Both the position numbers and the translations under genes were made by a program. The notes under the pieces are model-generated. The model saw nothing but the letters and a program-made list of their open reading frames with translations, made no database searches and was not told the origin of the DNA. This document shows, one piece after another, positions 1 to 64,000 of a stretch of DNA of 64,000 bases (the stretch's first letter is position 1; each line of letters starts with the position of its first letter). The stretch is from a virus (taxonomy: Duplodnaviria; Caudoviricetes): IMG/VR virus record IMGVR_UViG_3300020148_000032. One strand, written 5' to 3'.

Positions 1-69
1 TAGTAAGAGAAATACTTCTTTCATTCTTGGTAACGTCTAGCTTTTCTTCTATAATTGTAGTGAATTTCA

Positions 70-395
70 TTAGACAAGTTCCTTAACTACTGAAAGAGGG
101 TATTGCAACAAATCTCTATTCTTTGTAAGTTTTTCAATTGCTTCAAAATTTGGCTGAATAGTTTGTAACAAATCATTTTCTTTCTTATTCTGCATAGATT
201 CATCATAATAAAAAAGATTTTATGTCCATCAGAATCCCGAAAAGGAACTCTTTTTAAAAAGTTTTCTTGAAGCTCAAGACTTGGGCAACTCTCTTGGAAA
301 AATAGTTTTCCTACAAAAGGGTCATTTTTATCAGACTTATGAACAATAAAGTTTGTCTCTAACCCATTAGGGATAAGGTCAATAAGTGTTTTCAT
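70..395 (-). pseudogene. Frameshifted hypothetical gene (or homopolymer sequencing error); C-terminal LP-motif family
   Basis: ATG at 395 overlaps nrdI TGA. Adding one T to the T6 run at 210-215 gives ...YYDESMQNKKENDLLQ...DLLQYPLSVVKELV* ending at 70, whose TAA overlaps the next ATG (TAATG). Confidence 0.6.
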
Positions 396-805
396 TTTAA
401 AGAATCCCAATAACGTTGAATTCCAAGAATAACATTCTCAGTATCACGCGAAGTCCCAGCAAGTTCGAAATGATAAAGAAGAGGAACATTGAGTTTTTTT
501 GAGATAATACGCCCTGCAAGACCATAAGCCTCACCGAAGTTAATATTACCTCCAGTAATTACGCCTACACAAAGGTTGCGATTTTCTTCAACATTCAAGA
601 ATTTAATCACTTGCTTTGGTACAGCACCCTTATGATTTCCTCCACCATAAGTAGGAACAAAAAGGATATATTTCTCAGTCATTAAAAGTGATTTATCACT
701 AGCTCTCAAAGGCAAACGATAAGACTCAAAACCTAAAGTGTCAACGAACTTCTTAGTATTCTCAGTGACAGATGAAAAATATACAATCTTAGGGGTGCTT
801 TCCAT
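392..805 (-). CDS. nrdI: Class Ib ribonucleotide reductase flavodoxin NrdI
   Basis: IVYFSSVTENT, FVPTYGGG, VPKQVIKFLN, GNINFGEAY, FELAGT motifs. Confidence 0.93.
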   Translation of the reverse strand: MESTPKIVYFSSVTENTKKFVDTLGFESYRLPLRASDKSLLMTEKYILFVPTYGGGNHKGAVPKQVIKFLNVEENRNLCVGVITGGNINFGEAYGLAGRIISKKLNVPLLYHFELAGTSRDTENVILGIQRYWDSLK

Positions 806-807
806 TA

Positions 808-1125
808 CTATACCTCTTCTTTAAACCCTACTTCATAAAAAGTTTTGAAGAGCCTTTCCTTACTGCGAAGGATATTTTCTTTATTCTGAAGTGGGAAACT
901 ACTAATATTATAATAACCTTTTTTAGAGGAAGAATCAACAATAACTTCAAGTATTACATTACGATCTAAAAATGCTGAATAATAATATTTTTGTGAAGAA
1001 AAATTCCTAAAACCTAACCTCTGAAAAACAGCGTGAGAGGTCTCCATAGGGAATGAAACGTTAGTTAGTCCAAGCATAAGGGTCCGCCTTAAAAACAAGT
1101 AGTTGGTTAGATGAGGGAAAGTCAA
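808..1125 (-). CDS. Hypothetical protein (start uncertain)
   Basis: Fills the gap in a minus-strand operon; TAG-TAATG junction to nrdI. Confidence 0.5.
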   Translation of the reverse strand: MTFPHLTNYLFLRRTLMLGLTNVSFPMETSHAVFQRLGFRNFSSQKYYYSAFLDRNVILEVIVDSSSKKGYYNISSFPLQNKENILRSKERLFKTFYEVGFKEEV

Positions 1126-1957
1126 TTTTCACATTGTCAGAATCATAGAGGGACACCCTTTCCTCCAAATGCTCTCTATACCCTGGTTGTAAGTACTCTT
1201 CAGAATGAACAAGACTAAACCCATACTTTTGAACATATTCAGCATATTCACTACGAGTAAAAAGTGCGTATTTCTCTTTTGATTCACGATGAACCGAGCG
1301 AATACCCCAAGTGAAAGTATAAATAAACTCCATAATGGACTGCTCATCACCATAAAGAGTATATGGATCAGTCATTGTTAAATGAATATACTGATTAGAG
1401 CTACCCTTAACAATTAGTTTTTCTTCCTTAGTAAAGTCTGGAAAATCTTTAACATATTCTTCCAAAAAATCTGAAAGCTCTACGGGGTCTGTAAAGTGAG
1501 CTCTAATTGTTCGATTTGTAGTGGGAATAACTCCATCACGAATAATTAATCTGCCACCGTCTTTTAGAAGAGTCCTCATATGATGAAGAGTCTCATTAAA
1601 AGCACCCCACGAGTATTCTCCAGTATTTGAATGTCCATATGAGAATACTTCATGAAGCACACTAGAGCACACAATATTAGAGAAGAAACCAGGGTAAAGT
1701 AAATTGCCAAGTCTCTCGCTTGAACCCTTAAGAACATGCAACCCCTTGATTTTTCTGAGTATTTCCAAACTTTCAGGAGAATAATCAAGTGAATATGTTT
1801 CATGTCCAAACTTCATAATGGTTTTAGAAAGATCACCAGTTCCTGCTCCAACATCAAGAGTTGGCCCGTCAATAAGGTAATCGAGTATCTTCTTCTTATC
1901 CCCAAGACTAGAAGTCATAAGATCAAAATATTCTTGATCATAAGTAAGCTTTTGCAT
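1061..1957 (-). CDS. Class I SAM-dependent methyltransferase
   Basis: LDVGAGTG, SSVLHEVFSY, LKDGGRLIIRDG; start moved to MQKL. Confidence 0.88.
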   Translation of the reverse strand: MQKLTYDQEYFDLMTSSLGDKKKILDYLIDGPTLDVGAGTGDLSKTIMKFGHETYSLDYSPESLEILRKIKGLHVLKGSSERLGNLLYPGFFSNIVCSSVLHEVFSYGHSNTGEYSWGAFNETLHHMRTLLKDGGRLIIRDGVIPTTNRTIRAHFTDPVELSDFLEEYVKDFPDFTKEEKLIVKGSSNQYIHLTMTDPYTLYGDEQSIMEFIYTFTWGIRSVHRESKEKYALFTRSEYAEYVQKYGFSLVHSEEYLQPGYREHLEERVSLYDSDNVKIDFPSSNQLLVFKADPYAWTN

Positions 1958-1997
1958 GTTGAAATACCCTATCTTTACATTCCTATTATAACAAGTT

Positions 1998-2630
1998 CTA
2001 CATTCGAGACAGAACCAGATCATTCTCTTCGAGGGCAATAGCGAAATCAGTAATATCTGTGAGAGTCATGAGATCATAGTCAAACAAATCATCAATAGTC
2101 ACCTTGTAAGACTCAAAGAATTCGAGCGAATGAGGGTTAGCGGCTGCAGAAATGCTACCTACATCCTCCCACTTGTTCTTGTAGAAAACGGCAGCATATT
2201 CGCTATCCTGAGGATTCAGATCATCAAAGTTATCATTCAGATCTTCTTCAATAAGTGGAGAGAAAATCTGCTCAGGCTTGAAGCGCACGCGATACACGTA
2301 GAATTCAGTGAGACCCTCCTCGCGGAATCGGGCACCCGCGCGCTCGAGCGCAGCATACTCAGTACCAATGTGAGTGTAGTACGAATTACCATTATTGGCT
2401 GAAAGAATACGCTCTTTCCAAGAGTCATGTGCGGTGACATGGTACCAGTCACGCTCGACCAACTCTTGAAAGGTAAGATTGGTGTCAGAACTTGCTCCAA
2501 TAAGAAGATTATTAATGTGAATCTTACCTCCACAGATGCACGAGAGTTCGTGAGAGGGATCCATAAGGTAAATTACTTCTTCCTTCTTAAGAGTAAGGAG
2601 GCAGTGATTACAGTAGACCTTAGTCAGCAT
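1998..2630 (-). CDS. Zn-ribbon plus possible ADP-ribosyltransferase-like domain protein
   Basis: CNHC...CIC at the N-terminus; WYHVT, HIGT, YKNKWEDVGSIS resemble ART-fold motifs. Confidence 0.4.
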   Translation of the reverse strand: MLTKVYCNHCLLTLKKEEVIYLMDPSHELSCICGGKIHINNLLIGASSDTNLTFQELVERDWYHVTAHDSWKERILSANNGNSYYTHIGTEYAALERAGARFREEGLTEFYVYRVRFKPEQIFSPLIEEDLNDNFDDLNPQDSEYAAVFYKNKWEDVGSISAAANPHSLEFFESYKVTIDDLFDYDLMTLTDITDFAIALEENDLVLSRM

Positions 2631-2631
2631 T

Positions 2632-3195
2632 TTATAATTTCAACACTTTCTTTTCACCAGCAAGGGATATCGTTATTGAGTCAAATGATACATCACCTAG
2701 AACAAAAAGTGAATCCTCAACTACTGCATAGTAATTATCGGTGTAACCTAGATTCAAATGAGGGTTCCAAATTGAACTCAAGTTTTGATTCTCGTTTCTA
2801 AAAACTTTTGAAAGATAAGAGATTAGATCTCTTCTAAGATCTGTCACACTTTTAGATTCACGAAAATTAACGTTAGCGTTAACAGTTGTTTTTACATCAT
2901 CACGATGGCTGTTAGTAATGTTAATAGAATACAATTCACCTGAAAGAGGGAGTATATCATGTCTATTAATCTCTTTAGTAGAAAGATCAAAAAACATATC
3001 CCTCTCATTTTCCTTCATGTGAGAAACATCACCAAGGAAAAGCAGAGTGACATGAAGATCTTCGGGGGAGAGACCCCATGGACGCGCAATACGAGCTGCA
3101 TCGTGTTCGGAAGGAGAAAGCATGATTGCACCATACTTATTTTTAATCATATTCAAGTATTCATTATTGTCCATTTCAGATTTTCCTGTGATCAT
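2632..3195 (-). CDS. 2H phosphoesterase (2'-5' RNA ligase/Acb1-like fold)
   Basis: LHVTLLFLG and WNPHLNLGY (second HxT degenerate). Confidence 0.75.
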   Translation of the reverse strand: MITGKSEMDNNEYLNMIKNKYGAIMLSPSEHDAARIARPWGLSPEDLHVTLLFLGDVSHMKENERDMFFDLSTKEINRHDILPLSGELYSINITNSHRDDVKTTVNANVNFRESKSVTDLRRDLISYLSKVFRNENQNLSSIWNPHLNLGYTDNYYAVVEDSLFVLGDVSFDSITISLAGEKKVLKL

Positions 3196-3220
3196 TACAT
3201 CCCCTAAATAACGTTTTTTA

Positions 3221-3249
3221 ATTATGACACAGGTTTATATCAAAGTCAA
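3221..3249 (-). promoter_or_regulatory. Sigma70/SigA-type promoter
   Basis: TTGACT-N17-CATAAT upstream of the 2H gene. Confidence 0.7.
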
Positions 3250-3252
3250 TGA

Positions 3253-3286
3253 GAAAAGCCGCTGTTTCAAAGAAACAGCGGCTTTC
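3253..3286. terminator. Intrinsic terminator hairpin
   Basis: AAAGCCGCTGTTTC-aaa-GAAACAGCGGCTTT. Confidence 0.75.
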
Positions 3287-3333
3287 ATTCTCTTAAAACT
3301 AAAATTTAAAAAAAGAGATTAATTTTAAAAATT

Positions 3334-3813
3334 TTAGCGAATATTGAAAGAGAGAGAACTTTTATCATTCTTGAATTTAATGTGATTAATAAGATTAGTC
3401 TCAAAAATGATACTTAAGATTGACTCTAGATCTTTATCTTTAGTATAGAAAACAAAAGCTCCATTGTCCATAGTAAAGTATTCTTTCAATTGATTATTTT
3501 CAATATAATTCATCATTCTATTAAGAATCTTCTTGAAAGCGTAACTAGTATTACGGCTTCTTCCAGTAATAATGAACATATAACTTCCATTATTAAGATC
3601 TATTTTTCGAATGAAATTCTTTCTCGCTCTTCGAGCAAAAACCTTTTCAAGAAGATTAATAGAAGCTTTTAATTTTTCTCCCCTGAAATTAGTGAAAAAT
3701 GTGAGTGTTACTTTCTTACCTTCAATTTTAATATTGAAAGAGTCAGTGTTATTCTCAAAATGCGTGACTTTTTTCCGTAATTTCCACATGTAAAAAATTT
3801 TAAAAATATTCAT
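3334..3813 (-). CDS. Hypothetical basic protein
   Basis: ORF; start MNIFK after AAGGA. Confidence 0.55.
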   Translation of the reverse strand: MNIFKIFYMWKLRKKVTHFENNTDSFNIKIEGKKVTLTFFTNFRGEKLKASINLLEKVFARRARKNFIRKIDLNNGSYMFIITGRSRNTSYAFKKILNRMMNYIENNQLKEYFTMDNGAFVFYTKDKDLESILSIIFETNLINHIKFKNDKSSLSFNIR

Positions 3814-3814
3814 T

Positions 3815-4159
3815 TTATTCCTTAGATAATAAACTCTCAACATCGAAAGAGAATTCCATAAGCCAACCCTTACCATAACCTATTTGAACCTCAGAAATCT
3901 TCATTGCTACGTTAGAGTCTTCCAAAAGCTCAGCAATTCCAACTCCAGTACTATAATCTTTCACAAAGAACCTATTGAAACCAGGAGTAAGCCCGTAACC
4001 AGCTAGACACACTGAGATTGGCTCTTCACGACCATAATCTCCATCAATAAGAACAGCAAGTGAATCATCACTAGCGTAACGACTCACATAAAGATTAGTA
4101 GCGTTCTTCTTATAATATCGAGTAGTAAATTCGTTAAGTTGGGTAATCTTCTTTAGCAT
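3815..4159 (-). CDS. Hypothetical protein (DUF4313-like)
   Basis: RY..D.SLAV...ISVCL...FVKDYS pattern; RBS AAGGAG. Confidence 0.5.
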   Translation of the reverse strand: MLKKITQLNEFTTRYYKKNATNLYVSRYASDDSLAVLIDGDYGREEPISVCLAGYGLTPGFNRFFVKDYSTGVGIAELLEDSNVAMKISEVQIGYGKGWLMEFSFDVESLLSKE

Positions 4160-4162
4160 GTC

Positions 4163-4816
4163 TTACTCCTTCTCTTTAAGAAAGTCAAGTACTATTGTCC
4201 AATTATATCGAGAGACACCATAATTCTCATGTGGTGCTATACATAAAAAATTAGACTTTTTTACTGTCGGGAAAGACGCAGTTTTCTCTGATTCAAGTAA
4301 AAGTATTCTTTCTGGAATTGCAGAGTCATCAATCCAAATAATTTGAGAATTCCCCATGTTTGTATCTTTCAAATAATTTTTGAGAGATAAGAATTTGCAG
4401 GAATGATCGTGATAATGAAATTCATCTCCCCAAGGAAGAAAACTCATTTCATTGAAAGACTTTATCTCAAGTCGAGAACACACATCATCCATATGTTCTC
4501 TCCAAGTAGTAAGCCAAATGATCTGAACAGTTGATTTAGAGGTTAACTGGTTAAACTCTTTTACGAATTCTGTTGACCACTGTAATTCATAAGTCTTAGG
4601 TTCTCTATAAGTCTTATGCATTTTATGATAGTGAGCTTCTACATCCTTATCATAATGAGGGTTAGGGTGTCGCTCTCTTTTATCAGCAGGATAATATTCT
4701 TTAGGGAAAGTTCCGCTATGGTAGAAGGAATTAAAGACTCCGTCAAAATCTACAAAAAGAAACGTCTTTACTCCAGCATTCAAATATGCTGTAGCACTTA
4801 ACGCTTCTTTAAACAT
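4163..4816 (-). CDS. HAD-superfamily protein (RNA-repair 'Swiss army knife' HAD type)
   Basis: FVDFDGVFN, WLTTWR, IWIDD; paralog of 52034. Confidence 0.8.
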   Translation of the reverse strand: MFKEALSATAYLNAGVKTFLFVDFDGVFNSFYHSGTFPKEYYPADKRERHPNPHYDKDVEAHYHKMHKTYREPKTYELQWSTEFVKEFNQLTSKSTVQIIWLTTWREHMDDVCSRLEIKSFNEMSFLPWGDEFHYHDHSCKFLSLKNYLKDTNMGNSQIIWIDDSAIPERILLLESEKTASFPTVKKSNFLCIAPHENYGVSRYNWTIVLDFLKEKE

Positions 4817-4883
4817 AAAACCTCCAATGTTTATATCTTATCACCTAATTCTCTTAAAAGAAATACTTTATAGATACTTTTTT

Positions 4884-5006
4884 ATGAAAACTTATCATGT
4901 TAATCCAGAAGCTGGGAAAATAGATATTGTTCCATATGATAAACAAAATATTGAAATAAGGGGTTGGTTACCGCATTATAAAGACATGACTTTTGTTGAA
5001 AGTTGA
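4884..5006 (+). pseudogene. Short degenerate H-C-C-H tag ORF (40 aa)
   Basis: MKTYHVNPEAGK...LPHYKD: keeps both His, lacks both Cys; below the ORF-track cutoff. Confidence 0.4.
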
Positions 5007-5063
5007 GTTGACAAAAGACCTTTATTTTAGTTAAAATAAGTATTGAAAGAAAGGAATTTACTT

Positions 5064-5684
5064 ATGAATACTACACCGATTGTTATGACAGTCATTGTGA
5101 ATGATTCAAAGAATTTCTCTCTTTATTCTCTTTATCATGCTTTAGGGCAGGGTTTCCTTGAATTTTACCCGATTCTTAGCTCTAGTATTCTTCATTCTGA
5201 GTGGGAGAACACTGATTATCGAAAAATTGTAAAGAGAGCAAAGCCCGAACTTTTTAAAAAGATTGTTGCAACGACTGAGGGTAATTATTTCAAAAAAGGT
5301 AACGTTGAATTCTTGTTTCTTCCTTTGAGTTATCAAGGTCAGGATCCAACTTCTATTAAGAGAGCTCAATTAGCTCACTTTAATGGGGTTTTTATTCAAG
5401 AAGATTATTCTGAATCATTTTTTAAAGTAACTCTTAACTCTCTTGTTGACATGAGTTCTGGTAAGCAAGCGGCGGCTGTTATGCATAGTGTTCATAGAGC
5501 TTTCTGTGAATCTAGCATTAAGGTAAGAGACGAATGGGAATCAAGAGGTTTCGATTTCGTTATAGAGAATAGTGTTATCACTATTGATAAAGATTATGAT
5601 GTTATTATTCACGATCTCGGTTACACTGAGGTTCCTACAGGGACCATCACTGTAGCGGGTGAGTGGCTTCATCCACAAGATTAA
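5064..5684 (+). CDS. Peptidyl-tRNA hydrolase PTH2-like protein
   Basis: MSSGKQAAAVMH and IHDLGYTEVPTGTITV match PTH2 signatures; TTGACA promoter at 5008. Confidence 0.75.
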   Translation: MNTTPIVMTVIVNDSKNFSLYSLYHALGQGFLEFYPILSSSILHSEWENTDYRKIVKRAKPELFKKIVATTEGNYFKKGNVEFLFLPLSYQGQDPTSIKRAQLAHFNGVFIQEDYSESFFKVTLNSLVDMSSGKQAAAVMHSVHRAFCESSIKVRDEWESRGFDFVIENSVITIDKDYDVIIHDLGYTEVPTGTITVAGEWLHPQD

Positions 5685-5874
5685 CTTAAGATGTACCTAA
5701 TGAAGAATTTTTTAATGAAATTGTTTCCGAACATGAAAAATTCATATGCTGAAACTCACAATCCTGAAAACATTAGATTGCGCGCTGATTTTGAAAATCA
5801 GAATAGGATTATTTCAAGAATTCACTAAAAAGAAAAAAGGGCTCAAATATTTGGGCTCCTTTCTAGTAAGAATT

Positions 5875-6387
5875 CTATATTTTTGATTTTAATTCTTCTT
5901 TTCTTGCATTAATTTTTTCAAGGTAAAGAGTGACTTCAACTGATCTGTTCTTCAAAAAGGTATGGTTCTTTTTCAAGCCTTCTAATTCTTTTTCTTGCTC
6001 AGAAATTTTAGCCTCTATTTTTTGTTTTCTTTCACCAGATAATTTTGAAGCTTTATTCTTAAGTGACCCAACAAATGCTTCTTTAAGAGCAACTTTGTCT
6101 TCAACTTTTTGAATTAAAGAAGTGAGGGTTTCATCTTTAAGAAGCGTTTTCGCTCTATCTTTCTCTATTTCTTTATCATTGACATATTTCTTTACTGGGA
6201 ATCGAGAGTACCTTTCACGCTCGTGAAAGAGTGAATCCTCTAGGTCATCTTTCATTGATGCTTCATATGCCACTCTTGCATCTTGAGGTGTTTCATAATG
6301 CTCATCTTTAGATCCATATGGACACCTTCCGAAAAGAGCCTTACAGGCTCCTGGATTACCATTCTTGTCAATGTGAAATTTAGCCAT
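5875..6387 (-). CDS. H-C-C-H tag plus coiled-coil protein
   Basis: MAKFHIDKNGNPGACKALFGRCPYGSKDEHY; K/E-rich heptads after it. Confidence 0.75.
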   Translation of the reverse strand: MAKFHIDKNGNPGACKALFGRCPYGSKDEHYETPQDARVAYEASMKDDLEDSLFHERERYSRFPVKKYVNDKEIEKDRAKTLLKDETLTSLIQKVEDKVALKEAFVGSLKNKASKLSGERKQKIEAKISEQEKELEGLKKNHTFLKNRSVEVTLYLEKINARKEELKSKI

Positions 6388-6756
6388 TATGAACCCCTTT
6401 TAATTTTATTTACCTATCTAAAAAGAATCTAGAAGAGAGACCGCTCCTAGTAATATAAGTAGTTAAGTAGTATTGTTACTTTATAAACTATTTATAAAGA
6501 ATTTAAAAAACAAGCTTATAAATAGTACCATGCTAAGTAAAGTCAAAAACAAGTTTTTAGGCTTTTTAGGTTTTTGTGGAGCAAGAAGATTTGAAAATAC
6601 TAAGTAAGTTTTATTATTATTGGTAGTTTATTTTAGACTGCAGTCTTAGAAAGGAAAAGTCAGAGGTATGTCGTTCATCATAACTGCACTAAAGTTCTGT
6701 TAGAAAGCAGCTTAGAGTTAGTAGCCGTACAATTTAGACACACTCCTACAAAACGG

Positions 6757-7071
6757 CTACTCTTCTATGTGCTCTGAAGGAGCTTCGGGATTTTGGTCCT
6801 CAGGCTTCGGCCAATTTCGTGACATATTCTTCTCTAACTTGAACTTAACTTTGTCAAGTAAATCTTGTGGCTCAAATCCCATTCTCATAGCACCACCAGT
6901 CAATAACAAAATTCCATCAACCCACTCTTCGAGATCCGCAGGATCTTTTTCAATTTCATCTAACTCTTTACGAGCATGAGCAATAATTCCAACATATGTC
7001 TGGTGAGGCCAAGTCTTATCAGCAAATTCTCTCTGCACATAAAGAAAGTTTTCATCAATCGAAAAATTCAT
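6757..7071 (-). CDS. DUF550 dATP/dGTP pyrophosphohydrolase (MazG-like)
   Basis: QREFADKTW, HARKELDEI..DP.DLEEWVD, KNMSRNWP. Confidence 0.82.
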   Translation of the reverse strand: MNFSIDENFLYVQREFADKTWPHQTYVGIIAHARKELDEIEKDPADLEEWVDGILLLTGGAMRMGFEPQDLLDKVKFKLEKNMSRNWPKPEDQNPEAPSEHIEE

Positions 7072-7072
7072 G

Positions 7073-8047
7073 TTAAAGAGCTCCCTTGAAAGAAGAATGG
7101 GTCACTCCGTAAATTGAAAGCTTGTTCTTCTTAGCTTCCAGAAGAGTAGAGTTTTGAGAAGTCTTTACAGCGTTTTGAGCCTTCTCGGAAATTAAAGGAA
7201 CGTCAGACACAATAAAAGCCGCTCGGGAAGAAGTAGGAAAAACAAGGGCGTGGTTAGAGTCAGACATCTTAATTTCCCTCTGCGGAACATAAGGCGTAAA
7301 GAAAAGATCGTAATCAGTCTGAATAAAATGACCTCGTGGAGTCTCTACATAATCAATCATTGTAATAAGAGAATTCACAAATCCATTGATTGTGCGAATA
7401 GACTTTACATTGAGTTCCGGTCGCGGGTTGCGTACAGCCTGAGAAAGGAAGAACCCATACAGACGGACAAGATCAACATAGCGCGCACCCTTGTACTGGT
7501 TAGGGTTCGTCAGTTTCTGAGTGGACTCAAGGTAGAGAGCTTCAATAACAGAGAAGAAAGACTCAACACTAAGGTTATAAAAACCATTCCCCTCTTCATC
7601 AATTCCATGTGCAAAGAAAGTATCAATAACCTCTTCCTGAAAAACACCTGAATCCGTAAAGCGGAGAGACTTTACAGTGTAATTGCGAGAGTTAGGAACC
7701 TTTGACCCACGGAACTTCTTAATAAAGCACAGTGGGAGCCAGTGATGGACCTTAGGAGAATGCGCGCTCTTTGATGATCCAAGGCGAGAGATGAGAGTCA
7801 TTGTCAAGTAGTAAATAACGTCAGACTTCATGTCAAGAGAGAAAGGGTCGCCCTTAATAGTCTGAGATGTAAGGAGCTTCGCCTGCGCTTGCGCGTAATT
7901 TGAAACCTTCTCCCTCAAAGAGGGATCCTTAATCATGAGGGAGTTAAGAGCTTCAAATTTCTGGGGAACTTCAAGAGGCATGTCTGTTAAATTAAACGTG
8001 AGTTCAAGAGCAGTGAGATACCTGTTCATCTCATCGCGTGTTGACAT
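7073..8047 (-). CDS. DUF4238-like protein
   Basis: HHWLPLCFIKKF, VESFFSVIE, SQAVRNP. Confidence 0.55.
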   Translation of the reverse strand: MSTRDEMNRYLTALELTFNLTDMPLEVPQKFEALNSLMIKDPSLREKVSNYAQAQAKLLTSQTIKGDPFSLDMKSDVIYYLTMTLISRLGSSKSAHSPKVHHWLPLCFIKKFRGSKVPNSRNYTVKSLRFTDSGVFQEEVIDTFFAHGIDEEGNGFYNLSVESFFSVIEALYLESTQKLTNPNQYKGARYVDLVRLYGFFLSQAVRNPRPELNVKSIRTINGFVNSLITMIDYVETPRGHFIQTDYDLFFTPYVPQREIKMSDSNHALVFPTSSRAAFIVSDVPLISEKAQNAVKTSQNSTLLEAKKNKLSIYGVTHSSFKGAL

Positions 8048-8266
8048 GGTAGTCCCTTTCGTCGTTCGCAAAAACTATTAAACACGAAAAAGAATCTTAT
8101 GTCAACTATTAAAAGTCTCTCACCCTCATATTTTTCTTTAGAGCAATCTAATGTTTTCCTGAGTAACGGGCTTCTTTATTATTTTTAATTTTTTTCATGA
8201 AAATTGACTCTTTAACTAAATGTTGGGATTTTTTATCGCTTTCAGATTATTGTTGGACCTTTAGTG

Positions 8267-8755
8267 TCATCCCATATCACCTGTATTCTCATCCGTGAGT
8301 GCATTAACCGATTCTGCCCGGTATATTAATTCTAATTTTAGCCACTCTGGAATTGCGGATTCCTCTCGTGGGTGCATTTCGAGGTCTTCTATGACATTTT
8401 CAATAGGAAACGTAGTTCCATCGGCAGTTTTGGGCATTTCAGTATAATTAAATGCTATTTGAAAATTTCCAAGATCTTCAATAGTCGGATTAAGAACAAT
8501 GATACAGTTAAACCATGCACCTTGATTCTTAGTATACATTTGCTCTCTTAAAAGGATAAGATCATAAGAAAGTTGTGACGCTATTTCTGGGGTGAAAAGC
8601 TTTGTTTCATCAAGGTTAGAGATCGCATTAATTCTATTGTGAGTAGGTATGAATTCTACAGTAAAACGACCTATTGGTTTTTCTTCAAAAGAGTCATGCA
8701 ATTTGTCCATAATATGAAAAACCATTTGTTTTGTTTCTTCAGAATATTCATACAT
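8267..8755 (-). CDS. Putative polymorphic-toxin immunity protein (DUF600/YezG-like, actinobacterial type)
   Basis: LREQMY...GAWF...FNY..EDLEMHPR...IPEWL. Confidence 0.65.
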   Translation of the reverse strand: MYEYSEETKQMVFHIMDKLHDSFEEKPIGRFTVEFIPTHNRINAISNLDETKLFTPEIASQLSYDLILLREQMYTKNQGAWFNCIIVLNPTIEDLGNFQIAFNYTEMPKTADGTTFPIENVIEDLEMHPREESAIPEWLKLELIYRAESVNALTDENTGDMG

Positions 8756-8766
8756 GAGAAATGCTC

Positions 8767-9771
8767 CTAAACGTTTTCAATATTTTCTAAATCGGGGAAT
8801 CTCTTTCGTGTAAAATGACGAACTAGATTAGTTATTAAATCGGCAAAATCTTCATCAAGGTCGAAATAGTCAATTTCCTCATCTTGATAACCACTGTTAT
8901 CATAAATGGGGTACTTCACTTTTTCGCCAATACTTAATAAATAATAATTTACAATTACGGCTCTATCTTCAGCGGACGACCACAAGTTAAAATAATCAAT
9001 AGAATTAGAAATTAATTCTGGCTCAAATTCATGTGAAAGATATCCCGGTAAATCAGACTCCTTCTCAGAATCTAACAAGAATGATAATAATTCTTTATCC
9101 TCATAAAGAGAATTAGAATATAAAATATCAATATAATTCCAAATTTTTATAAACAATTCATTATTTTTAAGAATTGAATATTTTTTAGGAATATTCAACT
9201 TTTTTAATCGATCAAAATAAAAAACTTTAGTATCAATAGAATCAAGTTTTTCCTTTATAACCCTTGACTCTTCATTAAGTAAATCGTACCACTCTGGAAT
9301 ATATTTCTTACTTCTCGGGTACTTTTTAAAATGATGTAACAATGATGCTCTTTTTGGGAAAATGTTAGGAACATCATCATTGTCTTTCCACTGATCTTCA
9401 AGTATATTAAAACGTCTCATCCGGTTAATACTTATAGAGAAACTATTCCTCTTTTGAGAGTAATAAAGAGTGAAGTGAAGAAAAGATCCAATTTCTTCAA
9501 GGTAAAATGCTTCTTCAAGATCAAGAATTACTTCATGACTAATTTCTTCAATACAACGGTTTACTAAATCTGGGTGAGTTTTACTTTTCCCAGAGATAAT
9601 AACCCCGCCAATTGTAGTAAAAAAGAATGTAACTTCAGAATTCTTTACATTTTTAAAATGATGAAGTATAGATTCTTCTATACGTTCTAATGCTCGCGCT
9701 ATTTTAGGTGAAGCTATATAATAACCTTCAACTACATCGTCATGAAGTTCTGTTCTAATAATATTTTCCAT
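8767..9771 (-). CDS. Immunity-like domain protein, diverged paralog of 8267
   Basis: AFY..EIGSF and KKYPRSKKYIPEWY. Confidence 0.5.
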   Translation of the reverse strand: MENIIRTELHDDVVEGYYIASPKIARALERIEESILHHFKNVKNSEVTFFFTTIGGVIISGKSKTHPDLVNRCIEEISHEVILDLEEAFYLEEIGSFLHFTLYYSQKRNSFSISINRMRRFNILEDQWKDNDDVPNIFPKRASLLHHFKKYPRSKKYIPEWYDLLNEESRVIKEKLDSIDTKVFYFDRLKKLNIPKKYSILKNNELFIKIWNYIDILYSNSLYEDKELLSFLLDSEKESDLPGYLSHEFEPELISNSIDYFNLWSSAEDRAVIVNYYLLSIGEKVKYPIYDNSGYQDEEIDYFDLDEDFADLITNLVRHFTRKRFPDLENIENV

Positions 9772-9789
9772 AAGAAAAATATCACTTAC

Positions 9790-10074
9790 TTAAAAAGGTG
9801 GGTCTTGCTTTATATCTGTCGCTAAACGTATAGCTAAAGAATAAAACTGCTCCATTTCTTTGAAAACAAATTCTTTATTAGACCAATAATTATTAAAAAA
9901 GCTTCGAATCCTCTCATATACAAAGGTGTTAAGAAGTGGATCCTGATACTTTTTCTCTAGATCATTGAGAAAGAGGTTCATGTTTTCCTCTAACCTTAGA
10001 TTCATCATAGGAGATTCATCATTCTTTTGAATAAGAGCGTTATATTTTTCTTCATATTTTTCATAGATTTCCAT
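9790..10074 (-). CDS. Hypothetical protein
   Basis: AAGGAG RBS before MEIYEK. Confidence 0.55.
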   Translation of the reverse strand: MEIYEKYEEKYNALIQKNDESPMMNLRLEENMNLFLNDLEKKYQDPLLNTFVYERIRSFFNNYWSNKEFVFKEMEQFYSLAIRLATDIKQDPPF

Positions 10075-10912
10075 TAGATACTCCTTTAAATTCAAATAAA
10101 AGAATTAGTGATGTTGGTAAATTTTTAACAGATTCATCAGTGCAATTAAGAATCATTAACATTTCATCTATATTGTATGAACTTTCGATAAATTCATCAA
10201 AATAATACACTAAAGAATCAAAAGTTTTTAAAGTATTAGAATATGTCACTAGGTTAAAATATATAAAATTAAAATTGTTATTAAAGAAATAATACTTTCT
10301 TGCTTTATTTAATAGCTCTTCATGAAATTCATTCTTATAATCTTTAAGCCAAAGGTGGGGATCCAACGTAAAAATACAATTATCTTTTAAATGTTTTAAA
10401 ATATAAATCCCGTCTTGCTCATTAAAATCATTTTGCAAGAAAATAGTAAAGATATTTTGCTGTAAAGTGAACTTGTTTTTACTTATATTTTGTTTTTCGT
10501 TAAGAGTAATATATCTAGAATAAATATTACTCATTTGAGCAACTATTTCTCCCGAATGGTCAAAAAAAGAATATGGATGTCTTGTGTAAGTTTCCAGAAC
10601 AGATTCTAGAAACTTAGTGAAATGCGAGATATCTGGTTTTTCTCCAGGGAGAGCCAAATTTTTATACTTTCGCAATAAATCAGCAAATAAATTCTGAGAT
10701 AACTCTGAGTCGAGGGTAGAAATGAAGAAGTGGAGTTTCTGATTTGATCTTTTCTTTATAAATTGAAGCAAATATTCTTTTTCATTTATTGGAATATCTT
10801 TAAGATATGTATTATTAGAGAGTTGTTTAATGTGTTTTGTTACTCTCCTGCGGTTAGACCATGGATATGTGAAATATTCCCATCGTGGAATAATCATGAA
10901 TTGATTATCCAA
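10061..10912 (-). CDS. Hypothetical protein, C-terminal LP-motif family
   Basis: Ends VKNLPTSLILLF. Confidence 0.6.
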   Translation of the reverse strand: MDNQFMIIPRWEYFTYPWSNRRRVTKHIKQLSNNTYLKDIPINEKEYLLQFIKKRSNQKLHFFISTLDSELSQNLFADLLRKYKNLALPGEKPDISHFTKFLESVLETYTRHPYSFFDHSGEIVAQMSNIYSRYITLNEKQNISKNKFTLQQNIFTIFLQNDFNEQDGIYILKHLKDNCIFTLDPHLWLKDYKNEFHEELLNKARKYYFFNNNFNFIYFNLVTYSNTLKTFDSLVYYFDEFIESSYNIDEMLMILNCTDESVKNLPTSLILLFEFKGVSNGNL

Positions 10913-11271
10913 TTATTCATATAATTCTTGTCAACAGAAGTCTTTAATTCGCCAACGAGAGTGACCGATGATGAAGAATTGAGGGTTTCTTTAACTGATA
11001 AATACTCTTCACTGTCTAGTAAGAGCTCATTTTCTGTAATGATGTTTCCACAATCAGAAGTTTTAAAGAAGAATGTGCGTCCACTAATGCTTGTCACTTC
11101 TTCTTCCCAATATGTAACAGAGCAAGTCACTACCCCCAAAGTGGAGTCCTCTGTAGTGACTTGCTCTGTTAATGTATTAAAGCTTTTGATGGAAATATAT
11201 CCTAAACCTACAACGAGAAGTGTGAAAAAGAGGGAGAGAAAGATTAACCTCTTGGTCTTGTTCTTCTTCAT
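10894..11271 (-). CDS. Membrane-anchored protein
   Basis: N-terminal TM; C...KTSDCG resembles 52683. Confidence 0.6.
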   Translation of the reverse strand: MKKNKTKRLIFLSLFFTLLVVGLGYISIKSFNTLTEQVTTEDSTLGVVTCSVTYWEEEVTSISGRTFFFKTSDCGNIITENELLLDSEEYLSVKETLNSSSSVTLVGELKTSVDKNYMNNWIINS

Positions 11272-11283
11272 GTAGATTTCACC

Positions 11284-11541
11284 TTAGAATAATTCATCAA
11301 AGAATTCGGCGATAGCCTCGTCAACAATTTCTGCACTAAAACTACCGCTTTTAGTGAAGAGAACAAGCAACGCTTGACCTTTATCATTAACTAGTACATC
11401 AAACTTTACTGGTTCTGATGAATCAAAACTTGGTCCAACACTTACAGAAATTAATGATTCGTGCCCTTTGAGGGTTTCTCGACCAAGGGCTCTATTAATT
11501 GCACCAATCGCGTTGACTGCTGTTACAATGGGTTTAGGCAT
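11284..11541 (-). CDS. Hypothetical protein
   Basis: AAGGAGG RBS. Confidence 0.65.
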   Translation of the reverse strand: MPKPIVTAVNAIGAINRALGRETLKGHESLISVSVGPSFDSSEPVKFDVLVNDKGQALLVLFTKSGSFSAEIVDEAIAEFFDELF

Positions 11542-11594
11542 AAAAAACCTCCTTCAATGAGATTATTATAACCACAATAATAGAAGTTTTTACA

Positions 11595-11616
11595 AAGGGT
11601 GAGAATTCTCACCCTT
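11595..11616. terminator. Perfect 22-bp palindrome (terminator or operator)
   Basis: AAGGGTGAGAATTCTCACCCTT downstream of the adhesin gene. Confidence 0.55.
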
Positions 11617-11653
11617 CGGCGGAAAGCGTGAATGTCTTTAGCGGTCACGTAGT

Positions 11654-14600
11654 TCATAATCGCTTAGTCTTTCTTAAAGACAATAATGATCCCGTTCCTA
11701 TTAATATCAAGATACTAGAGATAAATATCATGTCATAGAGAGAGCTACCAGTCACAGGATGAGCAGTAGGTCTATCAGTTGGAACATTAGTGTTAGTTGG
11801 GTTATCAACTGGAGTCGGATCACTCGGGTTTGTTGGATTCGTTGGGTCAACAGGGTCATTAGGGTCTGTTGGGTCAGTAGGGGTCGAAGTTGTTATGAAA
11901 GGCATAACAGCACCTACTTGATCACACTGATCCTCAATAATTTGTTCTGGGTCAGATGAACATGTCATATTTCCAAGAACTCCAGAAAGAGTAAGTAACG
12001 CACCTGGGTCAGTAGGATAATCAGGTTGAATCTTACCATTAGGGAGAATTTCCTGAATTGGAGTTTCTACACCTGAATACCACCCTTGAACAAGTAAGTT
12101 TTCTTGAGTTGTAGGCAAAGTAGATTGTGTATAAACAGTTGAATCAAAGTTTACTACCATGCTTGTACCTGGGAATAACCCTTCAACTGGAATAGTAACA
12201 TATGTTCTTTCAGAATCTCTAGAAATCACTGGTGTAATTTCAACATCAGAACTATTGAGGTCATACATTAGGTATTTTCTTGGACTAGTTCTATAACTTG
12301 CCCAACCTCCATTAGAATACATTTGTTGGTAGATATCCCATATTGCATGTATTGACATTGAATAAGTAGCGTCAGTTCCAAGAAGATAAAGTTCTCCTTC
12401 TGAAGAGATATAACTTCCAATGACAGAGCTAGCGATAAATCCAAAATTAGAAGCTTTAATATTCTCCCCCGTTTTAGTGTTTGTAATAAACTCCCCTTCT
12501 TTCATAGTGAAATATTCATTACCCTCAAACCAGAAACCATATGACTCCCAGTTATAATAACCATCGACAAAAATTGCCTCTCCTGAAGAGTTAGTTGCAT
12601 AAACGAACCTGTTGTTAGAAGGGTACTCATTAGATGCTTTCAAATCAGTCATTGATGAGAAGTCAGTGTCTTCATACTTCTTTAACAAATTACCATTAAT
12701 GTCAATTTCAAGAAGTTCATTGTTAGCAAGAATGTATCCATTGTCTATCCAGAACCCGAATCTATTTCTGAAAACAAACATATCAGTTATTTTCAAAACT
12801 TTATTCTCATAGGATAACAAAGTAGGGTTATCAAACGAGTAGAAAACGAACATGCTCCCGCCATCATTAGGAGTTACGTCTCCATATTCTACAATTGGAT
12901 TATTTTTTCCTACATATACATAACCATCGTCTGTTACAAAATATGTTTTATTTGAAGTTGGATAGATAGCAGAATAATGCTTTGAATCATCAAGTATTGA
13001 TTTTTGTGGAGTTGAATAACTAATTGAAGTTCCTGTTTCTGTATAAATTGGAGAATTAACTGAACCCCAAGCCCATATTCCTCCATTAACATCAGTAGCA
13101 AGAATTGATGTGTTCCCCCAGTTTATAGCCACAAAAACATTATCAACAGTAATTGGGGTGCCATTATCATCAATGACTAATCCAAACAGTTCATACATTC
13201 CAAGACCAGAACCTCTACCTAATAGGTCTCCACCATAACCGCCAGAGAGACTAAGAGGGTTTGTTCCAGACCAAAGATTATTGTTCAAATCAAGGACAAA
13301 CAAGTCTCCCGCACCGTCACTGTAAACATTTTTACCAGTTAATTGAACGTTATTGTAATCTACAAGTGGAGCAATATTGTCTGAATTGTCAGCATCTTCA
13401 AACATTCCATTGACTGATAAGACCCACACCTTATCGTCAGTGTCTATAGCGTAATACATTCCGTATTCTGCAGAATCAATGATATCCTTGAACTTCATTG
13501 ATGCTGTTGGGGTCCAGATTACTGGTTCTATTTTTGGATCTCCAAGGAAATCATTACCCAAATAATAAAGTCGTCCGTTCTCGTCTAGAAGCAAACTAGT
13601 ATTATTTCCAGAAAGAGTTTCTTTCCACTTTATTTCATTAGTAGTTGTTGCCATAATAGTGTCATTAGTTCCAAATACGATATCTGGAGTATTAATGTTG
13701 ACATTAAGATCACCAGTAAGAGGTTTGTTTCCATTATTCGTAATTGTTACTGACCAATTAGCGGAACAAGAGTCATCGGCTGTAGCAGCAGAACAATTAG
13801 AGTCAATAGTTGATACATCAACACTAGGGTCATAATTAGCGCGCTTAAAACCAACTTGTGTTCCGAATGAATTACCTGGGGTTGCAGTAACCGTGAAAAC
13901 ATTTGAAGGTAATGCTCCATCGATCATATTGATAAATTTTCTATAACTAGAATATGCTACGTCTTCATATAATTGGTTACCCCAACGGTCAAGACCCAAA
14001 GTATCACCACTTGGAGGACTAACAACAATTGTATATTCTCCTTGTGGTACTGATGTTGAATACGATCCATCACTGGCTGTAAGTAAAGTAATATATGGAG
14101 CAATAGAGCTATCTGGAATAGAATCATAAAGTCCAGTATAAATACTTATTGGAACATTAGGTATTTGCGGGTCGCTTGCGCTCCATCTTCCATTAAGATC
14201 ATCATCCCAGTAAACATCACCTGAAATATTATAAGTGTCTGCAATCATATATACAGGTTGTGGTCTTTCTATAGTTCTTGTTCCTCCATTGACTACAGTA
14301 GGTCCAGTCCAAAGGACAAAAGAGTCACCAGGTTGAGAATCTGCACCTTGGCTCATCGTTATTCGTAATTGAGCTGCGGTACTTAAAGTAGAAGAAGCAT
14401 CAGCAGGAACAAATACTCTTAATGCTGTTGCTTGGTCAAGAGTTGGATTTCCAAAGAGTCCAGCATCACTTACTAGATACCAGCTAGAATCTGCAGGGTT
14501 AAAAGTAGGGAGAATGTCAGTCGTAAAATAAAGTTCAGCATTCGTACTACTATTGCTCATATCTAGATATGCTGATGATAGTGTTGGCTTGTTAGTGAAC

Positions 14601-17011
14601 GAGCTCTCAGTCGGTCCAAAATATGTTGAACTGTTTGCATAAGAGAGAAGATATTGATTATCTCCTTCTTGTGGAAGAATAAAGACTGTTTCTAGAGATT
14701 GTTGAGTTGAAGAGTTAAGAGTAATAAGACTTGCATCATATGAGAAATCTTCCCCCAAGTTAACACGGTTATTTTCGAGAGGGAAATCATCCTCATGTAC
14801 TGAAACGATATCTTCAGTTTGAGTGAATACTCGCACTGGAGCGCTGGTTCCCACCATTTCTGGATAATCTGCATCATTCATGTTAAAAGTAGCAGTATAC
14901 GAAACATAGTAATAGCTCTTTAAGGTAGCGTTTGGTGTCACACTTACTCTTGGGAGAGAAATATCTGCACTTTCGTTGGCACCTCCTGGTGGCATCCAGT
15001 TTGAAAGAGTGAAGTCGATAATGTATCCAGTGCTGTCAGAGCTTCCACAAATTTTCCCATCAGATCCAGGGATTGGGTCTTGAATAGTATAACTCCATGT
15101 TTGTTGAGAATTTTGAGCATTGTTGACAACAAGCGTGTCTCGGTTAACTACTGGGAGAGATACACAAGGGTCTAATTCATAACGCAAAGTAGGAGAATAT
15201 TCCTTATTTGGAGTAACACCATAAAGCGATAATTGTCCAGAAGGCCCATTATTCAAAGTTTGATTACCAGCAATAATGTCTCTATTGTTCCATGTAAGGA
15301 GGGGATATACATAGATACCTTGGCTTGCAGGGTAATCAAGAACAACAGTGTTCTGAAGAATATTAGAAGTGTAATATCCACTTGTTGTACCTGCTAATAA
15401 TTGGTATGAAGAAACAGTTGAGGTTTCGCCAGGAACAAGAACTGAACTTATTTCAGAAGCGCTCTTATTTGTAATACCAATGTAAACATGCGAGTAACCA
15501 ACATAGTCAAATGTTTCTAATGTCTCATGAGGAATAACGATTCTTTCAACAACAGCAGTTGAATCTGGAGTTCCAGTCACCCAACCAGTGTTATTAGAAG
15601 CATCAAGTATCTCAGAGTTTGACTTGGGAGTAGAACTCCATTGTCTTATATAGAGGTCAGAAGTAAGAACTTGATCATTCAAAGTAATTTCTGGAACATT
15701 TGAATTTTCTTCAAGAGTTTGGATAGAAGGGTTAAGGAGCGAGACTGAGTACACTAATGCATAATCAGTGTTGGGGTTGTTTCCATAATTTGTAAAGTCC
15801 GCAAGATTTTCAAAGTGAGCGTACATTTCAGTGGATGGTGCGACCTCCCTTAAATATTCTGTGATTTCAACATCCGAACCACCAGTGATGTTTCTTTGAT
15901 TGAAAATACTAACAGTTGGGTCACTAGGTGTTGCTATACTGAATGCTGTTGGAACCCCACTATAGGTTGTTTCATTCCTAAAGTTTTCAACATAAGTCCA
16001 GTCATTATTTAAGAAGTATGTACCTTCTGAAGAGCCCATTTCGTTATTATGTGTTGAATCATTTCCTGATAAACCGTCTCCCGGTTGAGTTCCAGTTCCA
16101 TTATTGGGATAGAGAGGGTTTACAGTAAAACTAGTTGGATCAACATTAATATGTAAAGCATATGATCCATTAAATTCGGGAAGTACAGCCTTTAAATATT
16201 GTGATTGTCCTGAGTTTTCAGAAATTGGGAGTAATCCATTATTTGGGAATATTTGTAATGAATATTCGCCATTATTGTCTTTGACAAACCATTGTGTAGC
16301 TGCTGGCATTTCAGTTACATCAAGAGTTCCAGACCAAGGTCCACCAGTGCTTGACCCCTTAGTGTTATTAGTTCCACCTACTTTTAGAGCAACTGGGCGT
16401 ATCTCAAAGAATTGATCAAGACTCCCATAGGTCGTGCCTCCGCCAGAAAGAATTAAATCAGCATAAGGTTGTGAAGTAATAGTAGTGTTGTCAAGCTCTA
16501 CAATATTTTCAGTAGAATTCAAGGACGTTTTTATTGAAACTGAAGCGACTTCACTCAAGGTTAAACCATGGGTATCCTCAGCCTTTAATGTAAGGGTGTA
16601 TGTAGAATTCTTTTCTTGATTCCTTACGAGAGTTTCAGTCCACACTTGTGGGTTTACTACAGTAAAGAATTCGCTATTCTGAGGAGTAATAGTCACTGTT
16701 CTAGCGTCCCCAGGGAGATAATGTACGTTAAGTGTATATTGTACAGTATCTCCACTGGTGACTACATTATCGTGCGGATCATCATCACCGACCTCAAAAC
16801 CATTCGCAGTCGTAATATAAGTCTGTCGGTCTGTACCGTGTCCAGTACCGTCAAAGTCTTTATTGAAAGTTATTTCGACTTGAGCGGTAGTGTCAGTATA
16901 AGCATGACCCTTTAATAAACTAGTTGGGATTATTAATAGTACTAGCAGACTTGCAAGAATAAAAGCCGGGACTTTTATGGCATTGCTGAAAACGTTTTGA
17001 GTATTCTTCAT
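11654..17011 (-). CDS. Large cell-wall-anchored surface protein (SdrD B-like domain, RCC1-like repeats, LPXTG-like anchor)
   Basis: Signal peptide; ISGDVYWDDDLNG; LLDENGRLY, AIDTDDKVW and ATDVNGGIWAWG repeats; DPT/NPT linker; HPVTG + TM + RKTKR. Confidence 0.85.
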   Translation of the reverse strand: MKNTQNVFSNAIKVPAFILASLLVLLIIPTSLLKGHAYTDTTAQVEITFNKDFDGTGHGTDRQTYITTANGFEVGDDDPHDNVVTSGDTVQYTLNVHYLPGDARTVTITPQNSEFFTVVNPQVWTETLVRNQEKNSTYTLTLKAEDTHGLTLSEVASVSIKTSLNSTENIVELDNTTITSQPYADLILSGGGTTYGSLDQFFEIRPVALKVGGTNNTKGSSTGGPWSGTLDVTEMPAATQWFVKDNNGEYSLQIFPNNGLLPISENSGQSQYLKAVLPEFNGSYALHINVDPTSFTVNPLYPNNGTGTQPGDGLSGNDSTHNNEMGSSEGTYFLNNDWTYVENFRNETTYSGVPTAFSIATPSDPTVSIFNQRNITGGSDVEITEYLREVAPSTEMYAHFENLADFTNYGNNPNTDYALVYSVSLLNPSIQTLEENSNVPEITLNDQVLTSDLYIRQWSSTPKSNSEILDASNNTGWVTGTPDSTAVVERIVIPHETLETFDYVGYSHVYIGITNKSASEISSVLVPGETSTVSSYQLLAGTTSGYYTSNILQNTVVLDYPASQGIYVYPLLTWNNRDIIAGNQTLNNGPSGQLSLYGVTPNKEYSPTLRYELDPCVSLPVVNRDTLVVNNAQNSQQTWSYTIQDPIPGSDGKICGSSDSTGYIIDFTLSNWMPPGGANESADISLPRVSVTPNATLKSYYYVSYTATFNMNDADYPEMVGTSAPVRVFTQTEDIVSVHEDDFPLENNRVNLGEDFSYDASLITLNSSTQQSLETVFILPQEGDNQYLLSYANSSTYFGPTESSFTNKPTLSSAYLDMSNSSTNAELYFTTDILPTFNPADSSWYLVSDAGLFGNPTLDQATALRVFVPADASSTLSTAAQLRITMSQGADSQPGDSFVLWTGPTVVNGGTRTIERPQPVYMIADTYNISGDVYWDDDLNGRWSASDPQIPNVPISIYTGLYDSIPDSSIAPYITLLTASDGSYSTSVPQGEYTIVVSPPSGDTLGLDRWGNQLYEDVAYSSYRKFINMIDGALPSNVFTVTATPGNSFGTQVGFKRANYDPSVDVSTIDSNCSAATADDSCSANWSVTITNNGNKPLTGDLNVNINTPDIVFGTNDTIMATTTNEIKWKETLSGNNTSLLLDENGRLYYLGNDFLGDPKIEPVIWTPTASMKFKDIIDSAEYGMYYAIDTDDKVWVLSVNGMFEDADNSDNIAPLVDYNNVQLTGKNVYSDGAGDLFVLDLNNNLWSGTNPLSLSGGYGGDLLGRGSGLGMYELFGLVIDDNGTPITVDNVFVAINWGNTSILATDVNGGIWAWGSVNSPIYTETGTSISYSTPQKSILDDSKHYSAIYPTSNKTYFVTDDGYVYVGKNNPIVEYGDVTPNDGGSMFVFYSFDNPTLLSYENKVLKITDMFVFRNRFGFWIDNGYILANNELLEIDINGNLLKKYEDTDFSSMTDLKASNEYPSNNRFVYATNSSGEAIFVDGYYNWESYGFWFEGNEYFTMKEGEFITNTKTGENIKASNFGFIASSVIGSYISSEGELYLLGTDATYSMSIHAIWDIYQQMYSNGGWASYRTSPRKYLMYDLNSSDVEITPVISRDSERTYVTIPVEGLFPGTSMVVNFDSTVYTQSTLPTTQENLLVQGWYSGVETPIQEILPNGKIQPDYPTDPGALLTLSGVLGNMTCSSDPEQIIEDQCDQVGAVMPFITTSTPTDPTDPNDPVDPTNPTNPSDPTPVDNPTNTNVPTDRPTAHPVTGSSLYDMIFISSILILIGTGSLLSLRKTKRL

Positions 17012-17056
17012 TTTTCTCTCTCAAGATCTTACGATGATAGAAAGAAATATCAAAAG

Positions 17057-18055
17057 TTATATTGTTTTAATCACTAACTTTGGAGCGTCAGAGTTAAGAG
17101 TTAAATAATAAATGTGTTCATTTTCCTCTAACTCGTTAATCTTTGTAAGAGAAATAACAAATCCTAATCTTTCGAGAAGGTTGATATGGGCTCTATTAGA
17201 ACTCCAGCTACTGACAAGGAAGGACTTACCCTCATTTTCTTTAATAAGTTCTTTGTAAAGATTTAACCCAAAGCCTTCACGTCTGCGGTCTTTATTAACA
17301 GCAATAAAGTGAATTGCTACGTCAATCTTAGTTCTTCTTAAAGAAGTGTTAATTGGGTTTTCTTCATAGATGAGAACTCCAATTGGTTTCTCATCTTCAC
17401 AAACAATGAGGGAAGAGTATTCTTTTACATTTTCAAGAACTTTGAGAATTGAACCTCCGGCTCTTGCTTTTTCTTGTGTAAGTTTTAACCTCTTGTTAAT
17501 TGGTGGGTTGAAATCGTCATTATTTTCTTCAAGTAAACCAGCAATGAGATTAATAGTTTTCTCATCGTATTCTTTTGGAGAGACATGTTTGTAAGTAATT
17601 ATTTTTTCTGACAAATCGTTCACTTTTTCTTGCGTGTCCTTTATTGTAGTGTTATTAGATGTTTGTGAATATTTAGCAATGAGTACTCCTAACAAGTATC
17701 CTGGTAGAGTGCTTGAGAGTGCAATTCCTTGGAATATTAGAAATATTGCTAGAAGTGGAGATATTAGTGAAAATATTGGAGCTATTATAATAAATGTAAT
17801 GTATGGAAAAAATATTAACCCTAAACTTGCTTCCTTCCGCGCTTCTATGATTGTTGAGCCTAATAAAGCGGCTATTGCTGAGTATGCGAAGAATACGCAT
17901 AACATGAAAAGAAACCCGTCTTTAGAACCTAATGCAATAAGGGAAAATGTTTGTAGAAAAAAGGCTAGCGTTGTTACTATGTAGAGAGAAAAAGTTGCAA
18001 TCCATGCATGTGGAGTTTCTTTTACTTCAATTAGCCAATTTTTAATCTGTTCCAT
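17057..18055 (-). CDS. Membrane protein with C-terminal GNAT acetyltransferase
   Basis: About 4 TM helices, then IAVNKDRRREGFG and N...LLERLGF. Confidence 0.8.
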   Translation of the reverse strand: MEQIKNWLIEVKETPHAWIATFSLYIVTTLAFFLQTFSLIALGSKDGFLFMLCVFFAYSAIAALLGSTIIEARKEASLGLIFFPYITFIIIAPIFSLISPLLAIFLIFQGIALSSTLPGYLLGVLIAKYSQTSNNTTIKDTQEKVNDLSEKIITYKHVSPKEYDEKTINLIAGLLEENNDDFNPPINKRLKLTQEKARAGGSILKVLENVKEYSSLIVCEDEKPIGVLIYEENPINTSLRRTKIDVAIHFIAVNKDRRREGFGLNLYKELIKENEGKSFLVSSWSSNRAHINLLERLGFVISLTKINELEENEHIYYLTLNSDAPKLVIKTI

Positions 18056-18120
18056 AATAAGTACTCCTTTGTCATTTACGATAATGACAGTAAAAATAAT
18101 ATCAGATTATAACTTTCTTA

Positions 18121-18573
18121 TTACGAAAAATTTTTGTCAATGACAAGTATAGAATTTATTTTTCCAAGAGAAAGATAATCTAAAAGAACTCTATTCTCAT
18201 GAAGATTGACATTACGACAATCAAAAACAAAAACAGTTTTCTTATCATTAACAATTAAAGAATTGAGTTCTCTCATAGTTTCTTGAACATTTTTAAGATC
18301 TTTAAGAACTGTTGTGTAGCCAGAACTTTCAAGAGAATTTACTAAACTTTTTAAAGACTCTCTCTTACTCTTTAATGAAAGAACCTGGTGATGTTCCCCT
18401 AACGCTTCAACTTCTGTTCGATGATACTGGCCGCCCGAAAGAAGAGGGTGCAAAATATCTTTTACAAGTAAAAAGTTTCTAAGATTATTGTCTTCAGGGT
18501 AGAATACTTCAGAAATGTCTACGCGAGGGTTCGTAACAGTTTGTCGAGAGAAAAAAGAGAGAATGTTTCTCAT
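18121..18573 (-). CDS. Hypothetical protein
   Basis: AAGGAG RBS. Confidence 0.6.
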   Translation of the reverse strand: MRNILSFFSRQTVTNPRVDISEVFYPEDNNLRNFLLVKDILHPLLSGGQYHRTEVEALGEHHQVLSLKSKRESLKSLVNSLESSGYTTVLKDLKNVQETMRELNSLIVNDKKTVFVFDCRNVNLHENRVLLDYLSLGKINSILVIDKNFS

Positions 18574-18684
18574 AAGAGGCTCCTTACATTTAAGAAAAAT
18601 ATCAAATATTATTTAATTCTTAGTTTGATTTCTTAGAGTTCTCGTGTATAATTTTCTTATTACATACTACGAACGGAGTTCATC

Positions 18685-19428
18685 ATGAAGGTCTTGAAGC
18701 GAATCCTCATCATGTTCGCTCTTGGTGTTGTCATCTTCAATATCCTAATCTTCATGATTGCGTCCTCTCACACTTCATACAAGGCTCCGACTTCTAATGA
18801 TCGTGTTATCAATCAGATCGAAGACTTTCAGAATTCTGATGAATATATTGCTGCCACTGATGCGGTGAACGAGTTCATCGACTCTCTTGAATCTATTATT
18901 CCTCAGGATAACGTTTCTGAAGCTCCCTCGATTAACTTGGTTGACGAAACTCACGAGGGTTACACTCGTGGTGCGTTTGGAGATTCTTGGGTTGATGTTG
19001 ACAACAACTCTTGCTCTACCCGAGATGATGTTCTTCAGCGTGATTTGACTAACATTATTCTTGATGGAAATTGTAAGGTTGTTGAAGGCGATCTCGTTGA
19101 CCCGTATTCTGGAGTAAACCTTCACCACATTTACGGTGAGTCCTCCATTGATATTGACCACATTGTTCCTCTCGCCTACGCTTGGGACCACGGAGCATAT
19201 GCATGGTCTGATGCAGAGCGGATTGCATTCGCTAACGATATGGAGAACCTCCTTGCTGTTTCGGCTTCCGAGAACCGATCGAAGGGCGCGAGCGGTCCTA
19301 GCGAGTACATGCCTTCGAATAATGACTACAAGTGCCAGTACGCAACTAATTTTCTCAACATTGTGACGAAGTACTCTCTCACCATGACCCAGGATGATTA
19401 CAATGTTGCTCAGTCCGCATGTTCGTAA
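18685..19428 (+). CDS. Secreted HNH endonuclease (DUF1524)
   Basis: TRDDVLQRD, DPYSG, IDIDHIVPL..AW, FANDMENLLAVSASENRSKG. Confidence 0.9.
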   Translation: MKVLKRILIMFALGVVIFNILIFMIASSHTSYKAPTSNDRVINQIEDFQNSDEYIAATDAVNEFIDSLESIIPQDNVSEAPSINLVDETHEGYTRGAFGDSWVDVDNNSCSTRDDVLQRDLTNIILDGNCKVVEGDLVDPYSGVNLHHIYGESSIDIDHIVPLAYAWDHGAYAWSDAERIAFANDMENLLAVSASENRSKGASGPSEYMPSNNDYKCQYATNFLNIVTKYSLTMTQDDYNVAQSACS

Positions 19429-19441
19429 GGTTTAAAAAGAA

Positions 19442-19804
19442 TTGAATAAGAAAATTTCCCTTCTTCTTCTTAGTTCTTTATCATTTGTCTTTTTTATCTC
19501 TACCCTCAACATGACACATGAGTCAGAAATCCTTTACAAGGAGAGTTCGTACTCTTTCTTTAAAGTTTATGGAACTTCTTCTCGCTGGGCCTACCTTTCT
19601 CAAGATACTTTAGATTATGTAACATGCGAGAGAGAAGAAAACGTATACGAGTGTGTCTCTTCTGATTGGGTTTTTTCATACCAAGCGGACCATGATGGGA
19701 ATAATATTAAGGCACCTGTCCTCACTGGTCCCGAAGGGATGAAATGTGGGGCAAGAAATAATGCGGATAGTATTGATTTCATCTGCTTAACTCCTGTAGA
19801 TTAG
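19442..19804 (+). CDS. Hypothetical secreted protein
   Basis: Signal/TM, paired Cys. Confidence 0.5.
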   Translation: MNKKISLLLLSSLSFVFFISTLNMTHESEILYKESSYSFFKVYGTSSRWAYLSQDTLDYVTCEREENVYECVSSDWVFSYQADHDGNNIKAPVLTGPEGMKCGARNNADSIDFICLTPVD

Positions 19805-20006
19805 GAGCTAAGAGGACTTTACGGTAAAAGTGAATCAATATACACTAAGGGCGGGGAGCCTTTTAAACTGAGATTTCTCGCCCTTAAATGTTCTTAAAGA
19901 AGCCCGTCGCGCACTTTAACCGAATGATCGAATTAATAGTGTATGATTTGAGTTCTTCATTAGAGTCAGAAATTTTTACTCCTGAATCATAAATAATCGA
20001 GTTTCT

Positions 20007-21293
20007 TTAATCTTTTACGTAGCCTTCTACAGCTTTTGGACGTTGACCTTTAGGAGCTTCGCGTAATCTTTCAGCGAAACCATAAAGAGCTTTAAATGTC
20101 ATAATGGCGTCAGGCAAAGCGCTGTGCGCGTCCTCATAAGGAATACCATTTGCTTCACTGAAGCTCTCTAATCTGTTATTCTTACCCTCATCAAAAAGAA
20201 TGGTTGAAATAACACGAGTATCACTCCAGGAAACAATAGGTGACATTTCATTCTTGTGGCGTGAAGAAATATTCAAACCAGAAAAGACTTCACTCTTTTG
20301 CCAGAAACCATTGAGGTGTTGTGAGAGGTAGGACTTTTCAAAAGCATCATTATGTGCAACGTTGATGGAATCTGGATCATTAAGGAATTTCCCCACAGTT
20401 TCTTGAACTTTAGGGTCATTGAATTTTCTTTTCCCTACTACGTCTTGAGGTCTAATTTTGTGAACTGCGGTGGCTCCCACTCCGATAACATCTCTTACTT
20501 CAGAATTATTAATGTCAAATCTTTCTTCATATTCTTCAAGAATTTCTCCGCTAGGTGAAACCTTGACGATACCGATCTCAATAATTTCGCCCATGTTAGG
20601 GTCAAGTGATGTTGTTTCAAGGTCAACGAATACTCTATTCTTTTTCCAAGTAGTGGGTCCACCTTGTTGGAATAATGAAACAATGTATTCATCTTTAGTC
20701 ATTCCAGATTCTTCGTTATAATTGTAATAGAGTTCTTCAGCATCTTTACGAGAAATCTCATTCCAAGAAGCTAATTGATTAATGGTAGCGTCTTCCATTT
20801 CTGGGCTAATTTCTTCATTAAAATTCACATTAAGACGCATTGTTGCTCTATAAGCCTTTTGTGCTCTCTTGCTAGCATAAGTTTTTGGAGGGCTTGGATA
20901 TTTATCATCAGCATCAAGTAAACCCATTTCTTTAGCATAGTGTCGCGCGAGCCTCATATTGTGATAATCAACTCTTTGCTTTTCATAGATTTCTCTTAAT
21001 TCATCATGAAGATCATCAATGACTTGAGGGTCAACCATACCTAGAAGAGCAGACACTTTTAATTCTTCAAGTTGGTTCTCACGAGGGTCAGAATCATTTG
21101 CTACAGATGTTTCAAATGCGTCTCTATACTTCTCAATATTGTCAAGAATCGTTTTCGCTTTTTCAGAGTATTTGTTTTGCGCCTCTTCCTTACTAGAGTA
21201 ATGATCTGTTTCTAAATCTCCAAAAGGGCATGTTTTCTTAGCGCGACAAATACCTGGGTTACCCGTTTTAGGGTTAATGTGAAATCTTTTCAT
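20007..21293 (-). CDS. H-C-C-H tag plus DnaQ-like (DEDDh) 3'-5' exonuclease
   Basis: VFVDLETT, VAHNDAFE, AHSALPDA; N-terminus MKRFHINPKTGNPGICRAKKTCPFG..DHY. Confidence 0.88.
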   Translation of the reverse strand: MKRFHINPKTGNPGICRAKKTCPFGDLETDHYSSKEEAQNKYSEKAKTILDNIEKYRDAFETSVANDSDPRENQLEELKVSALLGMVDPQVIDDLHDELREIYEKQRVDYHNMRLARHYAKEMGLLDADDKYPSPPKTYASKRAQKAYRATMRLNVNFNEEISPEMEDATINQLASWNEISRKDAEELYYNYNEESGMTKDEYIVSLFQQGGPTTWKKNRVFVDLETTSLDPNMGEIIEIGIVKVSPSGEILEEYEERFDINNSEVRDVIGVGATAVHKIRPQDVVGKRKFNDPKVQETVGKFLNDPDSINVAHNDAFEKSYLSQHLNGFWQKSEVFSGLNISSRHKNEMSPIVSWSDTRVISTILFDEGKNNRLESFSEANGIPYEDAHSALPDAIMTFKALYGFAERLREAPKGQRPKAVEGYVKD

Positions 21294-21411
21294 GAAAGTT
21301 AAACTCCAATAAGCGAATTTGAATAATATCGTGATTGTGTAATGAATCCTTTTCTAAAGAGAAACTTTAAAAGCTCCACATTTCTGCGGAGCTTTTAAAG
21401 TGACCTGGGAG

Positions 21412-21819
21412 TCAGAGGAGAGTATCCTTTGAAAGATCCTTAATAACTTCAGGATCATATACCTTCGAAACCTCGCCCGAGGCTTCGAAAACTAGACGGC
21501 TAGCGTAAAGTCGCTTTGACTTCTTTGCCTGCGCCACCTCGAAAAATGTGTCTCCTACCTGGTGCATTCCGATGAGTGACTTGTCACCTTCGGAAGGGAC
21601 AACACCCTCCTTGAGGGGGAAAGTGTTCAAGCGAGAAATGAAGATACTTGCAACAGCTGCATCGAAACGATTAGCCGTCCAGATTGCTCGCATGGTATCA
21701 ACAAACAGTTCGGGAACCTGACGCTCACGAATGAGAGTAGTAATGAACGCTTCTTGATTAGGAGTCACGGGTGTAAGCTTTCGTGCCTCGGTGTTAGCAA
21801 TTTGAGAAACGGTAGTCAT
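21412..21819 (-). CDS. Hypothetical phage-like protein
   Basis: TPNQEAFITTL...AS.FI..L pattern; own promoter. Confidence 0.6.
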   Translation of the reverse strand: MTTVSQIANTEARKLTPVTPNQEAFITTLIRERQVPELFVDTMRAIWTANRFDAAVASIFISRLNTFPLKEGVVPSEGDKSLIGMHQVGDTFFEVAQAKKSKRLYASRLVFEASGEVSKVYDPEVIKDLSKDTLL

Positions 21820-21846
21820 GTTAATCCTTAGGTTCAAGTTAAGATT

Positions 21847-21875
21847 ATTCTATATTTGATTTTTCTAAAAGTCAA
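21847..21875 (-). promoter_or_regulatory. SigA-type promoter
   Basis: TTGACT-N17-TAGAAT. Confidence 0.75.
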
Positions 21876-21878
21876 TAT

Positions 21879-22331
21879 TTAGAAAGTCCAAATTTCGATA
21901 GTGATTTCTGGGTAATGCTCGGCCTGAGTATCAATAATATTACGCACCAAGTCCCAATCAAGACCACCAATTCCCGCTCCAATGCGGGGGAGTGCAAGAG
22001 AGACGATTCCATTCTCACGCAAATAGGCGAGAGTGTTTGCAAGAGAGCTGTCAAGCCACTGGTAACTTGCATTGGGACCTGGGAGATCCTGTGTTGCCAT
22101 GTTCATGATAAGGGTTCCGTCAGAAGCCATGACGGGAAGAACCGTACCGGGGGTAAGAAGCCCTTCATCACAAGCCTTCTTGTAAGGTGCAAAGACTTCT
22201 GGATAAAGAGAGCGAAGGGTCTTAGCAATTCCTCTTCCCATTACTCCCTTTACATTGACTCCATGCCCGTAAGCTTCAGCGTGTGAGGTGAAAAGATCAC
22301 CATTCTTCTCAATAATGTTTGTAGGTGACAT
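21879..22331 (-). CDS. Macrodomain (ADP-ribose hydrolase; Poa1p/DarG-like)
   Basis: GDLF, HGVNVKGVMGRGIA, LALPRIGAGIGGLDW. Confidence 0.9.
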   Translation of the reverse strand: MSPTNIIEKNGDLFTSHAEAYGHGVNVKGVMGRGIAKTLRSLYPEVFAPYKKACDEGLLTPGTVLPVMASDGTLIMNMATQDLPGPNASYQWLDSSLANTLAYLRENGIVSLALPRIGAGIGGLDWDLVRNIIDTQAEHYPEITIEIWTF

Positions 22332-22356
22332 GATACTCTCCTTAAAGTATATTTTC

Positions 22357-22385
22357 ATTCTATCATTATGTGAGAAGAATGTCAA
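22357..22385 (-). promoter_or_regulatory. SigA-type promoter
   Basis: TTGACA-N17-TAGAAT. Confidence 0.8.
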
Positions 22386-22503
22386 TTAGTCGTGTCAATA
22401 CTTTCACAATCATAGTAATCAGTAGCCGTATTGTCACTCTTTATACACATGAGTGAGTTTTCTCTGTTTGGTACTTTTATGTATTGAAGATAGAAAACGC
22501 GAA

Positions 22504-23382
22504 TTAGTGTCGTGCCGTTATAGCCATTGAAACAACTTTAATCATTTCCCCTAATGCTTCGTAAGAGCTACTTTCGAGATCTTCCTGAGCTTTCAAGTTC
22601 TCTAAACGTTCTTTTTCGACCTCTAGATCTTCAATGTCATATGTGGAAATTCTCTCTACTAACTCTTCAGCGTTGCGTGGATTTCCATAATATTTAGGGA
22701 GGGGTTTTAGCTCTTTAGCGTATCCAGCTATTTGAATAAGTGAGTAATATTCTTCAACTACTTCTGACCATCCAGATTCGCTACAGCGATCATATGCTGA
22801 CAAGAAAATAAGATTCTTTGTTTCTTCTGATAGTCCACGATTAGCATTTGGGAATGATTCTTCAAGAACTTTTTGACCATCATTTTGATTCATCTTGGGT
22901 TGCTTTCGGAATGCGTAGAATGCTCCTGTTAAGCCATGACTCTTTGTTTCATCAGTATCTATTGATTCTAAAGAATGAGTTCTTACTGATTCAATAATCT
23001 TTGCATAGGGAATCATCTCTGTTAGCAAGATTTGTGGCGATGAAACTCCTGCTTTGTTAATTGCTTCCCTGTAAATAATCTTGCAGAGTTCATCATCTAC
23101 ATCACTGAGAGAGTATGGGAAAGCTTCTTTAATAATTTGAGGAAAGTTGTCTTCTCTAATATTTTTCTTACCTTCGAGTTTGTCCATAGTTTTATAGAAT
23201 GGGATATCTGTTTCTGTTTTACGCGAAAGGGTGGGTAAACCATGTAATTGCGAGAGGGTTTCTTCGATTGCTTTAATGGCTTCTTCTTTAGAGTCATAAT
23301 GTGTTGAATGTATGGGACATTCTTTCTTTTCAGCATTGCAAACTCTCGGAAACCCGTCAGCTGGTGAGATATGATAGCGCAT
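22504..23382 (-). CDS. H-C-C-H tag plus protein with an internal helical repeat
   Basis: Start MRYHISP after GAGGAG; IIKEAFP...IIY.EA and VLEESFP...LIF.SA repeat. Confidence 0.75.
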   Translation of the reverse strand: MRYHISPADGFPRVCNAEKKECPIHSTHYDSKEEAIKAIEETLSQLHGLPTLSRKTETDIPFYKTMDKLEGKKNIREDNFPQIIKEAFPYSLSDVDDELCKIIYREAINKAGVSSPQILLTEMIPYAKIIESVRTHSLESIDTDETKSHGLTGAFYAFRKQPKMNQNDGQKVLEESFPNANRGLSEETKNLIFLSAYDRCSESGWSEVVEEYYSLIQIAGYAKELKPLPKYYGNPRNAEELVERISTYDIEDLEVEKERLENLKAQEDLESSSYEALGEMIKVVSMAITARH

Positions 23383-23602
23383 AGTGTTCTCCTCTACAAA
23401 AAGCGATAGAAACCTATTAAACTTTAACAAGCCCTTTTAGGTTTCTATTGCCTTTTAATAAAAATCTTTAATTGTGTATTATTTGGAGTAAGATTTTTTG
23501 TTATTTAATGTGTAACTTCATTAACATGTTAAGAACAAGTCTGTTCCCTTAAAGTGTTAATTTTGATGAAGATGACAATTTACATTAAATCAATTTTAAT
23601 GT

Positions 23603-23773
23603 TTATCGACCGATTTCCTCGAAATCGTAGTCGTCCCCGCTGAAGTCCAGGTCGCGGGGGTCAATTCCGCGAATGTTGTTCAGGGTTCGCTCAACGTTCC
23701 GATTGTCGCGGCGCTCGGCGCGGTCGGTAATCTTTTCGTAGCGTTCGTATTCGTATCGGATAGTGCGGGCCAT
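23603..23773 (-). CDS. Small charged protein (56 aa), not in ORF track
   Basis: MARTIRYEYERYEKITDRAERRDNRNVERTLNNIRGIDPRDLDFSGDDYDFEEIGR; AAAGG RBS; own promoter. Confidence 0.7.
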   Translation of the reverse strand: MARTIRYEYERYEKITDRAERRDNRNVERTLNNIRGIDPRDLDFSGDDYDFEEIGR

Positions 23774-23833
23774 GGTGGTTACCTTTAATACCTTTCATAG
23801 GGGACACATTCATTTGAGTGTGTCAACAGTTTA

Positions 23834-23862
23834 ACTATACAATGTAAGTTTTTGAGTGTCAA
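23834..23862 (-). promoter_or_regulatory. SigA-type promoter
   Basis: TTGACA-N17-TATAGT. Confidence 0.75.
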
Positions 23863-24019
23863 CCTCTATTTTGATCTTCAAAATGTTTTTATTGTCAGGA
23901 TTGTATTATTCATATGAAAGTTCAAAATTAATGCATAGAGTTATATTCAACATTAAAACGAATAAAGTAGTGATGAAAAGAATAAAAAGTACGATTCTGC
24001 CGCGACCGCATTGCGGGGA

Positions 24020-24163
24020 CTAGTTGGACTGTTTGGCTCGGTTGCCGCGCCTCGACTTCTTGGGCGCCGTCGTCTTCGTTGCAAGCATATTGAGCAGCTG
24101 CTTTCGCTCGGCAGAGGTGGTGCTTGTCCGCTCGACACCGTAACTAAGTTCTTTGATACCCAT
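24020..24163 (-). CDS. Small basic protein (47 aa), not in ORF track
   Basis: MGIKELSYGVERTSTTSAERKQLLNMLATKTTAPKKSRRGNRAKQSN; GGGGAGG RBS. Confidence 0.65.
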   Translation of the reverse strand: MGIKELSYGVERTSTTSAERKQLLNMLATKTTAPKKSRRGNRAKQSN

Positions 24164-24186
24164 AGCTCTTGCCTCCCCCTTTCTTT

Positions 24187-24600
24187 TTATAACTCTACAG
24201 GTTTATCCTGTCCGGATTGTTCTAAATGCATCCTCTGATTAAACAAAAAATGCTTACTTGGCTTTCCGCTAATAATGGCAAAATAAGAATCATTATCTTT
24301 TGGAGAAAAATCTTCAATTACTATATCTAGATCCTGAGCAATCTGATTTATCTCAAAGAGAGAATATAGATTACTTACATCATATTTTACTCTTGTTTTC
24401 TCAAACATTTTCATTCTATTATAAACTTCGACTTCTTTCGGGTTCTTATCGAATTCTTCATGCTCAAGATCAAAAACAATCGAAACCTCTATATAATTTT
24501 TATGCTGTTTGAAAAAATATTTATAATCTAAACTATGTAAATAATTCCGTACTTCTTCGTATTTACTTCTAGAAATTTCAAATAAAACGAGTGCTTTCAT
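24187..24600 (-). CDS. Hypothetical protein
   Basis: ORF with RBS. Confidence 0.6.
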   Translation of the reverse strand: MKALVLFEISRSKYEEVRNYLHSLDYKYFFKQHKNYIEVSIVFDLEHEEFDKNPKEVEVYNRMKMFEKTRVKYDVSNLYSLFEINQIAQDLDIVIEDFSPKDNDSYFAIISGKPSKHFLFNQRMHLEQSGQDKPVEL

Positions 24601-24641
24601 ATTCCCTCTTTACATTTTAGGTATATATGAAAATATCATTA

Positions 24642-24998
24642 TTAACAATAAACGGAGAAAACCTCATCAGCATCTTCGCTAAGGCTTGAAGTCTTCAATT
24701 CATTACGATACTCTTCAAGAGTGTCAAGTCCAAAGAACTCCTCAATATCTTCAGTAAAATGAAGAGCGACTCGGAACCCAAGCTTATCAGTCCAAAAATT
24801 TACAAGTTCATCTTCGGAGAAAATACCATTCACATCAAGGTATTCGTCAGTTCCAATTCGAACTACAACGTGATACCACTGTTGTGGGTCCTGAGGGAGC
24901 GAAATAACACACACTTCAAAATCATGCTTGAAAGAGAGAGCAAGTGCTAGATTATGACAATTACCGTTCGAGTAATAGTCAATTACATCTTCATCCAT
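24642..24998 (-). CDS. Hypothetical protein with a papain/transglutaminase-like C-H-D pattern
   Basis: YSNGNCHNLALAL, WYHVVV, YLDVNG. Confidence 0.55.
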   Translation of the reverse strand: MDEDVIDYYSNGNCHNLALALSFKHDFEVCVISLPQDPQQWYHVVVRIGTDEYLDVNGIFSEDELVNFWTDKLGFRVALHFTEDIEEFFGLDTLEEYRNELKTSSLSEDADEVFSVYC

Positions 24999-25051
24999 TA
25001 GGTGCTCCTTTATATGAAATCAGTTGATTCTATCATGGAGCATTAAAGAAG

Positions 25052-25462
25052 TCAATAAGTGAAAGGCCAGATACCGTTTGCCCACATATAACCTAGAATA
25101 TGATAAGAGGCCAGCAAAGTAAATACTACGCTTACAATATAAAGACCTTTAACCGCCCAAGCTCTAGCCCTTACTTGTTTCAATCGGCGAGAGCACTCCC
25201 ATAAAGCCCAAAGTAGAAAAACTCCCCAAAGAGTTCTAACAATCATAGCTCCTTCGAATCCTATGAATTGTTGGAAGAAATTCCATGTACCGTTCATCTC
25301 AAAGGCAACATCACTATGAGAGATACTGTACCAGCTTGCTAAACTATCAAAGAGGGTCGTGATAACAGCAATAATTCCTGAAATTGTAGCAGTTTTTGGA
25401 ATCGATAGAGGTTCTTTGTAAAAAGAGTTTTTCTGAATTGGGAAGGAGTTTATGACACTCAT
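25052..25462 (-). CDS. Membrane protein (DUF5658-like)
   Basis: TM helices; FDSLASW...EMN. Confidence 0.55.
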   Translation of the reverse strand: MSVINSFPIQKNSFYKEPLSIPKTATISGIIAVITTLFDSLASWYSISHSDVAFEMNGTWNFFQQFIGFEGAMIVRTLWGVFLLWALWECSRRLKQVRARAWAVKGLYIVSVVFTLLASYHILGYMWANGIWPFTY

Positions 25463-25545
25463 TTTTTATCATTTCTATTTGAAGGGCAGAAACAATATCG
25501 GTATTTTTTCGATAAAATATAATATTAGCACTTTAAGGACCCACA

Positions 25546-25929
25546 ATGAGTATTAAAAGGGTTTTACTTACCAATGAACAAGTAAAGTTTTTAGAAGACA
25601 ATAAAATAGTTTTTACGACAGATTTTGAAGGTTTTTCACCCATACAAGCGTTTGGATGGGTGAATAACACACAGAGGTTCTATTTTAGAATTAGAGGTAA
25701 AGAAACGTCCCTTCGTGTGGGTTATGCTGATCAAGAAGAAGAGAATGTTAAATCGTTCCTCAAAGGTAAAGAACCAGAGGATATTAATTCTTTCGATTAT
25801 TATCCAACAGAGACAATATTGAATTCATCTTTTTCTCTTACTGGTGGAGAATCTCTTTTTGAAATCTTTCAAAAAGCGTTCAATTTATTAAGGCCCTCAA
25901 GTAAAGAAAATAATTTTGATTTCTCATGA
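25546..25929 (+). CDS. Hypothetical protein
   Basis: PIQAFG...FYFRIRG motif. Confidence 0.6.
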   Translation: MSIKRVLLTNEQVKFLEDNKIVFTTDFEGFSPIQAFGWVNNTQRFYFRIRGKETSLRVGYADQEEENVKSFLKGKEPEDINSFDYYPTETILNSSFSLTGGESLFEIFQKAFNLLRPSSKENNFDFS

Positions 25930-26222
25930 TACGAAACAACCTTAAATTTTTTGCAACTGATGAGGAAAGAATTAATGATAAGATTCTAGAAAGCACTTTA
26001 GTGCACTCTGACCCTCAAATAGATAAGTATTATCTTCCTAACCGTTCTCAATTGCAAGAAGTTTTAATGAAAGCTAGGATCTATAAGGGAACTTGGTATC
26101 ACAGTGTGGTGATATTACGGAAGAGTTTAAATAATACTCCAGAATTGATGAAAGTGAAAAAACTTGGAGCCGACGCTGGAATTTATATTGAGAATATTCT
26201 TACTCCGGAGGTAAAGAAATGA
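25926..26222 (+). CDS. Hypothetical protein
   Basis: ATGA coupling. Confidence 0.5.
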   Translation: MIRNNLKFFATDEERINDKILESTLVHSDPQIDKYYLPNRSQLQEVLMKARIYKGTWYHSVVILRKSLNNTPELMKVKKLGADAGIYIENILTPEVKK

Positions 26223-26482
26223 AATCTGAATCTTTTAGAATCAGAACTGTTGAACAGAATAAAACTTTTTGTGGTCAATCTGACGCTTTTTATACTGTTA
26301 ATTATATAACGAGAAATGGGAAGATTCATATCTCTAAAATTCGTCGTATTATTCCTAAAACAAATTTGATAAAACATTTCCATAAATCACTCTTGAAAGA
26401 AGTTCTTTCTAAATTTATTAATAAAGATGATTCAGAAATTTTTGATCATATTTCTATTGATCGAGTAGAAATAGTAGAATAG
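26219..26482 (+). CDS. Hypothetical protein
   Basis: ATGA coupling, GGAGG RBS. Confidence 0.55.
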   Translation: MKSESFRIRTVEQNKTFCGQSDAFYTVNYITRNGKIHISKIRRIIPKTNLIKHFHKSLLKEVLSKFINKDDSEIFDHISIDRVEIVE

Positions 26483-26492
26483 AGAAATAAAC

Positions 26493-26816
26493 ATGACCTT
26501 TATACTTTACTCCGTTCTGTTTACATCACCACTTTTCGCTATTTCAGTGTGTTATTTGCTTATGAAAAAATCTTGGAATAGAGCTGCTAGTGGAGTGACT
26601 TCTCTTTTACTTTTTTCTTTCTTAATTTTTATGGTATGGTTTGCTTTTGATAGTCATATTCAGCCTGGTACTTTAGAGTCAGTAACATTTCCATATTTTT
26701 ATGGAGCTTTACTTCTTGTTTCACTTTCTTTGCAAGTGACTGCTTTATTGAAAGTATTGGACCTTGTTGATACCGTTGAAAGTGTAGGGTTCAAAGAGGC
26801 ATGGAGTAAATTTTAA
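26493..26816 (+). CDS. Membrane protein
   Basis: Three TM segments. Confidence 0.6.
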   Translation: MTFILYSVLFTSPLFAISVCYLLMKKSWNRAASGVTSLLLFSFLIFMVWFAFDSHIQPGTLESVTFPYFYGALLLVSLSLQVTALLKVLDLVDTVESVGFKEAWSKF

Positions 26817-27370
26817 AAAGATTTCTTGTAGAGATTTTTAGCCCATTCTGTGTTGAGCATTTCAATGGGTGGGAATTCTGGGTCCACACCTCGACCGCCT
26901 TTTTCTTGATTAAGTCCTTGTCTAAACTCATCGTAATCAAGCTCTAGTCTTTGAAGAAGATCGGCATCTTGAATAATTGCTGATGGTAAAGTAAGAGGTT
27001 TCTCGTGAGGAAAATATGTTGCTCTGATGAGCATTTCCACCAACTTCTCATCATCAACAAGTGTTGACTTTCTCATAAAGTCAACACTTGCCTGAATATT
27101 ACGTTCCTCAGTAGCTCCTGGAATGTAATCAGTATCATGAAACAAACCAGCAATCATAAGAGATTGAATAATGTGCTGACTTAAACCGTGGTATTCTCCA
27201 CCTTTTCCTGCCCAATAACTTACACTAAGTAAATGATCCCAACCATGATAAGGAAGTCTTAAACTAGGATTGTGATCCTCAACATAATCTAAAAACAATA
27301 CTGAGAGCGAATATTCATCGAAAAGAGCTTCTAACCTCTCTTCACGGTCAATTGTAAAACGTTTATCCAT
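26813..27370 (-). CDS. HD-domain phosphohydrolase
   Basis: PYHGWDH, AGLFHDTDY, IQDADL. Confidence 0.85.
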   Translation of the reverse strand: MDKRFTIDREERLEALFDEYSLSVLFLDYVEDHNPSLRLPYHGWDHLLSVSYWAGKGGEYHGLSQHIIQSLMIAGLFHDTDYIPGATEERNIQASVDFMRKSTLVDDEKLVEMLIRATYFPHEKPLTLPSAIIQDADLLQRLELDYDEFRQGLNQEKGGRGVDPEFPPIEMLNTEWAKNLYKKSF

Positions 27371-27670
27371 TACTTAAACTTTCCCTCAAATGCATTATTA
27401 TTATACCGAAAAACTAATTACTCACAAAATAAAATCTTATGTTGCTTGCAATTCCCTCAACTGTCAAGATAATAAAAAGCTTATGTATATTAAGCACTAT
27501 CATGGAGAAGTAATTCTTACTTATCGAAAATAAGAATGGCGACCACTTTATTGTGACCGCCATTTCGTTTTTATTATTGAGGTGTATGTACTTTAGGAAG
27601 ACCTCTACCAATACTTGGTCGAGCTAAATCCGGGTTTTGTCTCATCAACTCTTGAACTAGGTCGCCCTCA

Positions 27671-28825
27671 TTACTCTCCAGCAAAACTTTGGTAACTAGC
27701 ATCAGATCCAGTCATTACGCTACTGATTGTGTTAGAGTCCCCACCGAGTATTGTATGAAGACCTCCGTCCCAGCTAGTAGTAATAGTTGTGTAACGCATA
27801 TTAGTGCTAACTGAACCATCTTCTGGAGATACGGTAAAGTCTGTCAGGGAGAGAATCCCAATGTCAGTCCAAGCTTTCCCCAGGTATGAGGTATAGTTTC
27901 CAATGCTATATGCAACCCACATACCCTGATTATTAGGTCCGCCGCTAATCATATTAATTGGCTGTGGAGTATGAGGGTGATGCCCGATAAGAACATCAAC
28001 TTCTCCACTTTCAGCAATATATTCACTAATAGCAATCTGGCTAGCACTTGGAGTCGTAATATACTCTTGACAACAATGAACACTTGCCATTACTACGTCG
28101 GCGCCTTCTGCTCGAGCAGTTCTAGCGTCTTCGATAAGTGGATTAAGTGTTGATAAATCAAATCGCGAGAATGTGTTGACTGCCCAAGGTTTGCCAGCAG
28201 GTTTACTAAGCCCATTGAGAGCCCAAGTGTAACTTACGATACCTATAGTAAGTTCTACCCCGTCTTTTTCAAGGGTAATAAGAAGCGGTCCAGCACCCTC
28301 ATCTGAATCGCTAACTCCAGTAATCTGGATTCCTGCTTCGGAAGCCGACTTTCGCGTGTCTTGAATCGCTGAGAAGCCACCGTCCATCGAGTGATTGCTT
28401 GCTGCTGAGCATGCATCCCAACCATAATTTTTTAACTGTTGTAAAGTGCTGTATGGATTCGTAAAGACTGGAGCTTCTCTCATGACGAAACTTGGCCCTG
28501 TAGAGCTTGAAAGGATCTCTAAATGACAAACTGCTAGATCAGCTGATTCTACTGCTGGTAATGCTGGCTCTAGAAGTGAAGAATAATTGTAAGAGTTAGG
28601 AGCAAAATAACGATTGATTTCTGGCCCAGTAAGAAAATCTCCAGCGTTAAGGACAGTAAACACTACTGGATTTTTCACAATTTCAACATCAGGGGTTTTC
28701 ACGACAAAATCACCCGAATTTGCAGTAATCGCTGGTAATTTTTCATTCTCTTGAAGTTCTGGCTCAGTAATAGAACAAGCAGTTAGTGCAAGAACTATGA
28801 GTGCCCCTAGAGTAAGTTTCTTCAT
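27671..28825 (-). CDS. CapA/PGA_cap family metallophosphatase lipoprotein
   Basis: Lipobox LTAC; AGD, ASNHSMDGG, SVH..QEY, IGHHPHTPQ, YSIGN. Confidence 0.88.
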   Translation of the reverse strand: MKKLTLGALIVLALTACSITEPELQENEKLPAITANSGDFVVKTPDVEIVKNPVVFTVLNAGDFLTGPEINRYFAPNSYNYSSLLEPALPAVESADLAVCHLEILSSSTGPSFVMREAPVFTNPYSTLQQLKNYGWDACSAASNHSMDGGFSAIQDTRKSASEAGIQITGVSDSDEGAGPLLITLEKDGVELTIGIVSYTWALNGLSKPAGKPWAVNTFSRFDLSTLNPLIEDARTARAEGADVVMASVHCCQEYITTPSASQIAISEYIAESGEVDVLIGHHPHTPQPINMISGGPNNQGMWVAYSIGNYTSYLGKAWTDIGILSLTDFTVSPEDGSVSTNMRYTTITTSWDGGLHTILGGDSNTISSVMTGSDASYQSFAGE

Positions 28826-29427
28826 CAGTTCCCTCCCTCGTCAACTTCGTACCATTCGGTTCTCTTGTTAACCTCCTCAAGGAATGTATCAATAAAAATC
28901 GGACCGTAATTCTTATCATCGTTCTTGAAGCCACTTTCATGAACCTTCTCTTGTGAAAGCATAACAATAGACATTGAAGTAAAGCTTGAAAGTCCGCTTA
29001 GGTGAGCGTAAGCACGAAGAAGTGAAACAATGATTCCGCGATCTGCTCCACTTTCGAATTCTAGATTCTTGTATTTGTTAAGAAGTTCAAGAGTCTGGCG
29101 AATGTAATAAAGATGAGCACTTTGAACGAACATGCTAGAGAAATATGGAGCGCGATCAGTAATTCCAGAGTAATAACCTGACATGATGATTTTCTCTAAC
29201 TTTCGTGAATAATCATCCTTATTCTTAAGGAAATCACTTTCGTTGAGTGAGAGATCAGAAGAAATTGAGTCTTTGATTTCTTTTAAAACATCATCATCAT
29301 TGATACCCTCAATAAGAAGAGCAAGAATTGTAAGCTCTTCAAGCTCTTTCTGATTGTTTGATGAAAGAGTCTTAATAAGCTCAACAAGTTTCTTAGTCCA
29401 GAATTTTGTGATAAGAGAATTATTCAT
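28825..29427 (-). CDS. Hypothetical protein
   Basis: Coupled to CapA; TTGACT-N17-TAAGGT promoter at 29461-29489. Confidence 0.65.
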   Translation of the reverse strand: MNNSLITKFWTKKLVELIKTLSSNNQKELEELTILALLIEGINDDDVLKEIKDSISSDLSLNESDFLKNKDDYSRKLEKIIMSGYYSGITDRAPYFSSMFVQSAHLYYIRQTLELLNKYKNLEFESGADRGIIVSLLRAYAHLSGLSSFTSMSIVMLSQEKVHESGFKNDDKNYGPIFIDTFLEEVNKRTEWYEVDEGGN

Positions 29428-29550
29428 TTCTATTTCCTAATCCATTATGCATTCACTTTTACCTTATCATATATTAAAAAATAAGTCAAACGGAGTGTCT
29501 ATTGACTTTTATAGAAAAATAGATAAAGTATTTAAAGAAAGGAGCTTATC

Positions 29551-29904
29551 GTGGAATCTCTTTATGTTATTGGAAAAGCGCATCGCAACGAATTTGCACA
29601 TTTTCTTCAGAAGAAGCCAATTGAATACACTGAAGAAAAGAGAGAGAACTTTTCCATATTTACGATAACTAAAGCTTCAGAAATTGATCTTAAAAGGGTC
29701 GCAATGTGGGTTGCTCGTCACCACCACGACCGTGTAGAGATTAAGACTACTCGCCGTATTGCTAAGGCAATCCTTTCTTTTGATAAGACTGATCAACTTG
29801 AGGTGAAAATTATCAAGAAAGGTTTGTTCAAAGTGACTGTTGAAATTTACGGCACTCGACTTTTTGTTAACGCTCTTATGAAGCGTATTGCGGGTATGAG
29901 TTAG
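29551..29904 (+). CDS. Hypothetical protein
   Basis: AAGGAG RBS, divergent promoter, terminator after it. Confidence 0.7.
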   Translation: MESLYVIGKAHRNEFAHFLQKKPIEYTEEKRENFSIFTITKASEIDLKRVAMWVARHHHDRVEIKTTRRIAKAILSFDKTDQLEVKIIKKGLFKVTVEIYGTRLFVNALMKRIAGMS

Positions 29905-29917
29905 AGCTTAAATAAAT

Positions 29918-29950
29918 TATTAAGGCCCGACTATAGTCGGGCTTTTAATA
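29918..29950 (+). terminator. Intrinsic terminator
   Basis: GCCCGACTATAGTCGGGC followed by TTTT. Confidence 0.7.
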
Positions 29951-30061
29951 GTAAGAGCATTGTGGCTCAGTTGGTGAGGTAACGTTCTATACTGCCTTAT
30001 AACAGAATTTCAATCTCTCATGACGTAATGACATACCATCATAGTTTTACCTCGAGAGAGG

Positions 30062-30289
30062 TCAGAAGTCCGTCTTATCTATTCCATATATTTCGCGCAT
30101 AAAACGTCTTTTTTTGTAGGACATGAAATTCATGAGAGAGAATGTAAGTGACGCTAGAGAAATAATAAGGAAATAAAAAGATCTGCTAGAACCCCACGAT
30201 TGTGAGAGAATATAAACAAAAATTCCAAACCCAATAAAGAAGAGGGATGAGAATATAATGTTTTCTATTTCTTTTGCGGAGTATTTCAA
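30062..30289 (-). CDS. Small membrane protein
   Basis: Two TM segments. Confidence 0.5.
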   Translation of the reverse strand: MKYSAKEIENIIFSSLFFIGFGIFVYILSQSWGSSRSFYFLIISLASLTFSLMNFMSYKKRRFMREIYGIDKTDF

Positions 30290-30519
30290 TTATTGCCCCC
30301 TTTTACTTTTTCGTATTGCAAAAAGAATGCAAAGTATCTGTCAACAATGCTTTTAATTTCTACATAAAATTCTGATTCTCGTAAAAAGTAGAGAGATGCT
30401 GAATAATTATAGGAAACAAGAATTGCACCATATGTATAATCAAGGCTGCTAATCTCTAGAATTCCATGAGAGAACTCTCGTATACGATAGTTCCCAACTA
30501 TAAATTCAGATTTTTGCAT
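30286..30519 (-). CDS. Hypothetical protein
   Basis: GAGGG RBS. Confidence 0.5.
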   Translation of the reverse strand: MQKSEFIVGNYRIREFSHGILEISSLDYTYGAILVSYNYSASLYFLRESEFYVEIKSIVDRYFAFFLQYEKVKGGNN

Positions 30520-30561
30520 TTTCCCTCATTTCCTCTTTATTGTAACAACTTTATCATCGAG

Positions 30562-31134
30562 TTAAATACTCTTCCATAAAAGTATATTATCATGTTCAAT
30601 GTATTCTCTTTCTATTAAAGAGTTGTTATCCCAGAAGATTTGCGGACTCCACAAATCTTTCACTCCATAAAAACTGAAGAACGTAGTCTTGTTTCCAATA
30701 ATGCATTTTTTACAGGGAATAATTTCACATAAAGCGAGTGAGGTATTGTTACGGGAGTCAAGACTGTCTATTTTATAGATAGACATTTCTCCTAGCATAG
30801 GGGCCTTTATTTTCAACATTACCCCTGGGTAGGAAAGTAATTGATTCCAAGTAGTGAATGTTTCCATCTTGGTTTCCTCAAAGATTAATTCTTTCTCTAC
30901 CTTTTGTTTATATTGAGTAGTTTTAAAGGCGTAACCAAGTGGAGAGTTGTCGTAATACCCGAGTATGTGGAAGAAATTATCGTAAACATGATGTGGAAGA
31001 CTGTAGGATTTTATTTCGATCTCGGTGTTAAGTAGAGCGTGCGCTAAAAGCTCTTCTTTAGACAAATTGGAAGAATTCTTGATCTCTTCTTTTAGTATAG
31101 AAATTCTGTGATTAATAATGTTCATACTGCCCAT
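30562..31134 (-). CDS. Hypothetical protein
   Basis: 190-aa ORF. Confidence 0.55.
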   Translation of the reverse strand: MGSMNIINHRISILKEEIKNSSNLSKEELLAHALLNTEIEIKSYSLPHHVYDNFFHILGYYDNSPLGYAFKTTQYKQKVEKELIFEETKMETFTTWNQLLSYPGVMLKIKAPMLGEMSIYKIDSLDSRNNTSLALCEIIPCKKCIIGNKTTFFSFYGVKDLWSPQIFWDNNSLIEREYIEHDNILLWKSI

Positions 31135-31346
31135 AATGTTATGAGAAACATTCTCCTTTATCTTTTAACATACATAAGTTATGGCCTATTTTAGGTTCCA
31201 AATCTGACTGTACTATATTCATAATAAAGATGAAAACTGCCGTAAAGATAAAAAGAGTCATTAAAAAGATTGCATTCTTCTTTAATTTAGCCTTTGCTTG
31301 AGCCATCATGTTACAAGAACCTTTCACTAATATCTTTATTATAACT

Positions 31347-31387
31347 AGTAAAGCCCCGTGACCTGTTGAAAATCACGGGGCTTTACT
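31347..31387. terminator. Intrinsic terminator hairpin
   Basis: AGTAAAGCCCCGTGA ... TCACGGGGCTTTACT. Confidence 0.75.
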
Positions 31388-31397
31388 GTGCAATTTG

Positions 31398-32276
31398 TTA
31401 CCTTGACAACGAAACCAGTCGCATGTCAGTAGTGTTGTTGTAGCAAGTCTGGAGGACAATCGAGCCCGGCATACCCTGCATGACAGACACGTTGTCACCC
31501 TTCTGAACAACCTTCGCTGCCTGAACAGTCCAGACACCATCAAGCTCGCCTCCGGTAATCTTGATTTGCTGACCAACCTGAAGATCCAGAATAGTAGAAC
31601 CACCACAATGACGGTGGATTGGGTAGTAGCCAAGACCGTAGTAAGAACCCCAATAAGTAAGACCGCCAGTGCAGGCATCAACGGCTGCCTGATCGCCAGA
31701 ATTAGCAACCCAAGTGGTCCACACAACACCTGAAGCAGAACCCTTATTCGAAGAATTTGCGGAGCTTGAAGCTGCAGCTTTACGCTGTGCCTCTGCTTGC
31801 GCGGCAGCCTCTTCAGCAGCCTTACGCTCAGCCTCAGCCTTCTCCCATTCTACAACCTCATTGTTGACAACAGTCACCTGGGCTTGGGACTCAACGGTAA
31901 GGGCTTCCACCTCAGAACGAGTGAGGTTAGTAAGAAGGAGAGCAGTCATGGCCTTATTACGTTCAACGGCGAGGGCCGTTCGTGAAGCGTCAGAAGCCTT
32001 AGATGCGGAAGCATCGTAGATTCCGTCAATAGTGTCATAGAGAGCCTGAAGTTCAGAGTAGGCAGCCTCAGTGCGAGCCTTCTCGAGGTTGATCTGTTGT
32101 GCAAGATTAATGGCCGCAAGTTCGCGAGCGTAGTCCGACTTTGCAGGGAGGGTAAACGCGGTAGTCTTAGAGGGAGTCATCTCAATGCTCGAGATAATGA
32201 CGGATGTAAGAATTGCCGCGAGAGTGATTGCCGCGAGAGTGATTGCCGCTGGGATAATGATGCGAGACTTGATCAT
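31398..32276 (-). CDS. Membrane-anchored coiled-coil protein with a sortase-like C-terminal domain
   Basis: N-terminal TM, Ala-rich coiled coil, Ser linker, then IHRHCGG...VLQTC...MRLV (His/Cys/Arg). Confidence 0.6.
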   Translation of the reverse strand: MIKSRIIIPAAITLAAITLAAILTSVIISSIEMTPSKTTAFTLPAKSDYARELAAINLAQQINLEKARTEAAYSELQALYDTIDGIYDASASKASDASRTALAVERNKAMTALLLTNLTRSEVEALTVESQAQVTVVNNEVVEWEKAEAERKAAEEAAAQAEAQRKAAASSSANSSNKGSASGVVWTTWVANSGDQAAVDACTGGLTYWGSYYGLGYYPIHRHCGGSTILDLQVGQQIKITGGELDGVWTVQAAKVVQKGDNVSVMQGMPGSIVLQTCYNNTTDMRLVSLSR

Positions 32277-32435
32277 TGTAAATTACTCCTAAAAATTTAT
32301 TTGATCTGTTATTAAATATTAACAAGTCTAATAGTAATTTACTTAAATATTAAAAATAATCTGTTGTAGGAAATGTCACATCTGCTCTAACGGCGTGTCT
32401 CTGCGAAAAATCACACTCGCGCTCTGAAATAAAAA

Positions 32436-33590
32436 TTAATTAATGATTGTATTGAACTTTGGAAAATATGAGTAAAGTTCTTTAAAACTGAATTCATTAA
32501 GGAAGAGGTCAGTATAAACATTCTTCGGCAAAGCTAAAGCTTTATTCTCTTTCAAAATCCGGAAAGCGTCATAAGTGAGAGAAGCTACATAATCTTGATC
32601 ATTAAAATCATAGAAAAATCTCAATACTTCTACAAAGTTTTCTTCTTTAGACAACAAATAAAGAGTGATATCTGAATCAAAATAACTATAAAGCCCATCA
32701 CCAATAGTTTGTGACACTGACGCACCCCAAAGGAGTAACTTCTCGCTCATATTATTCCTTTCAGAGTATAATCTTTCAAGAAACAAGAAAGAGAGATAAT
32801 TTGATTGAAGCTCTTTAACAAAGTCAAGATCCCTTAAAAGATAAGGGTTAATTTTTCTGAGGATCTCATCAACCTCTAGTTCCATTAAAGAGTGATCATA
32901 AGAGTTTAGTGAAAGATTCTTTAATAGAAAAGCTTCCATAATTGTTTCATCTAAAAGAAAATTCACTGTTCTGTCATTACTTAACGAATACGGCGGTAGA
33001 AAGTCTTCGTACACAAAAGTTAAAGCGGGATGCTTCTTCGCAAGCTCTTTAACTTTCTCTTCAATAATTGAACAATCAGAATCAGTAAAGATTATTGACC
33101 CTGATTGCATTAAATAGTAAGAGAACACTTCAGGAGTATAGGAAAGAGAAGAGTCTGATAAAAGACCTTCTGATGCATTAATATTTTTGTATATAACAAA
33201 CTTTCCATTTTCCTTAGTGAGTACTTCTTGCTCGCTCGAAAGTATTGGAATTTCTATGAAGTCTTCGACTTTATCGAATATTTTAGTTGTAAGATAGATC
33301 ATTCCAGAGTAGCTGTTTTTAGAGAACAAATAAGGATCAAGATCATTCCCGATTTTAGTTTTTAATCCATCTTTAGTGTTTTTCTTTAAAATCTTATCTC
33401 TAGAATCAGATGAAGTGAAAAAGATAGGGACTTTGTGAAAATTAATATTCTTATTATTCCACAGATCTTTCATGAATACGAAAACTCCGTCATATTCTAG
33501 ACATTCCTCTACTCTAGAAAGAGCTGCTTTTTGCGTATGACTTAATTTTGTTAAGTCAAACTCCTCTTTAGTAATCATGTGAAGCTCCAA
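32436..33590 (-). CDS. Hypothetical protein, LP-motif family
   Basis: ENKALALPKNVYTDLF near the C-terminus. Confidence 0.7.
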   Translation of the reverse strand: MELHMITKEEFDLTKLSHTQKAALSRVEECLEYDGVFVFMKDLWNNKNINFHKVPIFFTSSDSRDKILKKNTKDGLKTKIGNDLDPYLFSKNSYSGMIYLTTKIFDKVEDFIEIPILSSEQEVLTKENGKFVIYKNINASEGLLSDSSLSYTPEVFSYYLMQSGSIIFTDSDCSIIEEKVKELAKKHPALTFVYEDFLPPYSLSNDRTVNFLLDETIMEAFLLKNLSLNSYDHSLMELEVDEILRKINPYLLRDLDFVKELQSNYLSFLFLERLYSERNNMSEKLLLWGASVSQTIGDGLYSYFDSDITLYLLSKEENFVEVLRFFYDFNDQDYVASLTYDAFRILKENKALALPKNVYTDLFLNEFSFKELYSYFPKFNTIIN

Positions 33591-33702
33591 ACTGACGAGA
33601 TCTTAAAATAATGAAGAGTTGAATCACTTATCATTTTCTGCATTTTTGAACAAAAATCACGAAAATCTTCGTTTTTGTCAGCTATAGAAACACTATAGTG
33701 TG

Positions 33703-34980
33703 TCAAGAGCTGACGCTTGTAGAACCAACTAGCTCCTCTCTAAGTTCTTTTAATTCTGATTCTGGGATAAGAAACTTCCCCAAATTCGGAAGATGAAGAT
33801 CCTTGAATATTCCGAAAGGAAGAGAAAAGAATTGTTCTTTATTTTCTATAACAGTCTTCCATTCCTCAAAGAGTAGGGAAGAGTCATAAAAACCTTCCAT
33901 ATCATGATAAAGAGTAAAGAAACGATTCAAACATTCAAAAAAATCATTCATTAAACCATTATCCCGCAAGTATTTTTGTAACTCTAGGAATTCGTCTTGA
34001 TTAGCGAACCCTAGAGTAGAGAAATTAGATAATCTATCGTTTAATACTTTTATAAAAAGATCAACGAAAGAGAGAGCCTTTTTGTCCCCGTTAAGAAGAG
34101 CTACCTTGTTATATGAGTAATAATCATGAATAAACTCGTAAAGAGAATTAGTAATATCCCTCTTCGAGTAATCTGTAATTGTACTGCTTCTATATGGGAA
34201 AAGTTTTCGTGCAATAGCATCTATATTTTTAGGAGTAAAAGAACCGTCAGCCAGGAAAGACTCAATGTAATCGTTAATGAAGAATCGTCCGAATTGCATC
34301 TTAAAATACGAATGCACATCATGTTTAGAAATTCTCATTGACTTGTCAATATGCGAGAAAAGAGAATAAATAGTCTTGACCGGGTCATTAATCGCAAATT
34401 TTTCATTTAATGAGCATACGTCTTCAATCAATTTCAAGAAAGTGCTATCCAGCCCAAACTTTGGCCCCTCATCAGAATACATTAACCATATAAGTTCTTT
34501 TAAAAGAAGGGTAAGAGAGATATCTCTAGGATTCTTGCTGGTCCGTATGACCTTATTTTTTATATCCTCATCACGATTACGATCCTCAACAAAATATACT
34601 CCACTTTCGTTTGAAAGAATAAACGACGAGAAATAACTAGTCTCCGCAAGAGAAGAAAGACCCTTATTCGCATAGCGAATAGGAGTTAAAAGAAGGATTC
34701 GATTGAAAAGAGTGATATAAGAAAACAATTTAGAGAATGAGCCATCTGTAAAAGTTTCAGGGTTCGCCCTTACCGCGCTCTTAATAAAGTTAACTTTTTC
34801 TTCATCAGACCTGTAGTAATAAACAAGATTCTCTCCGTCAATATAACGATATAACCCATGATTATTTTTAACAAAATTCAGGTAATCTTCATTTCCGTTG
34901 AAATCACTAAGCTCTACTGTTCTCGAAGAATAATAGTCTGGAATCACGTAATTATGCATGATAACCGCCTCCAACATCAA
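33703..34980 (-). CDS. Hypothetical protein, LP-motif family (paralog of 34998)
   Basis: VIPDYY, GLYRY, EEWKTVI.NKEQFFSLPFGIFKDL. Confidence 0.75.
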   Translation of the reverse strand: MMLEAVIMHNYVIPDYYSSRTVELSDFNGNEDYLNFVKNNHGLYRYIDGENLVYYYRSDEEKVNFIKSAVRANPETFTDGSFSKLFSYITLFNRILLLTPIRYANKGLSSLAETSYFSSFILSNESGVYFVEDRNRDEDIKNKVIRTSKNPRDISLTLLLKELIWLMYSDEGPKFGLDSTFLKLIEDVCSLNEKFAINDPVKTIYSLFSHIDKSMRISKHDVHSYFKMQFGRFFINDYIESFLADGSFTPKNIDAIARKLFPYRSSTITDYSKRDITNSLYEFIHDYYSYNKVALLNGDKKALSFVDLFIKVLNDRLSNFSTLGFANQDEFLELQKYLRDNGLMNDFFECLNRFFTLYHDMEGFYDSSLLFEEWKTVIENKEQFFSLPFGIFKDLHLPNLGKFLIPESELKELREELVGSTSVSS

Positions 34981-34997
34981 TGCTATAGTACGAATGT

Positions 34998-36206
34998 TTA
35001 CACATCAAGGCTCCCAGTTATCATTCCATCATACGAATAAAGGCTCAAGAAAACCTCTATAGGAAGACTTAGAAATTCTTCTTTAAAAGCTATCAAAGTT
35101 TTCCATTCCTCAATAGTTAAGAATTCAAAATCGCGCGAATAAGTTAAAAGCTCTTCATATGCTTTCAAATAGAGCTTCAAGATCTTCTCATCTTTTGATT
35201 CAGCATAAAATCTACAAAAATTCAAGACATTTTCTTCCGTCATGAATCCAATACTGAAGTATGAATTATAATCATATGAATCATAATCACCTGCTGCGGA
35301 ATAAGAGCGAATGAAATCTTTAATGTCAAGTTTTTCTTTATGAGAATATTCGACTAAAGCATCAACAAAATAAGCAGAGTAATAACTCTCAGAAAGCTTC
35401 TTGAGTCTTCTGATAGAATAATCAAACTCATCTTCCCACCGTTGGTAAACATAAGAGTTATTTGAATCTCTTTTAAAATACCCATTCTTCAAATATGAAA
35501 TGACTAAACTATCATGAAAAATTTTAAGTTGCCCAGCAACGAACACCCTCGTCCATTGATCGGTTTTAAATTCTTCTTTTACGTCCTCTACGAAAGAAAG
35601 AAAGTGAGCTCTAGATGCAAAACACTTTAAAGAGTCGTTTCTGTACTCTGAATTTTCATATACTGTTTTAAGATCCTCAAAAGTTTTATTAGTAACAGAA
35701 CGAAAATCAGTAATAAGGGTAAGAGCGATAGTCTCTCTAATCATGTCAAGTAAGTCAGAGTTTTCCACATCGTTGACAAAACGAATTACTCTTTCTTTCA
35801 TATCATTTCGTCTTTCAGGGTGTTGAATCATATATACTTTATTGCTTGAAGAGTAAATGAAAAGAGAATTAATAGTTGTCTGGTGATACTTTAAAAGGTT
35901 CTCTCTTTCCTTGATTTCATTAGGAACGAAAGTGATTTTATGAGCCCAACCAAGATATTGAAGTTCGTAAGAAATAGTACTATCGACAGTATTTTTTATA
36001 CTGGTGAACCCTTTATCCATTAACCACTTGATTATTTCGTAAGCCTCATTAACAGAGTCATAATAGTAAGTGATAATTTCATCTGCAGAATACAATCTGT
36101 AAAGACCGGGGAACCTCTTGAAGAATAGCAAGAGTTTTTCTTCAGTATTTTCAATAGTAAGAGGTTCTTTCTTGTAATCATTTGGGATTACTAAATTTTC
36201 TAGCAT
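34998..36206 (-). CDS. Hypothetical protein, LP-motif family (paralog of 33703)
   Basis: VIPNDY, GLYRL, EEWKTLI.FKEEFLSLPIEVFLSL; TTGACA-N17-TAGAAT promoter at 36230-36258. Confidence 0.75.
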   Translation of the reverse strand: MLENLVIPNDYKKEPLTIENTEEKLLLFFKRFPGLYRLYSADEIITYYYDSVNEAYEIIKWLMDKGFTSIKNTVDSTISYELQYLGWAHKITFVPNEIKERENLLKYHQTTINSLFIYSSSNKVYMIQHPERRNDMKERVIRFVNDVENSDLLDMIRETIALTLITDFRSVTNKTFEDLKTVYENSEYRNDSLKCFASRAHFLSFVEDVKEEFKTDQWTRVFVAGQLKIFHDSLVISYLKNGYFKRDSNNSYVYQRWEDEFDYSIRRLKKLSESYYSAYFVDALVEYSHKEKLDIKDFIRSYSAAGDYDSYDYNSYFSIGFMTEENVLNFCRFYAESKDEKILKLYLKAYEELLTYSRDFEFLTIEEWKTLIAFKEEFLSLPIEVFLSLYSYDGMITGSLDV

Positions 36207-36312
36207 AAGAGCCTCTTTCTTCTAAAAAGATTCTATCAAAAATTAAGTATTTTGTCAATTCTTTAACTTACTTGTCATAATACTATAAAGCTTACTATGG
36301 AAGGACTTTTAA

Positions 36313-36906
36313 GTGAGCAAATTATACTTTCGCTATGGAGCGATGAATTCTGGAAAGTCAATGAACATTGCAATCATTGCTCATAATTATGAAGAGCGTG
36401 ATCAAGAAGTTCTTATTATTAAACCAACGATAGATACTAAAAGTGTTCTTATTCAATCACGGTCTGGGTTAGAACGAAAAGTTGATATCCCGGTTACTCC
36501 AGATATGCGTAACCTTAGAGAAAGAGTTTTCCAAGAGTCTCTTACGAAAGATAACAAGTTGGGGTGCGTCATTGTTGATGAAGCTCAATTCTTAAAGTCA
36601 GAACAAATTGACGAGCTTTTTAATATAGCGGTACTTGATAATATTCCAGTTATTTGTTTTGGGCTCAGAACAGATTTCCAAACAAAACTTTTCGAAGGTT
36701 CTAAAAGGCTTTTAGAGTTAGCACATAGTATTGATGAGATGAAGACTATTTGTCGCTGCGGGCGAAAGGCTATTTTTAACGCTAGGCGGGTTGATGGAAT
36801 TTTTGTTCTTGAGGGTTCGCAAGTAGCCATTGATGGAGAAGTAGAATATGAATCTAAATGCGGCGAATGTTATATTCGTGATGCTAGGGGGAGTAAAGAG
36901 TTCTAA
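36313..36906 (+). CDS. tdk: Thymidine kinase (type II)
   Basis: YGAMNSGKS, SRSG, VDEAQFL, FGLRTDF, KTICRCG, YESKC..CY. Confidence 0.96.
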   Translation: MSKLYFRYGAMNSGKSMNIAIIAHNYEERDQEVLIIKPTIDTKSVLIQSRSGLERKVDIPVTPDMRNLRERVFQESLTKDNKLGCVIVDEAQFLKSEQIDELFNIAVLDNIPVICFGLRTDFQTKLFEGSKRLLELAHSIDEMKTICRCGRKAIFNARRVDGIFVLEGSQVAIDGEVEYESKCGECYIRDARGSKEF

Positions 36907-36983
36907 AGTCTGGAGAACATATATAGACTGAAACTAATCCAAATCACTCTCGAATCATCCTCTGAATTTCCTCGTGAAGGATT

Positions 36984-37250
36984 TCAGTGTTTAACTTCCT
37001 TCTCGAACTTCTCTGAGTTCCTTGCAAATTCATCAACTACATCTTCCATTTTCTGTACCTCTTCACGAAATAATGTGTTGACTATTTCTGTTTCCTACTT
37101 AAGTAACTCTGTAGTTTTTTCATTTGCTTTACGAATCTTTTCATTTGCTTTACGAATCTTGCGGCTGTGATAAATAATCAAAGAAAAACCTACCACATAA
37201 GCCACGGCTTGTAAAATGTTGATGAAAAGGGTTGCTTCTTTTAATGTCAT
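36984..37250 (-). pseudogene. TM plus coiled-coil ORF interrupted by an in-frame TAG
   Basis: ATGA-coupled start; TAG at 37095-37097, then 36 more sense codons; 21-bp tandem duplication at 37119-37160. Confidence 0.5.
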
Positions 37251-37576
37251 TTATTAATCCTCTCGAAAGTAAGAAGAAGATCATTCAGCATTCTCATTGC
37301 ATCTTTTTCCTCATCATTTGTTGTCACAAAGAATGAACCCCCTGAAGAGTCAATCCATTCCTGAGCCTTCGAATTAATATTCTCGCGAGAATCTTCAATG
37401 GCTGTTGAGTCCTCCAAATGAATGAAATTTGCAGGAGCATCACTTCTGAAAGAAAGCTCTTGATTGACTTTTTCAGAGAACTTGTAAATGTCATAGTGCT
37501 CACCGATAACAACCCTCTTGAAAACTTTTGGGCCACTTGGTGAATTAATAGTTGCGATGAATTCTTTACCTAACAT
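37247..37576 (-). CDS. Hypothetical protein
   Basis: ORF with RBS. Confidence 0.6.
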   Translation of the reverse strand: MLGKEFIATINSPSGPKVFKRVVIGEHYDIYKFSEKVNQELSFRSDAPANFIHLEDSTAIEDSRENINSKAQEWIDSSGGSFFVTTNDEEKDAMRMLNDLLLTFERINK

Positions 37577-37597
37577 TAGTTAACCTACCTTAATAGT

Positions 37598-39013
37598 TTA
37601 AAATGGAAATTTTTCTTCTTTAGAGAACATCCTTTTGTAATCATTCTTAAAAGCTCGTAAAGTACTAGCGTAATTCTTATCTTTCTCATCATCACATTTC
37701 TCGCCAAACAAATCAGAAATAATGTTCATGGGAAGATCCGAAGATGAAATAATATTCTCCGTTGAGAATGAAGAAGAAGTAAATCTGTAATCACCCTCAA
37801 AGTCATTAATAAACCTCGAGAGGAAATTAGCGAAAGCTTTAGGTTGAGGACCTTCTACAAAATTCTCATGAATGATCTCACGGTTAGACTTGTTCTTTGC
37901 AAGAATGAAGTGACCGCGTTCATCATCACGAGTGAAATAAATAAAGAAAAGAATTGCTTGAATTTCCTTCAAAGTAAAGAGCGATAAGTTATCTTCTAAG
38001 AATTTAAGGATTCTCCAATTATAATAGAGGGCATTTTTCTTGTTGCGGTCAAAGGAAACAATTGCATTTTTGTCTTTATTCTCCACGGAAACAAGAGCTT
38101 TGTAATACACAGAGTTAAGTATCGAGCCCCAAAATTCGAGTAGAACATCAAGGTTATAACCCGGGTCAGTAATAGAAAGAAGGAACTCTTTAATACTATT
38201 ACGAATAATAATCTGTTTTGAGTAACTTCCATTATCGTTAAGAGAAACGTAAGTTTTGAAAAGAGCTAGTTTCTTAATGAAGAATTCACCGTCTTTCTTT
38301 GAAATGTACTTTTGTCGATTATCGTCACCTTCAAAGTAATTCGATAGTACTTCTTTCACAAGACTGTAATCATTAATGTCCAATTCATAACCGTAGGCCA
38401 TGTAACGGCCTAATCGTTCAAAGAACATTTCATTAGAGGCTTGAGCATTCCGCCTAATAGAGAACTTCTTTTTCTTAATATTCTCTAGAACATTCACTTT
38501 TCTATAAGAATGAATAAGACCAAGGTCATCAAGAAATAAAGAATAATGAGTAATGTCAATGTCAAAATCTTTGATAATCTCAGACGGTTTTCCAAACTTG
38601 TTCTTAATGAGTTCTACCGTGTAATTTTCATACTTGTATGAACTCATATAAAATGCAATGCAGTTCTCATTCTCGTAGAGGAGACTCGCATCTGAATGTT
38701 CCTGATAGAATTTTAGAGTGCGATCAAAATCTTCTTGATTAAGGAAATAGATATCGTAATCTTTTGGTTTCTTAAAGTTAAAAAGGTCTTTAAAGCAACC
38801 CCCAGCGATGTACCCTGGGTGAGAATACAAAATTCTCAAGGGTGTCTTTAGATCAGAGTGATATGGAAGAACAGCCTCTTCATAACCATCATCAAACGTG
38901 TGGATGATCTCGTCAGTTTCACCAATGGGATAAATGTCACCACTTAGGCGGTCAAGGTCCTGCAGAATCTGCGTGATCTGACGTTCGAGCGAGAAAGCCC
39001 TTCGTGTCTCCAT
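37598..39013 (-). CDS. Pol-beta-superfamily nucleotidyltransferase (CCA/polyA-polymerase-like head)
   Basis: YIAGGCFKDL, PKDYDIYF, VELI, DFDIDI, R..RY..YGY; C-terminal DLPMNIISDLF. Confidence 0.75.
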   Translation of the reverse strand: METRRAFSLERQITQILQDLDRLSGDIYPIGETDEIIHTFDDGYEEAVLPYHSDLKTPLRILYSHPGYIAGGCFKDLFNFKKPKDYDIYFLNQEDFDRTLKFYQEHSDASLLYENENCIAFYMSSYKYENYTVELIKNKFGKPSEIIKDFDIDITHYSLFLDDLGLIHSYRKVNVLENIKKKKFSIRRNAQASNEMFFERLGRYMAYGYELDINDYSLVKEVLSNYFEGDDNRQKYISKKDGEFFIKKLALFKTYVSLNDNGSYSKQIIIRNSIKEFLLSITDPGYNLDVLLEFWGSILNSVYYKALVSVENKDKNAIVSFDRNKKNALYYNWRILKFLEDNLSLFTLKEIQAILFFIYFTRDDERGHFILAKNKSNREIIHENFVEGPQPKAFANFLSRFINDFEGDYRFTSSSFSTENIISSSDLPMNIISDLFGEKCDDEKDKNYASTLRAFKNDYKRMFSKEEKFPF

Positions 39014-39039
39014 TTCTGACTCCTTTCACCGATTATTCT

Positions 39040-39068
39040 ATCTTATCACAAAAGAACTCTGGGGTCAA
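39040..39068 (-). promoter_or_regulatory. SigA-type promoter
   Basis: TTGACC-N17-TAAGAT. Confidence 0.7.
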
Positions 39069-39168
39069 CCTGATAAAGCAAGTCAGCCATTATGAGTCCT
39101 TAATCATTGTTAACGTATGATTTCATCATTTTATCGCATCGTGTTAATAAGATCAACATTTGTTGACT

Positions 39169-39591
39169 TTAGTTAATAATTTCACAGACAAGCGAGTCTT
39201 TTTTTGTACAGTGAAGGGTAATCTCATTCCCCACATATAAACTTTTAGATCCCCCAGACAATACAACATACTCGTTATTATCATTTTCAAAAGTAACAGT
39301 AAAAGTAGTTGGTTCATTCACTGTTGAATAAGTAGGATTTACCGTATTGATAGTTCCAGAATATTCGAAAACGAAGAGAGAATCAAGAGACATTTTTGGG
39401 AAAAAAAGAAAAATAGAAAAAATACCCTCAATTATGAGGAGGATAAGCAAGGTCACTTTTACTTGAGTCTTTTTTATCAGAGAAATGTTTTGACTTGGTT
39501 CAATAATATATAGGTAAGAGAGAATTCCAAAAATCTCAAAAACAAGTAAAGCAGTGAAAGCTGTTCCTCCCGCGTTTAGACCAATATTCAT
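39169..39591 (-). CDS. Membrane protein
   Basis: Two TM segments plus a small beta domain. Confidence 0.6.
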   Translation of the reverse strand: MNIGLNAGGTAFTALLVFEIFGILSYLYIIEPSQNISLIKKTQVKVTLLILLIIEGIFSIFLFFPKMSLDSLFVFEYSGTINTVNPTYSTVNEPTTFTVTFENDNNEYVVLSGGSKSLYVGNEITLHCTKKDSLVCEIIN

Positions 39592-39649
39592 TAATATCTT
39601 CCTTTCTCGTTGGTAAAATATTACCATAATTTTTGATAAGGATTTAATT

Positions 39650-40309
39650 ATGAACTGGACCCTCTATTTTTTTGTTATGCCTTTTCTTTTTACTCTTCCA
39701 GCTCTATTTGCTCCGAAAGTGAATGAAGATAGAATCAAATTCCCAGCAGCCAGTAAAACGACAAGAATTATTTTCGCTTTTTTAAATGTTGTTTTCTTTC
39801 TATCAATTACTTTTCTTTTTATTATAAATTCTATGGAAACAGTGTTTATACTCTCTTATAATTTTTATCTTATCATTGCATTCATTGTAAGTACCTCAAT
39901 CCTTATCTCTAGACTAAAAACAAAAAAGAATGGTTGGATGCTTTTCCCAATTGTTTCAAACAGCATTATTATTCTAGGGATTGCACTTATCACTCTTTTT
40001 GCTCACGTTGAAAAATCTGCGTCTTATATTGATTCGTCTAGAGCTCCAATTACGCTCGAAGATTACGACTCAACTCCAATTGTTGACAATGTTTTTAACC
40101 TAGAGGCAAAGGGTTACTTGAGCGCTTTTGATTTAAATGGAGAAAAATTTTATATTGAAAGTATCACTACACAATATTCAAGCAACCCTGGAGAGTCATA
40201 TCTCATTACGTTCAAATGTATTGATGTTTTCACTAGATACTCTTCAGATTATTGTTACACTCAAGTGATTGAAGTTACGCACATTATACAGAAAGCCGAA
40301 AATTCATGA
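39650..40309 (+). CDS. 4-TM membrane protein (paralog of 44078)
   Basis: IVDN..L and C.D...CY....V.H.I shared. Confidence 0.7.
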   Translation: MNWTLYFFVMPFLFTLPALFAPKVNEDRIKFPAASKTTRIIFAFLNVVFFLSITFLFIINSMETVFILSYNFYLIIAFIVSTSILISRLKTKKNGWMLFPIVSNSIIILGIALITLFAHVEKSASYIDSSRAPITLEDYDSTPIVDNVFNLEAKGYLSAFDLNGEKFYIESITTQYSSNPGESYLITFKCIDVFTRYSSDYCYTQVIEVTHIIQKAENS

Positions 40310-40391
40310 TTATACATCCCGTTAAATGAGTATACCCTCACTCACGTTATTCCTTATGTTGAAGACCCAATAAAAGGAAACACGTAAATTA

Positions 40392-40420
40392 TTGACTTTA
40401 GTCCAAGTTTCGCATATAAT
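40392..40420 (+). promoter_or_regulatory. Near-consensus SigA promoter
   Basis: TTGACT-N17-TATAAT. Confidence 0.85.
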
Positions 40421-40452
40421 AGAAAAATGTAATAACTTCTAAGGAGTCACTC

Positions 40453-40548
40453 ATGAACCTGCATTTTCGACTTGGCGTTATCGCGTCTTCGGGTTCTGCT
40501 CTTATTCCTGTGGTTATTTTCGGAACAAGACTTCTAGAGCACATGTAA
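40453..40548 (+). CDS. Small hydrophobic peptide (31 aa)
   Basis: AAGGAG RBS directly after the promoter; MNLHFRLGVIASSGSALIPVVIFGTRLLEHM. Confidence 0.55.
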   Translation: MNLHFRLGVIASSGSALIPVVIFGTRLLEHM

Positions 40549-40557
40549 GGATCTACC

Positions 40558-41079
40558 ATGACAATCGTTTCCCTTCTGCCGATCCCCATTCTTAAAGCGA
40601 ATGAGGCAGAAGAGAAGAATTATAAGAATTCCGAAAGACCGCTTACCGCTGAAGAAAAGCGTTTCATTAACGGTTTAGGTGTTGGAAAAACTTTTACTAT
40701 ACGTCAGAAGTCTGCGGCTAGCAAGACTTCTATCGTAAAGAACATCACGCGCGAAGGATTTCACTACACTGAGGTAGAGGGCGGTTCTCAATCCTTCTTT
40801 CCATACGCGAATGCTCTCCGAGTCGAATGGACTAACGAGCCAAACTCCGTAAGTTTTGGAAAGTTCTACAGCTTTGAAGAGGCTCTCGAAGGGAAAATAA
40901 AGATTCTTACGTCCCTTGGTAAGGATTTTTCAATCGGAGCGAGAAACAAGAAGACTTATAGAGTATCTAGTCGAAATTCTAACGGTGTCTCTCTCATTGA
41001 GTTTAATAATGGATCCCGCGTTCCTGGAACCCAGAAGTTTTACTTGTATACTGAACTATTTAATATTGTCATGATTTGA
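40558..41079 (+). CDS. Hypothetical protein with two tandem similar beta domains
   Basis: LGVGKTFTI...FFPY and LGKDFSI...FYLY. Confidence 0.65.
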   Translation: MTIVSLLPIPILKANEAEEKNYKNSERPLTAEEKRFINGLGVGKTFTIRQKSAASKTSIVKNITREGFHYTEVEGGSQSFFPYANALRVEWTNEPNSVSFGKFYSFEEALEGKIKILTSLGKDFSIGARNKKTYRVSSRNSNGVSLIEFNNGSRVPGTQKFYLYTELFNIVMI

Positions 41080-41096
41080 ACATTGGAGTAATCATT

Positions 41097-41225
41097 ATGA
41101 AGAAATTGAAAGATCAAGTTGATTTATCAAATTTGAAGAACAAGGATTTCCTCATTGCAGTAGCAATTATTGCTCTCCCATTTTTTGCAGCTTTTGGAAT
41201 CATTAATTTTATTATCTTGGGTTAA
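41097..41225 (+). CDS. Small membrane protein (42 aa)
   Basis: GGAG RBS; one TM segment. Confidence 0.55.
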   Translation: MKKLKDQVDLSNLKNKDFLIAVAIIALPFFAAFGIINFIILG

Positions 41226-41248
41226 GTATAGGAAAGCGGTTATACATT

Positions 41249-41539
41249 ATGACGAATCTTGAAGATGCAACTCTTGAACAGCTTCTTAGTGAAATTGGGG
41301 CGCGCTTTCCAAAAGAAGCAAATGTTGAGTTCTTCTACACCACTGATACTCCTCATCAGTGGTCTAGCGGTCCGCGTTTGAACTTTTACGATAGTGAAAA
41401 AAGAGACTTTATCCATGACTTTGATCGAGCTCGCGAGTGTGCTTTGAAAGCCCGCGCTGGAAAAGTAGGATATGAATCTCACGTTGTTACTTCTTTTGGA
41501 GTTCTTATCAAAACTCGCGATAGGGATTCTAATTCATAA
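41249..41539 (+). CDS. Hypothetical protein
   Basis: ORF in operon. Confidence 0.6.
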   Translation: MTNLEDATLEQLLSEIGARFPKEANVEFFYTTDTPHQWSSGPRLNFYDSEKRDFIHDFDRARECALKARAGKVGYESHVVTSFGVLIKTRDRDSNS

Positions 41540-41881
41540 TGAAAAATGATGAGTGGACTTTCCCAGAAAATGTGAACATCGCTCTCTTGGAGAGCATCAA
41601 TTCAGCTCTAGAAAATGAAGAGAGCTATAATGATTGACATTAAGGCTTCTTATGTAGAGAAAAACACTCTAGTGAGAGCTTAATGAAACATTGTCAAAGA
41701 AAAATCAAACATTCCTCAAAAATTACTTTGATAAGTTGTGTAATTTCTTCTTAATATTCTCAATAAGTTCTTTATAAGCCTCTTTAAGAAGATCTTTTTC
41801 AGTTGACATTTAGACTCCTTTTCAATTGATAAACATAGAAATGCATGTTATTATTATGACAAGAGTGAAAGGAAATTCTTC

Positions 41882-42253
41882 ATGTCAACTACAGTTATTG
41901 ATTTTATTACAAATCAAAGCTCTCCATATAGTCTTGTATGTGACGTTCTTGAGCTCATCTACGAGAACAAGATTCATTATCTGGACCTAGTCCTTGTCAA
42001 GGCTCCAGATAATAATGATAGCGACGGTTCAGCGCAACACCCATACCCAGTGAACTTTGGCTATAACTCTGCCACTGAGGACGATTTTGCTCTAGCGTCA
42101 ACAATTGGGGTATACGATTACTTTGGACTTCGCGATTCTTCTTCTGATACATATTCATCTGAAGGTGCTTATACTGGTAATCAGTACGAGAGGGATCCAA
42201 ATTCATCCTTTACGAGAGCTCTTGTACTTGACCCTCCCGCATACACTCTTTAA
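41882..42253 (+). CDS. Hypothetical acidic protein
   Basis: AAAGGA RBS; terminator follows. Confidence 0.65.
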   Translation: MSTTVIDFITNQSSPYSLVCDVLELIYENKIHYLDLVLVKAPDNNDSDGSAQHPYPVNFGYNSATEDDFALASTIGVYDYFGLRDSSSDTYSSEGAYTGNQYERDPNSSFTRALVLDPPAYTL

Positions 42254-42291
42254 ACTTTTAAGGCGGTGCCGAATGGCACCGCCTTAAAAGT
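42254..42291. terminator. Bidirectional terminator (17-bp stem)
   Basis: ACTTTTAAGGCGGTGCC-gaat-GGCACCGCCTTAAAAGT. Confidence 0.8.
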
Positions 42292-42452
42292 AAGAATCTT
42301 TATTTGTTTCTATCAGCTGTTTCTTTTTCCCATTGTTTGCGATCCTCTTCCTTTCGTCGGTGATAATCGTCATTTACGAACGGGCCAGCCAAGAAGAAAT
42401 GTAATAAGTTTAGCGTATACTTTCTTAGTCATTTCTTTCGCACTGTTAGTTA

Positions 42453-42923
42453 TTATCTTTCTCCCTTAAAAGATGTATTAATCTTTCTATAATGTTTTTT
42501 CACTTGCTGAACAAGTTCATGAATGCTGTTCACTACTTTTACCTCTGGTCTCTCAAGAGAAAGTTGAAATTCAACATCAAAGGCTCGTTTATACTCTGGG
42601 TGAACTCCAACAAAAAGAGGTTTGTCCTTCATCATCATTTTCCCTAATTCTAAAAGAGTGATAGGGCAAAGGGTCTCCTTAGGGAACCAGAAAAGTATGG
42701 CGCCAGACAATTCAAGAGCTTCAAATTCCCATGAGATTTGAACCCTTGCTATTTCTCCCTCTAAAGTAATCAACTCGTTACGGCGAGGGTTAGTTACAGT
42801 GATATCTAAATCTTCAAGTAATCCTATAATTTCATCCTGCCATAAAGGGCAATTACTAATTCCTCCTGCTAGAAAAAGATCTGGATTAGTATTAATAATT
42901 TCTGGAGATGTATAAACTTTCAT
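42453..42923 (-). CDS. Nucleoside 2-deoxyribosyltransferase-like protein
   Basis: LFLAGGI..CP.WQ, NPRR, QISWE, FWFP.ET.CPITLLELG. Confidence 0.85.
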   Translation of the reverse strand: MKVYTSPEIINTNPDLFLAGGISNCPLWQDEIIGLLEDLDITVTNPRRNELITLEGEIARVQISWEFEALELSGAILFWFPKETLCPITLLELGKMMMKDKPLFVGVHPEYKRAFDVEFQLSLERPEVKVVNSIHELVQQVKKHYRKINTSFKGER

Positions 42924-43044
42924 AAGAACCCCTTTCGCATAATTATTATATCGAGCGGTTGTGTTTTTTAAAACAGCATGTTACTATTAGAAATAGGTTT
43001 ATTGAAAAAGAGATTCTCTCACGGTAGTTAATTAAGGAATAAAA

Positions 43045-43311
43045 ATGACACAAACTTTCATTACTAAGGATGATGTTCTCTCTATGGCAAACGAGGTCTC
43101 TCGCCTTCTGCTTGCAAACGGAGCGTCAATCACCGAGTCGCAAGAGAGCAAGATTGTTACTCTCCTCATGAATCTCTCAATTCTTGTTAGAGACATTTCG
43201 TACTCTGCTGATTCAGACAGGTTGCGGTTTGATTCTGAAGTAGAGGCAGAGGTAACTTTTAATGATCGGCGGCACCTTGAACTTCTTTCTTCAGGAATGT
43301 TTGACAAGTAA
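43045..43311 (+). CDS. Hypothetical protein
   Basis: AAGGA RBS. Confidence 0.6.
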   Translation: MTQTFITKDDVLSMANEVSRLLLANGASITESQESKIVTLLMNLSILVRDISYSADSDRLRFDSEVEAEVTFNDRRHLELLSSGMFDK

Positions 43312-43354
43312 CGTATTACCTGTATAGAATAATACTTGTCGAAAGGTTAAGGAA

Positions 43355-43540
43355 ATGATGACACTCACTCGGGCAATGATGGTTTTTTCTCTTTACATGA
43401 TTTCTTTTATCTCGTTTGTATTTTTTGCACTGGCGGCAGGTGGAGTTTTCATTGTTGAGGGTGATTACACTATGATTGGACTTGCATCTTCTATATTTTC
43501 AATGGTGCTGGCTCTAATCATGGACCGCCCTAACGTGTGA
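43355..43540 (+). CDS. Small 2-TM protein
   Basis: Hydrophobic; RBS. Confidence 0.55.
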   Translation: MMTLTRAMMVFSLYMISFISFVFFALAAGGVFIVEGDYTMIGLASSIFSMVLALIMDRPNV

Positions 43541-43714
43541 AGCAAAAAGAACTCTGGGGTCAACATTTATTTGGTTGACCCCAAACAGGGCGTTATTATT
43601 CACAACTTCTGTGTTAACCCCACGAGTACTACTCTCTTCGCAATAACAACATTGTTCTTATTCGAGAGAACGCGGATCTTTTTATAAAGGCTTGCCCTGC
43701 ATAAAACTAAAGAA

Positions 43715-43754
43715 AACTCTTAAGGCACCCCTTTCTATGGGTGCCTTAAGAGTT
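43715..43754. terminator. Terminator hairpin (16-bp stem)
   Basis: AACTCTTAAGGCACCC ... GGGTGCCTTAAGAGTT. Confidence 0.75.
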
Positions 43755-44073
43755 AGAGATAAAAATCTACTCTACGCGGATGTCTTTCCATGTAATATTT
43801 ATCTTGTCGTGAGTGATCAAGTATGAAACCGAATCGAGAGTAGAAATCACGCAATTGTTCGTTATTCATACCTGGAGCAAATTGTGCAGCTTCAAGGATA
43901 AGGGTTAACCCGTTCTTATCAGCATACTCACAAAGTTTAAGGAATAGGCCGGTTGCATGACCTTCTTTCTTCTTTCGTGAGTAGACCTCACTCACTGTTG
44001 CTCTCTTTGTGTTTTCCCACATCACTAATCTTGCCGATGCTGAATCACAAAAGAATTCAATCTCATCATTCAT
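43753..44073 (-). CDS. GNAT-family acetyltransferase
   Basis: KKEGHAT.L...C.YAD, L..FYSRFGF. Confidence 0.75.
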   Translation of the reverse strand: MNDEIEFFCDSASARLVMWENTKRATVSEVYSRKKKEGHATGLFLKLCEYADKNGLTLILEAAQFAPGMNNEQLRDFYSRFGFILDHSRQDKYYMERHPRRVDFYL

Positions 44074-44077
44074 TACA

Positions 44078-44770
44078 TTATTCCTGCTCTAACTTGTTGA
44101 TAGGAATTTGATGAACAACTCGAGCGATAGGAATATAACATTCGGAAGTGTTAACACCATTAGTGAGATCAACACAAGAAAGCTCCAGAACAAATGATTC
44201 TTCGTCAACATTCATAGCGACTTCAGAGTAATCTTTTACAAAATAAATTTCATTTTCATATTTGAAGCTATAAAAATCATTAGTTCCCCATTCATCAATT
44301 TGGTATGTATAATTACTCGTTCCAAGTGATGTTTCTGGCGAAAGAACTAAATTATCAACAATGCTTTCTTTAGGGTAATCAGGATGCGGATGTTCTTTTA
44401 CATATGTTACATCATGAGTGAAAGTGAAAGAGAGAGCAATGACTGACGAGACTACCATGAAAACAGCAGCCGCAATAGTAACAAGTCTAGCATAAAGGGG
44501 AACTACTAGCTTTCTAGTGTAAAAAAGTACAAACAAAAGTACTAGTACGAAAAGTAAGAGGACTATTGGATCAACATCTCCAACTACATATTGGTATTCC
44601 ACATTTTTATAAATATTCAAAGAAATAAGACCTAAAATAGCACCTAAAATGCTGGTAACTACTGTAGCGGTGAAGTTAAATTTCGATCCAGGTTTTAATT
44701 GATGCTCTTCTACGAATATAAATTGAAAAAATCCGGCAATCAATATCAAAAATATTGTGATAACAAACAT
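44078..44770 (-). CDS. 4-TM membrane protein (paralog of 39650)
   Basis: Shared C-terminal domain motifs. Confidence 0.7.
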   Translation of the reverse strand: MFVITIFLILIAGFFQFIFVEEHQLKPGSKFNFTATVVTSILGAILGLISLNIYKNVEYQYVVGDVDPIVLLLFVLVLLFVLFYTRKLVVPLYARLVTIAAAVFMVVSSVIALSFTFTHDVTYVKEHPHPDYPKESIVDNLVLSPETSLGTSNYTYQIDEWGTNDFYSFKYENEIYFVKDYSEVAMNVDEESFVLELSCVDLTNGVNTSECYIPIARVVHQIPINKLEQE

Positions 44771-44819
44771 GTTCTTCCTTTCTAAAAGATTGTAAAAATT
44801 TTAACAAGAAAAAGCAGAT

Positions 44820-45119
44820 TTATTTTTCGTCAAGTATCTTTCGGTACGCTTCAACAGATTCTAGAAGATCCTCACTAGAGAAAGTCACTCTGCGAACCTT
44901 TGATTTCTCCTTCTTCAAAAGAGAATTCCATCCAAAGAAGCTTTCCTTAAAGCAGAAATTATCAACAATTTCATCATCATTGTTAATGCGCGAGTATGCG
45001 ATTACTTCGCAATTATTAATGCTTCCGTGAGAATAATAGCCTCTATTACTAGAATAATCATGAACATTAAGACCCTCGATAAGCCCCATGAGAGTAGCAA
45101 TCATTTCATGATGAGACAC
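44820..45119 (-). CDS. Hypothetical protein (C-terminus resembles a histidine-phosphatase fragment)
   Basis: Preceded in frame by VVV-SH; H..I.NC pattern; may be truncated. Confidence 0.35.
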   Translation of the reverse strand: MSHHEMIATLMGLIEGLNVHDYSSNRGYYSHGSINNCEVIAYSRINNDDEIVDNFCFKESFFGWNSLLKKEKSKVRRVTFSSEDLLESVEAYRKILDEK

Positions 45120-45204
45120 AACAACTACATTTCTAGAGTTTGAATGTAATTCGAGTTCATGAAGAAACAGTCTTGCGCGAGGCGAATAAGAGTATGAGGA
45201 AGCA

Positions 45205-45558
45205 TTAAGAGGTCACCTTTTCATCAATAGATTTTATATCTTCCATAATTGGGTTAGAGACTGCAACATGCCCATTATCGTAAAAAATTGCAATGTTCCC
45301 GTGACGGAGGGTGCGAGTGTTCCCACAACATTTATCATAGAAAGCAAGGGCGTCTTTACCATCAATTTTGAAGCCCCAAATCTCACCATCTAAAATCTTC
45401 ATGAGTTTTTCTTGAGTTTGATCAGTAAGTGGCACCTCCATTAAAATTATTGACCCATTAGGTCCGTGAAGACCTTTGCAGCCGAAAGAAGTTGTCGATT
45501 CGGAATTTGGATGACAACAAGTGGACGAAGAATGTCCCTCGCATGGTCCCGTATTCAT
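45205..45558 (-). CDS. Cys-rich hypothetical protein
   Basis: ATGA coupling, GGAG RBS. Confidence 0.6.
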   Translation of the reverse strand: MNTGPCEGHSSSTCCHPNSESTTSFGCKGLHGPNGSIILMEVPLTDQTQEKLMKILDGEIWGFKIDGKDALAFYDKCCGNTRTLRHGNIAIFYDNGHVAVSNPIMEDIKSIDEKVTS

Positions 45559-45821
45559 AGTTCTCTCCTATTTTCATTATTCGCGTTCTCTAGCACACAA
45601 AGTATACTTTTAACATTTAGAATCTTTGTATTGTATTTTAAGATTGATGATTCTTTCATGTCTCTAAAGAGGTTAAGCCTTTCAAGTCTGCGCTCATCAT
45701 AAACTCTATTTTGGTCCTTCATTGTAAGCTCAATATTCGAGAGTTCTTCAGTAGAAATCTCAAGCTGGTTCTTATAATACATAAGGAGGGTTTTGTAGAA
45801 AACCTTTTTTAGTTTATTCAT
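45555..45821 (-). CDS. Hypothetical coiled-coil protein
   Basis: GGGAG RBS. Confidence 0.55.
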   Translation of the reverse strand: MNKLKKVFYKTLLMYYKNQLEISTEELSNIELTMKDQNRVYDERRLERLNLFRDMKESSILKYNTKILNVKSILCVLENANNENRREL

Positions 45822-45965
45822 GATAAAGCTCCCTCAATAAAGATACCTATTTATCTTATTTTAACCTTATCATATGCGGACATTAAAATCAAATTTAATC
45901 ATGGTTGATTTTTATAAGAGTACCGTGTAAAGTATGTATTAATGAATTCTTGAAAGGCGATTATC

Positions 45966-46247
45966 GTGAAGGCTTATATTCTGAATCTCATTAAGATTGT
46001 TCGGGTCTTTTTTGCAAAGCTTGTTATTCGTCAACATGAATACGCTATGTCTGAACTTGAATTCGAGCGAAAGATGATCATTGAATCTTACGAGTCAAAG
46101 ATTTCTCATTGGTCTCACCTCTCTTGGACTCCTGGATACCGCGATCTAGTTGAAGACTATGATGCTGAACTTAACAATCTAGAGTCTCGGATCTCTATCC
46201 AAAAGGACTTGTATAATCGAGCAGTGAAGACTCTCGAAAATATTTAA
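45966..46247 (+). CDS. Hypothetical coiled-coil protein
   Basis: Divergent from 45821, similar size and composition. Confidence 0.55.
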   Translation: MKAYILNLIKIVRVFFAKLVIRQHEYAMSELEFERKMIIESYESKISHWSHLSWTPGYRDLVEDYDAELNNLESRISIQKDLYNRAVKTLENI

Positions 46248-46259
46248 GGCGGTAATGAA

Positions 46260-46577
46260 ATGCTTGAAATAACAATCAATGGAAATTCTCATCGTCTTGA
46301 GAAGGTAGCCTTTGAAGACATTAAGATGGGAGATCATGTTGCTCATCTTTACATTGACCCAGAGGGTAATGGAAACCAACTATGGTATGGAAATGTCAGC
46401 GGCGGGCAGCATGATCGACTTGGTGTAATTCGATACTACTGTAAGGCTGATCCTGAATCTTACGATTTCACGGTTGAGTCCGTAGCAAAGAGTCCCAATA
46501 ACTCTTCAGAATGGGTTCTTGCTTCTTGGTGGCATGATGATGCCCCTGAGGGTCACTTCCTCTATCGTTTCATTTAA
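46260..46577 (+). CDS. Hypothetical protein
   Basis: ORF in operon. Confidence 0.6.
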   Translation: MLEITINGNSHRLEKVAFEDIKMGDHVAHLYIDPEGNGNQLWYGNVSGGQHDRLGVIRYYCKADPESYDFTVESVAKSPNNSSEWVLASWWHDDAPEGHFLYRFI

Positions 46578-46784
46578 CTTTAAGAGTTGTCCATTTTCAT
46601 TACTTTACGAAGAGATAGATGTTAGTCTGTCACTATAGAGGGTTATATGAAAATTTGGTGTCATTCATTCAAGCAGTGATTAACACTGCTTAAACTGCAG
46701 TTTAGATACCCACTAGAGAAATTCTTGAATAATTGAACAAAGAGTATTATTACTAAGCTTCTTCAAATTCTCATCACAATATTT

Positions 46785-47168
46785 TTAAGAGAGAATAAAA
46801 GTATCAGTCGCGATAACCCTTTTAAAGGTTAGTGATCTAAGGTGAATCCTAATTAACTGAAGTATGATCTCAATGAATTCCTCATCAGAACATTCAAGGG
46901 TAAAAAATCCATCTTGAAGAGAAGGGTCTTCATTGTAAGGCACCTCTACTTCGGAATAATCACCAGTTGCAAGACTGTGAATATGAGCTCTTGTGATTAT
47001 TCTTTTATTATCAACCTTGCGCCACTCATGAATAGGGTCAAAATTTAAGTCAGAGATAACTTTCTTGTAAGCTCGTTTCAAATCACTAGTTTTTATGTTT
47101 TCTTGAATATGAAAAAGTGTAGGGACTTCATCATTACAAAACCTTATGTCAACAATTTCGGTTGCCAT
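46785..47168 (-). CDS. Hypothetical protein
   Basis: TAATG coupling. Confidence 0.55.
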   Translation of the reverse strand: MATEIVDIRFCNDEVPTLFHIQENIKTSDLKRAYKKVISDLNFDPIHEWRKVDNKRIITRAHIHSLATGDYSEVEVPYNEDPSLQDGFFTLECSDEEFIEIILQLIRIHLRSLTFKRVIATDTFILS

Positions 47169-47362
47169 TATTTGACTCCCTCTAAAGAACCGATCCAACG
47201 ATACTCTCTAATGAGACGCTTCATCGTTAGTTTCTTTGAACATTCTTTAAGATTCTCGATAGTCACTTCTGACCAAGTTTCGTCTCGAAATATTTCAGTA
47301 ATTTTAAACACTTCTCTAGTTTGCGGGTTCACCCACACTTGGTTAATCTCAAAAATATTCAC
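47168..47362 (-). CDS. Small hypothetical protein
   Basis: AAGGAG RBS; NQVW pattern. Confidence 0.55.
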   Translation of the reverse strand: MNIFEINQVWVNPQTREVFKITEIFRDETWSEVTIENLKECSKKLTMKRLIREYRWIGSLEGVK

Positions 47363-47386
47363 GAAAGAACTCCTTATCGAAAGATC

Positions 47387-48277
47387 TTAATTCATTGTAT
47401 CATCTTTTATGATAATAGTCAAAGCCTTACAATATATTTTTTCTTCAATTTTGAGAGATAAAGGCGTGTAATAAGCATTAAAGAGGACAAAACCTACAGT
47501 AAGACCTATTGCTGTAGTTAAAAAGTTGGAAAGCGTTGATAAAAGTACAATAAGAGGAAGCACAACAAAAATAGAATAAGAGTTAAGAACTCTCATTGCT
47601 TGTAATGCTATCAAATAATGCTTTTTATTGTCAAGCTTTTTAACTGTCTCAAGTCTTGTTTCATCAAGATCAATCCTGATTTGCCCTACGCAAGAATTCT
47701 TCTTTAATTCGTTGAATGCTAATGACTGATAAGTATGATCAGTAAATTTTGTGTGAGAATATGAGAAAGAAGTAAGTTTTGAAACGTAATAAAGAAGAGC
47801 CAGAATTACCGCGGCAAGACATAGAAAGACACTGCCTGCGAATGCAATATGAAAAATTGTAGCCAAAGTATGAAAGACATTTTTTCGTGTCTCATTACTC
47901 ATGTTAAAGAATAGAAAGAGTGACATAAAAAGAAGTAGAGTTGAGAGAACTAGACCGCTTGAAATATACACAATCTTTTTTAAGGACCCCTTGAAATCTG
48001 AAAGAAGTATTTTAGAATCTTCGAGAACGTTGTTAACTATTTCTTCTTCTCTTATGTAACCGTTAGAGTCACTTTTTACTAAAAGCTCAGGATGTATAGA
48101 ATAACCGTCTTTTGAAGAGTATTGGTAACGGATCCCATCAACGGTGTAAAAAGTCTTATCTTTTAAAGGGCCTGATCCAGGTAGGATGTTGATTTCTTTA
48201 ATCCTTGCGTAAGATGTAGAATCCTTCTCTTTCTTTGACCGGTATTGTAAAGAATTGTCTAGAATAGTCCTGAACAT
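47387..48277 (-). CDS. Membrane protein (tandem paralog of 48290)
   Basis: VDGIRYQY..KDGYSI plus 4 TM. Confidence 0.7.
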   Translation of the reverse strand: MFRTILDNSLQYRSKKEKDSTSYARIKEINILPGSGPLKDKTFYTVDGIRYQYSSKDGYSIHPELLVKSDSNGYIREEEIVNNVLEDSKILLSDFKGSLKKIVYISSGLVLSTLLLFMSLFLFFNMSNETRKNVFHTLATIFHIAFAGSVFLCLAAVILALLYYVSKLTSFSYSHTKFTDHTYQSLAFNELKKNSCVGQIRIDLDETRLETVKKLDNKKHYLIALQAMRVLNSYSIFVVLPLIVLLSTLSNFLTTAIGLTVGFVLFNAYYTPLSLKIEEKIYCKALTIIIKDDTMN

Positions 48278-48289
48278 GTTGATTAACTC

Positions 48290-49174
48290 CTAAGCGTTCT
48301 TCTTCCTATTATCACTATCAATAGAGAGAGTTAAAGCTACAGAATAGATTGAAAGAACCTCAGCTAAAGCAAAAGGGTAAAGAAGCATAGTGAACAATGT
48401 GCCTACTGCCCATGAAATAATGAATGTAAGGTTGAAAGAGAAAAAGACGAAGAAAAGAGTAGTAAGCCCTATAATGGCAGTAAGGAAAGGGATTACTCTC
48501 ATGATTGTCTCTAGAGCAACAATTTCTACTTTAGATTCATTAAGTTTTTGAGTAGTTAACTTTTCACTTTCTTGAATATTAATAGTAAGAGAATGGTCAG
48601 GTTTATCAAACAAGTCATATCTTTGCACTAAAGCGTTAATTTTAGGGCTTTTAAGATCTTCAATTTTTGAAATCTTTGTAATTCCCCATATAAGAAATAG
48701 AACTGCAAGGACCCCCAAACCTATAGCAACAAATGCTGCAACTCCTTGTAAAATAGAAATAATTTTTTCGTTTACATGAATAGAATCTTTGAAAAGATAA
48801 AGAAGAATGCTAGAAGCAATGATAAAGAATGCTGAAATGAAAGAATTGATAATGAACGAGTTCCTTCGAGCGGTTGGAGTCACTTTATCTTGCCACAAGG
48901 TTTCATTTAACGATTCTTCACGAGTATAAAAATCTGTTTCTTTAATAAGAGTATAATTACTAATCTTGTACCCGTCTTGTCGGTTATTAAATTCATAACC
49001 GATGGCGTCAATAACAAACTTTTCAGTATCTTGAATTTTTAAAGACGGGTGCGGCTCACCAATATATTTGATCGTCTGCTCTGGTATTTTTGCCCAAGAT
49101 AACCTGTATTCTGAATGGTAAGTTTCTGATGGTTCAATCTTTGCACTATTCGCCGCGATAAAAAAGTTCTTCAT
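48290..49174 (-). CDS. Membrane protein (tandem paralog of 47387)
   Basis: IDAIGYEF...DGYKI plus 4 TM; IY..ALT shared. Confidence 0.7.
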   Translation of the reverse strand: MKNFFIAANSAKIEPSETYHSEYRLSWAKIPEQTIKYIGEPHPSLKIQDTEKFVIDAIGYEFNNRQDGYKISNYTLIKETDFYTREESLNETLWQDKVTPTARRNSFIINSFISAFFIIASSILLYLFKDSIHVNEKIISILQGVAAFVAIGLGVLAVLFLIWGITKISKIEDLKSPKINALVQRYDLFDKPDHSLTINIQESEKLTTQKLNESKVEIVALETIMRVIPFLTAIIGLTTLFFVFFSFNLTFIISWAVGTLFTMLLYPFALAEVLSIYSVALTLSIDSDNRKKNA

Positions 49175-49187
49175 AACATTTTCCTTA

Positions 49188-49628
49188 CTATTCAGACTTA
49201 CTCATTTTATCAAGACCGCAATGTAATCCTTTTGGAGCTAAACGCTCTTTAAGAAGCCTTTCAGAAACTGAGTCCTCGTGAGAATTCTTAACGAATTCCA
49301 AGATTTCGTAGAGAGTAATGACTTCATCAAGAGGTAAAGTAAATGTAAGATCTTGATCATTTAACCTGTGAGAAAGTTCTTGGTCGAACCTTTTGAAAAT
49401 AACAATCAAATTTTCAAGAGCTCTAGAGTTTAAAATACCTGAAGTTAAAACAAAACCTTCCCAGTAATATGTAGCGAAAAAGTCTACCAGAGTGTCAAAT
49501 TCTGACCTGTTAAGAACTACTTTTGAATCCTTCTTCTCTCTTAACCTTTTGAAATCATTGAGTTGTCTCTCCTCTTTAAGCTTTTCATACATGTATTTCA
49601 GATCAATAAAGCTGCTATTTTTATGCAT
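49188..49628 (-). CDS. Hypothetical protein (tandem paralog of 49621)
   Basis: DFF..YYWEG....SG. Confidence 0.6.
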   Translation of the reverse strand: MHKNSSFIDLKYMYEKLKEERQLNDFKRLREKKDSKVVLNRSEFDTLVDFFATYYWEGFVLTSGILNSRALENLIVIFKRFDQELSHRLNDQDLTFTLPLDEVITLYEILEFVKNSHEDSVSERLLKERLAPKGLHCGLDKMSKSE

Positions 49629-50088
49629 ATTTAATACCCCAACTCTCAAGAAAGCTATCTTTAAAATTAGAGCCATCTATTATTGGGAAGTTTTTGTCAA
49701 TGTCAGGGAAGCCTTCCCTAATAGCAAAAGTCTCATTTGACTCTCTCAGCAAAAAGTCAGAATTATTCCGGCTATTTTTAAGATTTTCGAGAGCCAAGGC
49801 TTTGTCAGATGAATTAACAAAAAGGTGGATTGTATACAATTGAAGTATTCTATCTTTCGTTTCATTAAACACTAATCTGCCTTGGTCATTTGGAGCGATT
49901 TTTTCTAAATACTCATAAAGATATTCAGATATGTCTCTCATCTGGTCAATATCCCAGTAACCACTACAGGACTTCCAACCATCCCACAAATAATTGTCAG
50001 CAAAGTCAAAAATTTTCTTTAAGTCTTCTTGTTTGATCGAATACCGACTCAAGCGTAAAAGCTTTTGAAAAAGTTCATCTGGATTCAT
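49621..50088 (-). CDS. Hypothetical protein (tandem paralog of 49188)
   Basis: DFA.NYLWDG....SG. Confidence 0.6.
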   Translation of the reverse strand: MNPDELFQKLLRLSRYSIKQEDLKKIFDFADNYLWDGWKSCSGYWDIDQMRDISEYLYEYLEKIAPNDQGRLVFNETKDRILQLYTIHLFVNSSDKALALENLKNSRNNSDFLLRESNETFAIREGFPDIDKNFPIIDGSNFKDSFLESWGIKYA

Positions 50089-50202
50089 GATTGTCCCTTT
50101 CGTTAAATGCGTCGAGATAAAAAGAGAAAGGTTCTTTTCCCTTCAAGCTCGATAATCTATTATCCTTAGAGTTCCAATACCCTAGAGTAGCAATAATAGT
50201 AT

Positions 50203-50730
50203 TCAAAAGATACCCCAATAAGACACATTGTCAGAGTGATCCCAATAACCCACCTCTTCATCGACGAAAAGACGCGCGTGACCGGCTGGGTAAACACATT
50301 GATGTTCTGGGTAAGTCGGGTTTACTTTTCCGCAAATTCCATTAGGGTCCGATTCATAATCAATCCCAAGACCATCAAGAGTTAACTTGTAAATTCCAAT
50401 GGCTTCTTTCAACATTTCAGAATTAAGATCATTCCTCTTGAAGATTGCCCGTCCAATAAGAGTAGCGTTCTCCTTAAGTTCTTCGTAAGAGAGAACAGAA
50501 TTGAAAAGTCTTTCTTCAGATGAAACTCTCACATATTGAGCCCTCTTCACAAGTTTCTGCAAATCATCTTTAGGCAGATTCAAGAAATCTTGCACATCCC
50601 GAGCCATTTCAGTGTCTGCCTGCCACAATGAGAAGGCAAACCTCACGTCTTTGTTCTTTACTTTCGTTTCTAGAATTCTAGAAACTTTCTTCGCGTTCTT
50701 TTTCGAAAGCGTGTTAAAAATGAGATCCAT
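50203..50730 (-). CDS. Hypothetical protein with C-terminal C-C-H-H
   Basis: ICG...HQCVYPAGH...DH. Confidence 0.6.
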   Translation of the reverse strand: MDLIFNTLSKKNAKKVSRILETKVKNKDVRFAFSLWQADTEMARDVQDFLNLPKDDLQKLVKRAQYVRVSSEERLFNSVLSYEELKENATLIGRAIFKRNDLNSEMLKEAIGIYKLTLDGLGIDYESDPNGICGKVNPTYPEHQCVYPAGHARLFVDEEVGYWDHSDNVSYWGIF

Positions 50731-50733
50731 TAT

Positions 50734-51066
50734 TTACTCCGTAAAACTGTCAACAAATTGAAGGGAAAGTGAAATCTTTGTTCCGTATTCTCGTTCTTCC
50801 TCAGCTCTAGAACCGTAGGGGAACTGAACTTCGAAAATTTCTTTCCGGAGGATAAGGGTGGGGTATTCTTTATCAGCTTGAATCCAACCAGAATAAACTC
50901 CGGTCTCATCCTCTTGAATGAGAACCTTCTTTACAGTATCTCCAGGATTAAGGTAGAATTCGATAGCTCTACGCTCTTGAACTGGGAATACATTCGTAAA
51001 GTTTTCAACCGAAGTCTCGATTCCGCCTTGAACAATGACGTAACCATTCCATACTCTCTTATTCAT
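50734..51066 (-). CDS. Hypothetical protein
   Basis: Y.GW...FEVQFPYG..AEE motif. Confidence 0.6.
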   Translation of the reverse strand: MNKRVWNGYVIVQGGIETSVENFTNVFPVQERRAIEFYLNPGDTVKKVLIQEDETGVYSGWIQADKEYPTLILRKEIFEVQFPYGSRAEEEREYGTKISLSLQFVDSFTE

Positions 51067-51877
51067 AACGAGACCCTTCCGGTTATAGTACTTAGTACTA
51101 TCCTAACAAATTATTACTCTCGCGTCAATAGGGAGTTTTACATGCTTCTCTGTTCTGGCTTACTCGAAAATATGGAACGGAAACTTCTAGAATCTTTCAT
51201 TAATATTATGGAAGGGACAAAAGTCTTGCGCACTTTGCATCTTCATACTCGTACTCTCCCTAACGTTGACGTTGAAGTTTTTTTATGATTTAGGTTTTCA
51301 AGATCAGAATCAGAGAATCATGGGTAAGAAAGCTAAAGTGATTGCTTATTACATATTAGAATAGTGATAAGTCTAAAATCTGGCGCGCTCTCATAAATAC
51401 TCGTGTTATGGGAATCAAAGTTGAAATTGATAGAGGTAAGGGTGTCAAAATTAGGTTGCCAATTGGGACAAAGTGGAGATGTAAATACGGACAGAAGTTT
51501 ATCATCGTTGATAGAGAAATAGAATTCATTAGTCTTAATAAAGAGAGAAAGACTTACTTTCAGGAAATAGAATAAAAAAATCGTGTGTTTGATTTTTCTA
51601 AGAATCGTGTTATAGTAGTTCTTATCAACGAAAGGTTTTGAAATGACTGTTCAGCTCTTCTTGCATTGGAAACTCTACCTTTGAACCCCTCACTAAGGGA
51701 CCCGAGAACATCGTTCTTGTTATCCACCTGGAGGAAGGATATCTTATGCTAAAAGTCCATCAATTTATGAATCGCTTGCGATCAATGAAAGATTCGCGGG
51801 CGGTCGAATTCTTAAAGTCTTTCGACATGACAAGGAATTTACCGTCTCATTCTGAAAGTAAGGATTCTTAACCCTCA

Positions 51878-51929
51878 TACTTGAAAACCTTGGTAACTGC
51901 TATACTGCGGCTACCAAGGTTTTCAAGTA
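51878..51929. terminator. Hairpin (18-bp stem)
   Basis: TACTTGAAAACCTTGGTA ... TACCAAGGTTTTCAAGTA. Confidence 0.6.
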
Positions 51930-52033
51930 AATCCATATCGTTACACATGATAATCTAACAATGCTGAACTAACTTAGTCTCTTGCCGACTACACGTAAAA
52001 GAGTCGTACAATCGCGCGAGATATAGACAAGAT

Positions 52034-52582
52034 TTACAAAGAGAGAAACCTTCTCATCTCTTCTAAATTCTTTGGGGTTAACCCATTCTTACTCTCGCAT
52101 TCAACAGCAAGAACGCGAGGGTCTTGAAACACTTCATGAGTTTTAGAATAATAAGAGAGCAAGTTTCTATAACTCTTTATGTCATCATCACACCAAATTA
52201 CTTTATCTTCAATAGAAAGCGAGTCAAGTAATTTTTTCACTCCCTCAATTTTCCACCAATACGTTAAATTTCTAGAGACCGTCTCTCGAATCCAATCCCA
52301 ATCAGACCCAAAACCAAGTTCTGGAGCAAGTATTGAAACAGCGCGATCCTTCCACGTGGTACACCACATTCCTTGCGCTCTAGATTCAGTTAAAAGCTCT
52401 TTCAATTCTTTTACTAGATCTTTCGAATAACACACATCATAGACTCCAGCAAGCGTTGTACGAATCCACGATTCTTTATCCCAATGAGAGAGATCCTCGT
52501 CTGAATCTGGGAGAGCATTCACAACACCATCAATGTCAAAGAGAATAAAAACTTTACCTTCGCTCAGAGTCATTTTTCTCAC
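52034..52582 (-). CDS. HAD-superfamily protein (RNA-repair HAD type)
   Basis: LFDIDGVVN, WCTTWK, WWK, IWCDDD, GLT. Confidence 0.82.
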   Translation of the reverse strand: MRKMTLSEGKVFILFDIDGVVNALPDSDEDLSHWDKESWIRTTLAGVYDVCYSKDLVKELKELLTESRAQGMWCTTWKDRAVSILAPELGFGSDWDWIRETVSRNLTYWWKIEGVKKLLDSLSIEDKVIWCDDDIKSYRNLLSYYSKTHEVFQDPRVLAVECESKNGLTPKNLEEMRRFLSL

Positions 52583-52629
52583 CTTTCAAAAGTTCCTCAA
52601 AAAGATTATAACGAGAGTTACTCTCTTAC

Positions 52630-52666
52630 TAGCAAACCGCCACCGCATAATGGTGGCGGTTTGCTA
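52630..52666. terminator. Terminator hairpin
   Basis: TAGCAAACCGCCACC ... GGTGGCGGTTTGCTA. Confidence 0.75.
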
Positions 52667-52682
52667 TTCAAACGTTCAAAAC

Positions 52683-53126
52683 CTATCGCTCAATCACAAC
52701 CTCGGTGGACTTGTTGATGATGGGGAACCAACTGAACAGACCAACACGATAGCCAGTTGTTTCGAAAGTGTAAGTCTCCCCAACAGTGATGCTTCCATAA
52801 ATGTCGGCAGAGTTCGTCACGCCCTCGAACCAGTTATCCTTCACTAAGAGAACACCGCAATTGTCAGTGTAAATCCTCATGGAGGACAAACCTCCCGAGT
52901 TACTCGTGCGATCCTTGTCAGTCACCACACAGTTCTCAAAAGTGCGGACGGGGGAAACATATTGTCCGATTGAGAAGAGACCAAAAACAATGACCCCAAC
53001 AAGACCGATAACAAAGAAAACCCTCCCCGAGCTTACATGCGAACTGCGGGACTTATTCCAAGAGGTCTCAACAGTATTGAATTTTCCGCGGCTCATTTGT
53101 CCAGGGAAGAGATATGCCTTACCCAT
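52683..53126 (-). CDS. Phage-type membrane-anchored secreted protein
   Basis: TM; CVVTDKDR, RIYTDNCG, NSADIYG, G.R....S.FP.I. Confidence 0.7.
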   Translation of the reverse strand: MGKAYLFPGQMSRGKFNTVETSWNKSRSSHVSSGRVFFVIGLVGVIVFGLFSIGQYVSPVRTFENCVVTDKDRTSNSGGLSSMRIYTDNCGVLLVKDNWFEGVTNSADIYGSITVGETYTFETTGYRVGLFSWFPIINKSTEVVIER

Positions 53127-53501
53127 TGCGTCACTCCTTAATAGTTGTTAATCACTATTATAATTGAAACGAATAAGGCTTGTCAATATCTCTCTTACTT
53201 TAAAAGCCACCCGTAGGTGACCTCTAAAGAATTAGTGTTAAAACTAGCTCTAGTCATTCAGAATGACGATAATGAAAGCCAACCCAAAGGGCGAAAACTC
53301 CACCATCCACACTCTCAATCTGAAGTCACTCAAGACTCATCAAAACTTTTAATAATCTACTTATAGTTTGACAAGTCCACCTGAAAGTTACCTTAAAAGG
53401 AAACCACAGTTGGCTCGCCACGGGTGAGGTTCTAACAGCATATTAGTACTCCACTGACGCATTATTCGTTCCTCAAATTGAACCCGGGCGCGCCCAGTTA
53501 A

Positions 53502-54092
53502 TCAACCCTCTTCAATTCGTGATCTGACAGAACGAATACGTGCGCGCAAAGCCTCACGGAGCTCGTCAACAAGGTCCAAACTAGCATAACCCCACCCGTC
53601 AGCCATAACAGTAACAGTTTTATCAGACGAGAACACAATTGCACTAAAAGGAACAAGTGCTCCATTAGACAACTTCACGTAATAGTCCTTGAAAATAAGG
53701 TCATCATCGCTAGGGTCGGAACCCGAGTTCTCGGACAACCAACTTAATTCGGCAAAGACTTCGAAAGCACTTTTAGGAGCTTCTTCAATGACATTCGCGC
53801 CACTCTCAATTGTCACGACCGAATCAATCATCACTGGGTCCTCACCAAGGTTAAAAGCTCCGTCCCCATTCAAACCAACCCACGAACCAACAGCCCAACC
53901 AACACCACCCCGACGCTTTAACTCTTCCCACTCTGAATTCGTACCACCCGCAAAAATAAAAACCTGCTTCGCATTCAAACCATCAAAAAGAATCGCGGGA
54001 GTCAGATTGATCCCACACTGGTCAAAAAAAGCAACCCACTGTAAAGAATCATTCGAGCCCTCGCTCTTATACTTCGCAAGATTATCAATCAT
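53502..54092 (-). CDS. Hypothetical protein
   Basis: Long ORF with strongly G/T-skewed coding strand. Confidence 0.6.
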   Translation of the reverse strand: MIDNLAKYKSEGSNDSLQWVAFFDQCGINLTPAILFDGLNAKQVFIFAGGTNSEWEELKRRGGVGWAVGSWVGLNGDGAFNLGEDPVMIDSVVTIESGANVIEEAPKSAFEVFAELSWLSENSGSDPSDDDLIFKDYYVKLSNGALVPFSAIVFSSDKTVTVMADGWGYASLDLVDELREALRARIRSVRSRIEEG

Positions 54093-54974
54093 TATGAAAC
54101 CCACTAACCAATTCTAGAGAATTAATCATCACAAGAACTCTTCGTGAACCCCGCAAGGGTGTCCCCCTTTAAAAAGTTTCTCGCAACAATACTTCTTACC
54201 TATTAAATATTATACATAAAAGAAAGGAGAAGTACAATACTTCTCATCACAAAATTAAAAAGACCAGCCTTTTCAAATTGACGATTACTTGCAATCTAAA
54301 TTGACGACCCAAATACCAATTCCACATTTCAAAAAAAAAGAAAACAACAATGACATTCAGAAACTCCAGAATGTTCACACGCCAGAGGACACGACAAGCA
54401 AGTAAGATCACGCTCTCAAACAAAAACGGATTTTCACTAATTACCTAATGACAGTCCACCCCTGCAAACACTATTCACAAAAACAACCTAAAGGTTCACG
54501 ACAACCTCGGAACCATCAGGAAGGGTTACAACCGCCACCTGCGAATCCTTATCAATCACGCGAACAAGCACATTCACCACAACAAGACCCACTTTCAAAA
54601 AGACTTTGATAAACCTCTGGACTAGCGTCAAGACCCTTCAAAACCCCGCACCGTCAAAAACCGCAGTCTCCCAGGATCACAACTAAAGACGAACAACGCA
54701 TCACGGTTTGACTAAAACACTGTTAGAACAAGAACCACTGTTTCTCATAAACACACTAGGTAATAACAAGCAATGACCCCTGCTAACAGTTTTCAATAAT
54801 CAAAACAAGTGACTCTACAACCAACCAATCCTTAAAGTTTTATCAAACCCGAACCCTCACCGAGAGGTTTGACAACCGCTCCCTCATAAACATTTTTTAA
54901 AAGTGGCGCCACCCAGTGGATAAATGGTAAAGCCCCTCAACACGCTAGACTCTTTGAAAATTAAAAACAGTAGT

Positions 54975-55346
54975 CTAACCCTCGGGGTACAATATAGAGA
55001 ACGCTGACTGCTCGGGTAATTCACCGAACAAGTAAATCGCATCAGCATAAAACGCAAGGACATCCGCGTGACAAGGCAACGGTGCGCAAAAACACTGGAG
55101 TCTTTTACCCTGTAAAGACACCACACTATCCAACAAATCAGAGGTTGCAAGAAAATACTCTTCAAACCTTCGAATCACAACCTTTCGAGATTCAAGTTTC
55201 TCCTCCCGCGACGAACCAGTCAAAGGGTACGGGTTACCCCACTTTGAACCACGACCAACATACACATCAAACGGTGTCTTATGAAACTTATTCACAACAA
55301 GAGTAGGCGTGAAACCAAGACTGTCCACTTTCAACCCGCTTTCCAT
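54975..55346 (-). CDS. DUF4326 domain protein
   Basis: DVYVGRGSKWGNPY, L.GK.L.CFCAPLPCHADVL. Confidence 0.9.
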   Translation of the reverse strand: MESGLKVDSLGFTPTLVVNKFHKTPFDVYVGRGSKWGNPYPLTGSSREEKLESRKVVIRRFEEYFLATSDLLDSVVSLQGKRLQCFCAPLPCHADVLAFYADAIYLFGELPEQSAFSILYPEG

Positions 55347-55468
55347 TCTACAAACCTACCCTCTAGTTAAATGTAGATCAAATCACCATGCAATCAAAAA
55401 CCCTTAAACATTTTACCAACAATCAACATAGCGACAATCATCAAGCACAATCGAGTCAGGAGCGGTAA

Positions 55469-55505
55469 TTCACACAAACTTTCACAAACACTTTCACAAA
55501 CACTT
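55469..55505 (+). repeat. Tandem 12-bp repeat CTTTCACAAACA x2 plus partial copies
   Basis: Exact copies at 55479-55490 and 55491-55502. Confidence 0.6.
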
Positions 55506-55779
55506 ATTCCCTCAGCCTCCCCGCCATCAAAAAATCATTATTCAATTTTTATGCTCGTTCGCTAAAAACAAATAGAATCCAAAATCAACACAAAACCCTA
55601 CGCTCACAACCAACACCACCACACAAACAACACTGAACACGCAGACAACCTTTACCACCACAAAAATAAAAACCCTCACAATTACGCTTACCACACTCAC
55701 ACAAACAACCACCAAACATCAAAAAAAATCAACCCAAAAAATAAAAAAAAGAAAAAAAAAAGAAAACAACCCTGACATG

Positions 55780-56930
55780 GGGAACACTCCAGCGACAGCT
55801 GCCACTAGCCACCCTCCACTTACTCTCACTCTAACCACCAAGTGGTCGCCACCCGATGCCACCACTAACCACCGCTTTTAGACCCCAACGCTTTTAAAGT
55901 CCGCTCGCTTTAACAAGCTTTCACCAACACGACAAGTGCCACCCCATATTCTGAACCCCCAACCCCAATAGGGGCTTTAACCGGCTTTTACAAGCACCGA
56001 GGGTCTCACTCACCCAGGCTCAGGCGGACCGGGGTCCGCCTTCGCCACTGGCCTCCACTATACCAACGAGTAGTTCCAATCACTCTACAAGTCACTAGGT
56101 GTCACGTCCACGCTTGCTCGAGACGTAGCCCAGTGTTCCAATGACACACTCTACACTGTCAGTCACACCTGCGCACTCGAGTGCCCCCTTCGGGGTTCAT
56201 CTCGCACCCAGTTGTTCCTACCAAGTGCTTCACGAGTGTGCCACTTCCACACGACCTACTAGCAGCATGTCCGGACACCATCGCTCCTTGAGAGCGCCTT
56301 CCACTACTCGAGGTACCGTTCCGGACCAGGACTCCCCGCCAAGGGTCCAGCCACCCCAAGTGGGGTGGCTACCCTCGCGGTCCGTCAAGCGCCGGACCAC
56401 CACCTTCACCACTAGGGGTCCATGGCTTCCAACAGCCCTTTACCAAGTTTCCGGAAGGGCCAAGTCTTTACTCCCTTACCGCTCTGCCCAAGCACAAGTC
56501 TACCGTCACCGCCCCAGGGGAGTGCACCGGCGCGAGGCACGCCGGGAGGCGTGCAGAGTGCCAAGGTGCACACGAGCCAGAGGGGTGAGGACCGGTCCAC
56601 AGCGAGCACCGCGAGCGTGTGGAGTTGTCCGGTCCACCACTCGGGCGAGTAAGCCACCAAGGAGTGCCGCGCCACGGGGACGGGGAGCCACAAGTCGTGG
56701 AGCGAGGCGACCGGGTAGCAGCGGTGAACTTTTCAATCAGTTTTAGTAAGTGTTGGAAGTTCACCGGTGCGGACCGGTTGGCGAGCGTAGCGACCTTGGG
56801 GTGGACCGGACCACTAGAGTCACTATGAACGAGTAGCACCAAGTAGTGGTGGTAGGGTGAGTAGTGACTCTATGGCTACGAGCGGAGTGAGTAGTCCCGG
56901 AACGAACGGTAGTGAGGTCCGCGGGTTTGG
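55780..56930. other. GC-rich structured non-coding core; putative replication origin/oriT (or large structured RNA)
   Basis: C-rich to G-rich switch at about 56515; several inverted repeats; AT-rich flanks; next to a replication-relaxation-like gene. Confidence 0.6.
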
Positions 56931-57165
56931 GTTGTTCTTTGATTAATATAGTAGTATTGTGTTTTTGAGGTTTTTGTTTTAGTAAACGTATTTTTTGTTG
57001 GCTATAAGTGGGACTTAGTTTAGTCCGATATTATTTGTGTTGGGAAACTCTGCTGCTACTGGTATTGGTAGTGTGGGTAGTGGTGTGTTGAGTTTAGTTT
57101 GTAGTATATACTATGTATGTAAGACGCCGTTTCACAGTTGAGGTTTTAGCAAGGTTGGTGTTATT

Positions 57166-60100
57166 GTGAATGATAATCCGTTGAGTGGTTCTAGTGACTC
57201 TAGTGATGTTTCTAAGAAGTTTGTGGTACGTGATCCTTTGAATTCTAGAAAGCCGAACCCTTTGAGTTCTCGTGGTATTGAGGGTGATGGTGTTATTGAT
57301 TCTGAACTTGAGAGCAGTGATCCTCATTTTGTGAGTGATGCTTCTAGAGTGAAGAGGGTTGTTAAACCTTTTGCTCCTAAGGGTTTTGGAGTTCTTGGTT
57401 CGGATGATGGTGGAGTAGAATCAGGTGTTGTTCCTGAGGGTGTTGTTCCGGTTAAGCGTCAGGGTCCTGTTTTTAATTCTAAGAAGGTTGAGGATTTTGG
57501 TAGAAGTCGTGTGGCGAGTGAGACTTCTAATAGTGTTGTTCCAGTTGTTGAAAGTGGTGACTCTGGAGTTGTAATTGGTGTAGAGGGTGGCGAACTTGTT
57601 GTGCCTGTTGTGGAGGGTGATGCGGCTCTTGAGTCTGGAATTGGCATTCCTGAACCTGTTATTCATGATTTTGGTGGAGAGCCTGTTGGTGTTTTTGCTC
57701 TTGATTTTAATTCTGTTGGTGGAGATTCTGTTGCTGAGTTCTCTATTGATGATGTTCTTGGAGAGAGTATTGTTCCTGTGGTGAATGATTTAGTGACCCT
57801 TAGTGATGAGGAGGGTCATCATGTGGATGCTCGAGTATTGAGTGTTGGTGTTGATGGTATTGTGAGTGCTCTTGTTGATTTTGATTCTTGGCGTGAGGTA
57901 CCTTTTGGTTCTTTCGATAGTGATTCAAGTGGCGTGGGTTCTGGCGAGGATGATTTTGGCTCTTTTTATTCGAGTGATGGACCTGTTAGTGATGACTTTG
58001 TGGATGAGGATCCTGTTGGAGAGGATGAGCAGTATTCTTGGGATGAGGAATCTGATTATGTGAGTGAGGGTGGTATTCCTGGTAGAGTAACTCCAGAGTT
58101 CGAGAGCGAATCTTTGGTTATTGAACCTGTTGTTAGTGATGTTTTAGATTCTAATAGTGATTCTGCTAGTGTGGTGAACCCTTTTATAGATAGTGATGAT
58201 TCTGAACTTTCGGGTGATGATTTGGGAGAGGGTGAGGTTGCTGGAGTTGTTAATGATGAACTTGAGGGTGATTCGTTTGTTGGTTCTGGTGATGATTCTT
58301 TAGTTGGTAGTGGTGATTCTCTTTCTCGTGAGCCTTTTAATCCTTTTGTGGATGATGATGGAGTCGAGTATTCTATTGATGTGAGCGGTCTTTCTGGAGG
58401 TGACTCTCGTTTTGTTGAGAGAGATGAGGATGATAGTGATGGCGTTTTTGAGGGGTTTGATTCACAGCTTGATCAAGTGTTGAGTGATGATGAGGATGCT
58501 GTTGCGGGTAGAGTTTCGAGTAGTGAGAGTGGTGAGGGTGAGAGCGAAATCATTGTTAGTGATGAACCTGTTGAAGCTTTTAATCCTTTTGTGGGTGATG
58601 ATGAGGGTGATTTTGATGAGTCTGGTGACTCTTTTGTTGAGGAAGTTGTTGATTCTCGTGGGCGTGTGAGTGAGCCTGGTGGGGGAGATAACCCATTTAT
58701 TGGTAGTGATAGTGATGATTTGCCTTATCGTCCTAGGTTGGTTGATGGTGTTCCTGAGCGTGAGTTGTTGCCAGAGGGTGCTTTGAACCTTGTGAATAGG
58801 GTTCGTGAGACTAGTGTGGAGGATCGTGAGCGTATTCAAGCGGCTCGTGAGAAGGGTTCTTTAACGAAGTCTGGAGTTTTTGATAGTGATTTTAGTCCTA
58901 AGAGGGTGACCGAGGTTGTGGTTGATTCTCGTGGTAGGGGAAAAACTCGAGGTAAGGATCCACTTGTGAGGGGTGAACCTGAAGGTGAGGGTTCTGGTGA
59001 AGAGTTTGGGTCACCTTCGGATTGGGTTGGAGCTACCCCTGTGAGGGAGCGCCAGCGTTACCAGTGGACTCGTGGTGATGGTCGTTTGAATGGTAAAGAG
59101 TTAGAGTTTTTTAGGAATTTAGAGTTAAGTAAGTCAGAGTTCCAGCGTCGTGGAGATAGTGCGGTATTGTTGAGGAAGCCTGCTGGTGGTAATGAGAGTG
59201 AGGCTGAGCGTAAGGAGAGGGTGAAGCGCCTTACGAGAGCTATTGGTGGTCGTGAGGCTTTAGAACGTGGTACTCGTTTTCGTTTTGGGTGGAAGGAACG
59301 TGAGGTGTTAGAGTTCCTTGCAATGTTTAGGTATGCTACAGCTAAGCATTTGTCTCGAATGTTTAGTGAGGCAGAGTCTACCATGTATAAGAGGTTGAAG
59401 AAACTTCGTTTGCAGGGTCTTGTTATTGATAAGAAATTGTATGGGGCTCGTCCTATTTGGTTCCTTACTGAGGCTGGTCTTGTGGTAAGTGGGTTTGATT
59501 TACCGAGGGTTATCGAGTCCAAGTTAACTTTTAGTATGTTCCCTCACCAGTTCACGGTGAATAATACTGCGGCTAATTTGTGGGGAGCTAATGTTGATGT
59601 GTTGCATTTAGATAATTTTCCAGAGCGTAATCGTGAGGATGAGAAGGGTAATCCACGGTTTGGTGAGAAACTTGTGAGTGAGTTAGAGATCCAGTCATCG
59701 TTTGGTAAGTTGAAGATGTTTGATAAGAGTGATGTGTATAGACCACAGATTATTGGTCTTATTGAGCGTGAGTTTGCTGCTTGGGAAGAGGCCGGTGGGG
59801 TAGAGTTTGGACCTAGTCCAGAACAAGTGTATGGTAATGAGTACATGTGGGCTTTAATGCCTCCTTATAATGTGAAGTTGGCTTATCACGTTCCTGATTT
59901 AGTGGTAAAGCGTCCTCGTAATAGTGATGGTACTCCTAATAGTATTGCTGTTGAGATTGAGATTAATAATAAACCTAGTGCTAGTTATGAGAAGACTTTA
60001 AGGGCGTACTTGTTGGACTCCAGGTTGTATTCAAAAGTGATTTGGGTGTGTAAGAATGTTGGGCCTGCTCGAAAGCTTGAAAAGATTGGTAAAGATTTGG

Positions 60101-60186
60101 GTATGTTGCAGAGTGGTAAGCTTAATATTGTCCCTGTTCTTACTGAGGATGGTGTGTTTAAGGAGCGTGACTTGTGGACTTTATAA
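57166..60186 (+). CDS. Replication-relaxation-like protein (wHTH + PD-(D/E)xK) with a long acidic disordered N-terminus
   Basis: EVLEFLAMFRYAT..HL......TMYKRLKKL...GLV; HQFTVN; HVPDLVV...AVEIEINNK...Y. Confidence 0.75.
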   Translation: MNDNPLSGSSDSSDVSKKFVVRDPLNSRKPNPLSSRGIEGDGVIDSELESSDPHFVSDASRVKRVVKPFAPKGFGVLGSDDGGVESGVVPEGVVPVKRQGPVFNSKKVEDFGRSRVASETSNSVVPVVESGDSGVVIGVEGGELVVPVVEGDAALESGIGIPEPVIHDFGGEPVGVFALDFNSVGGDSVAEFSIDDVLGESIVPVVNDLVTLSDEEGHHVDARVLSVGVDGIVSALVDFDSWREVPFGSFDSDSSGVGSGEDDFGSFYSSDGPVSDDFVDEDPVGEDEQYSWDEESDYVSEGGIPGRVTPEFESESLVIEPVVSDVLDSNSDSASVVNPFIDSDDSELSGDDLGEGEVAGVVNDELEGDSFVGSGDDSLVGSGDSLSREPFNPFVDDDGVEYSIDVSGLSGGDSRFVERDEDDSDGVFEGFDSQLDQVLSDDEDAVAGRVSSSESGEGESEIIVSDEPVEAFNPFVGDDEGDFDESGDSFVEEVVDSRGRVSEPGGGDNPFIGSDSDDLPYRPRLVDGVPERELLPEGALNLVNRVRETSVEDRERIQAAREKGSLTKSGVFDSDFSPKRVTEVVVDSRGRGKTRGKDPLVRGEPEGEGSGEEFGSPSDWVGATPVRERQRYQWTRGDGRLNGKELEFFRNLELSKSEFQRRGDSAVLLRKPAGGNESEAERKERVKRLTRAIGGREALERGTRFRFGWKEREVLEFLAMFRYATAKHLSRMFSEAESTMYKRLKKLRLQGLVIDKKLYGARPIWFLTEAGLVVSGFDLPRVIESKLTFSMFPHQFTVNNTAANLWGANVDVLHLDNFPERNREDEKGNPRFGEKLVSELEIQSSFGKLKMFDKSDVYRPQIIGLIEREFAAWEEAGGVEFGPSPEQVYGNEYMWALMPPYNVKLAYHVPDLVVKRPRNSDGTPNSIAVEIEINNKPSASYEKTLRAYLLDSRLYSKVIWVCKNVGPARKLEKIGKDLGMLQSGKLNIVPVLTEDGVFKERDLWTL

Positions 60187-60234
60187 CGCGACTTGATGAT
60201 ATTATGTGTAGTGTTTTTATAGGAATAGTGGGTT

Positions 60235-61650
60235 TTGATCGTGGTTTTTGATAATGATTCTGGAGAACTACCTGATGAGACTAGTGATAGTTTCTCTTTA
60301 CCTGATGTTAGTCCAGATGAACTTCCAGAATTTCCAGAATTGCCCGATGCGGAAAATTTAGAGGCTCTTATTCAAGAGGCAATTGAGGATTCTGAAGTTG
60401 AAGATGATTTGTTCTCTAGCAGCCTTGATGATCTTATTAAAATGCGTGATTCTTCAGATAACTCTTATGATGAGAATGATTCTTTTGGTGGAGTTTCCGA
60501 TGAAGTTAAAGAGCCGAGAGAGGTTTTATCGAAGTCTTTTGGTGCTTTTGCTGTTGAGGATGATGAGGATCCGTTACTTGGGTTTAATATTGATAAGGTT
60601 TTAAGTGATGCTATTGACCTTGGAGCTTCTGATGTGCATATTAACCCTAATGATCAAGTGAGTTTTACGATACTTGGTGACATTTATAGACAACCTGGTT
60701 ATGTAGAATTGACTGGTAATATTACTCAGAGGTTACAACAAAAGATTATTTCCCATGTTCTTGAGGCTGATTTTGTTGAAGAATTAGAGTTGGACACGAG
60801 TTATGTAATAAAGACTGGCAAGCATCGTGGTCGCCGAATGCGTTTGAGTGTTGGTAAAAGTTTCGGTGAAATCTTCATGGTTTTCCGTGTGATTGCTGAC
60901 AAGGTTCCTACTCCTGAAGAGTTGGGTATCAGTGGAGAATTACTTAGTTGGACAGAGCTACCTAATGGTTTGATAATGGTGAATGGACCTACTGGTACTG
61001 GTAAGAGTACTACGCTTGCTAGCATGTTAAAGAAGATTCAGTTAGAGCGCGCGCAGAAGGTTATTACTATTGAGCGACCTATTGAGTTCGTGTTTGGTAA
61101 TGAGGGTAAGGCTTTAGTAACTCAGCGTGAGGTTGGTAAGGATGCGCGTAGTTTCTCTAATGCTTTGACTAGTGCGATGCGTCAGGCGCCGGATATTATT
61201 ATGGTGGGTGAGGTTCGTAATCGTGTTGAGGTGAATGAGTTGTTAAGGGCTGCTGAGACGGGCCACCTTGCTATTAGTACTATGCATACGAATAGTGCTC
61301 CAGCGACTATTAATCGTATTAAGTCTTTGTATGAGGGTGATGAGCAATTAAGGATTTTGTCTGGACTTAGTGATGTTGCTCGTGGTTTTGCTAATCAGGT
61401 CTTGTTAAAGACTGTTGATGGTAAGGGTCGCTTTGCTGTTCGTGAGGTTCTTCCAGTAACTCGTGAGATTCAAGATTTGATACTTAAGGGTGATGTGAGA
61501 GGTATTCGTGAGTACCAGATTGACAATAAGATTACTATGGAGCATGAACTTGTGAAGGCTGTTAGAAGCGGTAAAGTTGATGTTCGTACTGCTCGAGGTC
61601 AAAGCGCTTACCCTCATTATTTTGATGAGTTAATGAATTCTCGTTTCTAG
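60235..61650 (+). CDS. PilT/PilU-family secretion/pilus ATPase with an acidic N-terminal extension
   Basis: GASDVHI, GPTGTGKSTT, TIERPIE, QREVG.D, MRQAPDIIMVGEVR, AAETGHL..STMH. Confidence 0.92.
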   Translation: MIVVFDNDSGELPDETSDSFSLPDVSPDELPEFPELPDAENLEALIQEAIEDSEVEDDLFSSSLDDLIKMRDSSDNSYDENDSFGGVSDEVKEPREVLSKSFGAFAVEDDEDPLLGFNIDKVLSDAIDLGASDVHINPNDQVSFTILGDIYRQPGYVELTGNITQRLQQKIISHVLEADFVEELELDTSYVIKTGKHRGRRMRLSVGKSFGEIFMVFRVIADKVPTPEELGISGELLSWTELPNGLIMVNGPTGTGKSTTLASMLKKIQLERAQKVITIERPIEFVFGNEGKALVTQREVGKDARSFSNALTSAMRQAPDIIMVGEVRNRVEVNELLRAAETGHLAISTMHTNSAPATINRIKSLYEGDEQLRILSGLSDVARGFANQVLLKTVDGKGRFAVREVLPVTREIQDLILKGDVRGIREYQIDNKITMEHELVKAVRSGKVDVRTARGQSAYPHYFDELMNSRF

Positions 61651-61834
61651 ACATTGGAGTGTAATGATGAATTTTGATGCTTATTATAATGATTCACCTA
61701 TTTATCGTTGTAAGAAGTGTGGTAAGCGGAATGTTGTTGTCTTTGGTAATCTCCCTACTGACTCGAATTTTAAGTGGAAAGAGTAACATCTTTTTGAAAC
61801 TTTTTAGAAAAATCATCTAAATTGGAGTCTTTTT

Positions 61835-62611
61835 ATGCCTAAATACCACATCTCTATAAATGGAGAGCCTGCAGTTTGTAGAGCTTTTAAGCGACCTTGC
61901 CCAGTAGGTGGAGAACATTTTGATACGATGAAAGATGCTAGAGGTTGGCTGGAATCAAAACTTGAGGCACTTACGATCACGTCATTATCAAAGAATCTTG
62001 ATTCTTATCCATTAGTGATGAAGAATGGAGAGCTTGTGAGAACCGGACTTGTCATGTCTAGTAATTTTATTAAAGAGGTTGCAGAGAAAAGCGATAAGAA
62101 TGAGAAGTGGTCTGGAACTTGGGAAGAACTAGAAAACCTTGTCATGAAGAATATGGATAATTGGTCTCCAGGTACTGGTAGTGTGGATGGGGATGTTCGT
62201 TTAGTTCATGTTCCTTCTGAAGGTTTTTATACTAATATTGTAGAAATAAATGATGAGAACAAGCATCTTGTTGAAACTGTTTGGGAAGCTCGAGTTGAGA
62301 AGGAAGATCCGGTACCGATTAGAGTGATCATGGGGGATGAATATGCTCCTGCTCATCATGTGGATGTAGTTCTTTATAGAGCTGATGTTCTTGCTAAGGA
62401 TGATGATAGATCAAGTATTGCTGAGTGGGAAATTGTGAGTGTTAATTCTAAACCTGAAGAATTTGTACCTATGCACCCTAATACTATGAAAAGGAATGCT
62501 TCTAATTCTGTAGGTGGAACGTTAAGGGAATACTCTAAAGAACAGTGGGAAGAGTCCGAAAAGTATTGGGATTCTCATGTATATGTTCGTCTTAAGAAGC
62601 AAGAATTTTAA
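61835..62611 (+). CDS. H-C-C-H tag plus DUF3228-like domain protein
   Basis: MPKYHISINGEPAVCRAFKRPCPVGGEHF; DVVLY...L, WEIVS...PMHP.TM.RN...GGT...Y....W..S..YW. Confidence 0.7.
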   Translation: MPKYHISINGEPAVCRAFKRPCPVGGEHFDTMKDARGWLESKLEALTITSLSKNLDSYPLVMKNGELVRTGLVMSSNFIKEVAEKSDKNEKWSGTWEELENLVMKNMDNWSPGTGSVDGDVRLVHVPSEGFYTNIVEINDENKHLVETVWEARVEKEDPVPIRVIMGDEYAPAHHVDVVLYRADVLAKDDDRSSIAEWEIVSVNSKPEEFVPMHPNTMKRNASNSVGGTLREYSKEQWEESEKYWDSHVYVRLKKQEF

Positions 62612-62614
62612 AGT

Positions 62615-63406
62615 TTAAGAGGTTGACCTGAGATTTTCAGAATATTTTTGGTAAATTTCTTTACCTATTTTGAAGGATTCTGAGGATGCTTTCTCCATAG
62701 TTTTCATGATTTTTTGAGCCCATGGGTGATCAGGTTCGGCTTGCAAGAACTTTAAGACTTCCATTCCTACGAGAGGTTGGAAGTAAACTGCATATATCGC
62801 ATCTTCGTCCCAATGATAAAGGTTCCCATTAACTGCAGCATCAGGGTGGTCAGAATTTTTCTTGAATTGTAAAGAAATACAACTTTTGAGAAACAAATAT
62901 TCGCGGCGGACCTTTTTGAAAGGGTTTTTCTCCTCATTTTCTCTTTTAGAGTTACCGAAAGTTTTTCGTGAGTGAGAATATAGTGATATACCCTTCTTAG
63001 TCTTTTTAGCGAAAGAGTAATGTTTTCTTTCTTTATAGCGAATGTGTTCTAGATCCTCTATAATCGGATCATATGGTAGAGGTTCGTGATTAGAGCCAAA
63101 TTTACATGCATTAAATTCAGCATCGTCAAGTATATTTTGCTGTTTCTTAGTGTAAGAATTAAGGTATTTTTGGTTAAAGTGTTCTGGAAGATAAGTTTCT
63201 TCTTTAAGTAGCTTTTTAGAAACTTTGTCCCCTGCTTCTATGTGCTCTTTTAAGTGGACGACTAAGTCAGTAGCATTGAAGAATGGTTGATCTTTAAACT
63301 TGTGTAGTTTGCATCCATCGCATTTAATATAACCACGGTAGTCAGAAATAATGGTAAGGGCTTCGTCTTTGTTAGTGTAGCGGTGTTGATTTTTTAACCA
63401 ATCCAT
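62615..63406 (-). CDS. Hypothetical protein with C-x2-C...H...H Zn site
   Basis: IKCDGCKL...HLKEHIEAGD. Confidence 0.65.
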   Translation of the reverse strand: MDWLKNQHRYTNKDEALTIISDYRGYIKCDGCKLHKFKDQPFFNATDLVVHLKEHIEAGDKVSKKLLKEETYLPEHFNQKYLNSYTKKQQNILDDAEFNACKFGSNHEPLPYDPIIEDLEHIRYKERKHYSFAKKTKKGISLYSHSRKTFGNSKRENEEKNPFKKVRREYLFLKSCISLQFKKNSDHPDAAVNGNLYHWDEDAIYAVYFQPLVGMEVLKFLQAEPDHPWAQKIMKTMEKASSESFKIGKEIYQKYSENLRSTS

Positions 63407-63512
63407 TATGGAACTCCCTTACTTGCTATTCATACTTTCATTTTTTCACTATTATTTTATCAAGTTTTTAACGTCATACATTGGTATAATAGTAATAAAT
63501 GCGGAGGTTAAT

Positions 63513-64000
63513 ATGAATGTTTTTCTTGTTGGAAATTCACAAAAAGACCTCGAGTGGGCTAAATCCTTTATTAAAGAACACGATGGAGTTCTTATTGAAC
63601 GGGATAAAGTTTACTCTAATTTGTTTAAATCTGAACCAACAAGTGGGGATATTATACAGAATGAATTAATTTTTGACGAGATTCTTTATTCTATCTTTGA
63701 TCTCATGCAAATTAAAGTGGAAACAATTGTTGTTTCTATTTCGCATTTATCTGATGCTTTCTATACTTTTCTTATCATGATGAGACAAGCTCTTGATGAT
63801 TTCCCTATTAATTCTCTTGTTAAAATCCTTTCTGATGGAGAATCTAAGGACGACTTTACTGACCTTGGTGATGATCTTGTTAAGGTGTATGGATTGCAAA
63901 TGGGTTATGGAGAAGTCATCGGAGACGTTCCAATTGAAATGAATTTATTTCTTCAAAGTATAGTTATTGATTTTTATCCCACGTCTTTAAAAGATGTAAA
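63513..64000 (+). CDS. Hypothetical protein, runs off the window
   Basis: TATAAT and GGAGG before MNVFLVGNSQKD; open to the end. Confidence 0.6.
   Translation, partial: MNVFLVGNSQKDLEWAKSFIKEHDGVLIERDKVYSNLFKSEPTSGDIIQNELIFDEILYSIFDLMQIKVETIVVSISHLSDAFYTFLIMMRQALDDFPINSLVKILSDGESKDDFTDLGDDLVKVYGLQMGYGEVIGDVPIEMNLFLQSIVIDFYPTSLKDV

Follow-up and report, generated by a model that had tools for sequence, protein, structure and literature searches.

An N-terminal H-C-C-H mini-domain on unrelated proteins of large uncultivated phages, a candidate docking tag

Overview

The window analysed here (the whole stretch of 64,000 nt) is part of a roughly 437-kb phage-like genome, and four unrelated proteins encoded in it open with a common 45-residue mini-domain, hereafter the tag, with the consensus M-x-[KR]-[YF]-H-I-x3-4-G-x-P-x2-C-x-A-x3-4-C-P-x-G-x2-5-H-[YF]-x-[ST]-x-E-E-A-x2-A-[YF]-E. 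The tag is a new family with a familiar architectural logic, and the reading that we favour, with a probability of about 0.55, is that it serves as a portable protein-docking address tag. A cassette of promoter box, ribosome binding site and tag would spread in front of unrelated cargo genes, and the conserved helix (S-K-E-E-A-R-x-A-[YF]-E), which is exposed and leads into a P/S/T/K-rich linker, would be the part that docks the cargo on one common receptor. Docking would gather co-regulated DNA/RNA-end-processing, ADP-ribose/NAD and other effector enzymes in one place. We infer the receptor, the binding and the destination alike, as well as the routing of cargo to a machine.

Tag copies in the window

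The initial annotation had placed the tag at the start of four open reading frames, at 6387, 21293 and 23382 on the minus strand and at 61835 on the plus strand, and all four were found there with the quoted peptides at their start. Tagged gene 1 (5875..6387, minus strand) encodes 170 aa, the tag being residues 1-43 (6259-6387; HMM E = 2.9e-21). In tagged gene 2 (20007..21293, minus strand, 428 aa) the tag, again residues 1-43 (21165-21293; HMM E = 2.5e-22), is followed by a helical middle part and a C-terminal DEDDh/RNase_T exonuclease (residues 221-402), in agreement with its earlier designation as a DnaQ-type exonuclease (RNase_T/DEDDh, E = 1.1e-12). Tagged gene 3 (22504..23382, minus strand) encodes 292 aa from the ATG at 23382, with the tag in residues 1-40 (23263-23382; HMM E = 1.4e-16). 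Its longest reading frame begins at a TTG at 23430, and since the tag begins at the ATG at 23382, with GAGGAG just before it, this ATG is likely the true start. Tagged gene 4 (61835..62611, plus strand, 258 aa) carries the tag in residues 1-40 (61835-61954; HMM E = 1.6e-17) and the anticipated DUF3228-like body in residues 132-250 (E = 3.6e-17). Pfam gave no match to the bodies of genes 1 and 3, and the four bodies are as dissimilar as had been claimed, the best BLASTP match among them reaching only E = 0.14.

A regular expression of the motif matched exactly four times in the six frames of the whole window and never in 100 shuffles, and a looser H..C..C..H pattern hit the same four places (0.03 expected). 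An HMM built from 164 family members scored the four window tags at E = 1e-16 to 2.5e-22 and detected no further copy in the window at E <= 1. Tagged genes 2 and 3 lie on either side of an untagged macro-domain gene (21879..22385, minus strand; Macro E = 3e-12), which gives them an ADP-ribose processing context. Rfam and tRNA scans detected no RNA genes in the window.

Family size, position and conservation

A profile of the four N-termini retrieved 4010 protein clusters (50 % identity). The tag was at or near residue 1 in all of the 150 best matches of an exhaustive search, and essentially all matches are at residue 1. M1 is present in 99 % of the carriers and the His is at residue 5 in 140 of 169; in the others it lies within a few residues of this position or the start was miscalled. 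The ligands H, C, C and H are 100 % invariant in 164 sequences, with spacings of 9-10, 5-6 and 5-8, and 15 tag positions are conserved at 94 % or more. Paralogous tags are old (47-57 % nucleotide identity, synonymous sites near saturation), and the conservation of these 15 positions despite near-saturated synonymous sites indicates selection on the tag protein. Conservation stops with A-[YF]-[ED] (E/D in 95 %), the last residues of the tag, and the 30 residues that follow are linker-like.

The absence of a named family, also suspected in the initial annotation, was borne out by Pfam-A 2025, NCBIfam 20, PHROGs 4 and PADLOC 2: no curated model covered the tag at E <= 1 with the full proteins or at E <= 10 with the four isolated tags, and no description of it was found in full-text searches and Aravind-lab surveys. 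Sub-threshold echoes of an F-x-S-x-EEA strand-helix motif (DUF2188, DUF7336, SPOR) appeared in two relatives. A reduced RNase H1-N/DUF2188-like fold, suggested by the pattern PG-[IV]-x ... [YF]-x-[ST]-x-EEA, found no support, since it gave only sub-threshold Pfam echoes and was absent from the fold matches. The initial annotation had foreseen two outcomes for an HMM of the N-termini, and the one that it took as support was obtained: matches are many, nearly all N-terminal, on diverse cargo and, where taxa or context are known, in phage-like elements only. The opposite outcome did not appear, with no match to a known zinc finger, no variable position and no chromosomal housekeeping context.

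Predicted fold, putative metal site and charge

Structure prediction, as proposed in the initial annotation, was carried out on the tag with AlphaFold and gave a confident hairpin-knuckle-helix model, with a predicted beta-hairpin, C-P-x-G knuckle, short strand and amphipathic acidic helix. The pLDDT was 86 for the tag alone and 95-98 inside the full-length gene 4 model, which points to independent folding, and H5 and C15/16 share one face of the predicted hairpin. Most likely, one Zn ion would be bound by His5, Cys15, Cys22 and His30, given the invariance of the H, C, C and H residues and the confident predicted fold. A profile search for sequence relatives in the PDB gave one chance match (E = 1) and Foldseek gave nothing at E <= 0.001, while the best VIA-align result (Z 4.5, TM 0.5), to Kunitz domains, is within chance topological resemblance; such a weak match is no proof that the fold is new. 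Kunitz/BPTI is nevertheless the best structural analogy, since it also consists of a hairpin and a C-terminal helix in about 50 cross-braced residues, although it is an extracellular domain with three disulfides and no sequence similarity to the tag. A complex prediction with two tag copies plus Zn scored 0.00, which bears neither way on self-association.

The net charge of the tag averages 0.04 (sd 1.9) and is zero or negative in 60 % of tags; its N-terminal half, with a mean charge of +1.8, is basic, and R/K follows the first Cys in 77 %. The acidic helix is repeated alone, without the metal ligands, in several proteins. A neutral tag with a separately repeated acidic helix suggests a protein partner rather than nucleic acid.

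Cargo and upstream box

Clustering of the 168 tagged bodies gave 132 clusters, of which 111 are singletons, and so diverse a cargo behind a constant head is the design of modules for trafficking or docking. Among the recognised cargo there are NAD-ligase, DEDDh and YqaJ exonucleases, SF2 helicase, HNH, type II methyltransferase, RNA ligase, PNK-like AAA_33/Zeta kinases, Zeta toxin, 2H esterase, PARP/ART ADP-ribosyltransferases and, in one carrier, LPD29. Some cargoes (LigA and a Top1 Zn-ribbon protein) carry DNA-binding modules of their own, and the same body is found both with and without the tag. The window genes for small-molecule nucleotide enzymes (TK, NrdI, MazG-like and deoxyribosyltransferase) are untagged. 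No MuF, portal or zincin metallopeptidase domain and no multi-effector polypeptide was found in 148 carriers.

A TTTAGAAAA-like upstream box is common to tagged genes. The TTAGAWA/TAGAAAR box precedes six of eight tagged genes versus seven of 101 other genes (Fisher p = 2e-5), and in the window promoter-like copies lie 34 nt before the ATG of gene 1 (TTAGATA, 6415..6421, minus strand), 64 nt before that of gene 2 (TTAGAAA, 21351..21357, minus strand) and 31 nt before that of gene 4 (TTAGAAA, 61804..61810, plus strand). Untagged genes with the box include rIIA-, glutaredoxin- and RarA-like genes, types that are early or middle genes in model phages.

Carrier elements and genomic context

The known carriers are exclusively large uncultivated phage-like elements of 31-65 % GC with several tag copies each; where known, their taxa are viral only, and relatives are classed as tailed viruses. 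Besides the four tags and one decayed copy in the window, four more are present in 28 kb of flanking DNA, six in an 89-kb IMG/VR record, eight in 16 kb of fragment L021, three adjacent ones in fragment L018 and nine in 'Siphoviridae sp. ctHip2'. The window element encodes T4-type rIIA/rIIB. Wherever neighbours could be named (in the window, L002, L006, L018 and G001), tagged genes sit in replication, nucleotide or RNA-repair arms, away from morphogenesis genes, and the macro domain and other RNA-repair/ADP-ribose genes are found around them. One tag-bearing element encodes a Lon-like protease; no prohead protease gene was found in the tag-bearing DNA examined. An all-against-all comparison of five tag-bearing elements revealed no shared receptor candidate, the thymidine kinase and the tagged exonuclease being all that they have in common.

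Searches by tblastn with the tag (43 aa) and the complete DnaQ protein detected no tag in deposited phages and plasmids; a permissive repeat gave three chance matches, the best of which, MT835593, lacks the tag by HMM. Deposited records thus held no cultured phage with the tag, and an 8-kb piece of the window had no DNA match to phages and plasmids. A scan of genome contigs matched a body, not the tag. Phage G, of about 500 kb, has likewise multiplied a small Zn module, its Zn-ribbon, but identity of the tag with this module was rejected, as the tag profile had no match in the complete phage G genome (JN638751) at E <= 1, while it had six in the IMG/VR record.

Proposed docking, its possible destinations and comparable systems

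If the tag is an address, the destination ranked first, tentatively, is the procapsid interior, from which cargo would be co-ejected with the DNA; an intracellular replication/repair factory or shell is ranked a close second. An intracellular address accounts no less well than packaging for LigA as cargo and for tagged genes lying in replication and accessory arms. T4-type propeptides are cut off by the prohead protease at x-x-E, and A-[YF]-[ED] at the end of the tag is similar to the cleavage sites in phiKZ-like phages, with the consensus (S/A/G)-x-E. Like the tag, the T4 CTS and the phiKZ/SPN3US propeptides are N-terminal, portable and present on unrelated proteins (internal proteins and the Alt ADP-ribosyltransferase), and these signals load head proteins that are later ejected with the DNA (PMC5694885, PMC10052503). 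The T4 CTS, however, is an amphipathic, unstructured stretch of about 10 residues and has no metal, whereas the tag is a folded domain of 45 residues with H-C-C-H ligands and has no sequence similarity to the CTS.

In MuF-fused polymorphic effectors and polyvalent proteins, as in tag proteins, a constant, delivery-associated head precedes variable effector domains (Iyer et al. 2017, PMC5512222; PMC9503650). Their cargo vocabulary overlaps that of the tag (ART, Zeta toxin, LPD29, 2H, methyltransferase, helicase and GNAT), and the tag cargo also has types in common with proteins for which packaging into the head and injection are known or predicted, namely ADP-ribosyltransferases, Zeta toxin, LPD29, 2H esterase, methyltransferase and helicase (PMC5512222, PMC9503650). 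Unlike polyvalent proteins, giants with many domains, tagged genes each encode one small effector behind a 45-residue Zn head. Also comparable are dockerins of cellulosomes and the encapsulation peptides of bacterial microcompartments and encapsulins, which, like the tag, combine a small terminal module or amphipathic helix with a flexible linker. Such modules sit on dozens of unrelated enzymes per genome and dock to one scaffold or shell, and the dockerin is metal-stabilised. The likeness to the tag is one of logic only, with no homology, and no cohesin-like or shell receptor was identified for the tag.

Alternative explanations

Some features argue against docking. Known targeting peptides are far simpler than a folded Zn domain, the strict N-terminal position of the tag could stem from cassette-style evolution rather than function, and tagged core enzymes (LigA, DnaQ-type, YqaJ and helicase) are equally explained by a finger that senses nucleic acid or nicks. 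The replication, nucleotide or RNA-repair setting of the tagged genes and the early or middle gene types that have the same upstream box also count against it. The main rival, which we consider unlikely but worth serious attention, is a ligand-binding finger that would recognise a feature of nucleic acids (ends, nicks, modified phage DNA or tRNA) or an ADP-ribose/NAD-derived group and would tether polymer-acting enzymes to a common substrate. Most annotated cargo does work on nucleic-acid polymers or ADP-ribose, and the untagged state of the window's small-molecule nucleotide enzymes fits this pattern, but phage annotation is biased towards nucleic-acid enzymes and most cargo (the 111 singleton bodies) shows no recognisable nucleic-acid enzyme. 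The basic N-terminal half, with its R/K after the first Cys, and the macro domain and RNA-repair/ADP-ribose genes as neighbours also speak for such a finger; the tag as a whole is nonetheless net neutral, the part that is independently repeated is the acidic helix, and several cargoes have DNA-binding modules already. It would work in the manner of the fingers of DNA-break enzymes, zf-PARP (PARP1, DNA ligase III) and PBZ (APLF), which are also small Zn modules, N-terminal on a ligase, a PARP-type enzyme, kinases and nucleases, and the C-x-[FY]-G of PBZ resembles the C-P-[FLY]-G of the tag. The ligand order is, however, H-C-C-H in the tag versus C-C-H-C or C-C-H-H in these fingers; Pfam shows no match at E <= 10, and known nucleic-acid- or PAR-binding fingers match the tag in neither sequence nor fold. 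Binding fingers are not normally restricted to residue 1, and the tag lacks the net basic surface, the variable position and, where taxa are known, the cellular distribution of classical nucleic-acid-binding zinc fingers.

A cap that acts in cis on the regulation or stability of its own cargo, with no common destination, appears improbable, whether as a timed degron recognised by a Lon/Clp-type protease, a Zn/redox switch, a folding/solubility nucleus or a pro-domain silencing toxic cargo. The strict N-terminal position would suit degrons and pro-domains, but a degron needs neither 15 near-invariant positions nor a metal site; toxic cargo is present (Zeta toxin, ART, HNH), yet harmless cargo such as LigA is tagged as well and the same body occurs in both states. 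The Lon-like protease of one tag-bearing element and the abrupt end of conservation after A-[YF]-[ED] are compatible with a cap, although no sign of cleavage or turnover was seen. Far less probable still is a signal for translocation by a phage-plasmid's machine of the conjugation or pilus type, by which tagged proteins would be transferred together with DNA; the initial annotation had considered such a PilT/relaxase co-transfer, which found no support. A T2SSE/PilT-like ATPase gene adjoins tagged gene 4, a 1006-aa ORF has a very weak Replic_Relax match (E = 0.0098, below the cut-off) and L002 encodes a TraG-D_C protein, but the other three tagged genes are far from PilT-, relaxase- and TraG-like genes, and six other contexts, all fragments (G001, L018, L020, L021, L027 and L028), showed no T2SSE/PilT, T4SS or relaxase, one FtsK-like gene in L018 aside. 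Known T4SS substrate signals are C-terminal, and the element carries T4-type rIIA/rIIB and has tailed viruses as relatives.

Implications

The tag defines a large protein family that is named in no curated library and that is found on a considerable fraction of the genes that very large uncultivated phages carry. It marks a co-regulated set of > 130 cargo families, mostly uncharacterised, as one functional programme and is therefore an entry point to the 'dark matter' in the genomes of huge phages. If it serves for sorting or docking, it would reveal how dozens of enzymes are organised or delivered by these phages, besides being a compact transplantable tool, whereas a finger sensing nicks, RNA or ADP-ribose would be a new ligand-binding fold joining phage DNA/RNA repair and NAD-centred conflict enzymes. 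It is conceivable, though doubtful, that huge phages own a protein-sorting code, with a Zn-knuckle zip code, its own promoter class, a dedicated receptor and a phage-built destination (capsid interior or intracellular shell/factory). Such a code would be the first modular sequence-defined sorting domain known in bacteriophages and a handle to load arbitrary cargo.

The decayed fifth copy

The decayed copy of the tag in the window is a 40-codon ORF (4884..5003, plus strand) with the first 11 tag residues (M-K-T-Y-H-V-N-P-x-x-G) and the later H-Y; both Cys are lost and it is below the threshold of the family HMM. It is in frame with a PTH2-like ORF (5043-5684), with three stops between them.

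An N-terminal mini-domain shared by four unrelated proteins

Four ORFs in the window, located at 5875-6387 (-), 20007-21293 (-), 22504-23382 (-) and 61835-62611 (+), open with the same tag, a mini-domain of about 45 residues with an H-C-C-H signature that is predicted to bind Zn. The common peptide described in the initial annotation was recovered in each of them. The longest possible reading frame of the third gene runs from a TTG at 23430; the tag starts from the ATG at 23382, which is preceded by a GAGGAG ribosome-binding site. When the whole window was searched in six frames, the strict tag motif matched only these four starts, with 0 matches in 100 window shuffles, and the family HMM scored the four tags at E = 1e-16 to 2.5e-22 and detected no further intact copy in the window. 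The bodies behind the tags had been described as unrelated, and no similarity was found when the four were compared with each other. They comprise a DEDDh/RNase_T exonuclease and a DUF3228 protein, in agreement with the earlier DnaQ-type and DUF3228-like assignments; the other two bodies lack any Pfam match.

Fifteen positions of the tag are at least 94 % conserved, H5, G10, C15, C22, H30 and A37 being invariant, and the ligands are separated by 9-10, 5-6 and 5-8 residues. The AlphaFold2 model (116 sequences; pLDDT 86) shows two strands (3-6 and 13-16), a knuckle and, at the last His, a bridge; residues 35-48 form a helix. Within the model of the full-length DUF3228 protein the tag reaches a pLDDT of 95-98. 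The stretch of 30 residues behind the tag has a linker-like composition, with an excess of P, S, T and K and few aromatics. Mean charges of +1.8 in the N-terminal half and -1.8 in the helix half leave the tag net neutral. This second half alone (P-x-G ... F-x-S-x-EEA helix) is repeated in several proteins, where the ligands are absent.

No model in Pfam, NCBIfam, PHROG or PADLOC covers the tag, no sequence relative was found in the PDB, and fold searches gave nothing beyond Kunitz-type analogies (Z <= 4.5), a likeness of topology alone. Identity with the Zn-ribbon whose expansion has been described in phage G (PMC7824862) was considered and rejected, since that is a different domain. A description of the tag was absent from the literature searched, comparative surveys included.

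Distribution of the tag and diversity of its cargo

A profile built from the four N-termini and run against 1.84 billion representative proteins gave 4010 matches at E <= 0.001, including 453 at E <= 1e-10. Nearly all of the best 150 of the 4010 matches begin at residue 1. Of 169 carriers, 140 have their first His at residue 5, and in the few that deviate the start was miscalled, a Met being present at the correct place. After removal of the tag, 168 bodies fell into 132 clusters (111 singletons). Most cargo contains no known domain, and what could be recognised includes RNase_T, YqaJ, RNA ligase, HNH, Top1 Zn-ribbon, Zeta toxin/AAA_33 kinases, ADP-ribosyltransferases, GNAT and LPD29, besides a type II methyltransferase, a 2H phosphoesterase, an SF2 helicase and a PARP-type domain. 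The element to which the window belongs also encodes a tagged NAD-dependent DNA ligase of 754 aa.

Database entries place the window's proteins on a 436,884-bp contig, and further assemblies of this element encode rIIA and rIIB of the T4 type, DnaG and a TraG-like protein. Unrelated large elements, with GC contents of 31-65 %, also contain multiple tags. An 89-kb IMG/VR record (G001), whose large genes encode RNR, DnaB, SbcC and a Lon-like protease, has six; another DNA piece (L021) has eight within 16 kb; and a further piece (L018) has three in consecutive genes, encoding a 2H esterase, an RNase_T exonuclease and a Zeta/AAA_33 kinase. Nine tagged proteins belong to the uncultivated 'Siphoviridae sp. 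ctHip2', and copies occur on a 125-kb contig and a 765-kb scaffold. Atlas clusters sharing the tag fold are 100 % viral among those with recorded taxa, and the tag was not found in deposited phage or plasmid records. The 765-kb scaffold (L027, ENA, 764,730 bp) is phage-like and rich in orphans. The largest known huge phage is of about 735 kb, which this scaffold, if it is one phage genome, would exceed.

Gain, loss and duplication of tags

The four window tags are old paralogues; their nucleotide identity is 47-57 % and their synonymous sites are near saturation. A decayed fifth copy, which has lost both cysteines, lies at 4884-5003 (+), in frame with a PTH2-like ORF (5043-5684) from which it is separated by TGA, TAG and TAA; together they look like a once-tagged gene whose head has rotted. 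One body is untagged in the window (1998-2630, -) and tagged in the 89-kb record (88112-88999; BLASTP E = 1.2e-7), and thus a given cargo gains or loses tags. On another piece outside the window (L006), two small tagged genes at 12767 and 13159 (+) are adjacent and have an identical 17-nt leader and first codons, indicating a recent tandem duplication, RBS included. The identical leader fits a model in which promoter, RBS and tag are duplicated together like a cassette. A promoter-like TTAGAWA/TAGAAAR box (also written TTTAGAAAA) lies no more than 80 nt upstream of 6 out of 8 tagged genes; among the 101 other genes, 7 have it (Fisher p = 2e-5).

Possible functions of the tag

The initial annotation had predicted an N-terminal tag on diverse cargo, which the profile search bore out. 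Its interpretation is supported in part, the routing of that cargo to an element-encoded machine being a proposed mechanism. We favor, with a probability of roughly 55 %, a protein-docking address tag, because the head is constant, strictly N-terminal and independently folded, is followed by a linker and then by an unbounded variety of cargo, occurs in many copies per genome, is associated with a common promoter box, and has an acidic helix that is repeated alone. The main competing explanation, a finger that binds nucleic acid or ADP-ribose directly, finds support in cargo that acts on polymers, but the neutral charge of the tag, the acidity of the repeated helix and the fixed position weaken it, and it is a distinctly less probable candidate. 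A cis-acting regulatory cap seems improbable, below both docking and the binding finger, and a signal for PilT/relaxase co-transfer, one of the routes proposed initially, is very improbable by the same comparison.

If the tag is a docking address, packaging and co-ejection would be favored because its cargo overlaps with effectors that are known or predicted to be packaged in heads (PMC5512222, PMC9503650) and because the tag ends in a conserved A-[YF]-[ED]. An intracellular factory as the docking site would be favored because a ligase, exonucleases and a helicase are tagged, because tagged genes sit in the replication and accessory arms, and because the box also precedes early-type genes.

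Gene neighborhood in the window

The window is an accessory arm of the element. It encodes nucleotide enzymes (NrdI, thymidine kinase, a MazG-like enzyme and a deoxyribosyltransferase), a GmrSD-C/HNH protein and a PilT-like ATPase, and around the tagged genes there are untagged RNA-repair/ADP-ribose genes (LigT-like, two HAD_SAK_2, PTH2-like, macro and DUF4326) at 2632-5684, 21879-22385, 52034-52582 and 54975-55346. A 1785-aa protein (11654-17011, -) has a hydrophobic N-terminal segment and an RCC1-like repeat match. At 57166-61650 (+), a 1006-aa ORF, whose Replic_Relax match is very weak and below the cut-off (E = 0.0098), precedes the gene of a PilT/T2SSE-type ATPase that has a long, acidic extension at its N-terminus, and a TraG-D_C protein is encoded on a piece outside the window (L002). 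These plasmid-style genes occur together with T4-type rIIA and rIIB in one element. Between the DUF4326 gene and the acidic 1006-aa ORF there is a GC-rich island (56000-56800; 60-63 % GC versus a mean of 37 %), which may represent either a captured fragment or a switch of the origin type, and which coincides with an extreme inversion of GC skew, with values of -0.2 to -0.55 before the island and of +0.45 after it (52000-58000).
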